In this document: positions 1 through 64,000 of the stretch, piece by piece
How positions within the stretch are numbered: position 1 is the first letter of the stretch
Layout of the letters: every line of letters begins with the position of its first letter
Assembly (NCBI GenBank): GCA_051294905.1
Contig: CM119373.1
Location: forward strand, 1-64,000
Source of the DNA: Botryllus schlosseri
Lineage: Eukaryota
Direction: 5' to 3'
Length of the DNA: 64,000 nt
Program-made: the position numbers and the translations under genes
The notes under the pieces: generated by a model
Databases searched by the model: none
What the model saw: only the letters and a program-made list of their open reading frames with translations
Told to the model about the DNA's origin: nothing

Positions 1-3000
1 TTCCGTCGATATCGCTCCCTGTCCGTGTCGGAGACCCGTAAAAGAGGTCTGTCCCTGTTGTAGGCCCTGCACCAGACAACCACAGCGAAATTCGGGACCT
101 CAAACAGTGTCACGGCCCCGTAATTGTCGGTCAAAATTCAAAAAATGGTCAAAAACCGTGTTTCGGCGGGTACTGCTCCGTCGATATCGCTCCCTGTCCG
201 TGTCGGAGACCCGTAAAAGAGGTCTGTCCCTGTTGTAGGGCCCTGCACCAGACAACCACAGCGAAATTCGGGACCTCAAACAGTGTCACGGCCCCGTAGT
301 TGTCGCGCAAAATTCAAAAAATGGTCAAAAACCGTGTTTCGGCGGGTACTGCTCCGTCGATATCGCTCCCTGTCCGTGTCGGAGACCCGTAAAAGAGGTC
401 TGTCCCTGTTGTAGGCCCTGCACCAGACAACCACAGCGAAATTCGGGACCTCAAACAGTGTCACGGCCCCGTAATTGTCGGTCAAAATTCAGAAAATGGT
501 CAAAAAACCGTGTTTCGGCGGGTACTGCTCCGTCGATATCGCTCCCTGTCCGTGTCGGAGACCCGCTAAAAGAGGTCTGTCCCTGTTGTAGGCCCTGCAC
601 CAGACAACCACAGCGAAATTCGGGACCTCAAACAGTGTCACGGCCCCGTAGTTGTCGCGCAAAATTCAAAAAATGGTCAAAAACCGTGTTTCGGCGGGTA
701 CTGCTCCGTCGATATCGCTCCCTGTCCGTGTCGGAGACCCGTAAAAGAGGTCTGTCCCTGTTGTAGGCCCTGCACCAGACAACCACAGCGAAATTCGGGA
801 CCTCAAACAGTGTCACGGCCCCGTAATTGTCGGTCAAAATTCAAAAAATGGTCAAAAACCGTGTTTCGGCGGGTACTGCTCCGTCGATATCGCTCCCTGT
901 CCGTGTCGGAGACCCGTAAAAGAGGTCTGTCCCTGTTGTAGGCCCTGCACCAGACAACCACAGCGAAATTCGGGACCTCAAACAGTGTCACGGCCCCGTA
1001 GTTGTCGCGCAAAATTCAAAAAATGGTCAAAAACCGTGTTTCGGCGGGTACTGCTCCGTCGATATCGCTCCCTGTCCGTGTCGGAGACCCGTAAAAGAGG
1101 TCTGTCCCTGTTGTAGGCCCTGCACCAGACAACCACAGCGAAATTCGGGACCTCAAACAGTGTCACGGCCCCGTAGTTGTCGCGCAAAATTCAAAAAATG
1201 GTCAAAAACCGTGTTTCGGCGGGTACTGCTCCGTCGATATCGCTCCCTGTCCGTGTCGGAGACCCGTAAAAGAGGTCTGTCCCTGTTGTAGGCCCTGCAC
1301 CAGACAACCACAGCGAAATTCAGGACCTCAAACAGTGTCACGGCCCCGTAGTTGTCGCGCAAAATTCAAAAAATGGTCAAAAACCGTGTTTCGGCGGGTA
1401 CTGCTCCGTCGATATCGCTCCCTGTCCGTGTCGGAGACCCGTAAAAGAGGTCTGTCCCTGTTGTAGGCCCTGCACCAGACAACCACAGCGAAATTCGGGA
1501 CCTCAAACAGTGTCACGGCCCCGTAGTTGTCGCGCAAAATTCAAAAAATTGGTCAAAAACCGTGTTTCGGCGGGTACTGCTCCGTCGATATCGCTCCCTG
1601 TCCGTGTCGGAGACCCGTAAAAGAGGTCTGTCCCTGTTGTAGGCCCTGCACCAGACAACCACAGCGAAATTCGGGACCTCAAACAGTGTCACGGCCCCGT
1701 AGTTGTCGCGCAAAATTCAAAAAATGGTCAAAAACCGTGTTTCGGCGGGTACTGCTCTGTCGATATCGCTCCCTGTCCGTGTCGGAGACCCGTAAAAGAG
1801 GTCTGTCCCTGTTGTAGGCCCTGCACCAGACAACCACAGCGAAATTCGGGACCTCAAACAGTGTCACGGCCCCGTAATTGTCGGTCAAAATTCAAAAAAT
1901 GGTCAAAAACCGTGTTTCGGGGGTACTGCTCCGTCGATATCGCTCCCTGTCCGTGTCGGAGACCCGTAAAAGAGGTCTGTCCCTGTTGTAGGCCCTGCAC
2001 CAGACAACCACAGCGAAATTCGGGACCTCAAACAGTGTCACGGCCCCGTAGTTGTCGCGCAAAATTCAAAAAATGGTCAAAAACCGTGTTTCGGCGGGTA
2101 CTGCTCCGTCGATATCGCTCCCTGTCCGTGTCGGAGACCCGTAAAAGAGGTCTGTCCCTGTTGTAGGCCCTGCACCAGACAACCACAGCGAAATTCGGGA
2201 CCTCAAACAGTGTCACGGCCCCGTAGTTGTCGCGCAAAATTCAAAAAATGGTCAAAAACCGTGTTTCGGCGGGTACTGCTCCGTCGATATCGCTCCCTGT
2301 CCGTGTCGGAGACCCGTAAAAGAGGTCTGTCCCTGTTGTAGGCCCTGCACCAGACAACCACAGCGAAATTCAGGACCTCAAACAGTGTCACGGCCCCGTA
2401 GTTGTCGCGCAAAATTCAAAAAATGGTCAAAAACCGTGTTTCGGCGGGTACTGCTCCGTCGATATCGCTCCCTGTCCGTGTCGGAGACCCGTAAAAGAGG
2501 TCTGTCCCTGTTGTAGGCCCTGCACCAGACAACCACAGCGAAATTCGGGACCTCAAACAGTGTCACGATCCCGTAATTGTCGGTCAAAATTCAAAAAAAT
2601 GGTCAAAAACCGTGTTTCGGCGGGTACTGCTCCGTCGATATCGCTCCCTGTCCGTGTCGGAGACCCGTAAAAGAGGTCTGTCCCTGTTGTAGGCCCTGCA
2701 CCAGACAACCACAGCGAAATTCGGGACCTCAAACAGTGTCACGGCCCCGTAATTGTCGGTCAAAATTCAAAAAATGGTCAAAAACCGTGTTTCGGCGGGT
2801 ACTGCTCCGTCGATATCGCTCCCTGTCCGTGTCGGAGACCCGTAAAAGAGGTCTGTCCCTGTTGTAGGCCCTGCACCAGACAACCACAGCGAAATTCAGG
2901 ACCTCAAACAGTGTCACGGCCCCGTAGTTGTCGCGCAAAATTCAAAAAATGGTCAAAAACCGTGTTTCGGCGGGTACTGCTCCGTCGATATCGCTCCCTG

Positions 3001-6000
3001 TCCGTGTCGGAGACCCGTAAAAGAGGTCTGTCCCTGTTGTAGGCCCTGCACCAGACAACCACAGCGAAATTCGGGACCTCAAACAGTGTCACGGCCCCGT
3101 AGTTGTCGCGCAAAATTCAAAAAATGGTCAAAAACCGTGTTTCGGCGGGTACTGCTCCGTCGATATCGCTCCCTGTCCGTGTCGGAGACCCGTAAAAGAG
3201 GTCTGTCCCTGTTGTAGGCCCTGCACCAGACAACCACAGCGAAATTCGGGACCTCAAACAGTGTCACGGCCCCGTAGTTGTCGCGCAAAATTCAAAAAAT
3301 GGTCAAAAACCGTGTTTCGGCGGGTACTGCTCCGTCGATATCGCTCCCTGTCCGTGTCGGAGACCCGTAAAAGAGGTCTGTCCCTGTTGTAGGCCCTGCA
3401 CCAGACAACCACAGCGAAATTCGGGACCTCAAACAGTGTCACGGCCCCGTAGTTGTCGCGCAAAATTCAAAAAATGGTCAAAAACCGTGTTTCGGCGGGT
3501 ACTGCTCCGTCGATATCGCTCCCTGTCCGTGTCGGAGACCCGTAAAAGAGGTCTGTCCCTGTTGTAGGCCCTGCACCAGACAACCACAGCGAAATTCGGG
3601 ACCTCAAACAGTGTCACGGCCCCGTAATTGTCGGTCAAAATTCAAAAAATGGTCAAAAACCGTGTTTCGGCGGGTACTGCTCCGTCGATATCGCTCCCTG
3701 TCCGTGTCGGAGACCCGTAAAAGAGGTCTGTCCCTGTTGTAGGCCCTGCACCAGACAACCACAGCGAAATTCAGGACCTCAAACAGTGTCACGGCCCCGT
3801 AGTTGTCGCGCAAAATTCAAAAAATGGTCAAAAACCGTGTTTCGGCGGGTACTGCTCCGTCGATATCGCTCCCTGTCCGTGTCGGAGACCCGTAAAAGAG
3901 GTCTGTCCCTGTTGTAGGCCCTGCACCAGACAACCACAGCGAAATTCGGGACCTCAAACAGTGTCACGGCCCCGTAGTTGTCGCGCAAAATTCAAAAAAT
4001 GGTCAAAAACCGTGTTTCGGCGGGTACTGCTCCGTCGATATCGCTCCCTGTCCGTGTCGGAGACCCGTAAAAGAGGTCTGTCCCTGTTGTAGGCCCTGCA
4101 CCAGACAACCACAGCGAAATTCGGGACCTCAAACAGTGTCACGGCCCCGTAGTTGTCGCGCAAAATTCAAAAAATGGTCAAAAACCGTGTTTCGGCGGGT
4201 ACTGCTCCGTCGATATCGCTCCCTGTCCGTGTCGGAGACCCGTAAAAGAGGTCTGTCCCTGTTGTAGGCCCTGCACCAGACAACCACAGCGAAATTCGGG
4301 ACCTCAAACAGTGTCACGGCCCCGTAGTTGTCGCGCAAAATTCAAAAAATGGTCAAAAACCGTGTTTCGGCGGGTACTGCTCCGTCGATATCGCTCCCTG
4401 TCCGTGTCGGAGACCCGTAAAAGAGGTCTGTCCCTGTTGTAGGCCCTGCACCAGACAACCACAGCGAAATTCGGGACCTCAAACAGTGTCACGGCCCCGT
4501 AGTTGTCGCGCAAAATTCAAAAAATGGTCAAAAACCGTGTTTCGGCGGGTACTGCTCCGTCGATATCGCTCCCTGTCCGTGTCGGAGACCCGTAAAAGAG
4601 GTCTGTCCCTGTTGTAGGCCCTGCACCAGACAACCACAGCGAAATTCGGGACCTCAAACAGTGTCACGGCCCCGTAGTTGTCGCGCAAAATTCAAAAAAT
4701 GGTCAAAAACCGTGTTTCGGCGGGTACTGCTCCGTCGATATCGCTCCCTGTCCGTGTCGGAGACCCGTAAAAGAGGTCTGTCCCTGTTGTAGGCCCTGCA
4801 CCAGACAACCACAGCGAAATTCGGGACCTCAAACAGTGTCACGGCCCCGTAATTGTCGGTCAAAATTCAAAAAATGGTCAAAAACCGTGTTTCGGCGGGT
4901 ACTGCTCCGTCGATATCGCTCCCTGTCCGTGTCGGAGACCCGTAAAAGAGGTCTGTCCCTGTTGTAGGCCCTGCACCAGACAACCACAGCGAAATTCAGG
5001 ACCTCAAACAGTGTCACGGCCCCGTAGTTGTCGCGCAAAATTCAAAAAATGGTCAAAAACCGTGTTTCGGCGGGTACTGCTCCGTCGATATCGCTCCCTG
5101 TCCGTGTCGGAGACCCGTAAAAGAGGTCTGTCCCTGTTGTAGGCCCTGCACCAGACAACCACAGCGAAATTCGGGACCTCAAACAGTGTCACGGCCCCGT
5201 AGTTGTCGCGCAAAATTCAAAAAATGGTCAAAAACCGTGTTTCGGCGGGTACTGCTCCGTCGATATCGCTCCCTGTCCGTGTCGGAGACCCGTAAAAGAG
5301 GTCTGTCCCTGTTGTAGGCCCTGCACCAGACAACCACAGCGAAATTCGGGACCTCAAACAGTGTCACGGCCCCGTAGTTGTCGCGCAAAATTCAAAAAAT
5401 GGTCAAAAACCGTGTTTCGGCGGGTACTGCTCCGTCGATATCGCTCCCTGTCCGTGTCGGAGACCCGTAAAAGAGGTCTGTCCCTGTTGTAGGCCCTGCA
5501 CCAGACAACCACAGCGAAATTCGGGACCTCAAACAGTGTCACGGCCCCGTAATTGTCGGTCAAAATTCAAAAAATGGTCAAAAACCGTGTTTCGGCGGGT
5601 ACTGCTCCGTCGATATCGCTCCCTGTCCGTGTCGGAGACCCGTAAAAGAGGTCTGTCCCTGTTGTAGGCCCTGCACCAGACAACCACAGCGAAATTCGGG
5701 ACCTCAAACAGTGTCACGGCCCCGTAGTTGTCGCGCAAAATTCAAAAAATGGTCAAAAACCGTGTTTCGGCGGGTACTGCTCCGTCGATATCGCTCCCTG
5801 TCCGTGTCGGAGACCCGTAAAAGAGGTCTGTCCCTGTTGTAGGCCCTGCACCAGACAACCACAGCGAAATTCGGGACCTCAAACAGTGTCACGGCCCCGT
5901 AGTTGTCGCGCAAAATTCAAAAAATGGTCAAAAACCGTGTTTCGGCGGGTACTGCTCCGTCGATATCGCTCCCTGTCCGTGTCGGAGACCCGTAAAAGTG

Positions 6001-9000
6001 GTCTGTCCCTGTTGTAGGCCCTACACCAGACAACCACAGCGAAATTCGGGACCTCAAACAGTGTCACGGCCCCGTAGTTGTCGCGCAAAATTCAAAAAAT
6101 GGTCAAAAACCGTGTTTCGGCGGGTACTGCTCCGTCGATATCGCTCCCTGTCCGTGTCGGAGACCCGTAAAAGAGGTCTGTCCCTGTTGTAGGCCCTGCA
6201 CCAGACAACCACAGCGAAATTCGGGACCTCAAACAGTGTCACGGCCCCGTAATTGTCGGTCAAAATTCAAAAAATGGTCAAAAACCGTGTTTCGGCGGGT
6301 ACTGCTCCGTCGATATCGCTCCCTGTCCGTGTCGGAGACCCGTAAAAGAGGTCTGTCCCTGTTGTAGGCCCTGCACCAGACAACCACAGCGAAATTCGGG
6401 ACCTCAAACAGTGTCACGGCCCCGTAGTTGTCGCGCAAAATTCAAAAAATGGTCAAAAACCGTGTTTCGGCGGGTACTGCTCCGTCGATATCGCTCCCTG
6501 TCCGTGTCGGAGACCCGTAAAAGAGGTCTGTCCCTGTTGTAGGCCCTGCACCAGACAACCACAGCGAAATTCGGGACCTCAAACAGTGTCACGGCCCCGT
6601 AATTGTCGGTCAAAATTCAAAAAATGGTCAAAAACCGTGTTTCGGCGGGTACTGCTCCGTCGATATCGCTCCCTGTCCGTGTCGGAGACCCGTAAAAGAG
6701 GTCTGTCCCTGTTGTAGGCCCTGCACCAGACAACCACAGCGAAATTCGGGACCTCAAACAGTGTCACGGCCACGTAGTTGTCGCGCAAAATTCAAAAAAT
6801 GGTCAAAAAACCGTGTTTCGGCGGGTACTGCTCCGTCGATATCGCTCCCTGTCCGTGTCGGAGACCCGTAAAAGAGTTCTGTCCCTGTCGTAGGCCCTGC
6901 ACCAGACAACCACAGCGAAATTCGGGACCTCAAACAGTGTCACGGCCCCGTAGTTGTCGCGCAAAATTCAAAAAATGGTCAAAAACCGTGTTTCGGCGGG
7001 TACTGCTCCGTCGATATCGCTCCCTGTCCGTGTCGGAGACCCGTAAAAGAGGTCTGTCCCTGTTGTAGGCCCTGCACCAGACAACCACAGCGAAATTCAG
7101 GACCTCAAACAGTGTCACGGCCCCGTAGTTGTCGCGCAAAATTCATAAAATGGTCAAAAACCGTGTTTCGGCGGGTACTGCTCCGTCGATATCGCTCCCT
7201 GTCCGTGTCGGAGACCCGTAAAAGAGGTCTGTCCCTGTTGTAGGCCCTGCACCAGACAACCACAGCGAAATTCGGGACCTCAAACAGTGTCACGGCCCCG
7301 TAATTGTCGGTCAAAATTCAAAAAATGGTCAAAAACCGTGTTTCGGCGGGTACTGCTCCGTCGATATCGCTCCCTGTCCGTGTCGGAGACCCGTAAAAGA
7401 GGTCTGTCCCTGTTGTAGGCCCTGCACCAGACAACCACAGCGAAATTCGGGACCTCAAACAGTGTCACGGCCCCGTAATTGTCGGTCAAAATTCAAAAAA
7501 TGGTCAAAAACCGTGTTTCGGCGGGTACTGCTATGTCGATATTGCTCCCTGTCCGTGTCGGAGACCCGTAAAAGAGGTCTGTCCCTGTTGTAGGCCCTGC
7601 ACCAGACAACCACAGCGAAATTCAGGACCTCAAACAGTGTCACGGCCCCGTAGTTGTCGCGCAAAATTCAAAAAATGGTCAAAAACCGTGTTTCGGCGGG
7701 TACTGCTCCGTCGATATCGCTCCCTGTCCGTGTCGGAGACCCGTAAAAGAGGTCTGTCCCTGTTGTAGGCCCTGCACCAGACAACCACAGCGAAATTCGG
7801 GACCTCAAACAGTGTCACGGCCCCGTAGTTGTCGCGCAAAATTCAAAAAATGGTCAAAAACCGTGTTTCGGCGGGTACTGCTCCGTCGATATCGCTCCCT
7901 GTCCGTGTCGGAGACCCGTAAAAGAGGTCTGTCCCTGTTGTAGGCCCTGCACCAGACAACCACAGCGAAATTCGGGACCTCAAACAGTGTCACGGCCCCG
8001 TAATTGTCGGTCAAAATTCAAAAAATGGTCAAAAACCGTGTTTCGGCGGGTACTGCTCCGTCGATATCGCTCCCTGTCCGTGTCGGAGACCCGTAAAAGA
8101 GGTCTGTCCCTGTTGTAGGCCCTGCACCAGACAACCACAGCGAAATTCGGGACCTCAAACAGTGTCACGGCCCCGTAGTTGTCGCGCAAAATTCAAAAAA
8201 TGGTCAAAAACCGTGTTTCGGCGGGTACTGCTCCGTCGATATCGCTCCCTGTCCGTGTCGGAGACCCGTAAAAGAGGTCTGTCCCTGTTGTAGGCCCTGC
8301 ACCAGACAACCACAGCGAAATTCGGGACCTCAAACAGTGTCACGGCCCCGTAGTTGTCGCGCAAAATTCAAAAAATGGTCAAAAACCGTGTTTCGGCGGG
8401 TACTGCTCCGTCGATATCGCTCCCTGTCCGTGTCGGAGACCCGTAAAAGTGGTCTGTCCCTGTTGTAGGCCCTGCACCAGACAACCACAGCGAAATTCGG
8501 GACCTCAAACAGTGTCACGCCCCGTAGTTGTCGCGCAAAATTCAAAAAATGGTCAAAAACCGTGTTTCGGCGGGTACTGCTCCGTCGATATCGCTCCCTG
8601 TCCGTGTCGGAGACCCGTAAAAGAGGTCTGTCCCTGTTGTAGGCCCTGCACCAGACAACCACAGCGAAATTCGGGACCTCAAACAGTGTCACGGCCCCGT
8701 AATTGTCGGTCAAAATTCAAAAAATGGTCAAAAACCGTGTTTCGGCGGGTACTGCTCCGTCGATATCGCTCCCTGTCCGTGTCGGAGACCCGTAAAAGAG
8801 GTCTGTCCCTGTTGTAGGCCCTGCACCAGACAACCACAGCGAAATTCGGGACCTCAAACAGTGTCACGGCCCCGTAGTTGTCGCGCAAAATTCAAAAAAT
8901 GGTCAAAAACCGTGTTTCGGCGGGTACTGCTCCGTCGATATCGCTCCCTGTCCGTGTCGGAGACCCGTAAAAGAGGTCTGTCCCTGTTGTAGGCCCTGCA

Positions 9001-12000
9001 CCAGACAACCACAGCGAAATTCGGGACCTCAAACAGTGTCACGGCCCCGTAATTGTCGGTCAAAATTCAAAAAATGGTCAAAAACCGTGTTTCGGCGGGT
9101 ACTGCTCCGTCGATATCGCTCCCTGTCCGTGTCGGAGACCCGTAAAAGAGGTCTGTCCCTGTTGTAGGCCCTGCACCAGACAACCACAGCGAAATTCGGG
9201 ACCTCAAACAGTGTCACGGCCACGTAGTTGTCGCGCAAAATTCAAAAAATGGTCAAAAACCGTGTTTCGGCGGGTACTGCTCCGTCGATATCGCTCCCTG
9301 TCCGTGTCGGAGACCCGTAAAAGAGTTCTGTCCCTGTCGTAGGCCCTGCACCAGACAACCACAGCGAAATTCGGGACCTCAAACAGTGTCACGGCCCCGT
9401 AGTTGTCGCGCAAAATTCAAAAAATGGTCAAAAACCGTGTTTCGGCGGGTACTGCTCCGTCGATATCGCTCCCTGTCCGTGTCGGAGACCCGTAAAAGAG
9501 GTCTGTCCCTGTTGTAGGCCCTGCACCAGACAACCACAGCGAAATTCAGGACCTCAAACAGTGTCACGGCCCCGTAGTTGTCGCGCAAAATTCATAAAAT
9601 GGTCAAAAACCGTGTTTCGGCGGGTACTGCTCCGTCGATATCGCTCCCTGTCCGTGTCGGAGACCCGTAAAAGAGGTCTGTCCCTGTTGTAGGCCCTGCA
9701 CCAGACAACCACAGCGAAATTCGGGACCTCAAACAGTGTCACGGCCCCGTAATTGTCGGTCAAAATTCAAAAAATGGTCAAAAACCGTGTTTCGGCGGGT
9801 ACTGCTCCGTCGATATCGCTCCCTGTCCGTGTCGGAGACCCGTAAAAGAGGTCTGTCCCTGTTGTAGGCCCTGCACCAGACAACCACAGCGAAATTCGGG
9901 ACCTCAAACAGTGTCACGGCCCCGTAATTGTCGGTCAAAATTCAAAAAATGGTCAAAAACCGTGTTTCGGCGGGTACTGCTATGTCGATATTGCTCCCTG
10001 TCCGTGTCGGAGACCCGTAAAAGAGGTCTGTCCCTGTTGTAGGCCCTGCACCAGACAACCACAGCGAAATTCAGGACCTCAAACAGTGTCACGGCCCCGT
10101 AGTTGTCGCGCAAAATTCAAAAAATGGTCAAAAACCGTGTTTCGGCGGGTACTGCTCCGTCGATATCGCTCCCTGTCCGTGTCGGAGACCCGTAAAAGAG
10201 GTCTGTCCCTGTTGTAGGCCCTGCACCAGACAACCACAGCGAAATTCGGGACCTCAAACAGTGTCACGGCCCCGTAGTTGTCGCGCAAAATTCAAAAAAT
10301 GGTCAAAAACCGTGTTTCGGCGGGTACTGCTCCGTCGATATCGCTCCCTGTCCGTGTCGGAGACCCGTAAAAGAGGTCTGTCCCTGTTGTAGGCCCTGCA
10401 CCAGACAACCACAGCGAAATTCGGGACCTCAAACAGTGTCACGGCCCCGTAGTTGTCGCGCAAAATTCAAAAAATGGTCAAAAACCGTGTTTCGGCGGGT
10501 ACTGCTCCGTCGATATCGCTCCCTGTCCGTGTCGGAGACCCGTAAAAGAGGTCTGTCCCTGTTGTAGGCCCTGCACCAGACAACCACAGCGAAATTCGGG
10601 ACCTCAAACAGTGTCACGGCCCCGTAATTGTCGCGCAAAATTCAAAAAATGGTCAAAAACCGTGTTTCGGCGGGTACTGCTCCGTCGATATCGCTCCCTG
10701 TCCGTGTCGGAGACCCGTAAAAGAGGTCTGTCCCTGTTGTAGGCCCTGCACCAGACAACCACAGCGAAATTCGGGACCTCAAACAGTGTCACGGCCACGT
10801 AGTTGTCGCGCAAAATTCAAAAAATGGTCAAAAACCGTGTTTCGGCGGGTACTGCTCCGTCGATATCGCTCCCTGTCCGTGTCGGAGACCCGTAAAAGAG
10901 TTCTGTCCCTGTCGTAGGCCCTGCACCAGACAACCACAGCGAAATTCGGGACCTCAAACAGTGTCACGGCCCCGTAGTTGTCGCGCAAAATTCAAAAAAT
11001 GGTCAAAAACCGTGTTTCGGCGGGTACTGCTCCGTCGATATCGCTCCCTGTCCGTGTCGGAGACCCGTAAAAGAGGTCTGTCCCTGTTGTAGGCCCTGCA
11101 CCAGACAACCACAGCGAAATTCAGGACCTCAAACAGTGTCACGGCCCCGTAGTTGTCGCGCAAAATTCAAAAAATGGTCAAAAACCGTGTTTCGGCGGGT
11201 ACTGCTCCGTCGATATCGCTCCCTGTCCGTGTCGGAGACCCGTAAAAGAGGTCTGTCCCTGTTGTAGGCCCTGCACCAGACAACCACAGCGAAATTCGGG
11301 ACCTCAAACAGTGTCACGGCCCCGTAATTGTCGGTCAAAATTCAAAAAATGGTCAAAAACCGTGTTTCGGCGGGTACTGCTCCGTCGATATCGCTCCCTG
11401 TCCGTGTCGGAGACCCGTAAAAGAGGTCTGTCCCTGTTGTAGGCCCTGCACCAGACAACCACAGCGAAATTCGGGACCTCAAACAGTGTCACGGCCCCGT
11501 AATTGTCGGTCAAAATTCAAAAAATGGTCAAAAACCGTGTTTCGGCGGGTACTGCTATGTCGATATTGCTCCCTGTCCGTGTCGGAGACCCGTAAAAGAG
11601 GTCTGTCCCTGTTGTAGGCCCTGCACCAGACAACCACAGCGAAATTCAGGACCTCAAACAGTGTCACGGCCCCGTAGTTGTCGCGCAAAATTCAAAAAAT
11701 GGTCAAAAACCGTGTTTCGGCGGGTACTGCTCCGTCGATATCGCTCCCTGTCCGTGTCGGAGACCCGTAAAAGAGGTCTGTCCCTGTTGTAGGCCCTGCA
11801 CCAGACAACCACAGCGAAATTCGGGACCTCAAACAGTGTCACGGCCCCGTAGTTGTCGCGCAAAATTCAAAAAATGGTCAAAAACCGTGTTTCGGCGGGT
11901 ACTGCTCCGTCGATATCGCTCCCTGTCCGTGTCGGAGACCCGTAAAAGAGGTCTGTCCCTGTTGTAGGCCCTGCACCAGACAACCACAGCGAAATTCGGG

Positions 12001-14346
12001 ACCTCAAACAGTGTCACGGCCCCGTAGTTGTCGCGCAAAATTCAAAAAATGGTCAAAAACCGTGTTTCGGCGGGTACTGCTCCGTCGATATCGCTCCCTG
12101 TCCGTGTCGGAGACCCGTAAAAGAGGTCTGTCCCTGTTGTAGGCCCTGCACCAGACAACCACAGCGAAATTCGGGACCTCAAACAGTGTCACGGCCCCGT
12201 AATTGTCGCGCAAAATTCAAAAAATGGTCAAAAACCGTGTTTCGGCGGGTACTGCTCCGTCGATATCGCTCCCTGTCCGTGTCGGAGACCCGTAAAAGAG
12301 GTCTGTCCCTGTTGTAGGCCCTGCACCAGACAACCACAGCGAAATTCGGGACCTCAAACAGTGTCACGGCCCCGTAATTGTCGGTCAAAATTCAAAAAAT
12401 GGTCAAAAACCGTGTTTCGGCGGGTACTGCTCCGTCGATATCGCTCCCTGTATGTGTCGGAGACCCGTAAAAGAGGTCTGTCCCTGTTGTAGGCCCTGCA
12501 CCAGACAACCACAGCGAAATTCGGGACCTCAAACAGTGTCACGGCCCCGTAGTTGTCGCGCAAAATTCAAAAAATGGTCAAAAACCGTGTTTCGGCGGGT
12601 ACTGCTCCGTCGATATCGCTCCCTGTCCGTGTCGGAGACCCGTAAAAGAGGTCTGTCCCTGTTGTAGGCCCTGCACCAGACAACCACAGCGAAATTCGGG
12701 ACCTCAAACAGTGTCACGGCCCCGTAGTTGTCGCGCAAAATTCAAAAAATGGTCAAAAACCGTGTTTCGGCGGGTACTGCTCCGTCGATATCGCTCCCTG
12801 TCCGTGTCGGAGACCCGTAAAAGAGGTCTGTCCCTGTTGTAGGCCCTGCACCAGACAACCACAGCGAAATTCGGGACCTCAAACAGTGTCACGGCCCCGT
12901 AATTGTCGGTCAAAATTCAAAAAATGGTCAAAAACCGTGTTTCGGCGGGTACTGCTCCGTCGATATCGCTCCCTGTCCGTGTCGGAGACCCGTAAAAGAG
13001 GTCTGTCCCTGTTGTAGGCCCTGCACCAGACAACCACAGCGAAATTCAGGACCTCAAACAGTGTCACGGCCCCGTAGTTGTCGCGCAAAATTCAAAAAAT
13101 GGTCAAAAACCGTGTTTCGGCGGGTACTGCTCCGTCGATATCGCTCCCTGTCCGTGTCGGAGACCCGTAAAAGAGGTCTGTCCCTGTTGTAGGCCCTGCA
13201 CCAGACAACCACAGCGAAATTCGGGACCTCAAACAGTGTCACGGCCCCGTAGTTGTCGCGCAAAATTCAAAAAATGGTCAAAAACCGTGTTTCGGCGGGT
13301 ACTGCTCCGTCGATATCGCTCCCTGTCCGTGTCGGAGACCCGTAAAAGAGGTCTGTCCCTGTTGTAGGCCCTGCACCAGACAACCACAGCGAAATTCGGG
13401 ACCTCAAACAGTGTCACGGCCCCGTAATTGTCGGTCAAAATTCAAAAAATGGTCAAAAACCGTGTTTCGGCGGGTACTGCTCCGTCGATATCGCTCCCTG
13501 TCCGTGTCGGAGACCCGTAAAAGAGGTCTGTCCCTGTTGTAGGCCCTGCACCAGACAACCACAGCGAAATTCGGGACCTCAAACAGTGTCACGGCCCCGT
13601 AGTTGTCGCGCAAAATTCAAAAAATGGTCAAAAACCGTGTTTCGGCGGGTACTGCTCCGTCGATATCGCTCCCTGTCCGTGTCGGAGACCCGTAAAAGAG
13701 GTCTGTCCCTGTTGTAGGCCCTGCACCAGACAACCACAGCGAAATTCGGGACCTCAAACAGTGTCACGGCCCCGTAGTTGTCGCGCAAAATTCAAAAAAT
13801 GGTCAAAAACCGTGTTTCGGCGGGTACTGCTCCGTCGATATCGCTCCCTGTCCGTGTCGGAGACCCGTAAAAGAGGTCTGTCCCTGTTGTAGGCCCTGCA
13901 CCAGACAACCACAGCGAAATTCGGGACCTCAAACAGTGTCACGGCCCCGTAATTGTCGGTCAAAATTCAAAAAATGGTCAAAAACCGTGTTTCGGCGGGT
14001 ACTGCTCCGTCGATATCGCTCCCTGTCCGTGTCGGAGACCCGTAAAAGAGGTCTGTCCCTGTTGTAGGCCCTGCACCAGACAACCACAGCGAAATTCGGG
14101 ACCTCAAACAGTGTCACGGCCCCGTAGTTGTCGCGCAAAATTCAAAAAATGGTCAAAAACCGTGTTTCGGCGGGTACTGCTCCGTCGATATCGCTCCCTG
14201 TCCGTGTCGGAGACCCGTAAAAGAGGTCTGTCCCTGTTGTAGGCCCTGCACCAGACAACCACAGCGAAATTCGGGACCTCAAACAGTGTCACGGCCCCGT
14301 AATTGTCGGTCAAAATTCAAAAAATGGTCAAAAACCGTGTTTCGGC
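1..14346. repeat. 175-bp tandem satellite array, about 82 near-identical units, continuing off the left edge
   Basis: Unit (..gtttcggcgggtactgctccgtcgatatcgctccctgtccgtgtcggagacccgtaaaagagg..) recurs every 175 bp, with occasional 174/176-bp steps from 1-bp indels. Two main variants: gtagttgtcgcgc and gtaattgtcggtc. The last unit switches to the diverged variant at ~14347. Confidence 0.99.
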
Positions 14347-14513
14347 GCGTACTGCTCCGTCGATATAGCAAGTAGTACGTGTACGAGACCCGTAAAAGAG
14401 GTTTGCGCGTCTTGTAGGCCTAGCACACGACAACTGCAGCGAGATTTAGGACCTTAAACAGTGTCAACAACCGCCCAAAATGAATAAAAATCGTCAAAAA
14501 ACGTGTTTCGGCG

Positions 14514-14800
14514 GGCCCCAGACCGATTTTCGAGAAAAAAAATTTCGGGCATTCTATGACGTAATAATGACCCGGGAATCTCTTTTTTCAGAAAATTCTC
14601 GCCGCGCGCTCATATGCTATTGAACTGTCGCGTTAGAAGGACGTTTGGAGTGGATTACCGTGCATCAAGAACATTTATTGGAATCTCAAGTCACCGGGTG
14701 AGTGAAAATTTCTTCTAGTTGTGAAATCCACATACTTTAGCGTGGCGCGATTAGGCAAAATAGCTTTTCCCGAGTCCAAAATCGTTGGATTTTGGGCCAT
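14514..14800 (+). repeat. ~280-bp internal block of the element; other copies at ~15823-16110, 20535-20795, 21865-22125, 22864-23150 and 24173-24460
   Basis: Shared sequence cagaccgattttcg..atgacgt(a/g)ataatgacccg..ctcgccgcgcgctcatatgct..ggaatctcaagtc..gggtgagtgaaaat..ccgagtccaaaa. Confidence 0.9.
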
Positions 14801-14859
14801 AACTAGTCCCCGTAACTCGTCTCTATCTCAGCGCCTGTAACTTCGATTTGGTCAATTTC

Positions 14860-15700
14860 TTTTTTATTGCATTCGTCTCTCGGCGCCAATTCGATCGCGG
14901 GGTCGTTTTTTCGTCTGCTGCATACACGAGCCCAGATATTGGACGAAACGTCCCGAAAAAAATCCCTATACTTAACACGGCGCGATTTTGCGGAAGTCCA
15001 ACTTCCCATAAGAATGTATGGACCGGTTTTCGTGCCGTATCTACTCTCTGGGACGGCCCAGAATGACGAACGACGCACCGACGTGTTGGTATTCGCGCCC
15101 CGGTCACATCGGTGTGCGGCTCGACGATGTCCGACCTGAGGGAGGACCGCTATCGGCCTCTAAAGTAGCCTTTGATCAGCCGTGACGTCACAGTCGGCGG
15201 AAATCCCATAAGGAATGCCTGGTACGGTTTTCGGCCATTATCTCCTCTCTGGTACGGCCCAGAATGACGAACGACACATCTCTGTGTTCCTAAGCGGGCG
15301 CTGGTCACGTCGATGTGCGGCTCGATGGGTGTGGGTCACGTGTGGCGGCGCTAGAGAGTCGCGAATATCGGATTTCTGAGGGGGTTACAGGCCCGTAGCG
15401 TTCCTCCCCGAGCACTGACATGCACGAACGACCCATCGTTGCGTTCTGCTCCTCGAGGCGGTCATTCGAACACCAAATTCGACATCGTGGGCTCTCGTGG
15501 GGGGTCGCCAGAGCCCCCCCCCATTTTACTTCAACCGGGAATATGTCAGCTCCGGTACATCCGATTCTGGAAATTTCTTTTTCCGCGCATTCTTCTCTTG
15601 GCGCCAATTCGATCGCGGGGTCGTTTGTGTGTCTGCTACATACACGAGCCAAGCTTTTAGACGAAACGTCCCGAAAAAATCCCTATACTTTAACATGGGG
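14860..15700 (+). repeat. CpG-rich, internally duplicated region upstream of the recombinase gene
   Basis: ggcgccaattcgatcgcggggtcg..gacgaaacgtcccgaaaaaatccctatact occurs at ~14880-14972 and ~15600-15690. cccataag..ggcccagaatgacgaacgac occurs at ~15005-15075 and ~15205-15275. Same layout in copy 2 at +8350. Confidence 0.8.
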
Positions 15701-15988
15701 CCGGAGGTCGAAAAAAGTTGAAGTCTTTGACCAATTTATTTTCGTTCTAAACCGCCTACGCGTGTTCCTAAGACTCTCTAGAGACGCGTGGTGAAGAAAA
15801 TATCACGATCCCTCAACTTTTCCGGGCCCCAGACCGATTTTCGGGAAAAAAAATTTCGGGCCCTCTATGACGTAATAATGACCCGAGAATATCTTTTTCC
15901 AGATAATTCTCGCCGCGCGCTCATATGCTAGTGAACTGTCGCGTTAGGAGGACGTTTGGAGAGTATTACCGTGCATCAAGAACATATA

Positions 15989-18597
15989 ATGGAATCTCAA
16001 GTCGTCGGGTGAGTGAAAATGTCTTCTAATTTCGAAATCCCTATGCTTTAGCGTGGCGCGATTCGGCGAAATAGCTTTTACCGAGTCCAAAATCGCTGGT
16101 TTTCGGTCGATAACTCTCTCTGCTCCGGTAACTTCAACATGGCGCGATTTTTAATATTTCTATTGTAGCGATCCCGTTGCAATTCGACCCACGAAAAGAA
16201 TCAGACTCGACAGGTGTCAAGTTTGCCATATACAAACCAAAGGTCATAGAACGAGGCATCTTCGTAACGTTCATAAGTGGTCCGTGGACAGAATTAAAGA
16301 GTAAGATCGCCGTTGGCTTATTTATAACAAGCAGAAGCAAATAAATATTACGTGTCGCAGGTCTGCTCGCTACTTGCGCGAGCCCAGGCAAGACATAAAG
16401 CGATGTCGTCCACGGTCTTGGTGTGGTCTCTGCTCTAGATCAGTAGCCACGGCATATATAGCAACCCACTGGAGGATTATTCATTCCGATAAAATACGCG
16501 ACGGCTTCGGGATAGGTTGCGAGACCTACCAGGAAAACTTTAAAAAGTTGACCTTCGAGTCCGACTTTTCAAGCGTGAGTAACTCTGATGGTAATGTGTC
16601 ACTTTTTTACCGAAATAATGCAAATCCGTTTATTACAGCTACTCTCCCTGTACGAAAGGCATCGTCAAGTGCAAGCGCTCGACGAAGCCAACACCAAAAT
16701 GGTCGTCAGCAAACTGAAATCAGTTTTCAAGAAGTTTGTGGTTGACGAGCCGGAGCAATTAGTCACGTACATTTGTAACGCCGACGGGAAACTGTCCGCG
16801 AGCACTATTTTCAACACCCTGACGTCGCTAAAGGGATTTCTTGAATTTGCGCGCATGCAGCATCCGGCATTGTTGGAAAAAGTGGTTTCACCGGACAACC
16901 AACTGAGAGCCCTACAAATCATCGCGACGTACTCTAGAGCGACCAATAAAAGAAGAAAGCGGCAGCACGAGAAACGTTTGTCTGTCGACATGGACATCAT
17001 CAATAAAAATTGGCCGAATATCAAAAGGTTCGTGCTAAGATTAAAATATCGCCCAGTTTCAAGTTTATTATGCGTGTTTTTTTAGAATGATCAAAAGCGA
17101 AACGTTTAAAAGAGACCTCCATCAACCGTTAACAGACGAAAACGTCCGGGATTGTTTGGCGGCGACAATAATTCAAGTTGGTCTCTCGAGCGGCACGAGA
17201 TTATCATATTTCCGTAGAGTGACCGGATACGAGCTTAGCCACGCCGTCCGTTCCGTGAACGATCCCGAAATGTTAGTCATACAGGTGAACCACAACAAGT
17301 GCCTGTCGAGTCAGGGTTTGTTGGTTATGACGCAAAAAGACTATGACCGATTCAAACACGTAGGTGTTACGAAGATATGAACGTGTAATGGAGCGGTCTA
17401 AAACCTCTTTTCGATTTCAGATTTGCAAGCAAACCAATCCAGACTTGGATTTGTCACGGGAAGAAGTCGCGTTGCGAAACTCGAACGGCAAGCCGTTCCA
17501 AAATTTATCGGTTTGTGTCGTGGAATACCTCAGTACCCACGAAGTCAGCCTGACGTACCAGCACCTCCGTAAAATAGTCGCCACGATGGCGAGTTCGCTA
17601 GACGACATTGGACGATATCATGTTGCGATGTCATCGTCGCACAGCACGGAGGTCGCGAGTCGACACTATGACGGGATAGGCAGGACCAAGAGGGCGGCTG
17701 CCGGGGCGATTCTATGCAGAGAAATGCTCCGCAAAGCCGTGAACAGTACACACGATGACTTATATGCGGAGTTGGCCGCGTCAAAAGCTCCCCCAAATGA
17801 AGGTATGTAAAGCCCTATAAAATTATAACGTCATATATCTGACCGCAACTGTTTATTAAGGATCATTTGAATCACCGAACCCAACCCCGACCACAGTTCA
17901 ACCTGAGCTGCCAACAAAGGACGATATCACTAATGATACGCAATCAAACGGAGCTAATTCGGAAACTCTATTCGCTACGGACCGGGACACACGGATCGTC
18001 AGACCGACCCCAACCCCGACCACAGTTCAACCAGAGCTGCAAACAGAGGACGATAGCACTTTTCACTCCGAAAATGATACCCAATCAAACGGAGCTAATT
18101 CGGAAACTCTATTCGCTACGGACCGGGACACACGGATCGTCAGACCGACCCCAACCCCGAACACAGTTCAACCAGAGCTGCAAACAGAGGACGATAGCAC
18201 TTTTCACTCCGAAAATGATACCCAATCAAACGGAGCTAATTCGGAAACTCTATTCGCTACGGACCGGGACACACGGATCGTCACAAATGATGGTAATCTA
18301 TTTGCTATTACCGTCCAAATTCCATTTCTAATCATATTCAAACCCGCAGATATTGACGTCGAGGAAATAGCGAACACGATATGCAACCGTCAGAGAGGGA
18401 CCAAGACCACGTTGACGAACGAGCTAGTGGAGAAATTGATCAAAGACTCTCGATTGCATGCGTTTCATCACGATCGTGGACCTCTACTGAGCAGGATAGT
18501 TCACGAATATAAATCCGAATGCTATTTAACCTTTCAGCAAATGCGTTCAAAAATGAGATTGATCAAGTCGGTTTTAAAGACAAATAAACCTGGATGA
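15989..18597 (+). CDS. Spliced tyrosine recombinase (phage-integrase fold, Crypton-like) with two N-terminal C2H2-like zinc fingers; ~696 aa, reading frame intact
   Basis: Hand-built exons: 15989-16008, 16169-16300, 16361-16574, 16639-17027, 17086-17359, 17421-17802, 17861-18292, 18350-18597 (2091 nt, all GT-AG, phases compatible, no internal stop). Motifs: CQVC..HLRNVH and CGLC..HWRIIH fingers; LSASTIFNTLTSLKGFLEF core-binding helix; SSGTR (Arg 17198); VNHNK (Lys 17297); YQHLRK (Arg 17568); VAMSSSHSTEVASRHY (His 17640, Tyr 17667). Exon 1 is the least certain. Confidence 0.85.
17877..18282 (+). repeat. 141-bp coding minisatellite (~3 units) giving a 47-aa Pro/Thr/acidic repeat in exon 7
   Basis: agaccgaccccaacc recurs at 18001 and 18142. 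Translates as RPTPTPTTVQPELQTEDDSTFHSENDTQSNGANSETLFATDRDTRIV. Confidence 0.95.
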
Positions 18598-18796
18598 ACG
18601 GAGTTTTGTTCTTTGACTCTTGATTTTGATCCCCAAAATCGTGAGAACGAACGTGGCGCCTACCATGATACGCCTAAGCCCCTTTCACAATGTCGAGAAC
18701 GCGACGGACGTAAACTCAATACGAAATTTATGTCCGGCTCCACAACCTCACGATGACGGGCATGGATGATGAGATCCCGGACACGTTTTAACGCAA

Positions 18797-18814
18797 AATA
18801 AAGGCGCCAATAAA
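18797..18814 (+). promoter_or_regulatory. Paired AATAAA polyadenylation signals at the extreme right end of the element (also present in copy 2)
   Basis: AATAAA at 18797-18802 and 18809-18814, about 200 nt after the stop codon and 2 nt before the telomeric tract. Confidence 0.55.
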
Positions 18815-18816
18815 GT

Positions 18817-18879
18817 CCCTAACCCTAACCCTAACCCTAACCCTAACCCTAACCCTAACCCTAACCCTAACCCTAACCC
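18817..18879 (+). repeat. Perfect telomeric tract (CCCTAA)10 CCC between the two element copies
   Basis: Read directly: ccctaa x10 at 18817-18876, then ccc. Confidence 0.98.
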
Positions 18880-19131
18880 CACGAGTCCGTCGGTGTGCGG
18901 GAAATCGAAATCGGAGAAAAAAAATTTTCGACCTAGTCGGATTTTTTCATAAGTTTGAAATCCCCATACTTTAACACGGGGCCGAGATCGTAAAAAAGTT
19001 GAAGTCCGAAAAAAATTTTTTTCACCTAAAAACCACACGGGCGCGTTCCCCGCACTGTTTGAAGACGCCCCGCAAAGGAATTATCCCGATCCGACAAACG
19101 GATCGGCCTCCAGAGCCGGTCAAAGTTCCGA

Positions 19132-21814
19132 TTTCGGCGGGTACTGCTCCGTCGATATCGCTCCCTGTCCGTGTCGGAGACCCGTAAAAGAGGTCTGTCC
19201 CTGTTGTAGGCCCTGCACCAGACAACCACAGCGAAATTCAGGACCTCAAACAGTGTCACGGCCCCGTAATTGTCGGTCAAAATTCAAAAAATGGTCAAAA
19301 ACCGTGTTTCGGCGGGTACTGCTCCGTCGATATCGCTCCCTGTCCGTGTCGGAGACCCGTAAAAGAGGTCTGTCCCTGTTGTAGGCCCTGCACCAGACAA
19401 CCACAGCGAAATTCAGGACCTCAAACAGTGTCACGGCCCCGTAATTGTCGGTCAAAATTCAAAAAATGGTCAAAAACCGTGTTTCGGCGGGTACTGCTCC
19501 GTCGATATCGCTCCCTGTCCGTTTCGGAGACCCGTAAAAGAGGTCTGTCCCTGTTGTAGGCCCTGCACCAGACAACCACAGCGAAATTCAGGACCTCAAA
19601 CAGTGTCACGGCCCCGTAATTGTCGGTCAAAATTCAAAAAATGGTCAAAAACCGTGTTTCGGCGGGTACTGCTCCGTCGATATCGCTCCCTGTCCGTGTC
19701 GGAGACCCGTAAAAGAGGTCTGTCCCTGTTGTAGGCCCTGCACCAGACAACCACAGCGAAATTCAGGACCTCAAACAGTGTCACGGCCCCGTAATTGTCG
19801 GTCAAAATTCAAAAAATGGTCAAAAACCGTGTTTCGGCGGGTACTGCTCCGTCGATATCGCTCCCTGTCCGTGTCGGAGACCCGTAAAAGAGGTCTGTCC
19901 CTGTTGTAGGCCCTGCACCAGACAACCACAGCGAAATTCAGGACCTCAAACAGTGTCACGGCCCCGTAATTGTCGGTCAAAATTCAAAAAATGGTCAAAA
20001 ACGGTGTTTCGGCGGGTACTGCTCCGTCGATATCGCTCTCTGTCCGTGTCGGAGACCCGTAAAAGAGGTCTGTACCTGTTGTAGGCCCTGCACCAGACAA
20101 CCACAGCGAAATTCAGGACCTCAAACAGTGTCACGGCCCCGTAATTGTCGGTCAAAATTCAAAAAATGGTCAAAAACCGTGTTTCGGCGGGTACTGCTCC
20201 GTCGATATCGCTCCCTGTCCGTGTCGGAGACCCGTAAAAGAGGTCTGTCCCTGTTGTAGGCCCTGCACCAGACAACCACAGCGAAATTCAGGACCTCAAA
20301 CAGTGTCACGGCCCCGTAATTGTCGGTCAAAATTCAAAAAATGGTCAAAAACCGTGTTTCGGCGGGTACTGCTCCGTCGATATCGCTCCCTGTCCGTGTC
20401 GGAGACCCGTAAAAGAGGTCTGTCTCTGTTGTAGGCCCTGCACCAGACAACCACAGCGAGATTTAGGACCTTAAACAGTGTCACGGCTCCGCAATGTCGG
20501 TCAAAAACCCAAAAAAATTCAAAAAAATCGGCACAGACCGATTTTCGAGAAAAAAATTTTCGGGCCCTCTATGACGTGATAATGACCCGGGAATATCTTT
20601 TTTCAGAAAATTCTCGCCGCGCGCTCATATGCTATTGAACTGTCGCGTTGGGAGGACGTTGTGAGAGGATTACCGTGCATCAGGAACATTTATTGGAATC
20701 TCAAGTCACCGGGTGAGTGAAAATTTCTTCTAGTTGTGAAATCCACATACTTTAGCGTGGCGCGATTAGGCGAAATAGCTTTTACCGAGTCCAAAACCGT
20801 GTTTCGGCGCGTACTGCTCCGTCGATATAGCAAGTAGTACGTGTCCGAGACCCGTAAAAGAGGTTTGCGCGTCTTGTAGGCCTAGCACACGACATCCACA
20901 GCGAGATTCAGACCTTAAACAATGTCACGGCTCCGCAATAATCGGTCAAAAACCGCCCAAAATGCAAAAAAATCGTCCAAAACCGTGTTTCGGCGCGTAC
21001 TGCTCCGTCGATATAGCAAGTAGTACGTGTCCGAGACCCGTAAAAGAGGTTTGCGCGTCTTGTACGCCTAGCACACGACATCCACAGCGAGATTCAGACC
21101 TTAAACAGTGTCACGGCCCCGTAATTGTCGGTCAAAATTCAAAAAATGGTCAAAAACCGTGTTTCGGCGGGTACTGCTCCGTCGATATCGCTCCCTGTCC
21201 GTGTCGGAGACCCGTAAAAGAGGTCTGTACCTGTTGTAGGCCCTGCACCAGACAACCACAGCGAAATTAAGGACCTCAAACAGTGTCACGGCCCCGTAAT
21301 TGTCGGTCAAAATTCAAAAAATGGTCAAAAACCGTGTTTCGGCGGGTACTGCTCCGTCGATATCGCTCCCTGTCCGTGTCGGAGACCCGTAAAAGAGGTC
21401 TGTCCCTGTTGTAGGCCCTGCACCAGACAACCACAGCGAAATTCAGGACCTCAAACAGTGTCACGGCCCCGTAATTGTCGGTCAAAATTCAAAAAATGGT
21501 CAAAAACCGTGTTTCGGCGGGTACTGCTCCGTCGATATCGCTCCCTGTCCGTGTCGGAGACCCGTAAAAGAGGTCTGTCCCTGTTGTAGGCCCTGCACCA
21601 GACAACCACAGCGAAATTCAGGACCTCAAATAGTGTCACGGCCCCGTAATTGTCGGTCAAAATTCAAAAAATGGTCAAAAACCGTGTTTCGGCGGGTACT
21701 GCTCCGTCGATATCGCTCCCTGTCCGTGTCGGAGACCCGTAAAAGAGGTCTGTCTCTGTTGTAGGCCCTGCACCAGACAACCACAGCGAGATTTAGGACC
21801 TTAAACAGTGTCAC
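19132..21814. repeat. Short 175-bp satellite arrays inside copy 2 (~19132-20484 and ~21103-21814), interrupted by the 280-bp block and 186-bp variant units
   Basis: Same monomer as 1-14346, nearly all of the aattcagg + gtaattgtcggtc type. Confidence 0.95.
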
Positions 21815-22121
21815 GGCTCCGCAATGTCGGTCAAAAACCCAAAAAAATTCAAAAAAATCGGCACAGACCGATTTTCGAGAAAAATATTTTCGGGCCCTCT
21901 ATGACGTGATAATGACCCGGGAATATCTTTTTTCAGAAAATTCTCGCCGCGCGCTCATATGCTATTGAACTGTCGCGTTGGGAGGACGTTGTGAGAGGAT
22001 TACCGTGCATCAGGAACATTTATTGGAATCTCAAGTCACCGGGTGAGTGAAAATTTCTTCTAGTTGTGAAATGCACATACTTTAGCGTGGCGCGATTAGG
22101 CGAAATAGCTTTTACCGAGTC

Positions 22122-22864
22122 CAAAACCGTGTTTCGGCGCGTACTGCTCCGTCGATATAGGAAGTAGTACGTGTCCGAGACCCGTAAAAGAGGTTTGCGC
22201 GTCTTGTAGGCCTAGCACACGACATCCACAGCGAGATTCAGACCTTAAACAGTGTCACGGCTCCGCAATAATCGGTCAAAAACCGCCCAAAATGCAAAAA
22301 AATCGTCCAAAACCGTGTTTCGGCGCGTACTGCTCCGTCGATATAGCAAGTAGTACGTGTCCGAGACCCGTAAAAGAGGTTTGCGCGTCTTGTAGGCCTA
22401 GCACACGACATCCGCAGCGAGATTCAGACCTTAAACAGTGTCACGGCTCCGCAATAATCGGTCAAAAACCGCCCAAAATGCAAAAAAATCGTCCAAAACC
22501 GTGTTTCGGCGCGTACTGCTCCGTCGATATAGCAAGTAGTACGTGTCCGAGACCCGTAAAAGAGGTTTGCGCGACTTGTAGGCCTAGCACACGACATCCA
22601 CAGCGAGATTCAGACCTTAAACAGTGTCACGGCTCCGCAATAATCGGTCAAAAACCACCAAAAATGCAAAAAAATCGTCAAAAACCGTGTTTCGGCGCGT
22701 ACTGCTCCGTCGATATAGCAAGTAGTACGTGTACGAGACCCGTAAAAGAGGTTTGCGCGTCTTGTAGGCCTAGCACACGACAACTGCAGCGAGATTTAGG
22801 ACCTTAAACAGTGTCAACAACCGCCCAAAATGAATAAAAATCGTCAAAAAACGTGTTTCGGCGG
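22122..22864. repeat. Diverged 186-bp satellite variant, ~4 units (also ~20792-21102 and ~14347-14513)
   Basis: gtttcggcgcgtactgctccgtcgatatag(c/g)aagtagtacg recurs at 22131, 22317 and 22503. The ORF track shows the matching 62-aa period. Confidence 0.92.
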
Positions 22865-24338
22865 GCCCCAGACCGATTTTCGAGAAAAAAAATTTCGGGC
22901 ATTCTATGACGTAATAATGACCCGGGAATCTCTTTTTTCAGAAAATTCTCGCCGCGCGCTCATATGCTATTGAACTGTCGCGTTAGAAGGACGTTTGGAG
23001 TGGATTACCGTGCATCAAGAACATTTATTGGAATCTCAAGTCACCGGGTGAGTGAAAATTTCTTCTAGTTGTGAAATCCACATACTTTAGCGTGGCGCGA
23101 TTAGGCAAAATAGCTTTTCCCGAGTCCAAAATCGTTGGATTTTGGGCCATAACTAGTCCCCGTAACTCGTCTCTATCTCAGCGCCTGTAACTTCGATTTG
23201 GTCAATTTCTTTTTTATTGCATTCATCTCTCGGCGCCAATTCGATCGCGGGGTCGTTTGTTCGTCTGCTGCATACACGAGCCCAGATATTGGACGAAACG
23301 TCCCGAAAAAAATCCCTATACTTAACACGGCGCGATTTTGCGGAAGTCCAACTTCCCAGAAGAATGCATGGACCGGTTTTCGTGCCGTATCTACTCTCTG
23401 GGACGGCCCAGAATGACGAACGACGCACCGACGTGTTGGTATTCGCGCCCCGGTCACATCGGTGTGCGGCTCGACGATGTCCGACCTGAGGGAGGACCGC
23501 TATCGGCCTCTAAAGTAGCCTTTGATCAGCCGTGACGTCACAGTCGGCGGAAATCCCATAAGGAATGCCTGGTACGGTTTTCGGCCATTATCTCCTCTCT
23601 GGTACGGCCCAGAATGACGAACGACACATCTCTGTGTTCCTAAGCGGGCGCTGGTCACGTCGATGTGCGGCTCGATGGGTGTGGGTCACGTGTGGCGGCG
23701 CTAGAGAGTCGCGAATATCGGATTTCTGAGGGGGTTACAGGCCCGTAGCGTTCCTCCCCGAGCACTGACATGCACGAACGACCCATCGTTGCGTTCTGCT
23801 CCTCGAGGCGGTCATTCGAACACCAAATTCGACATCGTGGACCCTCGTGGGGGGTCGCCAAAGCCCCCCCCCATTTTACTTCAACCGGAGATATCTCAGC
23901 TCCGGTACATCCGATTCTGGAAATTTCTTTTTCCGCGCATTCTTCTCTTGGCGCCAATTCGATCGCGGGGTCGTTTGTGTGTCTGCTACATACACGAGCC
24001 AAGCTTTTAGACGAAACGTCCCGAAAAAATCCCTATACTTCAACATGGGGCCGGAGGTCGGAAAAAGTTGAAGTCTTTGACCAATTTATTTTCGTTCTAA
24101 ACCGCCTAGGCGTGTTCCTAGGACTCTCTAGAGACGCGTGGTGAAGAAAATATCACGATCCCTCAACTTTTCCGGGCCCCAGACCGATTTTCGGGGAAAA
24201 AAATTTCGGGCCCTCTATGACGTAATAATGACCCGAGAATATCTTTTTCCAGATAATTCTCGCCGCGCGCTCATATGCTAGTGAACTGTCGCGTTAGGAG
24301 GACGTTTGGAGAGTATTACCGTGCATCAAGAACATATA

Positions 24339-27240
24339 ATGGAATCTCAAGTCGTCGGGTGAGTGAAAATTTCTTCTAATTTCGAAATCCCTATGCTTTA
24401 GCGTGGCGCGATTCGGCGAAATAGCTTTTACCGAGTCCAAAATCGTTGGTTTTCGGTCCATAACTCTCTCTGCTCCGGTAACTTCAACATGGCGCGATTT
24501 TTAATATTTCTATTGCAGCGATCCCGTTGCAATTCGACCCACGAAAAGAATCAGACTCGACAGGTGTCAAGTTTGCCATATACAAACCAAAGGTCATAGA
24601 ACGAGGCATATTCGTAACGTTCATAAGTGGTCCGTGGACAGAATTAAAGAGTAAGATCGTTGTTGGCTTATTTATAACAACCAGAAGCAAATAAATATTA
24701 CGTGTCGCAGGTCTGCTCGCTACTTGCGCGAGCCCAGGCAAGACATAAAGCGAGGTCGTCCACGGTCTTGGTGTGGTCTCTGCTCCAGATCAGTAGCCAC
24801 GGCATACATAGCAAACCACTGAAGGATTATTCATTCCGATAAAATACGCGACGGCTTCGGGATAGGTTGCGAGACCTACCAGGAAAACTTTAAAAAGTTG
24901 ACCTTCGAGTCCGACTTTTCAAGCGTGAGTAACTCTGATGGTAATGTGTCATTTTTTTACCGAAATAATGTAGATCCGTTTATTACAGCTACTCTCCCTG
25001 TACGAAAGGCATCGCCAAGTGCAAGCGCTCGACGAAGCCAACACCAAAATGGTCGTCAGCAAACTAAAATCAGTTTTCAAGCAGTATGTGGTTGACGAGC
25101 CGGAACAATTAGTCACGTACATTTCTAACGCCGACGGGACACTGTCTGCGAGCACTATTTTCAACACCCTGACGTCGCTAAAGGGATTTCTTGAATTTGC
25201 GCGTATGCACCATCCGGCATTGTTGGAAAAAGTGGTTTCACCGGTCAAACAACTGAGAGCCATACAAATCATCGCGACGTACTCTAGAGCGACCAATAAA
25301 AGAAGAAAGCCGCAGCACGAGAAACGTTTATCTCTCGACATGGACGTCATCAATAAAAATTGGCCGAATATCAAAAGGTTCGTGCTAAGACTAAAATATC
25401 GCCCAGTTTCAAGTTTAATATGCGTGTTTTTTTAGAATGATCAAAAGCGAAACGTTTAAAAGAGACCTCCATCAACCGTTAACAGACGAAAACGTCCGGG
25501 ATTGTTTGGCGTTGACAATAATTCAAGTTGGTCTCTCGAGCGGCACGAGATTATCATATTTCCGTAGAGTGACCGGATACGAGCTTAGCCACGCCGTCCG
25601 TTCCGTGAACGATCCCGAAATGTTAGTCATACAGGTGAACCACAACAAGTGCCTGTCGAGTCAGGGTTTATTGGTTATGACTCAAAAAGACTATGACCGA
25701 TTCAAACAGGTAGGTGTTACGAAGATATGAACGTGTAATGGAGCGGTCTAGAACCTCTTTTCGATTTCAGATTTGCAAGCAAACCAATCCGGACTTGGAT
25801 TTGTCACGGGAAGAAGTCGCGTTGCGAAACTCGAACGGCAAGCCGTTCCAAAATTTATCGGTTTGTGTCGTGGAATACCTCAGTACCCACGAAGTCAGCC
25901 TAACGTACCAGCACCTCCGTAAAATAGTCGCCACGATGGCGAGTTCGCTAGACGACATTGGACGATATCATGTTGCGATGTCATCGTCGCACAGCACGGA
26001 GGTCGCCAGTCGACACTATGACGGGATAGGCAGGACCAAGAGGGCGGCTGCCGGGGCGATTCTATGCAGAGAAATGCTCCGCAAAGCCGCGAACAGTACA
26101 CACGATAACTTATATGCGGAGTTGGCCGCGTCAAAAGCTCCCCCAAATGAAGGTATGTAAAGCCCTATAAAATTATAACGTCATATATCTGACCGGAACT
26201 GTTTATTAAGGATCATTTGAATCGCCGAACCCAACCCCGACCACAGTTCAACCAGAGCTGCCAACAAAGGACGATATCACTTTACGCACCGAAAATGATA
26301 CGCAATCAAACGGAGCTAATTCGGAAACTCTATTCGCTACGGACCGGGACACACGGATCGTCAGACCGACCCCAGCCCCGACCACAGTTCAACCAGAGCT
26401 GCAAACAGAGGACGATAGCCCTTTTCACACCGAAAATGATACGCAATCAAACGGAGATAATTTGGAAACTCTATTCGCTACGGACCGGGACACACGGATC
26501 GTCAGACCGACCCCAACCCCGACCACAGTTCAACCAGAGCTGCAAACAGAGGACGATAGCACTTTTCACACCGAAAATGATACGCAATCAAACGGAGATA
26601 ATTCGGAAACTCTATTCGCTACGGACCGGGACACACGGATCGTCAGACCGACCCCAACCCCGACCACAGTTCAACCAGAGCTGCAAACAGAGGTCGATAG
26701 CCCTTTTCACACCGAAAATGATACGCAATCAAACGGAGATAATTCGGAAACTCTATTCGCTACGGACCGGGACACACGGATCGTCAGACCGACCCCAACC
26801 CCGACCACAGTTCAACCAGAGCTGCAAACAGAGGACGATAGCACTTTTCACACCGAAAATGATACGCAATCAAACGGAGATAATTCGGAAACTCTATTCG
26901 CTACGGACCGGGACACACGGATCGTCACAAATGAGGGTAATCTATTTGCTATTACCGTCCAAATTCAATTCTAATCATATTCAAACCCGCAGATATTGAC
27001 GTCGAGGAAATAGCGAATACGATATGCAACCGTCAGAGAGGGACCAAGACCACGTTGACAAACGAGCTAGTGGAGAAATTGATCAAAGACTCTCGATTGC
27101 ATGCGTTTTATCACGATCGTGGACCTCTACTGAGCAGGATAGTTCACGAATATAAATCCGAATGCTATTTAACCTTTCAGCAAATGCGTTCAAAAATGAG
27201 ATTGATCAAGTCGTTTTTAAAGACAAATAAACGTGGATGA
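24339..27240 (+). pseudogene. Second copy of the zinc-finger tyrosine recombinase gene with a premature stop in exon 3
   Basis: Same exon structure and splice sites as copy 1. TGG(Trp)>TGA at 24820-24822 in the second zinc finger (cac tga agg vs cac tgg agg). Catalytic R/K/R/H/Y residues unchanged. Confidence 0.8.
26227..26926 (+). repeat. 141-bp coding minisatellite, ~5 units in copy 2
   Basis: Same unit as 17877-18282. The exon stays in frame (26211-26936, 726 nt). Confidence 0.95.
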
Positions 27241-28590
27241 ACGGAGTTTTGTTCTTTGACTCTTGATTTTGATCCCCAAAATCTTGAGAACGAGCGTGGC
27301 GCCTACCATGATACGCCTAAGCCCCTTTCACAATGTCGAGAACGCGACGCACGTAAACTCAATACGAAATTTATGTCCGGCTCCACAACCTCACGATGAC
27401 GGGCATGGATGATGAGATCCCGGACACGTTTTAACGCAAAATAAAGGCGCCAATAAAGTCCCTAACCTATAATTGTGCCAGTTCAAATGTCCGCTAGCTG
27501 CAAAACTATAACACGATAGTTTTACGATGTCCCGATCGACCCGATGCATTTGTACAGTCGCATGGTGACTACAACTAAATGTACAGCAACTATGCAAAGT
27601 GCGGCAACAATTGTGTTCGAATATTTTAAAATGTGATTTTTTTCGTGGCAGGCATGAATTCACAATAGTAAATCACATTTCCCAGATGTGTGTGGAATGT
27701 CAGTTTGCAAGGTCCCGTCAAATAAAGCCTACTCGGAAATACATTGAATTCCCCTATTATTGGTGCCTGCGGCCCGCGGCGCCATCAAAAAGTAGGAAAT
27801 TGGCCCGCTAGCATATTTGAGTTTGAGACCTCTGTTTTAGATATACATAAAAGTTCTATTAATAGAATCTTTCAATATGATCGAAATTCTTAGCCGTCCT
27901 AAAACGAAGGTATATTAGGCTATGCTAAACACTGCGCTCGACGTAATGGAGCTGCAGAATTTCGTACTAAGACCAACTGACGTGGTTGCGAGTCATCAAT
28001 TCTTAACCCTTTGCGAAAATATAGAAGTCACAATGAGTAAAGCGATGGTGAAGTTAACGCACCGTAAATTTCGCAATGGCTTAAGAAACGCGGAAGCTCG
28101 AGCGTAACGGATCTTATGCAAAATTCTTTCAATTTATATGTTTGTCATATTTTGGAATCGGGAGAGGATTTTCACACTAACAGTACTGGAGTTGCCAAAA
28201 AGGAAGACATTTAGGCGTCCTAGGACGACAATTTGAAAAACCTGAAAAAGGAGGACAAATCCGCCTAAAGCAGTTCGTATGTTAACCATAATTGAATTGC
28301 AGCACCATTACGGTGGCTTTCTGAAGACGATGTCTATGGCAAATTTTTTTTCAACCTGCGAGTTAATTTGGGACCTCATAATTTTTATAGCGCAGAGCCC
28401 CTTTAAGAATAAGCAGCTAACAAGTTATGATCGAACGAGGTCCGAGGTTCATTGGTACCCCTGAATATTCTGATGATGTAGAGAAATTTATGCATCTGAA
28501 CACAATTGGTGCATAAATTAATGCTTCAATTAATACTCGAATAATATAATAACTTATTATAAATTTGCCCTTTGGAGCTAAGCTTGTTAA

Positions 28591-29344
28591 CGGTGCACTG
28601 CACTCTAAAAACTATGTGGTCTCAAAGTGAAGGGCGAAACGAGATAATTTTTTAGGCCACAGCCATTTTCTTCAGAACGCCACCGTAATGGAGCTGCAAT
28701 TTATTGAATTTTTTACAGGGGAATCATGCTCCAGCAGTCACGCAGAAATCGAACTTCATATAGTTGTCTTCTGTAGTTGACTGAACGGTTGCCCGACATA
28801 TGAGCATGCGACACAATGAAAAACGACAGTTCAGCATGGAACACATCAGCATGCGTCACTTCAGCATGTGACTGGATAACCCAAAAACGTACCCTAACCC
28901 GAAACATAGCCTAACCTAACCTAACCTAGCCTAACCTAACCTAAACCCTAACCCTAACCCAACCATAAACCTATAACCTAACCTACCCCTAACCCGTAAT
29001 TTAACCCACATGCTCATGTGTCGCATGCCAAATTGTCGCATGCCGAAGTGTCGCATGCTGTAATGTCGCATGCTCATATGCCCACGGACCGACTGAACAT
29101 CTTCCGTTGCACGTGGTGTTTAAACGACCTTTGCTTGTATGACATATTTCCTTTATAACATCGGCTGACAACGATATAAAGTTCGATTTCTGTGTGACTG
29201 CTGGAGCATGATTCCCCTGTAAAAAATTCAATAAATTGCAGCTCCTTTACGGTGGCATTGTGAAGAATATGGCTGTGGCCTAAAACTTTTTCTCGTTTCG
29301 CCCTTCAATTTGAGACGACATCATTTTTAGAGAACAGTGCCCCT
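28591..29344. mobile_element. Non-autonomous DNA element with ~165-bp TIRs, Kolobok-like (TTAA flanks)
   Basis: ttaa|cggtgcactgcactctaaaa.. pairs with ..ttttagagaacagtgcccct|ttaa. Arms ~28591-28757 and ~29178-29344 are reverse complements. Confidence 0.7.
28786..29091. mobile_element. Nested MITE with CGG..CCG ends, 6-bp TSD and a degenerate cctaa/ccctaa core
   Basis: ACTGAA at 28780-28785 and 29092-29097. catatgagcatgcgaca pairs with tgtcgcatgctcatatg. 15-bp subterminal repeats. Confidence 0.75.
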
Positions 29345-29392
29345 TTAAACTATTCGCCGATTCAACTACATTTATATCTTTAGTATGAGAAG

Positions 29393-29892
29393 CAGGGTCG
29401 TAACCAAGTCACAAGGCTCCGAGTCACAACTCAATGTCACTTTTATAGGATTGACTCGAATCAAGTCGAGTCATTTTCAATTCACCACCGAGTCGAGTCC
29501 GATTCTAAGTCAACAAGTAGAGGTTCGAGTCCGATTCATGGTGTTATGACTCAAGTCTGAGTCCAAGTCATTGTGATGACTGCTCAGTTTCCAGTTCCAG
29601 TTCTGTTGAAACCATTTTTTATGACTGTTTGGTGATACCGAATTATTCGCATTTATAATACACTGATTTTCCTTTTAGTAGTTTCTGGTAGCATTTTTTA
29701 GTGCCAGTACGAATAGAAGAAATGCCAATAGTGTGGTTATTTTAGTATTATTCAAAATTACGGTGGAAATGTCTTTCTTGGCCATCTGAGTCTCGAGTCA
29801 TGCGCAATGACTCAAGTCGAGTCAATACACAAATTGTTTCGAGTCGTTTTTGTGTTTTGAGAAATTAATGACTCGAGTCAAGTCGAGTCAAG
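29393..29892. mobile_element. Truncated gactcgagtc-rich hAT-type MITE, same family as 61178-61817
   Basis: Starts cagggtcgtaac, has multiple gactcgagtc/gagtcaagtc motifs, and resembles the reverse complement of 61178-61817. Confidence 0.65.
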
Positions 29893-30019
29893 AGAAAGTC
29901 ATTACATTATGAGAAGTCTCAAATAAGCATTTCTAGCTGAAGTTGGTCATGTGCTCTGGATTCGCACATGAGCATTTAGCAATATCATTTAAAGCTAACA
30001 TATTGTTTTAATTCCAGGC

Positions 30020-30347
30020 ACATACAGTCGATTTAACGACTTCAAAGTTGACACCTCCACATCTTTTGATTGCACGTCATGAGAATGGAGATGAACAGTC
30101 GTGGATTGCGGCCAATGGCATCACCATCAAGCGCAGATCCGAAAACGAAAGAAGACCGTTTGAGATGATTATTGATCTCGTAGCATGCTATTACGCATGG
30201 GATCTTAGTTATCCCAAGGTCTTTCAAATATTGCCATTCATTCAACGTGTCGTTGTTGGTGATAAAAATTCAGGATTCCAGTCGAACAAGTTCGTCAATT
30301 TTTGGAAAAAATATCAGAATGCCCAGCAATCGATTGAAAAAATGTAG
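30020..30347 (+). pseudogene. Terminal-exon remnant of a transposon-associated ORF (CMC/EnSpm-type accessory, SAMD3-like C-terminus)
   Basis: IIDLVACYYAWDLSYPKVFQILPFIQ resembles the 'YYxFnLxYP..FIQ' motif I recall for this family, and is preceded by a ttccag acceptor. No search was run. Confidence 0.45.
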
Positions 30348-30713
30348 GCTAATTAATCTCCCTTGCTCCAAGTACTTGGACTGTGAGTAGTGCTTTCTTT
30401 TGGTATGGAATGTACCTGTACATAGTGGATTTCGTTATTTTTTGCATTTGCACAACAATTAGTTTTTTTTTAGTGGCTAGACTTTTGCTATGCCTTCATT
30501 AGTAAGTTTTTCGTTTTTAGTGGCACTGTATATTAGGGCTGTTCCAAAATATCATACTGTTTAGCCAAAATTGGTTTACTATGGCATTTTGGCAATTCAA
30601 TCAATCATTTGATCATGAAACCAGACAATTTTTGGGAAACAATATTTATTGACAACATTACTGTACATACACCTTGCTTTAGTTCCGAATCCAGGTCTTT
30701 TATACTGTTATTA

Positions 30714-31172
30714 CTGTTGAATAGTATATTCTTATCGGAATGAACCCGAATATTTTCGGTCGACACTCGTCAGCAAATCTAGTAGAGAATTGGAAAGAAC
30801 GTTGTATATCAACAATCGTATCACAAAATATGATGTCAGCAGCATGAAATTTCGAGAGAGCATTCAATCCAATATTCCCAGGTGGTACACGAACTCCTGT
30901 TGACAGAGTTTCGGTTGGTGTATTTTATATCTTATCAAAATACACCATTCGAAACTCTGTCAACAAAAGTTTGTGCACCACCTGCATGGGAATAGTGCAT
31001 TAAACGCTCACTCTCGCGAAATTTCATGCTGGTGAAGGCCTATTTTGTGGTACGATTGTTGATATACAATGTTATTTCCAATTCTCCACTAGTTGCTGAC
31101 GATTACCTCTGACGAGTGTCATCCGAAAATGATTGGGTTCATTTCAACATGCACAGCACATACTATTCAGTT
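30714..31172. mobile_element. Palindromic (foldback-type) MITE
   Basis: Arms ~30738-30925 and ~30935-31144 are imperfect reverse complements (e.g. tagtagagaattggaaa / tttccaattctccacta; tatatcaacaatcgta / tacgattgttgatata). Confidence 0.75.
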
Positions 31173-33150
31173 GTGTATTGCAGTTCTGTACCTGCAAGAA
31201 TCTCTGTTATTACTGTATCAATCCTGTCTTACTGTGTCAAAAAATTGTTATGTTTTCAATTTGTATTGTCATATTTAACGACAACTTACACTGTTTCTTT
31301 TATTGCACATTCCACAACCGATTCTTTTAAAATAAAATATTGTTTCGAGAAGAGCCTGTGGATCCACAGTGTGGAGGTATTTCAGGTACATAATTTCGAG
31401 CTCTGCAGCGATAGGTACTGACATGCCACTTCAGACCACACAATATTATGACATACATCGCTACCACGCAATCTATCATCTAAAAAAAAAATCGATTATT
31501 GTGTGTTTTTTTTGTGCATAAATGCACGCGTTTTAGCTTACAGTGTAGTTGAATTATTTGAAATTAATCGGGAAACAATATAAAGTTAACGCGAAATATA
31601 AAGTTAGCGTGAAATATAACACAACAGAAAAAAAACGCATTCTTTACTCAATACTCACTTTTTGTCATGGAAATGGAGTCGGCGTGGCGATCCATTTTTA
31701 CACGCTATTTGAACGCAGAATTCAGCAGCTATGTAGAATACTCTTCAAAACGCACAACGGATCATTGTTAAAACTAAACAGTTAGTTGGTTGATGGTAAA
31801 CTAACTAAAGTTTATTTTTATTTGATTTTGAAAATTCCGTAGTTGTAGTTCTAGTTCTAGTTAAGTGGTTCTCAACCAGGGGTCCGCGAAGCATTTTCAG
31901 GGGGTCCGCGAAGCCTCTAAATTTATACCATAGTTGATAATGTAATTTGTGTTTGTTTTTTTAATTGGGAAAATCACGAGGCCTTCTCGCTTCATTAAAA
32001 ACTCCAAACTCCCATCTACAGAATGGCCGTCTGATATGAAATATCCTGCTGTGAGACTCATTTTAATTGCTAAATTGCCAAGATCCTACTGATAGAAATA
32101 TTTTCAAGAAAAGTCATTTTTTGCACGCTCCCGCGGGGTCCGTGATGGTCCAAAAGGGGTCAGAGAAGACAAAAAGGTTGATAACCACTGTTGTAGTTGC
32201 TGATTTTGAAAATTCAGTAGTTGTAGTTCTAGTCTGGTTTCTACCTCGCCATCTCATCCGCGTAAGCGGTGTCTTACAAAATTCCTAGAAGTGGCCCGTG
32301 CTACAAGTCGGCAAATACGGAATGAAAAATAAATAATACCGGCTCGGTGTAAATGACCATAGTGGTAGACCAGTGTTTCATAACCGAGTCACGAGTTAAT
32401 CCATATTTCCGCATGCGGCCCGCCGCGCCGTTCTGTGCGGCTTGCGAGAGTCTCAAGGAACATTTCAAAAATTTTGATAAAATGCGTACTAAAAATCGAA
32501 TTGATGCAGGGACTTGACTAACTTTTTCTTACTATATTTCACCATGATATTTCTGAGACAGTGGTTTTCAGACCCCCTTGGAGGCGGTAAAGCATCTGAA
32601 CGCGGGCGCGAAGTTGAGCTCAACTGGAAAAAATTTTCGCGCTCAGCGCGATTTACATCCTGTTCATAGGTATTGATATGATGAAGTAGGCTACATAGTA
32701 GAAGCGTGTTTGAAGCTATAACATGGTTATGATGCTGTCAGCATTGTGTGTCCTGGAACTGAGCCGAAAGTTGAATTACTAAATCTGTGAACAGATCGCT
32801 GCTCACAGATTTATACTTAAATCCTGTTCTAGGAATCGGGCCAACCGACTTTCATCTCTATAGTTTTGACAAATTGGTTATTGAGGTCCGCCAGCCTATG
32901 AAATCTCGCCACTATATGTTTCTGACGCGTGTACGATATCATCAAAGCAATATTTGGATTGTTTTAAATAAGCACATATATTGCCTCCATGTCCTCACTA
33001 TATTGCGTTTTGGTTTATAATCCAAATTTTATATAGTGCGGCCCGCGAATGAATTGAGCGAGCACAAAAGTTTGCCCACCCCTGTACTAAACCTATCTCG
33101 ATATCATAATGATCTGAAGTCCGAATATTTCATAGTAATATATCTTTCAG

Positions 33151-33405
33151 GTTTCTATCTCTCCATATCCAACGATGGTCTACAATTTGCAATGGAGCCT
33201 GCACTTGGATGGACTCGTCTTCTCAAAAAACATTGAAAGTTTTGATGAAGCACTTGCTCTTCTGATCGCGGCTCATTGGATATTTAACATCAAGTTTCAG
33301 AAGAATATCAAGCACACTCTCACCTTCATTTCGTCATACCTGCTAAAGCTGCCTGGCGTAGAGCTGACAAATTCCGTTGTGAGGACTACCAATATGTTGC
33401 CATAA
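33151..33405 (+). pseudogene. Second terminal-exon remnant of the same transposon-associated ORF type
   Basis: SFDEALALLIAAHWIFNIKFQKNIKHTLTFISSYLLKL after a ctttcag acceptor. Motif recognition only. Confidence 0.45.
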
Positions 33406-33431
33406 ACAATGGAACTGTCATCATAGTTATG

Positions 33432-33673
33432 TAGGGTTACCATACGGAGGTTCGAGCGGGTCATTCGGAAGTCGATTGTAAGTGCCTACTTTTAATTTTA
33501 GTCAACACCTCTAAATTTAAGTAAAAATATGGTATTTCTGGAGTCATGACTTTCATTTAACACCAAAAGTTTTCCAGCAAAAAATAGCAAAATCTACTGT
33601 CATTCTTGATCAACTAACTTTCCTGAATTGGTAAAATTGTCCTCCTTTTCGATTCCGTAATATGGTAACCCTA
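33432..33673. mobile_element. Short MITE with tagggttaccata TIRs
   Basis: tagggttaccatacgg .. ccgtaatatggtaacccta. Confidence 0.65.
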
Positions 33674-36672
33674 CAGCAGTGGTTCCCAACCTTTTTCCAT
33701 CCGCGTACCATTTCAAGGTTTTATGCAGTGCTCGCGTACCACCTACACAAGGTACGTGCGCCGAAGGCGATCAAGAATGTTCCTACCGCGTTGAGCTTCC
33801 GAAGGCGGCGAAACAGAAAATAAACTGCCCATTTTTAGGTCCAGTATATGATTTCTGTAGTGGGTGGATCCATTTGTGATTACAGAGGTCAAATATATTA
33901 AAACGGAATTTGGTTAGGTAAGAATCCCAATCCTTTATGACTAGATCTCTTCCCAACCTTTGTAGACCATCGTTGGATATGGAGAGATAGAAACCTGAAA
34001 GATATATTACTATGAAATATTCGGACTTCAGATCATTATGATATCGAGATAGGTTTAGTACAGGGGTGGGCAAACTTTTGTGCTCGCTCAATTCATTCGC
34101 GGGCCGCACTATATAAAATTTGGATTATAAACCAAAACGCAATATAGTGAGGACATGGAGGCAATATATGTGCTTATTTAAAACAATCCAAATATTGCTT
34201 TGATGATATCGTACACGCGTCAGAAACATATAGTGGCGAGATTTCATAGGCTGGCGGACCTCAATAACCAATTTGTCAAAACTATAGAGATGAAAGTCGG
34301 TTGGCCCGATTCCTAGAACAGGATTTAAGTATAAATCTGTGAGCAGCGATCTGTTCACAGATTTAGTAATTCAACTTTCGGCTCAGTTCCAGGACACACA
34401 ATGCTGACAGCATCATAACCATGTTATAGCTTCAAACACGCTTCTACTATGTAGCCTACTTCATCATATCAATACCTATGAACAGGATGTAAATCGCGCT
34501 GAGCGCGAAAATTTTTTCCAGTTGAGCTCAACTTCGCGCCCGCGTTCAGATGCTTTACCGCCTCCAAGGGGGTCTGAAAACCACTGTCTCAGAAATATCA
34601 TGGTGAAATATAGTAAGAAAAAGTTAGTCAAGTCCCTGCATCAATTCGATTTTTAGTACGCATTTTATCAAAATTTTTGAAATGTTCCTTGAGACTCTCG
34701 CAAGCCGCACAGAACGGCGCGGCGGGCCGCATGCGGAAATATGGATTAACTCGTGACTCGGTTATGAAACACTGGTCTACCACTATGGTCATTTACACCG
34801 AGCCGGTATTATTTATTTTTCATTCCGTATTTGCCGACTTGTAGCACGGGCCACTTCTAGGAATTTTGTAAGACACCGCTTACGCGGATGAGATGGCGAG
34901 GTAGAAACCAGACTAGAACTACAACTACTGAATTTTCAAAATCAGCAACTACAACAGTGGTTATCAACCTTTTTGTCTTCTCTGACCCCTTTTGGACCAT
35001 CACGGACCCCGCGGGAGCGTGCAAAAAATGACTTTTCTTGAAAATATTTCTATCAGTAGGATCTTGGCAATTTAGCAATTAAAATGAGTCTCACAGCAGG
35101 ATATTTCATATCAGACGGCCATTCTGTAGATGGGAGTTTGGAGTTTTTAATGAAGCGAGAAGGCCTCGTGATTTTCCCAATTAAAAAAACAAACACAAAT
35201 TACATTATCAACTATGGTATAAATTTAGAGGCTTCGCGGACCCCCTGAAAATGCTTCGCGGACCCCTGGTTGAGAACCACTTAACTAGAACTAGAACTAC
35301 AACTACGGAATTTTCAAAATCAAATAAAAATAAACTTTAGTTAGTTTACCATCAACCAACTAACTGTTTAGTTTTAACAATGATCCGTTGTGCGTTTTGA
35401 AGAGTATTCTACATAGCTGCTGAATTCTGCGTTCAAATAGCGTGTAAAAATGGATCGCCACGCCGACTCCATTTCCATGACAAAAAGTGAGTATTGAGTA
35501 AAGAATGCATTTTTTTTCTGTTGTGTTATATTTCACGCTAACTTTATATTTCGCGTTAACTTTATATTGTTTCCCGATTAATTTCAAATAATTCAACTAT
35601 ATAGATACTTTCTAAATATTGATAAATCGTATTTAAACGCTGTTTGAGAGAGCATATAGTTACGATAACATCTGCATTTTCGTTTTATTGATTCTTTCTG
35701 AAATCCAATGTGTGGCCTATGCCTGATCGATACGATTGTCTCGGTCGTGAGACGGACGCAATTGTTCACTAACACGCCTCCTTTGATCTAAGATATCTGG
35801 CGTTGTACCGGTGATAGACGGTTACAGTCTTTTTGTAATGATAATTTTTATCAATACGCGTACATCAAGCTATATATCATATACGCGAGCAGCGTATAAC
35901 CTGTTCAAATGCTGGTTGAATACAGAAAAACGAATTTTGCGCGTGTCGGCAAGACCAGACATGCAAAGTCTTCCCTGAACACGCTTCACGTAATCGGAGA
36001 TATTATGCGTTATAATGGTCTTATGATGTTGCAGTACTGTGCTGTGGATGGCTTCTATCGACACACATGTACCCAGCCATTTATAAGCTATTTTATGATG
36101 ATAAAACCTGTTCAAAGTGTAGGTTCTATACGGCAAAACATTACGCGGCTAACGATGTCGGCAGGCATGATTGAATTTTCACAAATGCCCTTCCGACATG
36201 GCAACATATTTGCTTTTATGAGACTTTTAGGCACTTGCAAATTGTACAAGATAGCTGCAATTTGAAAAATTCATTACTATCAATCTATTGGACACTGGCG
36301 TAGCAAAAAATTGCCAACGTGACTAGTGAGGCCGTACAAATGAGCCCGCAGACTTTGCCGCAATTTTGCTGACTGGTGTATATAATAACGCGCCATAAAC
36401 AGCGATATCATAAGTTCTGGATGTCATACACTATAGCTGTTCCCGCTAATGATATATACCGATCATGACGCCAATAAATCGCACGTGGTGATGTGTATTG
36501 CCTTTCATATTGATATGAAAGAACCATCACTTATACTGCGTAGAAACGACGCCCGCGTGTCACCTATGTGAGACAATATACCCTGTATTATGATTGTCTT
36601 TCGAATAGGCAGATTTGCTAGATGTCTAATGCCATGGATAACAATACTTTATTCGTTATCATTAGTTATCAT

Positions 36673-37551
36673 TAGGGCAATTTTTTTTTGACATGTCAAA
36701 AAAGTCAAAATTAGGTCAAAATTGTAGCGTTAGGTCAAAATTTGTTAAAATTGTTTACAAAGTCCAACATTTTTTGACCTCTGCATTTCGTTTGTATCGT
36801 AGATTTTGCGCTGTCGGTGAACTTATCATTTGATATTTTACAGCTTGTAGCCTACTTTACAGGCCTACTGTTGTAAACGGACCATCGTCTGCTCATTGTG
36901 AATCATAAATGGTCAGCTGAAACAAATAGTGACATGGCTTTATGGTCAACGTACCGCAATATCCTAGCTGAAGCAAGTCTGCTTGGACATTGCATGGTTC
37001 TTATATCAAGAAGCGCAAGCTGAAAAATTGTGATATAGACAACATTGTCAGAATGAAGCAACACGGTTTGTCACCAGCAGTGTGCACACAGCTTGAGTGT
37101 TGTCAGCCAACAAATGCTGCTGTTGAACGTTCTTTCTCCGTTCTTCGCAAGCTACGTAGTAAGGACAGACACTTTCTACCCGAGAATGTAGGAAAGGATC
37201 TTTCGTTGTACTACAACAAATTTTAATTATTTCCACCAAAATACGTAATGTAACAACTGGAATTCTTCATAGGGCCAGATTTCGTTAAAATACTAGTTTT
37301 TCATGTAAAAATCTGTCAGTTTTTGAGTCAAAAACGTTTTTTCAGGCCAATCTACTTTGTAAGGACAGACAGTTCCAACCAGAAATGAAGATAAGTAGTA
37401 CAATTTTAACATTATATGGGAAAACTCCTAATTTGCATTCGTGAGGTCAAAATTTGGTCAAATTTTAGTTTTTTTAGGTCAAAAAAGGTCAAAATTTAGA
37501 TTTTTTTAGGTCAAAATCTTCCGTTTTTTAGGTCCAAAAAAAATTGCCCTA
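36673..37551 (+). mobile_element. Internally deleted hAT element retaining the C-terminal dimerisation motif
   Basis: TIR tagggcaattttttt / aaaaaaattgcccta. 8-bp TSD GTTATCAT (36665-36672, 37552-37559). ORF 36990-37226 contains PTNAAVERSFSVLRKL. Confidence 0.88.
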
Positions 37552-37887
37552 GTTATCATTGATCACAAAAACAATAGCTTAGTGACTGTGAAGTGGCTGC
37601 TGCGTTGTGTAATTGACACGCGGTGTGAGTCATCTTACGCAAACCGCAACACGCACGCTCGAATCGCATGTACGTCTGAGTTCATTACTTGATAACTGCA
37701 TAAGGTAAACACGTCACTCAGGACTCTTTCGATAGATGATATAGCTGAGAATTCGGTCAAGCGATCACTATAACATAATAAGGATTAGAAATGGCGTCAC
37801 GGCCAAATGAATACCAGTTTTCTCTTTTCTCAGATGAGAAAACGAGAACACTCGGAATAATTAAACTATGATATCCCACCGCAGTCG

Positions 37888-37975
37888 CCGTCAAATTAGC
37901 TCAGTTGGTTGAGCATTGAAACGTAGAATCTGGCGATACGTTAGTCGTTGGTTCAAGTCCCTGGGTTCGGAACTT
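37888..37975 (+). other. Degenerate tRNA-like Pol III sequence (SINE head or tRNA pseudogene)
   Basis: A-box-like tagctcagttggttgagca and B-box-like ggttcaagtcc. No clean acceptor stem. Confidence 0.5.
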
Positions 37976-40900
37976 TTGATCATTTTTGTGAATCCACTTA
38001 AATTTTTGCATATAGGCCCGACGTTCAGTAGCTCAATCTTTATGAAGCAACCTATCATGCTGCATTTTTGTTTTGAAATTTACTGAAGTTGTGTATCATC
38101 TCCAAACGCGTGTGTACTGTGCATGTAGTTACCAATTTGGCACTACATCGCTGCATTATTTTTCAGCCACTACAAACAATCGAGACGTCAAGATAGCTGG
38201 GAACTCACTCCAATGAATTTGCCGTCGAGCTGTTCAATGCGTGACCGATAAGTGCATGCGGACTGCGGAGGCTTCATATAATCAGACGCAAATGTGAATA
38301 TCACTCCCTAGTCTGCCATAATGAGCAACGATGATGACGTTATACGCTCTGATCTTTTCAACATCAGTCAGTCAATATATGTAATGTTGCCTTGCCTTGA
38401 CTTGAACTGACGGGGGTCGTAATTGATACCCGAATCTGACTGCTTCTTACCGTGTTTTATTATAGGGAAACTAAAATATCTGTACTCGTGGAAATTATTA
38501 GTTAGTGCAACGTATACACTATACAATGTAGAATTGTGGGCTGTAAGCCTATAGTGAGCGTTGTAACCGACGCATTGTGCGAATTCGATCCTCTGGTATT
38601 TAAAGCTGATACCATAATATGTTTGATAAGTGTTTGATTTGACGCTCTCCTGCCTCAGCATTGTGACGTTATGAAATGACAAAACAATTCAACTAATTTA
38701 CTACTTGCACTTGGCTGCTTTCCAATCCTATGTTGCCACATTTCAGCCTGATCATAATTATTTGTTTGTGTTAGCTTTTGCAGAGTCATTTTATCCGTGT
38801 ATGTGATGAGGAATAAACCAGCTCCATTTTTCTATCAACACTCCTATGCATGGTATGAGCGGATGACATGAGCTACGTAGTTGAATTCAATGTCAGGCGT
38901 TTTCGACTCAGATATGTGTTTCTGGTGACGATAATAGGGTGATTACAATAATTTATGGAATTGCAACAAACTTACGAAGGTATGGAAAGCTGTTTGGGGT
39001 CACATAGTCCGTTGGACCTTGCGTATAATTCGAAAATTACGAGATATATTGTTATTTATTATGCTAGTTGGTGCTGTTCTCCTCTCTCTAGCAAGGAAAT
39101 TGTTGTGGATGTGGAGAGGGGATGATTAAACCCGCGGCCATATTAGGTCACATTTTATATTCATCTGCTTTGACTACTGCGTTCTGAGCAATATATTATT
39201 CTTGTATAGGTAAAAGCCATAAATCCAGGGACTGTTACATAGCATCTCGCCTCACATTGATACAATTAAGAATCCTATATCTATTCGGTGATCGCCACTT
39301 AGACCGAATGTAGCACTTTTGACCTATGCAATCTCCATTTAGATGCGACCACGTGGACCTGGTAAAATGTTTGTATAATTAATGATTGATTAGGTCAATA
39401 ATATTGATAATTGCGTGTATATTGCTATAAATTTTGTATCCTCTCAGTCCGACTTCCTGTGCGGTATGTAATCAAACGATATTGAACTCGCCTATACGCA
39501 GGCTACTAAACTAAAAGAAGCGCACGATTCAAAATTGGTATTTTTTCACTGTTCAATAATAATTCGGGATGGGATGTCAGTTGCCCTGTTGGGTCCAGAT
39601 TGCCACGACATGAATATTCGGTGCCAGCACTTTAGGCACCCGTACAAATACATTTTTATATCGAAGTTTACGGTCAACATAAAGGCAATCCCTTTCGACT
39701 AATGTGTTCTCGCTGACGATCTTTTTGGCACACTTCTATGAGACCCATGCTCGCCCAAACTTCATATATCTTCTTACATCTTGGCGTGGTAATGGCCAAC
39801 GCTTAGATGCCTAATTTCATAAATGATGCGTATTTTTGTGGAGGAAGGGTGCCTAATAATCAAAACATTTATCTACATGAAATCGCGTATAGTGCGAGCA
39901 GAATTAAAATGATGCAAAAATTTTCAAATAAATAGCGTATATTAATTGTTCATTCACGAAATAATATTTGGCACCCTTAATAAATACCGCGCTTCGTAGT
40001 TTCATCATTCTCCTCTTTGTTCAATATGTCGCAATGCATCTTTTGTACCGCACTGTACATTGTCTGGCTTGAGCGGAAACAATAATTTGAGCTAAATTAG
40101 AAATAAAAGTCTGGTGTCCGCGGAGGCTCGAGACGGTCCAAAGGGGGCCCGCAAGGACATAAAAGGTTGAGAATAACTGACGTAAGGTATATTCCTTATG
40201 CTCGCAACTGACAGAGCATCTTCAAGCGGCCTTGACACAAGCAAATCAACGACCTATCAGCTCAATATATTAGGTGCGAGAAATACTACAGAATATTTAT
40301 CATGCTATAACCAATACATATATTTGATGAAGCTGTATTAAGGTAAAGCAGTAATTCTTTTTCACAATGTGTATCACGAGTGTTAAACAACATGTAACAA
40401 TGATGTAGTGCCTTTTCGCCATTGCTAAGAGCTAATAAGGGCCCAAATATTAGGAGTCGACATTAAAATCGTACTACCCGCGGTGTCTACCAAAATCGCA
40501 ACTAGAACTTATGTTGAGTCATCACAATGGTGGTCAGCATTTTTTGTGTCGTCATTTTTTAACACAGTGTATAAATGCTTAAAATCCCTATATATACCGG
40601 AGTGGTTGGAACTGAGTGAATCCTAAGCAAAAACTATCATGTATGCCAGTGTTTCCCAACCTTTATCCACCCACGTACCATTTTGAGGTTTTATGCAGTG
40701 CTCGCGTACCACCTATATAAGTTAGGCGCGTTTCCACCATTTATGACGTCATACTCACGTATTTGGCCTATTCGAGGTGTATTAACAAATTCTGCTAAAC
40801 TAGGCCAGGGATGTCAAACATACGGCCCGCCAGACGATTTTATCCAGCCCGCATAGCAATTCTGAGTACATTGAAAAAAGATTATATTATCCATCATATC

Positions 40901-40998
40901 CACATTAATAAACCAAATTACAACGTCCGCGTTGACAATTAAATATCTTGTATTCATCGTAACGCATACGCAGGGCTAACGCCAGATTATGACTAACG

Positions 40999-41664
40999 CA
41001 GAGGTGGCCAACCTTTTTGCCATTCACGGCCGCATTCCAGGGCATAGTCGTAATGAACAAACTGGACGCCAAATACCCAGGTTAAAGTGTCTATGTCCAT
41101 TTCTGGTAAAATCCGGACTAATCTATTTAATGATGGGCTTACTATGCGCAGCAAAATCGCGAGTGGTCACTGGTAATGTTAGAGAAGGAAGTGCTCATAG
41201 TCGCGCGAAGTTCGAAAAAAGTTTAGATTAATCAATGAATTTCGTCATTGATATTAGTAGTTTTACATATTACCATCAAACATTTATCCTTTTTCATCCC
41301 GTGTGGTCAGATTCATTGGTATAGAGTTGGCGTAGGGGTGTTTTCGAAAATTTAAAGCAAGTTATAAATTATGATGCATCTTCAGTGGGCCAATTGGTAT
41401 TAGTCACTTTGTAGCATGCTGTTATTTCTTGACCTCCCATCAGGATTGGTAGTATAGTGAGGAGCACACGACTCCGAGCTGATGGCTTCGAGGGTGCTAC
41501 TATATCAAAATCGAAAATGTAGTGGAATTGAATCGCGCACAGCGCGAAGAAAATTTCAAGATTAATTAGAATCTTTCAAGAAATCCGGAGTTAATTCGTA
41601 AATTCGAATTGCATGTCGACGGCCGCAAAAATTCCCTCTTACGGTCACAGGTTTGCCACCTCTG
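40999..41664. mobile_element. hAT MITE, nest level 3a
   Basis: cagaggtggccaacct / aggtttgccacctctg; TSD GACTAACG / GACTAAAG (7/8). Confidence 0.8.
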
Positions 41665-41814
41665 GACTAAAGCAAAGGAAACATTGAATTATGACTACTT
41701 GTATCGCCGGTGATGCCATTGTTTTAGCGGTTCTCAACTGTATTCAACCGGACAAACATCGTATTTTCGCCAATTTCATTGCTCGCAAATAATGGTGTTG
41801 CGACTCGCTAGAAT

Positions 41815-44085
41815 CAGCACCGTAACTGCCGCACCCCAAACCCCCCAATTGGGGGGGGCCCGAGCTCGAAGGGGGCCCAAAATTATTTCGTGAATTAGCA
41901 TAAATCATAGAGTATTTTTTGAAAATGCATGCAATTTTTTCAGAAATTTTTCGCGCAGGGCGCGAATTCAAGTAGCCATGTGTCTGTATTATTGGGTATT
42001 GGGCCATTACCGCGCCACGACCCACCAAGACATACAAGCAAGTTTTAGGCCATATAACATGCGACTCCAGGAAGTGTGCCAGAACGATCGGCAGCGAGAA
42101 AACCTTGGCCGAAAGGGTCTATGCCCTTATGCCAGGGTTGGGCAAACTACGGCCCGCGGGCCGCATGCGGCCCTCGACACCTTTCTGTGCGGCCCGCGAG
42201 AGTTTAATAAAATCATCAAAAATATTGATAAAATGCGTACCAAAAATCGAATTAATGCAGGGACTTGATTAACCTTTTTCTTAGTATATTTCACCATAAT
42301 AATCTAAGGCAGTGGTTGTCAAACGGAGGGGAACACCCTCCTTGGGGGTCGTGAAAGCATCTGACGGGGGCGCGAAGCTGAGCTCAACTGAATTTTTTTT
42401 CGCGCTCCGCGCGATTTACATACAATTCTAGGGTACGTACTTCCTATATAACTTTTATGTTCAATTTCTGGCGCGACAGCCCGATCTCAAGGCCCACGCA
42501 GTTTAAAAGGTTTCAACTGGTAAACATCACAGAAATCCTAAACGACATTGACATAATTCGGATGATGAGTGTGATTTCAGATTGGCCAGTTCAGTTTTAA
42601 ATATTTCAGTGGTGTGCTTATAATAACGATTCGCGCGTGTCTTAGATAGATTCGTTCTCTGTATGCGTACAATTAGGGTATTTATATTTTGTCTACACAT
42701 GGTAGAAGCGTGTTTGAAGCTAACATGGGTATGATGCTGTCAGCATTGTGTGCCCTGGAACTGTACCAAAAGTGGAATTGCTAAATCTATGAACAGATCA
42801 CTGCTCACAGATTCAAATTTCAATCCTGTTCTAGGAATCGGGACAACCGACAAATTGGTTATTAAGGTCGACCAGCCTATGCAATCTCGCCACTGTTTCT
42901 CACGCTTGTCCGATATCATCAAAGTAATGTTTGGTTTGCATTGAATAAGCATAGGCTATATATTATCTCCATGTCATCATTATATGATATAATCAAATAC
43001 CAATACTGCGTTTTGGTGTATAGTCCCAATTTTATATAGTGCGGCCCGCGAATGGATTCAGATGTCGAATGCGGCCCGCGAGCTTAAAAGTTTGCCCACC
43101 CCTGCCTTATGCTGACCAAAGACTTCGTTATATATACAAAATAAATATAGGTTTAATTGTCCATAGGCGCCTAAGTGACTGGCGCCGAATGTTCCTGTCT
43201 TTGCAATCTGAACCTCACAAGACAAATACCATCCCGCAGGGAAAAATTTTATGCCGGTGAAGAAATACCAATTTGAAATCGTGTGCGTCTCTTAGTTTAG
43301 AAGCCTACGTTTGGGCGATTCTATATTTTTTGATATAGCAGACTGGAAGTCACGAAATAACATCATGTAACGAAGTCATATCAACGGGTCCGCCCGCCCG
43401 AAGATGTTTGATTATTAGTTATGGGCCCTCCCGTTTTCAAGACACTTCACTCAGCTCTGCCGGTAAATCTAATTACGTGAGTAGAGAGGGCAATAAATTG
43501 ATAGCATAATATATATGCAATCGCCGATCTGATTGACCGATTTTATCATAAATTATCGAAAATTTTCGCGCTTCGCGCTGACTCACAATACAGTACAGAT
43601 GATTTCGTGACAAACGCGAACAACGTGATGGAGGGGTCGTTTCATCACCCTATGGGAGCCCAAGACCCACGTTTTTGGGGGCCTGACGAGGTGCTGTTTC
43701 GTCGCTACCAACGGGTATACGCCCGAAGATGTTTAATTATTATTGAGTGGTCCTACCTTTTTAAACACACCTCACTCAGCTCTACCGGAAAATCTGATTA
43801 CGTGAGCAGAGAGGAGATAAAAATTGATCACAATATATATGCAATTCCCGATCATACTGACCGATTTAGTCATGAATTCTAGAAATTTCCCGCGCTTCGC
43901 GCGCTTAGGCGACAAAAGCCTATTCACTAAACAAACTCCCAACGCATAACATAAATAGCGGTAAACAGGGTATCGCTGGAGGGGGGTCTGGGGGGCGAAG
44001 CCCCCCAGACGTTCGGTCTATAAACCTATGGGGGGCCCACGACCAAAGTTTTGGGGGGGCCTGGCGAAGTGCTGTTACGGCCCTG
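41815..44085. mobile_element. hAT MITE, nest level 3b
   Basis: cagcaccgtaac / gttacggccctg; TSD GCTAGAAT on both sides. Confidence 0.8.
42133..43104. mobile_element. hAT MITE, nest level 4 (related copy inside the inverted duplication at ~32410-33084)
   Basis: cagggttgggcaaact / agtttgcccacccctg; TSD CCTTATGC on both sides. Confidence 0.85.
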
Positions 44086-46353
44086 GCTAGAATGAAACCC
44101 CAACGGTCCGTGTATTATCTATATATGCTTGATAATAAAGTATTCCATCGAGAAGCAATGGCACGAGGCAACATTTTGGCTCCTGTTGACTAGTCCGGCC
44201 CGCGAGCGATTTAATGACTTCGATCCGGCACGCGATGCAATTTTAGTTTGTCACCCCTGAACTAGGCATTATCAGCCAGAGTTGATGGGATGTATGGAGT
44301 TGTTTTTTTCACCACCAGTCACAAGAAGAACAACATAATGAAATGAAAACACACAATAAAACTTAATTTATTTATTGCGATGGCTGCATATGTTTATTTT
44401 CCCCTAGCTTTTCGATGCGCGGCATACGTTTGCTTACAGCGCATCGAAAGTCATGTATGAGCGCAACAAGTCGGTTTCGTTTCTTCTGCTCGTCTTCCCG
44501 CGTATCAGGAAATATTACCAGATGGGGAATAGCGTGAGACGATGGCTTCAAAAAACTCAAAATCAACTTCACCTGAACTAATTACTCCCTTCGGTCGAAG
44601 AAAACAGAATCTACTCGCGTACCACCTGGAAGACCTTCGCGTACCACTAGTGGTACGCGTACCACAGGTTGGGAACCACTGATGTATGCAAAGCGGTGTC
44701 ATTTTATACACGCGAAAAGTGGAAGAAAATCCCCCCTATTGATTGTCGACCTAATGCCACTTTTCAAAATACGGGCTTTATACAGGGGTCAAAATGTCGC
44801 CATTGTAACTCTAAATTCCTGCTACTTCATGGCTTGATTTCTATTGTAAGGGGCAAATGAGGGACTAATGAGCGTGGTTCCAAACGGATTTGCTTAACAG
44901 ACGATAACAACTGAGGGAAAAATGTCGCCAAGAATTAGGGGGACACAAAATTGTCTCCCTATTTTTTTCGTCCCCCAACTGCTACAAAAATAAGTACGAT
45001 TGTCTCCCAAAGTAGCCTAATAGGTAAATATATATATGGCTGCAATAAACTTTGGCTTTAAATATTTACTTGGAAAATGTTTTCATTTCCCAGCCATGCT
45101 TCAGCGAACTAACAGGATTTATCTTGTACATGGTCAGATATACTCTACTCCGAAACATGTTATTCATCGGTTTGTAGTTCACTTCACATCCGATTGAAAT
45201 GGAGTGGAAATTGCGACCGAGAGAGAACTATAGGTGGCTATATGGAAATCTTCATTATCAAGGCGATGATGTTGACATTAAACCCCTGATAGTCCTGCTT
45301 ACTATAATACTATCATAGTGCCAACTTCCAAAGCTTCTGAAAGTACAATGGCGAGTCTTACATGTTTGATCTTATTTACCGCTACAACATCGTAACACTT
45401 ATACCTCACAAAGCATATGTCGCATACTTACAGCCACTCACCAACATACACTTAATTGGTTTATTATTAATATGCACATAATTACCTCGTATATGAAATG
45501 CAAATCACTTTACATCGAATCGTCTCTTGTATATCTCATATAACCTATGTACATTGTGTGTGTCCTGGGTGGATGAAAATACGTAATCCGACGATTGTTA
45601 TTCTTCAATGCAGTGTCTAACAGATTACAAGTCATTATCATCTCGGATTCGTATGCACCATTCAAATACTTCTGTTATTCATCAGTATTCCCTTCTCCGT
45701 TAGTACTCGCAGTGTCACTAAAAATAAATCACCAATAAGTCGTAATATTAAACCAAGTTTTACAAGGGAACGAAATTTCAGAATGTGCAAAATAGGCCAA
45801 CCGACATATCACAAAATAAGAAGTACGTTGTGTATTTTACGATGATGGCATTTTACAGCAGAAATTCATACCAGACATATGCCCGGCAAACGGTTCCTAA
45901 TTGGTGAGCATCAGAGCCGATCATATCATGCAATGAGATCAATATTATAGAGGTATCGTTCGATAATAACAAGATAGTACCAACTATCAACTGTCCACTC
46001 CACTTACATTCAAAGTATGCATGATATATTTGAAACCCAAACATCAGTCGTGGAGCGTGCATGGTCAGGGTTTAGCAAATGTAATCAAGCGATTACTTAA
46101 TCTAGTATAAGCACAAAGCCTCATTAATTAGTTTATACTAACCGTTTGGTATACCCCAATAACAGGTTTTTTTTACTGAATACGAAAGGTTTCCATACCG
46201 CTCATCGCACTATTGATCGCAGCCAATGATAAGGATTTAAGGTGAGCGGTCCATAGAAATATTTTCAGCCATGGACGGCGGATAGCAAGAAGGATTCGAC
46301 AAATAAATGTATGCGAAGGAATATAGTTGGAGATAAATTATAACATGGATATA

Positions 46354-49300
46354 TCATGCCGAAAATTTACCTGAGTAATACTCAGATCCAAGTGTGTACA
46401 GGTAAGCGCTACTGTCTCTGTCTCAAGTGGAACGGGTGAGATTAACTATCCACATTAGATTAAAATAATTCCTACCTTCATAATATTTTTGTAAGCCTAG
46501 CTCTTTACTTCTGGACTGTAATTCGTCGTACACAAATGGCAGCAGTTTGCTGAAGCGTGACGTGAAAAATCTGCAAAGACGGTCCGGCGTTTTTCCGACG
46601 AAGTTTTGAAATTCAGCTGGCTTCTCATGAATGTGATGCATCTTGGAAAATGTTGAATTTGAAAGACATCAATGCGAAATCGATATTAGCTAAAGTAGGT
46701 GTGTGTAACGAGGTACATGCACTTTCGAACAACTGTCACTTCTACTAGCCTACAACAGCGTCTGACGCCATAACTGTGTATCGTGTGTTCGAGCAAAATC
46801 GTCATAACAACCGATCGGTGCACGGAAGTAGTAAAGAATTTTTTTATTTGTGGCGCCTTAGACATTCAACGTTAATCGCGAAGCTTCATCCTGCGATTTT
46901 GTGACTTTTACATTTGTTATCTCGCTCCAATTTGTCCTTACATAGCAATTACGTCGAGTCCCGTTCAGACTGGCCATTTCCCATTCCATCTTTCAGTACT
47001 ATTTACTTGTCTTAAATAGCCCTTCCTCTACTGGTAATTAAGTTGAAGTTTGCGTTATAACTTCAATTTGACATTTAGTATCATCAACCACTACTTTGGA
47101 TGCCTAATATATCAGATAAACATAATTCATAGCTTTGAAAGAAAGGTACGTCAAAGCAAGAATTCAGGCTGTCTATTTGCACGTCTGGAACCCAGAAATC
47201 TCGTGACCTCGAACATATATATAACTGTGCATACGGCCACAATGACCACGCAAAAAGGCGATTGCCAGTGAATCGCCAGGTCACTGAGGGAGCGCGCGTG
47301 GAATTTACATCGTAAATATTGGCACGCAATTAAAACGTCAAGCAATATGAACATTTGAACAAAGAACCGACGAGCCGGCGAAAGAGCATGACGCACATCA
47401 GTAAACCATGTGCCTCGTGTTCAGAGGCGATGAGAAAGACATGTCACAGAACGTTGCATCTGCTATATTGTATTAGTCGTGGCCGCGTATAGTTCACCTT
47501 GGTCTTATAGCCAACTTGGCAAATTACTTGGTGTTGTCGACAGTTTCTGAGTTCTCACCATCCGTGGTATCTAATGGCCTTTTTGAGTGATTGTGAGACG
47601 ACGAAAGAGACTCACCAAGTTCCTGATAACACGAAGTAGATCGCAAACGCCATCTCCTTTCGTTTTCATTTTCTTATCTTTGAGAACTTTTTCAACAATT
47701 TCGGATTCTGAATACAGCTTCTTTTTCCAATCACATACAATTTCTTTTTTCTTAGCTTCAAGTATTTTACTAAGGGTGGAGTGATGTTCGTTCGAGATTT
47801 CTAAATCAGAAACTTTCTGAAACAAATAACTGTGAATAATAAATGAATGATTTGGAACAGGTCGTAGCAGAACGAACTTGAATAAAGGTCATCGTCCGTT
47901 CGCCGCCCCAAAACAGATGATGAGCCATAACCTGACGAATCCCCGGTCTTTTTTCGCGATCGTGAGCGATCATAGATCGGATGATATTTTTTGCTTCTTC
48001 CTTCACATCATTTATATCAATCTTGACGGTTCCTTTTTTAATTTCGTGATCCAGATCCGTTGGATCGCATTTAAATGGTTGCTTGGTTCCGTTGGTTAGC
48101 ACGTAGTAAAATACAACACCAAGAGAGAAGATATCAGCACGCTGTGTAATGATATTGGTATTTGGTAATTGTTGGAAATGAATTCTTCATCTAATTGTAT
48201 TACTGCACTATTCTACTGAATAGCGTACTCACATAGTCCAATGTTTTGTGTAGAAGCGCTTCAGGCGACATATATCCGGTGGTCCCCGCGACGTTCGTTT
48301 GTGTGACTTTTGTTTTATTCGGGTCTATTTTTCTGCTTATACCGAAATCGGATATCTTGGGAATCCACGACCGTCCATTTATACACGCCATCAAAATGTT
48401 GCAAGGCTTCAAGTCTCTGTGAACTATAAATAATGACATCTGTAAACTTTCATGGACTCTAAGCTCAATCAGGATCGTGTAGCCCTATATAAGGGGTAGG
48501 CATGAACGTTTCGTTGACGTCTATGTATGTGTCGCATGAGCTTGTGAGCCGCGGTTCCGTTATACGAGTTGATGTTTCTGTGTAATTGTATCTTATTTTA
48601 GTACATAATTATAACGGCATGCACGTGCGGTGTGCTGTTGCGAGGGTGGCAATCTCGAAGAGACGATATCCTAAACTCAGGAATGAAATGCACCCGCGTT
48701 CCTGTTAGACCATAGTTAGCAGAATGGGTGACACTACAGAACATATATGGATGTCGTCTAAGGAAGTTAACGATCTCAAGGGCCACTATCCAGATTTTGG
48801 ATGAAGTCGGATTTATGTCACTATCATAAAATCGGACGAGGCTATGAAAATATGACTTTATTGCGCTTTATAAAACGACCGTAATTAGCCCCGCAAGTAA
48901 TGCGTTTACGATCATTACGACGATTACGATCAGGTCACTGTGGAGTAGCATCCAATATATTTTGAATCGGTGGCTCGAGCTCTCCGTTGTGCGACGAATG
49001 CGGCGTCATCAAAAACGCCGTCCACTTCTTGATGTTATGCCTAAATACGATTTACATTGATCGTGTTTACTAAGTTATCGCAATGACTTACCTATTCCTT
49101 TCATCGTACGCAACCTACTTGAATTATCCAATTTTAGGCCGCCGTTGCTGGGTTCGTAATAAGTTGCCGTAATAGTTACCGATTGATTTGTACCACCTCT
49201 AGACCGTGGCGGCGTGGCGCACAAGGTCCTAAATGACTGTAAGCACCACTTCAATTTCCAATAGTAATAATAATTAACACAGCATAATTTCCGTAATTTC

Positions 49301-51870
49301 GATTCTTTATTTCCAATCATCACTACCTCTGCAACGCTTGCCAGTCTTCATATACTGCAATTTTGTGCCCTGCCCTCTCCATGTATTGCATAGAAAAAAC
49401 AATTTGACTGTATTACCAAAATTTCAAAAATTTACTACAATGTCCCCATTTTTAATTGAGGGGTGGGTTGCTCCACGGATTATGTGTATATTTAACAATT
49501 TTACTGCGAATAAAGAAAATAATGATACTAAGTAATGCTTTTACAGTTATATCCTCACAGCAAAGTAGTATTTGAAATTAGAATTGTGACGTCATATGAC
49601 TCCAGATATTTGCTTTCACTATCGAAGGTACTTTCACACATCACGGTTGACCTACGTTCCCGACCATATCAATAATAATCTTCTAGGCCAGTGGTTCCCA
49701 ACCTTTTTCGACTCATATCCCCCTTTTGAAGCTCCAGACCGATCATCGCCCCCCAAATATTGGGAACTGGAAAAGGTCAAATTTTCGGCTCGACCTCAAA
49801 ATTACACTTTTAAAGCTAAATTTTCGTTGGGGTGCCTATGGACAATTGAAAATAAATATATCGAAGTTTTCGGTCAGCACAAGGGCATTCCTTTTCGGCC
49901 AAGGTCTTCTCGCTGCTGATCGTTCTGGCACACTTCTCGGAGTCGTATGTTACATGGCCTATAACTTCATATGTCTTGGAGCGTTGTGGCGCAGTAATGG
50001 CCGTCGTCGAAGTCTTGATTTCCATAAATCATGCGTATTGTTGAAGGGGATCGGGTACCCCAAAATCAATATACATTACAATATTAAATCGCACACAGCG
50101 CGAAATTCTTTTGAAAAAGTTTGAAGAATTTCTAAAAAAATTACTCCATAATTTATGTTAATTCACAAAATAATTTTGGGCCCCTCCGAGTTCGCCCCCA
50201 AAATTGGGGGTTTTGGGTGCGGCAGTTACTGTCCTGGCTTCATGTAGCCGTTTTAACGCGCCATCGCCCCCCTATCCCCCCCTCCGTTGTTTTCGCCCTC
50301 TTCGTCCGTTTTCGCCCCCATATCGCCCACTTCCGTATTTTCGCCCCACCCCCCCGATACCGCCAAATCGCCCCCTGGGGGGCGATATCGCCCACGTTGG
50401 GAGCCACTGTTCTAGGCTTTCCTGACATCCCGAGTATTCAAACGAAGTGAGAAACCGTATTACGGCGTGAGTTACAGTATTATATATGCGCGCTATGTAT
50501 GCAGACAGCATGAATCATAAACATATATACCAACCTACATCCTTTTCCAGGTGCAGATAAGCCAAACCTTCACAAATCAGCTGCAGAATCGTTAGAGGAT
50601 ATACCTGTGCCTCGTCTGGTGTATCCTTGATAAACTGATGCAAAAATATTGCTTCATTGGGCAAAGACAGGAAAAGGTATTACTAAGCTATTAAGTCTGC
50701 CAATATAAAGCTGTTCCTGATTCCTTGACGGAGGTCCAAATTAGAGGTCGACTGATATTGATTTTTACAGGCCGATGCCGATACCGATATATCGGAACAC
50801 TCACAAGGCCGATACCGATATCATAGGCCGATATTAATATGGAAGGAGCAGAGAACAATTTCACCAAAAATATTATATATTAGGCAAAATGGCACTTGCT
50901 CATGCCACAGAAAGCTGAACAACAAACGAGAAAACTGAAATTGAAAAGAATTATTACTTAAATGAGCACATTCGATGAAATTTGGGATAACCCAAAATGC
51001 GAAGCATGATACAGAATTGCAGATCAGTCCAGAAAAGGGAGATTGTATTGCAGGAAGCATAGTTTCTCTGCATGCTTACCCAGTTAAACTCGTCCTGCAT
51101 GAGTAAAACTGACATATATCGCCCTTTGTGTCGTCGATTTCTTGAGATTGAGAACACGGAGTATTGAATGTCCGAATTTTTTGAATTTTGCTCCAAATAT
51201 AAAATATCGGCCGCGATATCGGCCTTCATAGGCCGATATCGATAATCGGCAAAGGACTAAATATCGTCCTCGATAATCGGTCATGTCGATAATCGGTCGA
51301 CCTCTAGTCCAAATACCATTGCTTTACTGATTGCATCCAATTATTTGTCTTTAGTGGGGATATTTAATATCATGCCAATATACCGGCGAGAATAAAATTA
51401 TGAAATAAATTACCTTCGTCAGGGTGTACTCGCACTTTTCAAGTACAATATAGAACACACCTTCACGTTCATCTTCATCCTACAATATCAATGACCTATT
51501 TGAAATTGCTTTCAATTCGTCACGGAGCAAATAATTACCATGCAGAGATAGCGGACAATGTTTTTATGATCGCATTCACGGAGGAGATCTAGCTCCCTTC
51601 TATCAAAACGCTCGTCGATATCTTGTTCAATTGCTTTCACGGCAACATCTTTGTGATCATATATTCCACTGTAATGAACGTGATTCGTACAAACGCACGA
51701 TTAATTATAGATGGGACCGCGACCTACGATAAGTATCGTAGGCCCCGATCAGACACTTACAAGTACACTTTGGTTCCGTACATCCCTTTGTACGTCGGTT
51801 TCCACGGTATCTCGATAGCTTTATGCGAACCAACAAGATGCATCTCTGGCGAGATTTTCGGGAAATACAT
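46354..51870 (-). CDS. IRE1/RNase L-like Ser/Thr kinase plus KEN ribonuclease domain; multi-exon, 5' end not resolved
   Basis: Exons translate to GMYGTKVY (~51763-51870), GIYDHKDVAVK..RELDLLRECDHKNIVRY (~51539-51668), FYIVLEKCEYTL (~51413-51481), LICEGLAYLH (~50540-50650), HRDLKPCNIL..KISDFGIS..GTTGYMSPE (~48233-48440), ADIFSLGVVFYYV..KRP..HHLFW (~47879-48143), KVSD..DLLRVIRNL (~47617-47817) and HHIHEKP..FTSRF (~46476-46641). The probable stop is at 46354. Confidence 0.85.
49689..50409. mobile_element. hAT MITE in an intron of the kinase gene
   Basis: cagtggttcccaac / gttgggagccactg; TSD TTCTAGGC on both sides. Confidence 0.85.
50742..51306. mobile_element. hAT MITE (gccgata-rich subterminal repeats) in an intron of the kinase gene
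   Basis: tagaggtcgac / gtcgacctcta; TSD GTCCAAAT on both sides. Confidence 0.88.
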
Positions 51871-51932
51871 ATTTATTAGTCCAATTTGACACAGCGCGCG
51901 TATGGTTAATCATTTCATACAATAGTGTAAGG

Positions 51933-53448
51933 CAGTGCTTTTCAACCTTTTTGTGCTCCATTCGCACTTTAAAAAAAAATTATTGCCACAAACTAACAGA
52001 AAATTGCCATACAAAAAGAAGTTGAAGAAGATACTTAACAACATTTTGTTCAGATGTGCCACAAATTAGCTATGTAGCTCGAGCTACAAAGTGTCTCAAT
52101 AAGAAGGCAAATTTTTTCGCTCGTTCTGATTACAACTATTTCACTAAAATCCTCGACCAAACAAGTTGTTGCAGTTTGTACAAGAACATCTACTAGTGCT
52201 TGGATGTCCAGGTCTTACAATCTGTTCTGCACTCTTATCCAAAATGCAGTATTTTTCTCGAGAGTGAATAATGCTTGCTGGCAGAAATCGTTTCTGAGAG
52301 CTGTCCCAAAGGTCCTGGAGGCTCCAGTTTTTCGATAGGGTGAAAAGAGGCGATTTCAAATTATGGTGTATCAAATTCATCTGCGTGTCGCAGATGTAGG
52401 CTACTACTGTAACTACTGCCTATTCAGATTGCAAGAACGGAACTATTCCGTGCCCGCAACGGAGCATATCCATATCGAAAGGTTCGACCATCCAGTATCG
52501 GTCATTTTTTGGTCAAGTTTTCTTCGGCGCTCATGTTTTTTGGACCGGATTTTAGCAGCGGTTTGTTGGCCAAACTTCACGTCTTCATGTGCTCCGACGC
52601 AGAATTGGTTGGCCTCGAAATGAATGAGTCTAATCGGGCTGAGCTTTTTCGTTGCTCACCATTACACTAGTTAATCCCAACGTTCTTCGACCATGTTTTC
52701 CCGAAAAACTATCCTGAATTCCCGTGATGAAGCCATATTTTCTGCGTGTCTCGCTTATTGGCTACAGTACCAAACACGGTGACCTTGGATATGTAAAAAC
52801 TATCGCAGGATTTTTTGCAATACATTCAAAGAATAATACATATATATATATATAACAGATAGCACTTGCACCATGTCGGCCCAAATTGATACCCTTTACG
52901 GTCCATACTTAAACCTTGAAGGGGTAAAAATTTCCGTTACAGTAACTTGCAAATATGAGTCTGTAATGATGGTGTTTACCAATATCCTTGTGCATCGCGC
53001 TAATCGAAAAGTTACTACGAAAATATGATATTTGTTTAGCGAAAGAAAGGATATAGTCAATTTGGCGTCATTTTCCCAGCGTGTCGGAGGCTCAGACGGG
53101 CTGATATAATGTATGTCCGCCACTGCACCAGCTTCCAAATCAGGATTCTACTCACGCAATAATTATAAAGCGAAAATAATAATTCACTACGGCTTGTGAG
53201 AGCAACAATTAGTGGTGTCTCGAAAGCTAAACGAGTTTTTACAATTGCGTCTCAACTACAACAGTTACACTGCTCTCAAATTTTTTATTGGGTTTATTTG
53301 AATTATTCCACGCCAGAAAAATTAGGAATCATTCACGATTTCTATTCGCACTCATCCGGGTTTTTCATTCGCACCACCTTCGTTATTTGCACTGCAATTT
53401 TTTTTTATTCGCAGAAGTGCGAACCGTCACACTGGTTGAAAAGCACTG
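51933..53448. mobile_element. Non-autonomous hAT element, ~1.5 kb
   Basis: cagtgcttttcaacc / ggttgaaaagcactg; TSD GTGTAAGG on both sides. Confidence 0.88.
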
Positions 53449-53565
53449 GTGTAAGGAATACCCGAGCTTTAAGGTAATTCAAATAGTTAAATGCGATAAT
53501 ATTGAATGTAGGATCAGGAAAGAGATCCAAGCTACAATATTAAATAACCGCGATCACAATGAGAC

Positions 53566-54106
53566 GGTGGCGAGATAGCACAGTGGTATAATCTACGACT
53601 GCAACACCAATGGGTGCGGGTTCGAGTCCGACCGAGGTCGACTTCCGAATTCCGATATCTAAGTGTTGGAGGTTTACCTAGGCTCCTCCTCGCCACATCA
53701 TCCGCGTCAGCGATGTCTTACAAAAGCGTAGAGGTGGGCCGCGCTATAAGTCGGCAGTTACGGAAAATACAAAGAACATCGGCCTGGTGTAAATGACCAT
53801 AGTAGTCGACAAACACCATGAATACCCAAAAAAAAAAAAAAACTGCAACACCAATGGGTTTGCGACTTCGAGTCTGACCGAGGTCGACTTCCGAATTTCT
53901 ATACTTAAGTGTTGGAGGTTGGTCTAGGTTCCTCCTCGCCACCACATTCGCGTAAGCGATGTCTAACGAAAGGTCTAGAAGTGAACCGATCTATAAGTCG
54001 GCAGTTACGGAATAAAAATCATGATTATAGTCGTGGTGTAAATGACCATAGTAGTCGAAAAACACCATGAATACCAACAACAACAACAACAACAACAACA
54101 ACCACA
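53566..54106 (+). mobile_element. Two tandem tRNA-derived SINE copies (full ~53566-53842; 5'-truncated ~53843-54106)
   Basis: A-box tagcacagtgg, ctgcaa anticodon-like loop and B-box ggttcgagtcc. Shared body ends gtaaatgaccatagtagtcg..caccatgaatacc, followed by an A-tail or a (caa)n tail. A 3' fragment also lies at ~32240-32368 and in its inverted copy. Confidence 0.75.
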
Positions 54107-55868
54107 AGGATACATCTTGCGGAATCCAAACATCTACTTTTATGCCTGCCATAATAGCTGGCGACATTGTAAAACGGCCTAGGCCTACTATACTTTTTCA
54201 TGTCATCTTTGTGGAAAATATTCCGCCGAATAGGAGGACGAGACATCAAGCATGACGACCATTTAATATTCTTATTAGTTCGAATCAACTTGCCTAAACT
54301 GCATAATATGACAGTAAATAAATATTGGGCATAATACGCGCTTACAGACTGTCATAGATGTATGTTGTAAATGCGATGCGTCGGAACATATTTTCTGTTT
54401 GATTCTATCAATGACAGGCAGTCACGCACAAATTCGTGGACTCAGTGAGATTACTACCAAGTGTCGGAATCAAGTCACAAGATTTTTTTGACAGAGTGCA
54501 CAGCGATGGGCTATACTAACCATAGGTTATATGAGCTGAAACAGACCATATGGGCATTAAGCTACACCTGACAAAAATTAAAACGGTAGAACTCTGCTGC
54601 TCCAGAGATATGTACGCGCATGAGTAGCTATACTCGACACATATTTTGGTAATCTTAGATTAGGCAACATTATGAAATTACATAGTAAAGTTGTCACATA
54701 ATTGTACCATATTCTAATTTTTAACTGATTCCCTGGTTGATTTATCATTTTGTGATAGGGTAAATCAATTTACTTTGCTCTTCTCTTCGAGTCCTTTCGT
54801 TCTCCAAGTCACATCGTGAACCTTCTGCATTGCTATCAGATTGAATGCCTGCAAGTGAGTAAAGGTTCGACCATCAACTTGCAAAATGATCATAATTACT
54901 TTCGAAAGACGGAATATATTCAATGCGCCATTTTGCAACACAGTAGCACGGTATCCGACAAAAAGATGGTAGACGTGGATATATCGCTACTCATTATCTC
55001 GGAATATAACAAACTCCCAAGATACACCAGATAGGACTTCATGCTTCGCATGAGAAATTCAGATAAGAATTGTCACGACAATAGACTATTTTTGCATTTA
55101 TATGAATACGTCTGTATGTGCTGATGAGATTAATAGTCATCGGATTTTATAGTAGGCTAATAAAGCCTACATTCCGTTGGAATGGTGACAGCAAAATCCC
55201 GTCGTGTCGTGCACTCTTAGCGGAAAGAGCATGTATTTCCACCCTTGTACCACTCCTGATAAACGGGTGTGAATATACACCCATGTCACACGAAACCATA
55301 GGACCTATATCAGAGTTAGACCGCGGTATAAATCGAGGCAAACATTTTAATCTAATGTATACACGCACGTGTGGACGTAGGATTCATGACAGCAACATAA
55401 TTCTGAGTCAGGTTCTGTCTTCGTGTAACACCCTTCCCAGCCCTTTGGGTGTGAACACACACTCTCTTCGTCAAGAGAGTGGACCCGTGTCCACAAGACA
55501 TCAAAGTAATATACGTGAATGAAGTCTAAGTACGTAGGAGAAGGATACACGAAGGGTATACATTACGCAACCTTTTGAAGTAGGATTAAACATCAATAAC
55601 ACGTCGTATAAACAATCGCTCCACGTTGTAGTAGAAGGTAAAAATATGAAATTACATATTGAAATTTTCTCAACATTGCATCGTTTTCAAGTAATTCCCG
55701 GGTTGGTTAATCATTTGTAACAGTATGCATTAATTTACTTCGTTCTCTCCTTTGAGTATTCTCGTTCGACAAGTCACATGATGGTCGACTTGTTGTACTG
55801 CCGTCAGGTTGAATGCCTGCAAGTAAGTAAAGTTGCGACCATCATCTTGCAAAATGACCATATTTACC

Positions 55869-56689
55869 ATCAAAAAAGATATCATCTCGTATTTTCTCCG
55901 CAGTTGGTCGTTTTTCCGGATCACGCTCCAACATACGTTCAAGCAGATCTATAAGTTTGCTCCTCTTTGAAGGGTGATCGGGAAAAGTTGGGATCATAGA
56001 TAAATCCCGCCCCTTACTTTCCTTTATGTTTACAGCCCATCTGTCTCGGTCCGACCCGAATGGGTGATGTCCATGCGTAACGATGAAATAGGCAACGATT
56101 CCCATGGGATAGATGTCTGCTCGATATCCAAGCTCCTCTACATTTTGATATGTCTCTGGTGCCCTATATCCATTGGTCCCAGCATCTGCGTTTGTTACTG
56201 GAACCTTGGTTGCGTCGTCAGGGATTTCTTTGCTGATTCCAAAATCTGATACCCTGATGCTTCTATTATCTTTCGATATGAGGACATTGCTAGGCTTCAA
56301 ATCTCTATGCGCAACGCCGCGTTGATGCATATGTTCGATCGCCATCGCCAGTTGAAGGAAGAAAGTTACGGCCACCTGGAGGTCAGGCTGACTCTGTTTA
56401 ATATACTCATAAAGGTTTTGCGAACATAGCTCCATTGCCAAGTATATCTTAGGGATGGTTTCTTCTATGGTTCCTGAACAAAAAATTCCTATGATATATT
56501 GGTGCTTCTCCAGCTTTAATAGGAAATCAATCTCCTTATCGTGATCTTTTGTCTTCTTCACAAGTTTAATTGCGACATCCTGCTTATTTTTATTCGCATG
56601 TAGCTGATATCCCATGTAAACCTCTTTCCCTTCGCATATTGGGTTACGAGTGTCCATGTGTAAGTTGCTTCTGGGAATCTCTTTCCAAC
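55869..56689 (-). CDS. IRE1-like protein kinase domain on a single large exon (no KEN follows directly)
   Basis: ORF 55842-56657: VAIK, HRDLKPSNVL, SDFGISK, GTNGYRAPE, ADIYPMG..THGHHPFG, KRPT. tttcag acceptor at ~56690 and probable donor after FFDG. Small flanking exons at ~55739-55816, ~57697-57729 and ~57822-57927. Confidence 0.85.
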
Positions 56690-59393
56690 CTGAAATTTAT
56701 TAACTGTACTCGACGATTTTTTTACGACCTAAACTTTCTTCATGATCAATCATACACTTCTAAACCGCCTGTTTGGTTCCCGCCCAGTTCGGGAACCACT
56801 ATGTTTTAGACGCTTTGGTATGGTTATGCGTAGAATTGGTTAAAGTATTAATTGACGGAGCTTCATCATATCAGAATAATTGGAATCGCCATAAAACCGA
56901 TTGATAAATCCGGAACGGGGCGAGTTTCCATAGATAGTCCCCGTTTGATGGTAATAATACCAATAGCTTTTGAACTCGCATTGTTCATCATAGTTTTCTG
57001 AATCGAGATATTCTCGGTAATCAGTTCGATACATCGAACTAATATGAAAATATGCGACGCCTCGTCTCCATCTAAATTTCCAAATGACTTGCTCGATTAC
57101 TTATCAAAACTGCTATTTTCATTTTGACTACGATTCCACACATCTCGATTAATAGCGGATTACACATAATTTATCCTATTCATGAGGGCCCAAATGGAAC
57201 TTCCTTGAGTGCTATACTGTATGCATCAAGTTGTACGAGAAGGCATTACGTTTCATATTACTGGTAGCCTATATTCCAACCACATCGTACTCATATCGTC
57301 ATGTATGACTAATGACTGTCCTGTCCATGCTGACAGAGAGTTTGTATCAACTCACTATAGTTGAAGTGACTATGAACAGCAAGTGCACGTTTTCGGTAAG
57401 CCTTTCATTCATTTATTTCCAGCCAAATCATTTATTCGGGTTGATTGCTCTTACATAAATGCATAATTGTACATGATTAAACTTTTTACTCCTGCATAAC
57501 GGAAATGCCGGTTGGTCAATGCCGTTTTCCGGATTGCGGATTCAAGACTGCTGAAACAAAAGCTGCCATCGCCACCACTGAGTTGAATATTCAATCTTTG
57601 ATGCAGCTTACTTATGCAGCTTAATCATTTATTCCAGTTGATTACAATTAAATTAATGGATAATTGTACACTAATGACAAGCGTCAAGGTACTTACCGTC
57701 TTCTGATCGCACATTCTCTTGTTCTTCAGCTGAAAATAAAGCATATTCACATGTACATATATTCAATGAGTCTCTAATTTGATGTATTTCAAGATCAATA
57801 CAGTGCACGTTTCAAAGCTCACCTCCGAACGTATCATAGATGATAAATTGGTCTCCTCCAACAACGTTCACGGTGCTATTTGTAAATCTGTGAGTGATTT
57901 GTTCTCCTTCGGCCAATGTTGAAAGTCCTGTTGGTAATAAGAAACCAGTATTTGATGATTACCATCGTGTATTTCTAATAATCATGAATACCATAAGTGA
58001 CGGTCCGTAAAATTCGTGATTGCGAAGTTATATTGCCTTAGTACAGGGGTCTCAAACTCAAATGTGCTCTCGGGTTAATTTCCAATTTCTGATGACGCTG
58101 CCAACCGCAGCATCGATAATGATAGGAGTATTCAATGTCTTTCCAAGTAGGTCTTATTTGAGGGGATAAAATTTTCCGATGGAAAGTGAGCCGACCCAGC
58201 AGACTGACATTCCACGAGCATCGCTAACATGTGATTTACCGCTATGGAAATTTACGCCGGGCACTACAAAATCACATTTATAATTGTTATACTTGGTGGA
58301 GCAGTGGTTCTCAGCCTTTTTTTGTTCGTGAACCCCTTTTGGACCGTCACGGACCCGAGCATTTCCTTCGCGATTTCGTTCAAAATTAGCTCAACTATCG
58401 TGCAAACCTCATTTTTCATGTGCAAATATTAACTGTTGGCTTGTAATGAACAAACAAAAAATGAGTTTACTTGAAAATGACACCATACAATAATAAAAAT
58501 CGGGTAGACTTAAATTTTTTCGAAAGCAATTTTGCATCGATATATATTGTCTTCAAAATCCACGTCTTGGATTTGATATGAACGAATGTCGAAAATCCAT
58601 TTTGAGAAAGATAGGTGGTGGCAAAATTCATATTAACGCGTAACTCTTTCGACGAAATGTTTTAGTGTGATCGCAACATTTATAGCATCAGAATTGAGAG
58701 ACAACGTTTTTAATGAACATACCACGACCACCCTAGCCATTTCTATCAAGCATCTCGTTCTGAAGTTATTCTGGACTAGTGGCTATGTAGCGTGCGCAAT
58801 TATTACTGCACCGTAGAGGTTGCCATCTCGGAGAATGCCACACTTAAGGATCCATTTTGAGCTGTCAATGGACATTTGCCATTCACTTGTGTTGCAAGTC
58901 GGAATTTTAAATACCTTCAATAACCCCTGATATCAGTATCATGCCAATGTCAGTATCATGGCAATAGCCTACACAAAGCTACCGAAAGTAGGCCACGATA
59001 AAAGGGCTGTTTCTCGAGGATTGAAAGTGAGATATGGCTTGTCTATCCGGCCAAGTAATGTTTTCGCACTTCGTGAGGATGTTAGAAGTTCTGAAGATTT
59101 TTATTCCAAATCCCAAAGCGAATGTCAGATCATTAACTTGCGTTGATGGACTACTCTACTTTCTGAATCATCTTCAATTTCTAAATCTCAATGATTACGC
59201 CTACTCTCTCTAAGATCATCATCGTGATCGAAATCATCGAGCGTATAGGAGTTAAGTCACACTGAATCAGCTCAATGAGTCATTGGACATGTAGCTGACA
59301 GTAAATGTGACGTTTATTTATATTGCCCTATCCTGCAGTTTTCATCAAATATGTGTCTACAATTTCCTTGGATGATTACATCCTCTAACACAG

Positions 59394-60210
59394 CAGGGGT
59401 GTCAAACTCAAATTGCGTCACGGGACGGATTCAAGCCTTCAAATCGCCCGCGGGCCGGACATGGAACCAACTGATTCCAAAATGTAACCTTAGTCCCCTG
59501 CTGTTCACTTGCATACTTTAATATCAAGCCTATATAGATATTAATACACGGCTCATACGGGTTTTATTCCAGCAAGTCGCAACACCTTTATTTGTGAACA
59601 ATGGAACAGACAAAAATACTATGATTGACAGGTTGTTTACAGTTAAGAAACGATAAAACAGTGGCGCTAACGACGATATAAGTTGGCATATATATATATG
59701 TGTTCCGTTTGCTGTAGTCGTAATCTGGCGTTATCCCAGCGTATATATGCTATGTGGAATACAAGATATTTAACGGTAAACGAGGACGATGGAATTTGGA
59801 TTATTGTCATTAAGTCGCAAGTCGGGTTTCTCTAAGAGTCTAAAGTCCGGGGAACTATTGGATGGGAAGGGAGATAACAGTGCTATCACAAATATTTGAA
59901 ATATATATTTCTGTAACTAATATATTTTTCCTGTAAACTGCATACAATGGTTCCACATTGGCGTGCTGTGCACTTTTGCCTTCTCGAATTAGAGAGTGTA
60001 AAGCCACAACGCCATGGTCGGGTAATTATAATGTGTCCTATGAACATGCTCGACATTTGCTGTCTAGAGGGAATATTTAGTGAAGTTATTTCCTGCAAAA
60101 TATTTTAAAATTTGTTGCAAATGTGCTGAATTATATAACAATTTTTCAATCGACGCAAAATTGCTTCGCAGGCCGGATGCGACCCGCGGGCTATATGTTT
60201 GACACCCCTG
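59394..60210. mobile_element. hAT-type MITE
   Basis: caggggtgtcaaac / gtttgacacccctg TIRs; TSD not clean. Confidence 0.65.
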
Positions 60211-61177
60211 CTTTAACCAAAAATGAACTAAAGTCTCGGCTTGGATCGTTACCAGTACCTATTGCCTAATCTTTCAATTGCCTCCTTTGATATAGAACTT
60301 AATGTCGGATGTCTGTAAGGTACAGAAAGCAATATGGATAAAATCGTTAAAATTTGCATATTTTAGGCATATGTTGCAAAGCAAAACTTTGACGTGCTAG
60401 AAGAAAACCAGCGGCATATTTGGCCGTATACCAAAATTAGCCTAAATCAAGTGCAAAATCTATGTCAACAAATTTTTCGTTCAAAATTATTGCCTAGTGA
60501 ATCTAGTACTATCCAATATCAAATCAATAAAGAATGGACGGTCACTCAATCTAACTGCACCATATCACTACTCTAACCCTAACCCGAGAAGCAATGCTCT
60601 GCACATCGAATGATGGTAGTAACATCCCGCACATTTCAATCAATATTTTGGATTTTTTAAAAGAAACAGTTACGTGAGTTATTGGTCTGTGACAAATATT
60701 TCCTGTTTTATTTTTTGGGGTGGAATAAAATGAGGTCGAAGTGCAGGGCTTGTATCATGTCATATGACGGCACATCTATTTTTCAATACCATGGTCGAAT
60801 GGAATTTTTGCTGTTTGATTACAAATTCTACGAAGCGGGGACCGATGATACACCATAGCCAAGTCAAGCAAAATATTTCTATCAAATATTCATGTAATAG
60901 CATAAACATGTACATACAGAGAAACCTAGTGGTATAATTACCTGTGGTTTTTAATATTGTTAATATTATTGAAAGTTTTTAGTGGCATTATTCACCTCTC
61001 ACAGTCTTGTATGCCACAGTCGCATATAAATTTCGGCAAATTCATGAAAACGTCACTCAGATAAATCTATTACTGGATAGAGCAAATTCTGGGTTAGGTA
61101 ACATATCACAAAGAGTAAAATGGAGGATGAGCCTAGAACACTCGCGCAGGAATCTGCCATGCAATTTATGTTTCGGA

Positions 61178-61817
61178 CAGGGTCGTAATGATTCGAGTCA
61201 TGACTCGACTTGGGTCCGACTCGAGTCCCGATTTTCTTATGACTCGACTTGACTCGAGTCATTTTCTCAAATTACGTAAATGACTCGACTTGACGCAGTC
61301 ATTTTCTCAAATTGACTCGACTCGAGTCACGATTTTTTGATGACTCGACTTGACTCGAGTCCTTTTCTCGACTAAACTCGATTCAATCTGCGTATTGACT
61401 CGACTTGGACTAAAGACATTGCGCATGACTCGAACCAAGTCATTTGACTCGATACTCAGACGGCCAAGACCGACATTTCATTGTAATTTCGAAGAATAGT
61501 ATTATAAAGACACTATTGGGATTTCATCTGTTGGTACTGGTACTTGAAAATGCGACCAGAAACTGCTAAAAGTGAGGAAAATTCGATATCACCAAATAGA
61601 GTTATAAAAGGTGGATTTGACAAGACTTTAACTGGTAACTGAGCAGTCAACACAATGACTTGGATTCGGGCTCAAGTCATATTACCATGACTCCGAATCG
61701 ACCCGCCACTCGCTGACTCGGACTTGACTTGACTCGGTGGGGAATCGAAAATAACTCGACTTGACTCGAGTCAAATCTATAAAAGTGAGATAGACTTGTG
61801 ATTTGGTTACAACCCTG
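61178..61817. mobile_element. gactcgagtc-rich hAT-type MITE
   Basis: cagggtcgtaa / ttacaaccctg; TSD GTTTCGGA / GTTCCGGA (7/8). Confidence 0.8.
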
Positions 61818-64000
61818 GTTCCGGAAAAAACAATATCGAAATGGTACACCGCTTCGGATACATGACAACGTCACCTGCAGTTTTTTTATCGCTATTACGA
61901 GCGATCTAAATGTCACAATGTGCACTCCTTGGAGATATCGCAAACCAAGAATTGATATGTCATGCACAACTCCAGTGAATAGGTATGGATGTGGTTCTCA
62001 AGTTTTCTTCTTCTCGGACCCGTTAAGGACCGCCACGGACGCCTGCGGGTCTCCTCACCTTTTATTGCAAATTTAGTTCAATTATAGTGAAATCGTTATC
62101 TGTATTGTGCAAATACTAACTCTAGACTGGTAATAAACCACAGCTAAATGACTTTTCTTGAAAATAACATTTTACTGTCTATGTAGAAATTGGGTGGGAT
62201 TTTATTATTTCAAAATAGATCCTACAACTGTATTTTCAGAATACATGGTTCTGTGTTGAAATCTCACGTTTCCTATTTGATATGAACGAGTGCTTGAAAT
62301 CCATTTCCAAAATGAGAGATCAATGTGATAATAACCCGTAACGCTTTCGACGACACATTTGGGTATGATCGCAACAAATATGGCACCAAAATTGAGAAGC
62401 AGATTTTTGCTGAACATATAATGTCCAGCCTGGTCATTTTTAAGTGGCAGTTAATTTTCAATTTACTATGGAATAGTGGTTATGTTTATCACAAGAAAAA
62501 TGAATTTCTGCAAACATTTTGAAGTCATTGTGATTGACCTTACTATTCTACTTTTCAATTTAACAGAGTCCTCAACAAAGGATATTACAACAGCACTTAT
62601 AGGTTTGTATCAGTAGGCTATTGGCAATTTAGCAATTAAAATGAGTCTGCACAGTACAATATTTCATCTCAGATGGCCACTTTTTTGATGTGAGCCCTGG
62701 ACTTTTACTAGTAATGCCGAAGCGAAACTGGCTCGTGATTTCTCTAATTAAAAATACGAATTAGGTAAGCAATCATCTGTATCTTTAGAGGTTTTGCGGA
62801 GCCCCTAAAAATGCTTCGCAAAACCGCCGTTGAGAACCACCGCTCCAAGGGGTCCAATTGATAAGACGTATAAATGCAGCGCTTTTATCATTTCTTGAAA
62901 AATATTGTGTAAACGACTTGATGTAAACGTCTACAATATGTCACTTTTATGTGGTATTCACTGTCATAAATATCTTTTATTACAGTTTCTAAAATATATA
63001 AGTTGGGCGTCATTACAATGATATGGCAATTTTTTGACTTTAGCAATATTTTGTAATGACAATACCTTCAGTTATTGAATAACTATTAAGAAGGAAAGAT
63101 CAATTTTTGTCGTTGTACTGTCAATAGACTTGAACCCTCAGATGTGCATTTTTAGTTTGATTAGAACCGTCAGTTTAAGTCAATATTTGAGTGGATATAT
63201 AATTCCATTTTTTATTGTTGCGACCAAACAATATTTTTTGACTTGCTCTCTAGCCAGAGGTGGTCAAAGCAGTCAAGAATACTACTCAAGTGGCAGTAGA
63301 ATTAGCGATGAAAAAATATACTCAAGTACGAGTAGAAGTACTTCTTTCATAAGCAACCTAAAACTACTTGAAGTAGAAGTAGAATTGACTGACTTTAAAT
63401 CTACTCAAGTAAGTAGTTGTGAAAACGATCGTAATTCGTTCGCATGGACAATCAAAATTTCAAATGGAGATATGGGGAAGGTGTAGAGAGCTTGATTCAT
63501 ATTAATTCATCCCAGGAAGTGTCAATTTTTGACAGAATAAGCAGTCGTGAACATCGTGTGATTGACATGTAAATATGATACTAATCCTTTGTTAACTCGA
63601 ACACTCTGTTTTAGAGAATATCATGGCATGGCGCCCTCCCCCATATTATAAGGCCTCTAGTTCAGTCGAAGAGCACTACGGAGAGGTTGTATAGGATGCA
63701 GCTTCAACACTTTGCGCGATTAGTACACGTTAATTAAAAAAATGGAAGATCCTAAAAATGCCATATAGTGTATAGCTTCATTTTCGGAAAATATAAGGCA
63801 TTGCTGCACTTGCTTCTATACTTCAACATGTATGTTTTCCAGACAGAAGAACTGAAACTATAATTAGAACTTAACTTATAATACTCGTAATTGAAAGAAA
63901 AATACCAATACTAGTTCTAAAAAGCGGAAAATATATTTCATGTCTTTTGTTCAGTAATTTTCAACTGTGTTCTGCCAAAACAGGTCTAAGGGGGTCTAAC

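Follow-up and report, generated by a model that had tools for sequence, protein, structure and literature searches.

The window, that is, the whole 64,000-nucleotide stretch of Botryllus schlosseri DNA that was analysed (assembly GCA_051294905.1, contig CM119373.1, forward strand), opens within a long array of a 175-bp satellite. From left to right this array, here called array 1, is followed by a first copy of a gene-bearing element, a (CCCTAA)10.5 telomeric tract, a second copy of the element, the 8-bp remnant CCCTAACC and unique DNA, in which kinase genes are found from about 47.6 kb. The element copies stand head-to-tail among telomere repeats, and a comparison with the rest of the window gave no match to the element sequence at 27468-64000; Rfam returned 0 matches over 13900-30000. 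The CCCTAA between the copies and the CCCTAACC remnant would fit a locus at the left end of a chromosome. Judged by the orientation of CCCTAA, the telomere would lie beyond array 1, to the left of both copies, and about 13 kb of element separates this array from the unique DNA.

Features of the locus (position in the window, strand, description)
1..14339, +, array 1: 81 complete 175-bp units and a 160-bp partial one; runs past the window's left edge
14340..14505, +, terminal 186-type unit of copy 1: single, shortened to 166 bp
14327..14874, +, junction block: 548 bp, 0 differences from copy 2 at 22677-23224
14512..14804, +, distal module M of copy 1: without ATG
15823..16115, +, gene-proximal module M of copy 1: predicted exon 1 (15989-16008) lies within it, together with the donor site of that exon
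15989..18597, +, predicted gene of copy 1: 8 exons, 696 aa, open frame
17875..18283, +, 141-bp coding tandem repeat of copy 1: 3 unit starts
18817..18879, +, (CCCTAA)10.5 telomeric tract: separates copy 1 from copy 2
18880..27467, +, copy 2, whole element: complete
18880..19131, +, leader and left end of copy 2: 68% paralogy between 18958-19114 and 24027-24183
19132..20525, +, satellite block 1 of copy 2: 8 units of the 175 type, of which the final one ends in a 186-like tail
20534..20800, +, internal module M1 of copy 2: without ATG
20802..21855, +, satellite block 2 of copy 2: a single 186 unit, a 186/175 hybrid and four units of the 175 type
21864..22130, +, internal module M2 of copy 2: without ATG
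22132..22855, +, satellite block 3 of copy 2: three 186-bp units and a terminal shortened unit
22862..23154, +, module M3 of copy 2: no difference from the distal M of copy 1 in the 256 bp compared
24339..27240, +, predicted gene of copy 2: exon plan as in copy 1, one premature stop (codon 88)
26225..26927, +, coding tandem repeat of copy 2: 5 unit starts, 141-bp unit
27460..27467, +, CCCTAACC remnant at the right end of copy 2: 8 bp, then unrelated unique DNA

The satellite and its two arrangements

Tandem Repeats Finder (TRF) reports 82.6 copies of the 175-bp unit at 2-14466; counted by an anchor, the units before 14340 number 82, a lower bound, since the window opens inside the array. Their mean pairwise identity is 98.7%, and their identity to the units of copy 2 is 97.7%. 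The 18 monomers of copy 2 comprise 12 of the 175 type and 6 of a 186 type, the two being 77% alike, and form three blocks separated by two copies of a module of about 290 bp (M). An earlier, sequence-only reading of this DNA had given copy 2 about 12 units, which is right for the 175 type and too low for the total; it had also placed the start of the satellite some 250 bp inside the left end of that copy, in agreement with position 19132, 252 bp past the telomeric tract. For copy 1 it had proposed at least 82 units at the same position. The count stands; the position is a supposition, as the window starts within the array and no left end, leader or telomeric tract is visible. For the same reason its view that the satellite lies inside the element is borne out for copy 2 only, the left end of copy 1 being beyond the window. 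The two arrays do differ in unit number, as it had claimed for adjacent copies (18 against at least 82), but the difference is not one of number alone, for the structure differs as well.

The monomer has a GC content of 53%, compared with about 40% in the flank. The clustering of A-tracts previously noticed in it is borne out: each monomer has 6, where dinucleotide shuffles give 2.8 (p=0.0045, 2000 shuffles), and three of the 6 fall within about 25 bp. AA/TT dinucleotides show a 10-bp periodicity (p=0.0015; significance is overstated by the letter shuffles used as the reference). Open reading frames within the satellite were dismissed as genes; they are reading frames of the repeat itself. Indels occur in 6 of the first 15 units of array 1 and in 5/64 of the others (Fisher p=0.005), the latter count including three 350-bp segments that are missed anchors rather than indels; such an excess is expected close to the thinly covered end of a contig.

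Array 1 has neither of the internal M modules and no 186-type unit except the last, through which it enters copy 1 just as the satellite of copy 2 leads out of its own last unit. The transition, already seen in the sequence-only reading to be common to both copies, is an exact match of 14347-14513 to 22697-22863 (offset 8350), and the switch from the 175 to the 186 type occurs at about 14327-14347, within the core common to both types. A four-site haplotype is carried by 10/10 full-length 175-bp units of copy 2 and by 0/73 indel-free units of array 1. These haplotypes rule out a simple amplification of copy 2 units; given also the missing internal modules, array 1 is not the array of copy 2 amplified, and a recent common origin of both arrays cannot be taken for granted.

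The element and its predicted recombinase gene

In copy 2 the monomers are flanked by the leader on one side and by M on the other, and the leader is the 68% paralogue of the segment directly adjoining the gene-proximal M. An ATG is present in 2/6 copies of M, both of them gene-proximal. Contigs of three public runs (X1, X7 and X8) were compared over 14115-18000: M-to-monomer junctions were found in X1, where three contigs have one at 16092 (joint 16076 to 14152), and in X8 at 14785. Together with the anatomy of copy 2, the junctions in X1 and X8 support the monomer as a built-in part of the element. The same monomer is also found as a long homogenised array of at least 14.3 kb (one array). 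Pairwise comparison of the listed pairs, on both strands, gave no sign that the monomer arose from the leader, from M or from any other non-coding part; z exceeded 3 only for pairs among leader, M and non-coding parts and for the 175/186 pair, and the monomer shares only a 10-bp junction word with other parts of the element.

Both copies end on the identical base before CCCTAA, their ends are bounded by CCCTAA(CC), and the three visible ends of the two copies, at this one locus, all touch CCCTAA. The 8-bp sequence CCCTAACC stands on both sides of copy 2 and belongs to the telomeric tract. Self-comparison of copy 2 gave no inverted match between its ends, hence no terminal inverted repeats (TIRs), and neither lox-like arms at the ends nor symmetrical arms round a CCCTAA core were found in convincing form. 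The right-end/left-end junction at 18817-18879 is as compatible with a circle junction as with tandem insertion.

The gene of copy 1 is predicted to encode, in eight exons, a 696-aa protein with two C2H2-type fingers, a weak SAM-like region, 47-aa repeats and a C-terminal helical part. The gene model contains the motifs of a tyrosine recombinase (YR), namely R288, H391xxR, H and Y (Y427 region), which make up the R-H-R-Y tetrad. Predicted introns are GT-AG and of 57-64 bp, with a first intron of 160 bp; bulk RNA gave 8 reads in about 6% of one run, none of them spliced. Neighbours in the ESM Atlas include Phage_integrase clusters (0.93, 37% of members) and eukaryote clusters (0.98). Pfam gave no match above its cut-off (the best being Phage_int_SAM_1, E=0.05), Pfam scans of the exons found no reverse transcriptase (RT) or DDE family, PHROGs yielded nothing below E=0.02, and a sequence search of the PDB gave one match only, at chance level. 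The predicted fold of exon 6 (mean pLDDT 51.7; no clear Foldseek/VIA-align match, best Z 5.7) is uninformative either way. The C-terminal part (score 0.91, low recognition) has HTH_Tnp_Tc5 on 18% of one cluster, a similarity that is a lead only, with no Myb domain shown. Every ORF of at least 100 aa in the complete copy 2 belongs to the satellite frames or the YR exons or is a non-coding overlap.

Among 1.8 billion representatives two relatives were found (P0001 and P0002, each a single Logan protein), at 80% and 44%, and both have invariant HxxR, H and Y positions. Exon 6 against longer proteins and a search with alignment A1 gave no relatives, and metagenome and viral contigs gave none by protein or by monomer motif. 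Protein searches returned no named Crypton homologue (groups A, F, I, S, V), Repbase sequences lying outside this comparison. The gene has a pN/pS of 0.44 over 470 codons, a weak indication (20 and 13 changes).

Footprints of recombination

Local recombination is evident. Copies 1 and 2 show 0/548 differences at the junction against 64 in the next 3,061 bp; they differ by about 2% elsewhere, and the Poisson probability of such an identical block at the non-coding rate is about 8e-4. We infer that it is a conversion or crossover tract. Family-wide conservation is disfavoured as the cause of the identity, for the block alleles are rare or absent in the three public runs, whose contigs drop rare variants; the allele at 14580 is absent from the contigs of X1, X7 and X8 alike. 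In copy 2, segments 20357-20987 and 21687-22317 differ at 4/631 positions, which points to a recent 1,330-bp duplication. Array 1 contains duplications of 9 and 14 units: its rare variants come back in blocks spaced 14 and 9 units from each other (6816/9265/10840 and 7516/9965/11540), and the inter-unit distance is lowest at offset 14. In this array the majority and copy-2 haplotypes also occur mixed in both reciprocal ways. Hybrid 186/175 units occur in copy 2, the one at 20988 mirroring the junction of array 1, and the 141-bp coding repeats number 3 in copy 1 and 5 in copy 2.

Probable origin and expansion of the satellite block

We consider it fairly probable that the 175/186-bp repeat belongs natively, as an internal tandem repeat, to a Crypton-like YR DNA element, whose copies would have been stacked head-to-tail in the telomeric tract of a left chromosome end, and that it was expanded by host recombination. 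Array length would have been altered by unequal exchange, gene conversion or break-induced replication (BIR) between misaligned monomers, neighbouring copies or other chromosome ends; the recombinase, whose likely task is to excise the element and insert it at CCCTAA, would not have caused the change of length. The distal copy may owe its long array to an exchange in the core common to the 175 and 186 types, which would have fused a separately evolved 175 array to the last 186 unit. The outcome would be a subtelomeric satellite block that derives from the element, measures 14.3 kb or more and has no centromere role. The direction from element to array is tentatively favoured because the two types are interleaved with element modules and the depth ratios are low: summed monomer:gene depth was 9.4, 3.6 and 6.2 in three runs, and these figures, which are not copy numbers, hint that short arrays are typical, each element having from a few units to about twelve. 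The element probably seeded the satellite block, although the far end of the long block lies outside the sequence; within this preferred history, the balance tips slightly towards a left end of the element beyond array 1.

Crypton genes contain introns. Cryptons lack TIRs and long terminal repeats, have a direct repeat of 4-6 bp at either terminus and are mobilised by circular excision followed by reintegration. The element resembles Cryptons, which have short terminal direct repeats (PMC3212892), and the microsatellite-targeting CryptonV in having one YR gene, no RT or DDE gene in the complete copy, no TIRs, a short direct repeat at both ends and an apparent simple-repeat target, as the accounts drawn on here describe them (PMC3212892, PMC8869645). 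It differs in its putative telomeric hexamer target, head-to-tail stacking, multi-kb internal satellite, two N-terminal C2H2-type fingers and 47-aa repeats, and the protein searches, made outside Repbase, linked it to no named Crypton. Transposon-born satellites are known from the central tandem repeats of Helitron/DINE elements, oyster Cg170/HindIII, Ogre PisTR-A and Tetris TIR-220, and share with the present case short internal arrays of nucleosome-sized units and occasional long or one-sided arrays (PMC8268682, PMC9659126); the carrier here is instead a YR element in telomeric repeats. The words 'Crypton' and 'tyrosine' have 0 occurrences in the available text of the satellite review (PMC9659126), and oyster CgiSat40 (673 bp) has Repbase similarity to Crypton in an account that calls the similarity to non-Helitron elements fragmentary (PMC8268682). 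HeT-A/TART and the 18HT satellite offer a further likeness, that of telomere-associated head-to-tail elements with a non-coding part turned into satellite (PMC9659126), but HeT-A and TART are non-LTR retrotransposons that replace telomerase, whereas here canonical CCCTAA is kept and the enzyme is a YR. Yeast Y' presents tandem gene-bearing units with short telomeric tracts between them (64 bp in one described case, 63 bp here) that spread and amplify by recombination (PMC4222662).

Other histories can be set against this one. It is unlikely, if conceivable, that an active YR transposon targets (TTAGGG)n, carries a satellite seed to each end it colonises and so builds the genome's subtelomeric blocks; these would grow either through recombination or through the rolling-circle amplification of circles that had been excised, which would also account for the head-to-tail stacking, and the internal repeat might be bound by the element's own zinc fingers. 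Such an element, in an animal host with ordinary telomeres, would be the DNA-transposon equivalent of HeT-A/TART and Y'. The copies might also be a passive Y'-like subtelomeric repeat that spreads between ends by recombination alone, by way of internal telomeric tracts, and whose YR gene is a relic or a passenger; this departs from the preferred history only in the movement of the element and leaves that of the satellite unchanged. The Y' element codes for a helicase and its internal repeats are short; it has neither a YR nor a multi-kb satellite. The tandem copies split by a short telomeric tract, as in Y' arrays, whose movement is by recombination and BIR via such internal tracts (PMC4222662), the mere 8 RNA reads, the broken gene of copy 2 and the lack of symmetrical arms at the CCCTAA core suit a passive repeat. 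We nonetheless find it improbable, given that copy 1 has an open 696-aa frame with all catalytic positions kept, that both copies stop at one base before CCCTAA, that the relatives (80%, 44%) retain the motifs and, weakly, that pN/pS is 0.44. The satellite may instead have come first, as a free subtelomeric family from which the element took units as cargo, array 1 being a host block recombined one-sidedly with copy 1. The separate haplotype pool of array 1, the absence of the internal modules, the want of homology between the monomer and other element parts save the 10-bp word, and the one-sided element/array hybrids of oyster, which possibly arose by recombination with standalone arrays according to the portion of that work used here (PMC8268682), all lean this way. 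The low monomer:gene depth in three runs does not suggest a large free pool, and the old 175/186 split (77%), with hybrids interleaved among the modules, implies long residence in the element, so that this order of events appears quite unlikely.

The sequence-only reading had further suggested that the arrays might be centromeres of telocentric chromosomes, and array 1 would then be the edge of a centromeric satellite. A nucleosome-sized unit, the A-tract excess (p=0.0045), the 10-bp AA/TT periodicity, high homogeneity with incipient higher-order blocks and the continuation of array 1 past the window are what such a satellite might show, and there is a precedent at the centromere of the Drosophila Y chromosome in 18HT, a satellite that derives from telomeric HeT-A/TART (PMC9659126, in the part drawn on here). 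But unit size and A-tracts are generic features, the unit is GC-rich (53%), the depth ratios are low, and the array lies on the telomere side of about 13 kb of element followed by unique DNA with kinase genes; the idea is not upheld, and its chances are very slim indeed. Scarcely better are those of an assembly artefact, in which the array would be mis-joined to copy 1 or the 548-bp identity would reflect consensus cross-talk between the copies. The window does begin in an array with an indel excess, the identical block starts exactly at the junction, and no run-contig piece compared over 14115-18000 spans that junction. Against this, the junction is clean and lies in the core common to both types, with a natural mirror-image hybrid at 20988, and the units near it are indel-free and keep a structured variant order.

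Helitrons, LTR elements, foldbacks and the telomeric retrotransposons of Drosophila are known to have given rise to satellites through their internal repeats. Searches of the open-access literature, with Repbase Reports outside their scope, found no description of a satellite from a YR element embedded in telomeric repeats, and no relevant ascidian paper. Here a seed state of 18 units and an expanded state of 82 or more stand side by side at one locus, and with their dated recombination footprints they could make the birth of a subtelomeric satellite traceable in long reads. If the targeting is real, the element would encode a eukaryotic recombinase acting on TTAGGG.

Composition of the element and its satellite

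Tandem Repeats Finder placed the following repeats in and beside the two neighbouring head-to-tail copies of the Crypton-like tyrosine-recombinase (YR) element.

2-14466: 175-bp tandem repeat, 82.6 copies
18817-18879: (CCCTAA)10.5 tract
19132-20506 and 20958-21836: 175-bp repeat blocks of copy 2
22119-22816: 186-bp repeat block of copy 2

Copy 2 (18880-27467) is complete: a 252-bp leader is followed by three satellite blocks of 8, 6 and 4 units, each succeeded by module M (a recurring segment of ~290 bp), and then by ~1 kb of non-coding DNA, a further M, the gene, the tail, CCCTAACC and unrelated DNA. Its match with copy 1 begins at 14327; both copies end on the same base before CCCTAA, and an 8-bp remnant lies at 27460, the right end of copy 2.

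Of the 100 monomer starts located by anchor counting, 18 fall in copy 2 and the other 82 before 14400. These 82 are 81 full 175-type units, which with a preceding 160-bp partial unit form array 1 (1-14339), and a terminal 186-type unit; since the window begins inside the array, with the left end of copy 1 beyond it, 82 is a minimum. An indel is present in 6 of its first 15 units, which would fit a thinly covered contig end. The two monomer types are identical at 144 of 187 aligned columns. What the sequence-only reading observed was largely right: its array of at least 82 units agrees with both counts, and the transition it reported (14347-14513 against ~22697-22863) is an exact match at an offset of 8350. 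Its figure of about 12 units in copy 2 holds for the 175 type and falls short of the total of 18, six of which are 186-type by their 5' part (one being a 186/175 hybrid).

The same reading had placed the satellite inside the element. In copy 2 it does lie there, flanked by the leader and the distal M, with the same 10-bp word at its start and end; the leader segment 18958-19114 is a 68% paralogue of 24027-24183, which abuts the gene-proximal M directly. For array 1, whose left end falls outside the window, a location within copy 1 is unproven. The link between M and monomer extends beyond this locus, because M runs into monomer in contigs from two other public sequencing runs, X1 (3 contigs at 16092, and a joint from 16076 to 14152) and X8 (at 14785). 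The satellite likely originated from the element. An X8 contig leaves the YR gene at 17660 and goes on in sequence that, compared by eye, differs from the leader at 2 of 29 bp. This suggests that in another labelled organism, too, copies are stacked head-to-tail and that deletions have occurred between them.

Several other features were seen along the window. A motif of ~22 bp recurs in the leader, M and non-coding modules (15677, 18958, 23310, 24027, 24385); the zinc fingers of the element may bind it. At 28587-29348, some 1.1 kb past the right end of the element, a 182-bp inverted repeat (90%) flanks a degenerate CCTAA run, in the manner of a MITE- or foldback-like element. The minus strand carries kinase and Ribonuc_2-5A exons, IRE1/RNase L-like, at 47571-48186 and a second kinase ORF at 55842-56696. 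Because CpG observed/expected is undepleted in the flank (1.08, 30001-64000) and in excess in the element (1.41, 14512-18816), DNA methylation may be of little use as a marker here.

The predicted recombinase gene and module M

The gene model has 8 exons, with GT-AG introns of 57-64 bp and a first intron of 160 bp; it is open in copy 1 (696 aa) and interrupted in copy 2 by a single premature stop (codon 88). The predicted protein has two C2H2-type fingers, the R, HxxR, H and Y motifs and a weak SAM-like match (E=0.05), and its fold prediction is weak. In the ESM Atlas the neighbours of exon 6 are unnamed eukaryote clusters (very high similarity) and, slightly lower, Phage_integrase and telomere-resolvase clusters. 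The C-terminal 81 aa (18352-18594) weakly resemble HTH-like clusters (high similarity, low recognition). The catalytic positions are kept in two protein relatives, P0001 and P0002 (80% and 44% protein identity), and over 16167-17718 runs X7 and X8 carry more diverged subfamilies (~90-95% DNA); the family is therefore old and diverse.

The predicted first exon (15989-16008) sits within module M, and the ATG occurs in only 2 of 6 copies; M therefore probably derives from the gene's 5' region by duplication. The two copies with the ATG are gene-proximal, whereas those at 14512, 20534, 21864 and 22862 are start-less, and satellite blocks thus alternate with versions of this 5' region that have no start codon. 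No spliced read supported the predicted first exon or this reading of M among 8 reads (~6% of RNA run X24).

Array 1 and the proposed routes of exchange

Could array 1 be a simple blow-up of copy 2 units? A four-site haplotype found in 10/10 full-length 175-bp units of copy 2 occurs in 0/73 indel-free units of array 1 (8 indel-bearing units being left out), and array 1 has neither of the internal M modules and only one 186-type unit against six in copy 2; haplotypes and missing modules together rule this out. Array 1 instead has its own majority haplotype and both reciprocal mixtures, and mean identity is higher inside either array (98.7% in array 1, 99.2% in copy 2) than from one to the other (97.7%). 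For these reasons array 1 reads, from its sequence, as a sister array with a history of exchange.

Footprints of such exchange are several. Positions 14327-14874 show 0 differences from copy 2 in 548 bp (Poisson p ~8e-4 at the non-coding rate), against 64 in the following 3,061 bp. This identity appears local and recent rather than family-wide, because the block allele at 14580 is absent from the contigs compared from X1, X7 and X8 (contigs drop rare variants), and at seven gene sites these runs mostly carry the copy 2 allele, not that of copy 1, among the matches listed. The block starts in the core common to both unit types; a crossover at this point would link a 175 array with the terminal 186 unit. 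A duplication of 1,330 bp in copy 2 shows 4/631 differences; rare variants in array 1 repeat at 14- and 9-unit spacing, and its longest repeated label run is 9 (shuffles: mean 5.2, 95th percentile 7, maximum 10); a coding 141-bp repeat has 3 units in copy 1 versus 5 in copy 2. All these footprints would be accounted for by ordinary processes acting near a chromosome end (unequal exchange, conversion and break-induced replication), as with yeast Y' arrays (PMC4222662). The YR would be required, if at all, solely for placing the element in CCCTAA; the CCCTAA orientation and the 8-bp remnant would fit an element that inserted twice at the proximal border of a left telomere.

Centromeres, known systems and meaning

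The suggestion that the arrays might be centromeric is unsupported. Summed contig depth of the 175-type bin relative to the gene median, which gives no copy number and from which very repetitive pieces were possibly filtered out, was low, at 9.4 (X1), 3.6 (X7) and 6.2 (X8), and so resembles the 12:1 of copy 2, not 80:1. The clustered A-tracts are real: the monomer (53% GC) has 6 A/T tracts, where 2000 dinucleotide shuffles average 2.8 (p=0.0045). These tracts, the monomer size and the 10-bp periodicity are nonetheless generic features. That array 1 is a centromere is thus very improbable, the chance staying above zero because the 18HT satellite offers a precedent (PMC9659126) and the array end is open.

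The element resembles Cryptons in having a YR only, no TIRs and short terminal direct repeats (PMC3212892). CryptonV, a group also listed in PMC5753468, appears closest in habit, some of its families inserting in microsatellites (PMC8869645). Listings of open-access papers brought up no satellite-bearing YR element embedded in telomeric repeats. The birth of satellites from element-internal repeats is itself established for oyster Helitrons (~6 monomers on average, one-sided arrays; PMC8268682) and further for DINE, Ogre, Tetris and HeT-A (PMC9659126). The boldest reading, that the Botryllus element is a YR transposon which targets telomeres and builds blocks of subtelomeric satellite, is one we regard as unlikely, at roughly one chance in a handful.

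Follow-up and report, generated by a model that had tools for sequence, protein, structure and literature searches.

The window analysed here, 64,000 nucleotides long (G000:C3:1-64000, + strand), is the very start of a 38.36-Mb contig, which fits the proposal of an earlier note on this DNA that a chromosome end lies to the left. Alignment of the window with itself revealed two colinear copies of one composite unit, 14312-18283 against 22661-26645 (97.8% identity over 3985 columns), together with a second colinear segment (17874-18824 against 26506-27467, 96.1% identity). Copy 1 ends in ..gccaataaagt at 18816 and is followed at 18817-18879 by 10.5 CCCTAA repeats, a tract for which 100 shuffles gave no comparable match; copy 2 ends in the same letters at 27459, followed by CCCTAACC and then by unrelated DNA. 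The earlier description of two colinear copies that each end in CCCTAA, are joined by (CCCTAA)10 and leave copy 2 bounded on both sides by telomere-repeat letters was borne out: both copies read ..AATAAAGT|CCCTAA, the joining tract measures (CCCTAA)10.5, and CCCTAACC stands literally on each side of copy 2. The features of the locus are the following:

2-14466, + strand: 175-bp satellite array (TRF; 82.6 units, 98% matches), the distal (5') part of copy 1
14312-18816, + strand: part of copy 1 colinear with copy 2, 3' terminus ..GGCGCCAATAAAGT
15989-18597, + strand: recombinase gene of copy 1, intact 696-codon frame
17932-18283, + strand: 141-bp tandem repeat inside exon 7, in frame (47 aa per unit), 2.5 units in copy 1
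18655-18668, + strand: subterminal motif GGCGCC-N-ACCATGA, 162 bp from the 3' end
18817-18879, + strand: perfect interstitial telomere tract, CCCTAA x10.5, bordered by copy 1 (3' end) and by copy 2 (healed 5' break)
18880-19131, + strand: 5' stump of copy 2, within a 540-bp repeat that extends further in other copies
19132-22816, + strand: satellite part of copy 2, with 175-bp units (7.9 + 5.0) and 186-bp variant units (3.7)
22661-27459, + strand: part of copy 2 colinear with copy 1, ending ..GGCGCCAATAAAGT
24339-27240, + strand: recombinase gene of copy 2, same 8-exon model
27460-27467, + strand: remnant telomere tract CCCTAACC on the proximal side of copy 2

The unit start given earlier, 14330, had to be abandoned, since copy 1 goes on leftwards as 175-bp satellite to the contig start; its real 5' end is thus not assembled in the window, from which the true 5' terminus of the family is absent. 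The array's last 175-bp units share 84-85% identity with the start of the colinear part. In copy 1 that part includes a single 186-bp variant of the satellite unit besides the gene and the 3' terminus; its two promoter-like/first-exon modules (14512-14804 and 15823-16115) are 90% alike, and the satellite of copy 2 is broken by two promoter-like modules of about 290 bp (20527-20819 and 21857-22149). No inverted repeat of at least 200 nt was detected in 14000-30000, and neither the window nor two subtelomeric loci contained an Rfam family.

The recombinase gene is under purifying selection, expressed and spliced. In copy 1 it has eight exons (15989-16008, 16169-16300, 16361-16574, 16639-17027, 17086-17359, 17421-17802, 17861-18292 and 18350-18597) and seven introns of 57-160 nt, all GT-AG; two C2H2-like fingers are encoded by exons 2 and 3, a SAM-like region by exon 4 and the catalytic region by exons 5 and 6. 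Copy 2 carries five 141-bp units in exon 7 (26225-26927) and one premature stop (TGA at 24820-24822, Trp in copy 1), which makes its gene a pseudogene. Spliced contigs match five of the seven introns (introns 2-6), and none of the splice joints is present in a DNA run (X1). Across 9 studies, 20 other public runs have contigs with parts of the gene; none of the RNA runs is listed as holding a stretch of it, and no more than 4 reads came from a raw RNA run (X24), each with loose ends that resemble adaptor. Copy 1 and 9 of the 10 projected copies have an intact gene, the introns are kept in all 10, and dN/dS is 0.14-0.21 at a dS of 0.15-0.24. The recombinase gene is also the only one that could be modelled, in agreement with the earlier claim of a single, intron-containing gene. 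Of the 42 open frames of at least 100 aa in 14330-27467, 30 are exons of the gene, satellite frames or the same frames in copy 2; the other 12, searched with Pfam, contain no reverse transcriptase (RT) and no other enzyme domain, so that the absence of RT stated before holds for these tested frames.

The catalytic half of the predicted protein was modelled with AlphaFold from a read-through of exon 5, intron and exon 6 of a paralog, using an 18-row alignment (pLDDT 57.9, pTM 0.53; pLDDT 32 from a single sequence). Down to rank 34, every Foldseek match in the PDB is a tyrosine recombinase, a topoisomerase IB or a repressor with this fold (best E 5e-3, TM 0.43-0.49), and VIA-align against 48,161 chains placed only members of the tyrosine recombinase/topoisomerase IB superfamily at ranks 1-22 (Z 8.9-5.2); the best 50 rows from BFVD are mostly generic integrases or topoisomerases. 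These matches support a tyrosine-recombinase/topoisomerase-IB fold for the catalytic half, supported rather than proven because the model is of middling quality. Together with candidate R, K, R, H and Y residues near the expected spacing, the fold matches of the two structure searches strengthen the earlier assignment to the tyrosine recombinases. GTR, a Lys, HLR, SSSHS and HY(DG) recur in every aligned paralog and in the covered parts of P0001-P0005, and these candidate catalytic motifs are kept across paralogs that are only 32-47% identical; the conserved Lys lies in a turn between two predicted strands (a beta-hairpin). The candidate spacing, 24 from R to H and 9 from H to Y, is presumably close to that of XerD, and the candidate His stands two residues, not the usual three, before the second Arg (an offset of one). 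At the level of sequence profiles, Pfam, including Phage_integrase (PF00589), gave no integrase match at E up to 1 for the seven exon peptides and four read-through frames, the only integrase-related match being Phage_int_SAM_1 on exon 4 (E 0.051, below its cut-off). The finger motifs read C-x2-C-x10-H-x4-H in exon 2 and C-x2-C-x11-H-x4-H in exon 3, match zf-C2H2_ZN292 weakly in Pfam (E 0.022), and are both kept in three paralog lineages. PDB sequence searches gave no match with exon 6 or with profile A1, and a search with both for homologous proteins among longer proteins gave none at threshold, which is weak evidence; phmmer over 1.84 billion representatives returned 5 matches, all short and unnamed.

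Genome-wide, the element has fixed ends. All of its 20 3' ends abut CCCT(AA)n in one register; they make up the 21 exact matches to the 3'-end 14-mer GGCGCCAATAAAGT together with a chance site without homology (C4:25,196,952). Downstream of the 3' ends lie eight different flanks (a healed stump, a dispersed repeat, a 22-bp minisatellite, three satellites, a C9-like subtelomere and TGACATGCG), which rules out plain segmental duplication with common host flanks; the telomere-repeat association proposed earlier is thus general. The true 5' end, ..CCCTAACCCT|TGACATGCG, is seen at three other chromosome ends. CCCT|TGACATGCGTTTGGTG occurs 16 times (on C2, C4, C114 and C132, and 12 times on C30), with at least two telomere repeats upstream at 4 of the 16 sites, and upstream of the 5' end on C4 the sequence consists of CCCTAA repeats throughout (C4:3601-3782). 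CCCT therefore adjoins both termini of the element. In addition, 13 full head-to-tail junctions were found on C30 and C132: twelve contain a single CCCT and read AATAAAGT-CCCT-TGACATGCG, and the remaining one contains CCCTAA x31.7. Full-length members elsewhere are 14-23 kb long and run from TGACATGCG.. through a 576-bp region, satellite arrays and the gene to ..GGCGCCAATAAAGT; one lineage holds a broken rDNA unit on the opposite strand inside the element, the remainder of the C30 unit being rDNA and repeats. Two copies, at C16:22.24 Mb and C11:265 kb, point the 'wrong' way at 0.27-0.4 Mb from scaffold ends, an indication that terminal contigs were flipped.

The more diverged paralogs are not joined to telomere repeats. 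We rejected as members the interior copies at C3:8.99 Mb and C16:213 kb, which are fragments that start in intron 1 and lack telomere repeats; a C9-type paralog (59% aa), which is found on the other strand, at 4 kb from a true telomere, without a junction to the repeats; and a C1/C5 paralog pair, which is part of a duplication of at least 13 kb (99.6% identity) that has a sharp edge on one side and contains no further long frame.

The two ends have a sequence motif in common. In the 64-kb window, the subterminal motif has two matches, both subterminal in the two copies, and none in 50 shuffles; the same motif (GGCGCC..ATCATGA) is found seven times, in the same orientation, within the first 576 bp of full-length members at other places. 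A C11 copy with an internal deletion has retained repeats of the 5' region together with precisely the piece that begins at the motif and ends at the 3' terminus. Over the final 40 bp, two subfamilies agree at 37 of 40 positions, against 30 of 40 in neighbouring 40-bp windows, and the 3' junction lies 2 nt after the last AATAAA of the gene.

The 5' junction of copy 2, (CCCTAA)10CCC|CACGAGTCC, had been taken for a second att end. It is unique in the genome and lies inside the 540-bp repeat that continues upstream in other copies, where the real 5' end reads CCCT|TGACATGCG; the telomere repeats at this end were thus added at a break. Judged from these sequences, the 5' end of copy 2 is a truncation healed by telomerase at CCC/GGG microhomology, and no att site. 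Of the earlier picture of an element with TTAGGG as its att core, the telomere association, the recombinase fold and the lack of RT remain, while the att end at the 5' side of copy 2 is lost.

We interpret the window as an outermost chromosome end that carries two stacked, telomere-embedded, RT-less tyrosine-recombinase elements moved by their own enzyme, a reading to which we give nearly an even chance. The anatomy, the fixed ends, the head-to-tail junctions and a recombinase-like fold, all shown above, could arise as follows. Excision or replication would yield a circle or concatemer in which the ends of the element meet at AATAAAGT-CCCT-TGACATGCG. The element's own recombinase, with its two zinc fingers and its SAM-like and catalytic domains, would recombine this junction with a CCCT in the telomere repeat and so leave the element inside the telomere, the gene directed to the centromere. 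Of the two copies in the window, copy 2 would later have lost its outer part, the break being capped by telomerase, and copy 1 would then have been added onto the new short telomere of copy 2. We infer that the recombinase rather than host recombination does the joining and that a circle exists, movement through a circle by the element's own recombinase being about as plausible as not, if slightly less so. No circle was observed, and the head-to-tail junction, present as chromosomal tandem DNA, is by itself no proof of one; repeat slippage might have reduced a longer tract to one CCCT, a form that array homogenisation could then have spread.

Cryptons are DNA elements whose only enzyme is a tyrosine recombinase, with an intron-bearing gene, short direct repeats and no RT, terminal inverted repeats (TIR) or long terminal repeats (LTR). 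The element described here is likewise a recombinase-only DNA element with introns, without RT, TIR or LTR and with a short direct repeat, here CCCT, at its ends, but it carries kilobases of satellite. The label 'Crypton-like' used before hence suits the lifestyle, whereas Pfam and the structure searches revealed no sequence link to Cryptons: the Crypton-derived DUF3504 model had no Pfam match among the seven exon peptides and four read-through frames, and the Crypton-derived QRICH1 ranked 25th in VIA-align (Z 5.1), below bacterial recombinases. We know of no Crypton that targets telomere repeats. A literature search for a telomere-targeting Crypton or non-viral recombinase transposon returned only papers on nimaviruses; the accessible part of a further paper (PMC9977147) mentions Cryptons and subtelomeres without linking them.

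The closest precedent, by analogy of architecture, appears to be the telomere-repeat-specific recombinases of endogenous nimaviruses of crustaceans (available parts of PMC10871703 and PMC7016691). According to the accessible text of Kawato et al. 2023 (PMC10871703), nimavirus recombinases with C2H2 and SAM-like domains insert into telomere repeats and their relatives into 28S rDNA, and reads run from one viral end across a telomere tract to the other end. The portions available from Bao et al. 2020 (PMC7016691) leave it open whether integration is site-specific or driven by homology, and cite the telomere integration of herpesviruses by homology. The earlier view that known telomere-specific elements are only retroelements or Y' therefore needs correction, since RT-less, recombinase-bearing nimaviral cases are in print in both papers, as far as their accessible parts go. 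As those parts describe them, nimaviruses are, like our element, RT-less DNA with telomere repeats at both sides and with sequences running from one end across the tract to the other (there as concatemers or episomes); their recombinase similarly combines a C2H2 zinc-binding and an N-terminal SAM-like domain, its canonical catalytic residues are also only partly recognisable, and relatives include multi-exon recombinases tied to rDNA. The same parts give nimaviruses genomes of 280-400 kb with about 100 or more genes, in arthropods with TAACC telomeres. In contrast, the present element is 14-23 kb long, has one gene plus satellites and, in one lineage, broken rDNA, and lives in a TTAGGG host; the two are likened by architecture, not by sequence. 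No viral genes were seen in the parts examined (the window copies, by Pfam, and the C30 unit).

The usual account of gene-bearing subtelomeric repeats such as yeast Y' is that host recombination spreads them; Y' and the fungal telomere-linked-helicase (TLH) repeats are helicase-bearing blocks between the terminal telomere and a short internal tract. Our element is like them in the position of the block, its presence at some ends only, its tandem copies split by telomere repeats and its spread among ends, and unlike them in having a recombinase, no helicase, and both ends fixed against the repeat with a 4-nt overlap in common. That it is such a block, spread by host recombination with the recombinase gene as a passenger that persists through another advantage or as a relic of a founder transposon, is a real possibility, if one distinctly short of even. 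A short or healed telomere would invade a proximal CCCTAA tract at another end or on the sister chromatid, and break-induced replication would proceed to the donor tip, the junctions being inherited. The proximal tracts (0.67, 1.33, 1.5, 2.2, 2.5, 4.8, 10.5, 13.7, 31.7 and about 77 repeats) are indeed short, 8 of 10 having 13.7 repeats or fewer, and the break-seeded tract that carries copy 1 has just 10.5 repeats; this is expected from the capture of eroded telomeres, unlike random insertion into kilobase telomeres (the terminal telomere of C9 measures about 3.7 kb), and so favours host homologous recombination over the recombinase. The distal satellite also varies freely in length, the blocks measuring 14.0, 15.7, 17.7 and 22.8 kb between the same two junctions, and C4, C2 and C114 carry whole blocks that are nearly identical. 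The 5' 576 bp are homogenised to 98-99% identity between subfamilies whose genes are 88% identical, which indicates ongoing homologous exchange at these ends. Neighbouring copies are closest relatives, as are the two copies of the window (C3-1 and C3-2, dS 0.043), which, like the lack of a Pfam integrase domain, the middling confidence of the protein model with its offset His, and the diverged paralogs not joined to telomere repeats, counts against movement by the element's own recombinase. The same alternative is left open for nimaviruses in the available text of Bao et al. (PMC7016691). Spread by host recombination, however, gives no reason for an intact, expressed and selected recombinase at nearly every end, and leaves unexplained the motif common to both ends, the retention of the terminal stretch in the deleted C11 derivative, the stronger conservation over the final 40 bp, the junction 2 nt past the last AATAAA and the single-CCCT head-to-tail junctions.

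Telomere retroelements (Athena/Terminon Penelope-like elements, TRAS/SART and HeT-A/TART) share with our element a centromere-facing 3' end joined to telomere repeats and the habit of stacking, as well as 5'-truncated copies capped by telomerase and, in Penelope-like elements, retained introns. An Athena- or HeT-A-style retroelement without an RT of its own, whose transcript would pair with the G-rich overhang and be copied by an RT in trans, would account for a sense-strand 3' end joined to the distal end of the G strand, for a junction 2 nt downstream of AATAAA and for the one 5'-truncated copy capped by telomere repeats. We nonetheless regard it as highly improbable: all seven introns are kept in every copy despite spliced RNA, the junction has no A-tract, and the tested frames contain no RT domain. 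Unlike these retroelements, the element also has a fixed 5' end, found at four telomere-flanked sites, and its kilobases of non-transcribed satellite and, in one lineage, opposite-strand rDNA lie upstream of the promoter yet inside the unit. TATE, VIPER and DIRS resemble it in having a tyrosine recombinase, TATE being telomere-associated as well, but encode RT and RNase H (accessible part of PMC6681497), neither of which was found in the tested frames. An assembly artefact, in which repeats mis-joined at contig ends give telomere-like junctions, is barely conceivable: C3 and C30 do begin inside repeats and the C16 and C11 copies are in the 'wrong' orientation, but the same two junctions occur on eight contigs with different flanks, and the public runs noted above hold parts of the gene.

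To our knowledge, every mobile element described as telomere-specific has been either a retroelement or a giant endogenous virus. We tentatively propose, at somewhat less than an even chance, that the element recombining through its own enzyme is a small, non-viral, RT-less cellular transposon whose tyrosine recombinase uses the TTAGGG repeat as attachment site, with CCCT as crossover core and AATAAAGT-CCCT-TGACATGCG as circle junction, and which carries satellite and rDNA cargo and builds the outermost subtelomere. If so, it would be the first such element outside the giant nimaviruses of crustaceans and a DNA-level counterpart of the telomere-specific retroelements. As a compact one-gene block with both termini locked into the telomere repeat, it would offer a simple system for asking how a recombinase is targeted to telomeres, its predicted attachment junction and candidate binding motif being directly testable in vitro. 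It would also bear on how subtelomeres are built, and on whether Y'-like elements can descend from DNA transposons.

The window is the opening 64 kb of contig C3 (38.36 Mb), in an assembly of 495.5 Mb and 219 contigs; telomeres are of the CCCTAA/TTAGGG type, and about 3.7 kb of CCCTAA opens contig C9. The earlier note had described two element copies with telomere tracts, and this description proved accurate: the satellite, the gene, the CCCTAA x10.5 tract and CCCTAACC were all located.

Features of the element copies in the window
2-14466: 175-bp satellite, 82.6 units
to 18816: unique part of copy 1, with one gene, its 3' end ..GGCGCCAATAAAGT at 18816
18817-18879: interstitial telomere tract, CCCTAA x10.5
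18880-19131: 252-bp stretch between the telomere tract and the copy 2 satellite
proximal to that stretch: copy 2 satellite, 3.7 kb of 175/186-bp units
to 27459: unique part of copy 2, the same as that of copy 1, then CCCTAACC, then unrelated DNA
14512-14804, 15823-16115, 20527-20819, 21857-22149: copies of a promoter-like/first-exon module

The two copies are 96-98% identical, aligned from 14312/22661 through to both ends, and a search of the element region found no inverted repeats of at least 200 nt. An open frame in the 186-bp satellite (22109-22804) matched the Pfam family E1-N (E 1.5e-8); none of its stretches passed individually, and the match is most likely a repeat artefact. Directly proximal to copy 2, positions 27468-29300 are a dispersed repeat with at least 11 other loci, 96-98% identical across query positions 1-1319. 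Query position 1 is where every one of these loci begins; the 8-bp telomere remnant thus borders precisely on one end of the repeat. The repeat carries 134-nt inverted arms (28635-28768 and 29167-29300) that enclose 15-bp repeats and, at 28877-28994, a tract of degenerate CCTAA/CCCTAA, and no telomere repeats were found beyond its right end.

Genome-wide, the 14-mer GGCGCCAATAAAGT that marks the 3' end is matched exactly at 21 places; one of these (C4:25.197 Mb) was rejected as a chance site. The 20 element 3' ends lie on C3 (two), C16, C30 (eleven), C132, C22, C4, C114, C2 and C11, and every one is directly followed by CCCT(AA)n in one register. Beyond the telomere tract there are eight different sequence contexts: the copy 2 stump, the dispersed repeat, a C9-like subtelomere (GGCCCGAAAACC..), TGACATGCG.., a minisatellite of 22 bp on C22 and C11, and three satellites, one of 340 bp on C4, one of 230 bp on C114 and a different one on C2. 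The proximal tracts measure 0.67, 1.33, 1.5, 2.2, 2.5, 4.8, 10.5, 13.7, 31.7 and about 77 repeats. The junction is common to two subfamilies whose genes are 88% and whose 3' parts are 77% identical; the last 40 bp match at 37/40 positions, and the next two windows at 30/40. The copies at C16:22.22-22.25 Mb (loci L002 and L037) and C11:264-267 kb (L048) are 0.27-0.4 Mb away from scaffold ends and point the opposite way to what the nearer end would lead one to expect; old rearrangements may account for this, or terminal contigs that were flipped. After the C16 copy come (CCCTAA)13.7 and then the C9-like subtelomere.

The 5' end required a different reading from that of the earlier note, which had taken (CCCTAA)10CCC|CACGAGTCC in the window as an attachment site. 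This junction occurs once in the genome, and the homologous sequence in C11 and C30 extends upstream (..CTACGGGCTCCCACGAGTCC..) within a 540-bp repeat; copy 2 is therefore truncated. Its 5' junction is a break healed by the addition of telomere repeats at CCC/GGG microhomology, and not a site of attachment. The real 5' end, TGACATGCGTTTGG.., a 576-bp unit, was recognised by following what lies downstream of the C30 junction. On the 30.5-Mb contig C4 it is found at C4:3783, 3.8 kb into the contig, and CCCTAA repeats fill at least the 182 bp immediately before it; it is placed likewise on C2 and C114. CCCT|TGACATGCGTTTGGTG has 16 matches (C2, C4, C114, C132 and twelve on C30), four of them with at least two telomere repeats upstream. 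Full-length blocks, TGACATGCG....AATAAAGT, measure 22.8 kb on C4, 15.7 kb on C2 and 14.0 kb on C114, and a C30 unit measures 17.7 kb; each is flanked by CCCT at either end (..CCCTAACCCT|element|CCCTAACCC..). The motif GGCG[AC]C-N0-4-A[TC]CATGA has seven copies within the 5' 576 bp and one more 162 bp from the 3' end, all on one strand. The 64-kb window contains it solely at that 3' position, in both copies, and 50 shuffles yielded none. A short derivative on C11 retains 5'-region repeats, a single satellite unit and precisely the segment that reaches from the motif to the 3' end, with the usual CCCTAACCC junction. Together with the conserved last 40 bp, the motif pattern and this derivative resemble the ends of a transposon.

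Contig C30, 212 kb long, consists of 17.7-kb units arranged head to tail. Across C30 and C132, 12 of the 13 full junctions read AATAAAGT-CCCT-TGACATGCG, and the remaining one holds CCCTAA x31.7. Each C30 unit carries 18S, 5.8S and 28S genes on the opposite strand. The 28S match covers 1.7 kb of a 3401-position model, showing that this gene is internally deleted. The element 18S is 100% identical among C30, C132 and the C16 copy, and 96% identical to a second rDNA type, which has its own array of at least 18 units on C28 and is also found near other contig ends. The assembly thus holds two rDNA types (L031, that is C30:124001-134000; C28, C13, C5, C22, C16), and 18S divergence to 96% inside one genome is unusual. 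Because its 28S is internally deleted and its 18S differs from the C28-array type, the element's rDNA has the look of cargo or of a relic and not of the main rRNA locus. The promoter-like/first-exon module, the satellites of 175/186 bp, the 166-bp repeats (L031 1453-3134) and the 540-bp repeats have short modules in common, ..CCTATGCTTTA.. among them, which run in either orientation and also occur in spacer-like pieces adjoining the C9 telomere; the entire non-coding part of the element may have descended from rDNA-spacer subrepeats.

The gene was modelled with eight exons and seven GT-AG introns of 57-160 nt; introns in this genome are GT-AG and about 60 nt long. Copy 1 has an intact frame of 696 codons, and copy 2 the same structure with one premature TGA; an in-frame 141-bp (47-aa) repeat has 2.5 units in copy 1 and five in copy 2. 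Joints matching introns 2, 3, 4, 5 and 6, three of them reported as GT..AG, were found in contigs of the public runs X11 and X17, which are RNA by the tool's guess only, and none in the DNA run X1. This confirms five of the seven introns, introns 1 and 7 lying outside the joint coverage, and indicates that the gene is expressed. Projected on ten other copies, a set that leaves out two fragmentary interior ones, the model kept an open frame and all splice sites in nine, including C16, C132, two C30 units, C22, C114, C4 and C2; the frames of C114, C4 and C2 stop one codon early. Between subfamilies, dN/dS was 0.14-0.21 at dS 0.15-0.24. Introns diverge less than exons between subfamilies (window 15989-17802 versus the C22/C30 copies; for copy 1 versus C22, 18/402 intron mismatches at dS 0.22), which patchy gene conversion or the small sample may explain.

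Direct reading of the protein revealed a C2H2-like finger, C-x2-C-x10/11-H-x4-H, in each of exons 2 and 3. Pfam gave a sub-threshold match of exon 4 to an integrase SAM-like domain (E 0.051) and no integrase domain. Exons 5-6 carry the motifs GTR, a Lys, HLR, SSSHS and HY(DG), conserved in paralogs of as low as 32-47% identity and in the only five relatives that phmmer returned from 1.84 billion representatives; the first of the catalytic His residues is displaced by one position. For one exon, the language-model neighbours fall in clusters mostly from Cnidaria and Echinodermata, a lead only. A structure model was built from a C9 paralog with intron 5 open in frame, standing in for the window gene, aligned with 17 exon peptides and database hits, and was middling (pLDDT 57.9, pTM 0.53). 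Its structural neighbours nonetheless point one way without ambiguity: Foldseek ranks 1-34 in the PDB were all tyrosine recombinases, type IB topoisomerases or repressors with that fold (best E 5e-3). An independent structural alignment against 48,161 chains placed the tyrosine-recombinase/topoisomerase-IB superfamily at all of ranks 1-22 (Z 8.9-5.2) and the Crypton-derived QRICH1 at rank 25, and integrases or topoisomerases made up most of the best 50 rows among viral structure models. We accept on this modelling that the protein has a recombinase fold, its activity being predicted.

In the proposed mechanism, the junction that joins the element's two ends would recombine with a telomere repeat at CCCT. 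The observed anatomy fits the product that a tyrosine recombinase would be expected to make from a circle, and the single-CCCT head-to-tail junction is the one predicted for a circle or concatemer. That the element's recombinase drives its movement is a proposal we hold tentatively, its chances a little short of even. Spread by host recombination, through break-induced replication from eroded telomeres as in yeast Y', is a serious contender that we are inclined to doubt. The proximal telomere tracts are short, copy 1 sits on a 10.5-repeat tract that a break seeded, the 5' 576 bp are 98-99% identical between subfamilies whose genes differ by 12%, and the nearest relatives are neighbouring copies, all as host recombination would have it; yet it leaves unexplained both the motif pattern and the selection on an expressed recombinase at nearly every end. 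A Y'-like layout is known in fungi, and that of the present element resembles it. Movement by the recombinase and spread by the host are not mutually exclusive. Retrotransposition is very improbable, given that all introns are kept, that the unit encloses kilobases of non-genic satellite as well as rDNA on the opposite strand, that the 5' end is fixed, that there is no A-tract, and that no RT was found in the open frames tested.

The closest published case is that of crustacean endogenous nimaviruses, which lends support to a recombinase mechanism being possible. These viruses are flanked by the TAACC telomere repeat, with reads spanning end, tract and end; all of them encode a distinct recombinase family with C2H2 and SAM-like domains, and multi-exon relatives of these recombinases target 28S rDNA (PMC10871703). 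A second article leaves homology-driven integration open for nimaviruses (PMC7016691), as it equally is for the present element. Telomere-specific, recombinase-bearing integrating DNA is thus already known from nimaviruses; our literature search did not find a non-viral, RT-less, telomere-repeat-specific recombinase element.

The recombinase belongs to a wider family in this genome. Among the 56 matches to exon 6 are lineages whose amino-acid identity is 57-59% or about 45%, many of them interrupted by stops, and C3 has a cluster of matches at 6.6-9.1 Mb; none of the wider-family paralogs examined is joined to telomere repeats. A duplication of at least 13 kb and 99.6% identity, between C5:20.759-20.775 Mb (L050/L053) and C1:13.165-13.181 Mb (L051/L036/L052), surrounds a recombinase paralog of 45% identity. 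Its left edge is sharp (..|GGTACGTCGTATTGG), and it contains no further long open frame. The history of the exon 6 family is transposon-like, and the duplication may be another large element of this recombinase family.

Follow-up and report, generated by a model that had tools for sequence, protein, structure and literature searches.

The first 64,000 nucleotides of a Botryllus schlosseri contig (CM119373.1; this 64-kb stretch is hereafter called the window) raise the question of how a mobile element came to end in a single telomere-like repeat directly next to other DNA. The initial annotation took the letters at this junction for a minimal 8-bp crossover core. The junction is real, but the 8-bp core is an over-reading of it.

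Tandem copies and their right ends

The element forms a tandem unit of about 8.6 kb with a tyrosine-recombinase-like gene. Copy 1 (1-18816, forward strand), whose left end lies outside the window, is followed on the same strand by an interstitial telomere tract (18817-18879) of 10.5 perfect CCCTAA repeats, i.e. 63 bp (10 x 6 + 3) with CCC at both start and finish, which agrees with the ten repeats originally described. The tract directly left of copy 2 is pure repeat, oriented as at a left chromosome end. Copy 2 (18880-27459, forward strand) comprises 8580 bp between telomere-matching letters and contains 175/186-bp and 141-bp tandem repeats and no terminal inverted repeat. Its right end reads AATAAAGT (27452-27459), followed by the telomere stub CCCTAACC (27460-27467, forward strand) and by TATAATTG (27468-27475), as had been reported. 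Two AATAAA hexamers on the forward strand (27440-27445 and 27452-27457) at the extreme end of the element are predicted from the letters as candidate poly(A) signals. The last 68 letters are identical in both copies (27400-27467 and 18757-18824), and the copies diverge right after them.

The 8-mer CCCTAACC has 16 matches in the window, ten of them in the inter-copy tract, one at the junction, four in a CCTAA-like array (28892-28994) and one at 60577. Since only 1.12 matches are expected by chance in 64 kb, its placement at the element end is not a chance one.

A minimal core of 8 bp is nevertheless not supported by the junctions that could be compared, which within the window are the right ends of both copies and the left end of copy 2. 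Because the target is periodic, the stretch shared by the two right junctions caps the length of the crossover, so that eight letters are the maximum and not the minimum, and the stub represents the longest overlap possible rather than a defined core. The same 8-mer does precede the left end of copy 2 (18871-18878), but as one of ten overlapping matches in the tract it carries no information on the core. As the 63-bp tract starts and finishes in CCC, its phase implies that the element's two ends overlap in either 3 (CCC) or 9 (CCCTAACCC) telomere-matching letters, and any core length from 0 to 8 fits once the element ends are shifted, the overlap not being fixable in a periodic target.

The two copies differ by 1.4-2.6% substitutions in four aligned segments. 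At the 14 listed sites the letter found in the public sequencing runs is carried by copy 1 at four and by copy 2 at ten, from which no order of insertion follows. The 175-bp satellite occupies positions 2-14466 of copy 1 with about 83 units, whereas the arrays of copy 2 hold about 8, 5 and 4. The 77 units that were cut out fall into only 18 distinct sequences, one of which recurs 30 times; so few distinct units in so large an array suggest that the satellite expanded recently.

The recombinase-like gene and comparable elements

The gene of copy 2 (24968-27240, forward strand; about 16618-18597 in copy 1) was modelled as a spliced gene of five exons with GT-AG introns of 56-61 bp. The spliced model of copy 1, which has four GT-AG introns of 57-61 bp, is open for 581 aa. 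The model of copy 2 has a stop at codon 2, and its open frame begins at the following Met, corresponding in position to the start of the relative P0003. Only two protein relatives were found, P0002 (78%) and P0003 (45%), both unnamed singletons. In exon 4 an in-frame coding repeat of 141 bp (47 aa, rich in Thr, Pro and Asp) is present in 2.5 units in copy 1 (17932-18283) and in five units in copy 2 (26225-26927).

Three exons separately gave leads to families of the tyrosine recombinase fold, none of them above the curated cut-off, and a Pfam SAM-like match (E=0.049) was likewise weaker than the cut-off. The neighbours in the language-model Atlas were PF00589, PF16684, PF13009 and PF16787 at 0.87-0.93. 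We take R175, K208, R278, H302 and Y311 of the spliced model to be the candidate catalytic residues, presuming the usual spacing of the motifs. In the last motifs of exon 3, R, H and Y are invariant in all four aligned sequences, and the His sits two, not three, residues before R278. A sequence search against the PDB returned nothing significant, and the predicted fold of one exon was of low confidence (pLDDT 45.6) and had no structural match. On the basis of the language-model neighbours and the motif positions the encoded protein is probably a tyrosine recombinase, though unproven as such. Both exons of the catalytic region (25419-26157) also list a protelomerase/telomere-resolvase cluster as an Atlas neighbour (0.90 with 109 shared features and 0.92 with 128), which we regard as leads only.

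Neither a reverse transcriptase nor an RNase H or gag-like frame was seen in copy 2, and the element has no Rfam match, hammerhead ribozyme included. No match between the two ends of copy 2 exceeds 11 letters, and terminal inverted or long direct repeats are lacking, which is a feature of the Crypton type. Scans of metagenome and prokaryote collections for other copies of the element ends gave no matches.

The Y' elements of yeast offer another parallel. The layout of the junction is already known from other telomere-dwelling elements, e.g. the fungal MoTeRs. According to the accessible text of PMC7367193, MoTeRs lie head to tail in TTAGGG telomeres with short tracts between the copies, and one inserted a single repeat away from the telomere junction. 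However, they are reverse-transcriptase elements, whereas the element described here has an intron-containing recombinase-like gene. The TATE elements of Leishmania braziliensis, as far as the available parts of PMC6681497 and PMC6390901 describe them, are tyrosine-recombinase elements in tandem clusters that use one hexamer register, GGG^TTA. The minus strand at our locus, reading GGG, element, GGG, TTA, is compatible with this register, but neither the gag-like and RT/RNase H frames of TATE nor its split direct repeats were found here. Membership among the TATE/DIRS recombinase retrotransposons was rejected as no such frame was seen in copy 2.

Cryptons carry one recombinase gene, lack terminal inverted repeats and have a short direct overlap at their ends, to judge from the accessible sections of PMC3212892. 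The element resembles them in lacking such repeats and probably in its gene content, may also share the short overlap, and may belong among them. CryptonV, compared by description only, targets microsatellites and thus shares a simple-repeat target (PMC8869645, in the portion available; it also appears as a table entry in the excerpt of PMC5753468). The element differs from the Cryptons in its target, which is the telomere repeat, in its large satellite cargo and in giving no match to the Pfam Crypton domain. Terminons, i.e. endonuclease-deficient Penelope-like elements, resemble the element in that C-rich telomere letters stand at the 3' end and that copies are arrayed head to tail with short tracts (PMC6431247, accessible text), but at the locus studied here neither a reverse transcriptase nor a hammerhead ribozyme was found. 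Membership in the Terminon/Athena group was rejected on these two grounds.

The flank right of the junction

The sequence beyond the stub had been described as ordinary host DNA, a description that proved inexact, and the case named there as refuting, in which it would belong to the element, does not apply, as the flank is not element sequence. It carries several repeats instead of single-copy DNA. Runs X6-X10, with small word shares, were left out of the contig comparison. In this comparison of contigs from four of the 15 listed public runs (X1, X5, X11 and X12) with positions 26930-28860, the summed contig depth in the bin 27450-27514 rose 2.5-, 24.5-, 4.5- and 14.9-fold over the last element bin, values that do not represent copy numbers. 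This rise in the junction bin indicates that the flank starts in a non-element repeat.

The flank begins with a left-truncated copy of an unnamed repeat (27465-27620, strand not assigned, right limit approximate). Beyond this copy, as far as 28860, lies a mosaic of short high-copy repeats. From 27465 onwards the flank is matched by 36 contigs of run X1, which share an AT-rich sequence leftwards of it that ends in TATTCT (agreement 0.74), compared with agreements of 0.36-0.49 in the five listed rows at 27834 and 28787, where the flanks look unrelated. Since this upstream sequence is shared by the X1 contigs, the copy of the repeat in the window is truncated here, and the repeat family has no more than ACC (27465-27467, forward strand) in common with the telomere phase. 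The row in question comes from one of the four runs and from 24 listed of 1385 loose-end rows, and is a consensus of contigs that are mostly paralogues. A 3-nt match in some telomere phase is expected by chance at 8.1% of host positions. With one gap, the X1 consensus shares CT as well and is readable as a degenerate telomere-like site.

Element contigs stop matching at 27453 (X11), 27462 (X5) and 27465 (X12), the X12 contig continuing with 64 non-fitting letters, to which end trimming may contribute. None of the 32 pieces listed of 19,943 bridges the junction. Over 530 letters the public runs deviate from copy 2 at about 18-20 positions, and judging from this divergence they probably stem from other individuals; their contigs inform on presence and not on absence. 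In X5, X11 and X12 the element end (26930-27465) is covered by one main contig at a depth similar to that of near-identical flank contigs, a weak hint of a low copy number.

Neither a second copy of the 27465-27620 repeat nor its upstream consensus occurs in the window, and the 1.4 kb of flank scanned contain no variant telomere repeat pair. Flank matches from the collection scans (3 + 1 + 3 loci) were rejected as chance, having no likeness beyond the search pattern. Further to the right, a nested inverted-repeat (MITE-like) structure (28584-29348) surrounds a mixed CCTAA/CCCTAA array (28877-28994) and has a very high contig depth over the compared part. An open frame of 111 codons (30012-30347, forward strand) resembles a last exon. 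Neither a homologue nor an exon upstream of it was found, and if its 5' exons are missing, this would support a terminal loss. A single frame of 284 codons on the reverse strand (55842-56696) encodes a protein kinase domain (Pfam Pkinase, E=2.3e-43).

Origin of the junction

We favour, with a probability of roughly 0.55, a break inside a repeat that was healed by a telomere on a 3-nt microhomology, the element now residing in the innermost telomere repeat. A chromosome break would have cut a copy of the repeat at ACC, which reads GGT on the G strand, after which telomere repeats would have been added in register on the ACC match, presumably by telomerase. The recombinase element, inserting between the CCC triplets of CCCTAA arrays, may have reached the innermost repeat either by direct insertion there or by later shrinkage of the inner tract. 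Of the two alternatives offered by the initial annotation, the data fit the second, in which a break was healed and elements and tracts were then added distally; copy 1 lies ten repeats further out than the end of copy 2.

At the junction a truncated sequence is joined to in-register repeats with a microhomology in the range of 0-4 nt that characterises healed telomeres, as seen in one run against a paralogue consensus and with a chance expectation of 8.1%. The locus before the event may have differed from this consensus. In the accessible part of a study of human healed ends, five of six sequenced ends had 1-3 bp of microhomology, and repeats contained several of the breakpoints (PMC4427916). 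Such neotelomeres, with telomere repeats directly on truncated DNA, correspond closely to the present junction, with the difference that only one repeat remains here and is capped by a mobile element.

The available text on Magnaporthe oryzae likewise describes a newly acquired MoTeR one TTAGGG from the telomere-rDNA junction and inner tracts that break when they hold at least three repeats and are stable with at most two (PMC7367193). A long tract inside the element would accordingly break and shed the element, while a one-repeat stub would be retained because short tracts are stable, as in the MoTeR case, so that positions such as this one may persist through survivor bias.

Capture of the broken end without telomerase is an unlikely explanation, although it would yield identical letters. 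The broken GGT-3' end would pair with CCCTAACC at the right end of an element, whether this element lies on another chromosome end, on a circle or in a transcript. Element and tract would be copied outwards by break-induced replication or by a Terminon-like RNA route; all letters of CCCTA would then derive from the donor, and recombinase action would be unnecessary at this site. The routes of MoTeR acquisition named in the accessible text include recombination and break-induced replication as well as transposition (PMC7367193), and Terminon 3' ends are described, in the part available, as carrying reverse-complement telomere repeats in head-to-tail arrays split by short tracts (PMC6431247). 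The sense strand of our element likewise ends in C-rich repeats. However, copy 2 has no reverse transcriptase frame and no ribozyme or other Rfam match, and landing in the first repeat of the donor tract requires luck or selection.

It seems improbable that the recombinase integrated the element conservatively, using an 8-bp crossover core at a lone CCCTAACC (or degenerate) site that already existed, and that the distal arm was then lost or the tract came from an element circle. The 8-mer flanks copy 2 at both ends, and its length lies within the typical recombinase spacer size of 6-8 bp, Cryptons having terminal direct repeats of 4-6 bp (PMC3212892, sections available). Such an integration predicts unique host DNA at the left, which is at odds with the pure 63-bp tract found there, and the paralogue consensus of the flank, which stands in for the empty site though not as an orthologous allele, lacks the 8-mer and shares only ACC with CCCTAACC. 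Lox-type sites consist of two inverted arms of 11-13 bp flanking a 6-8 bp spacer, whereas no inverted arms surround the candidate cores: the best of 360 placements matched at 7 of 13 positions, which was equalled or beaten in 1866 of 2000 random trials. Taking furthermore into account that the overlap is 3 or 9 according to the phase of the tract, that all cores from 0 to 8 fit and that the X12 element contig ceases to match at 27465, this first alternative of the initial annotation does not fit.

A later deletion, reaching from the first repeat on the element's right side into a subtelomeric repeat and removing the telomere base and subtelomere, or an assembly mis-join would also produce a 3-nt microhomology and a truncated repeat and would agree with the lack of a bridging contig among the listed pieces, but is very unlikely given that the join falls precisely in the telomere phase and that the runs, probably from other individuals, show presence and not absence.

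Highly doubtful as well, but of wider consequence, is the idea that the element's own recombinase joins the right end to broken or critically short chromosome ends via about 3 nt of telomere-like microhomology, an animal DNA transposon thereby capping breaks and seeding telomeres. The protelomerase-domain neighbours of two exons (0.90-0.92), being model-based leads only, leave room for an end-processing enzyme. If true, this would be a recombinase counterpart of end healing of the Drosophila or Terminon type.

In a search conducted mostly without subscription literature and Repbase Reports, the source of CryptonV, we came across no publication describing an element that carries only a recombinase and targets the TTAGGG telomeres of animals. 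The locus bears on the way in which a DNA element with only a recombinase lives in animal telomeres. With the proposed site length corrected, the healed-break reading suggests that the chromosome end at which the window appears to lie was formed by breakage and that copies of the element persist at the telomere base.
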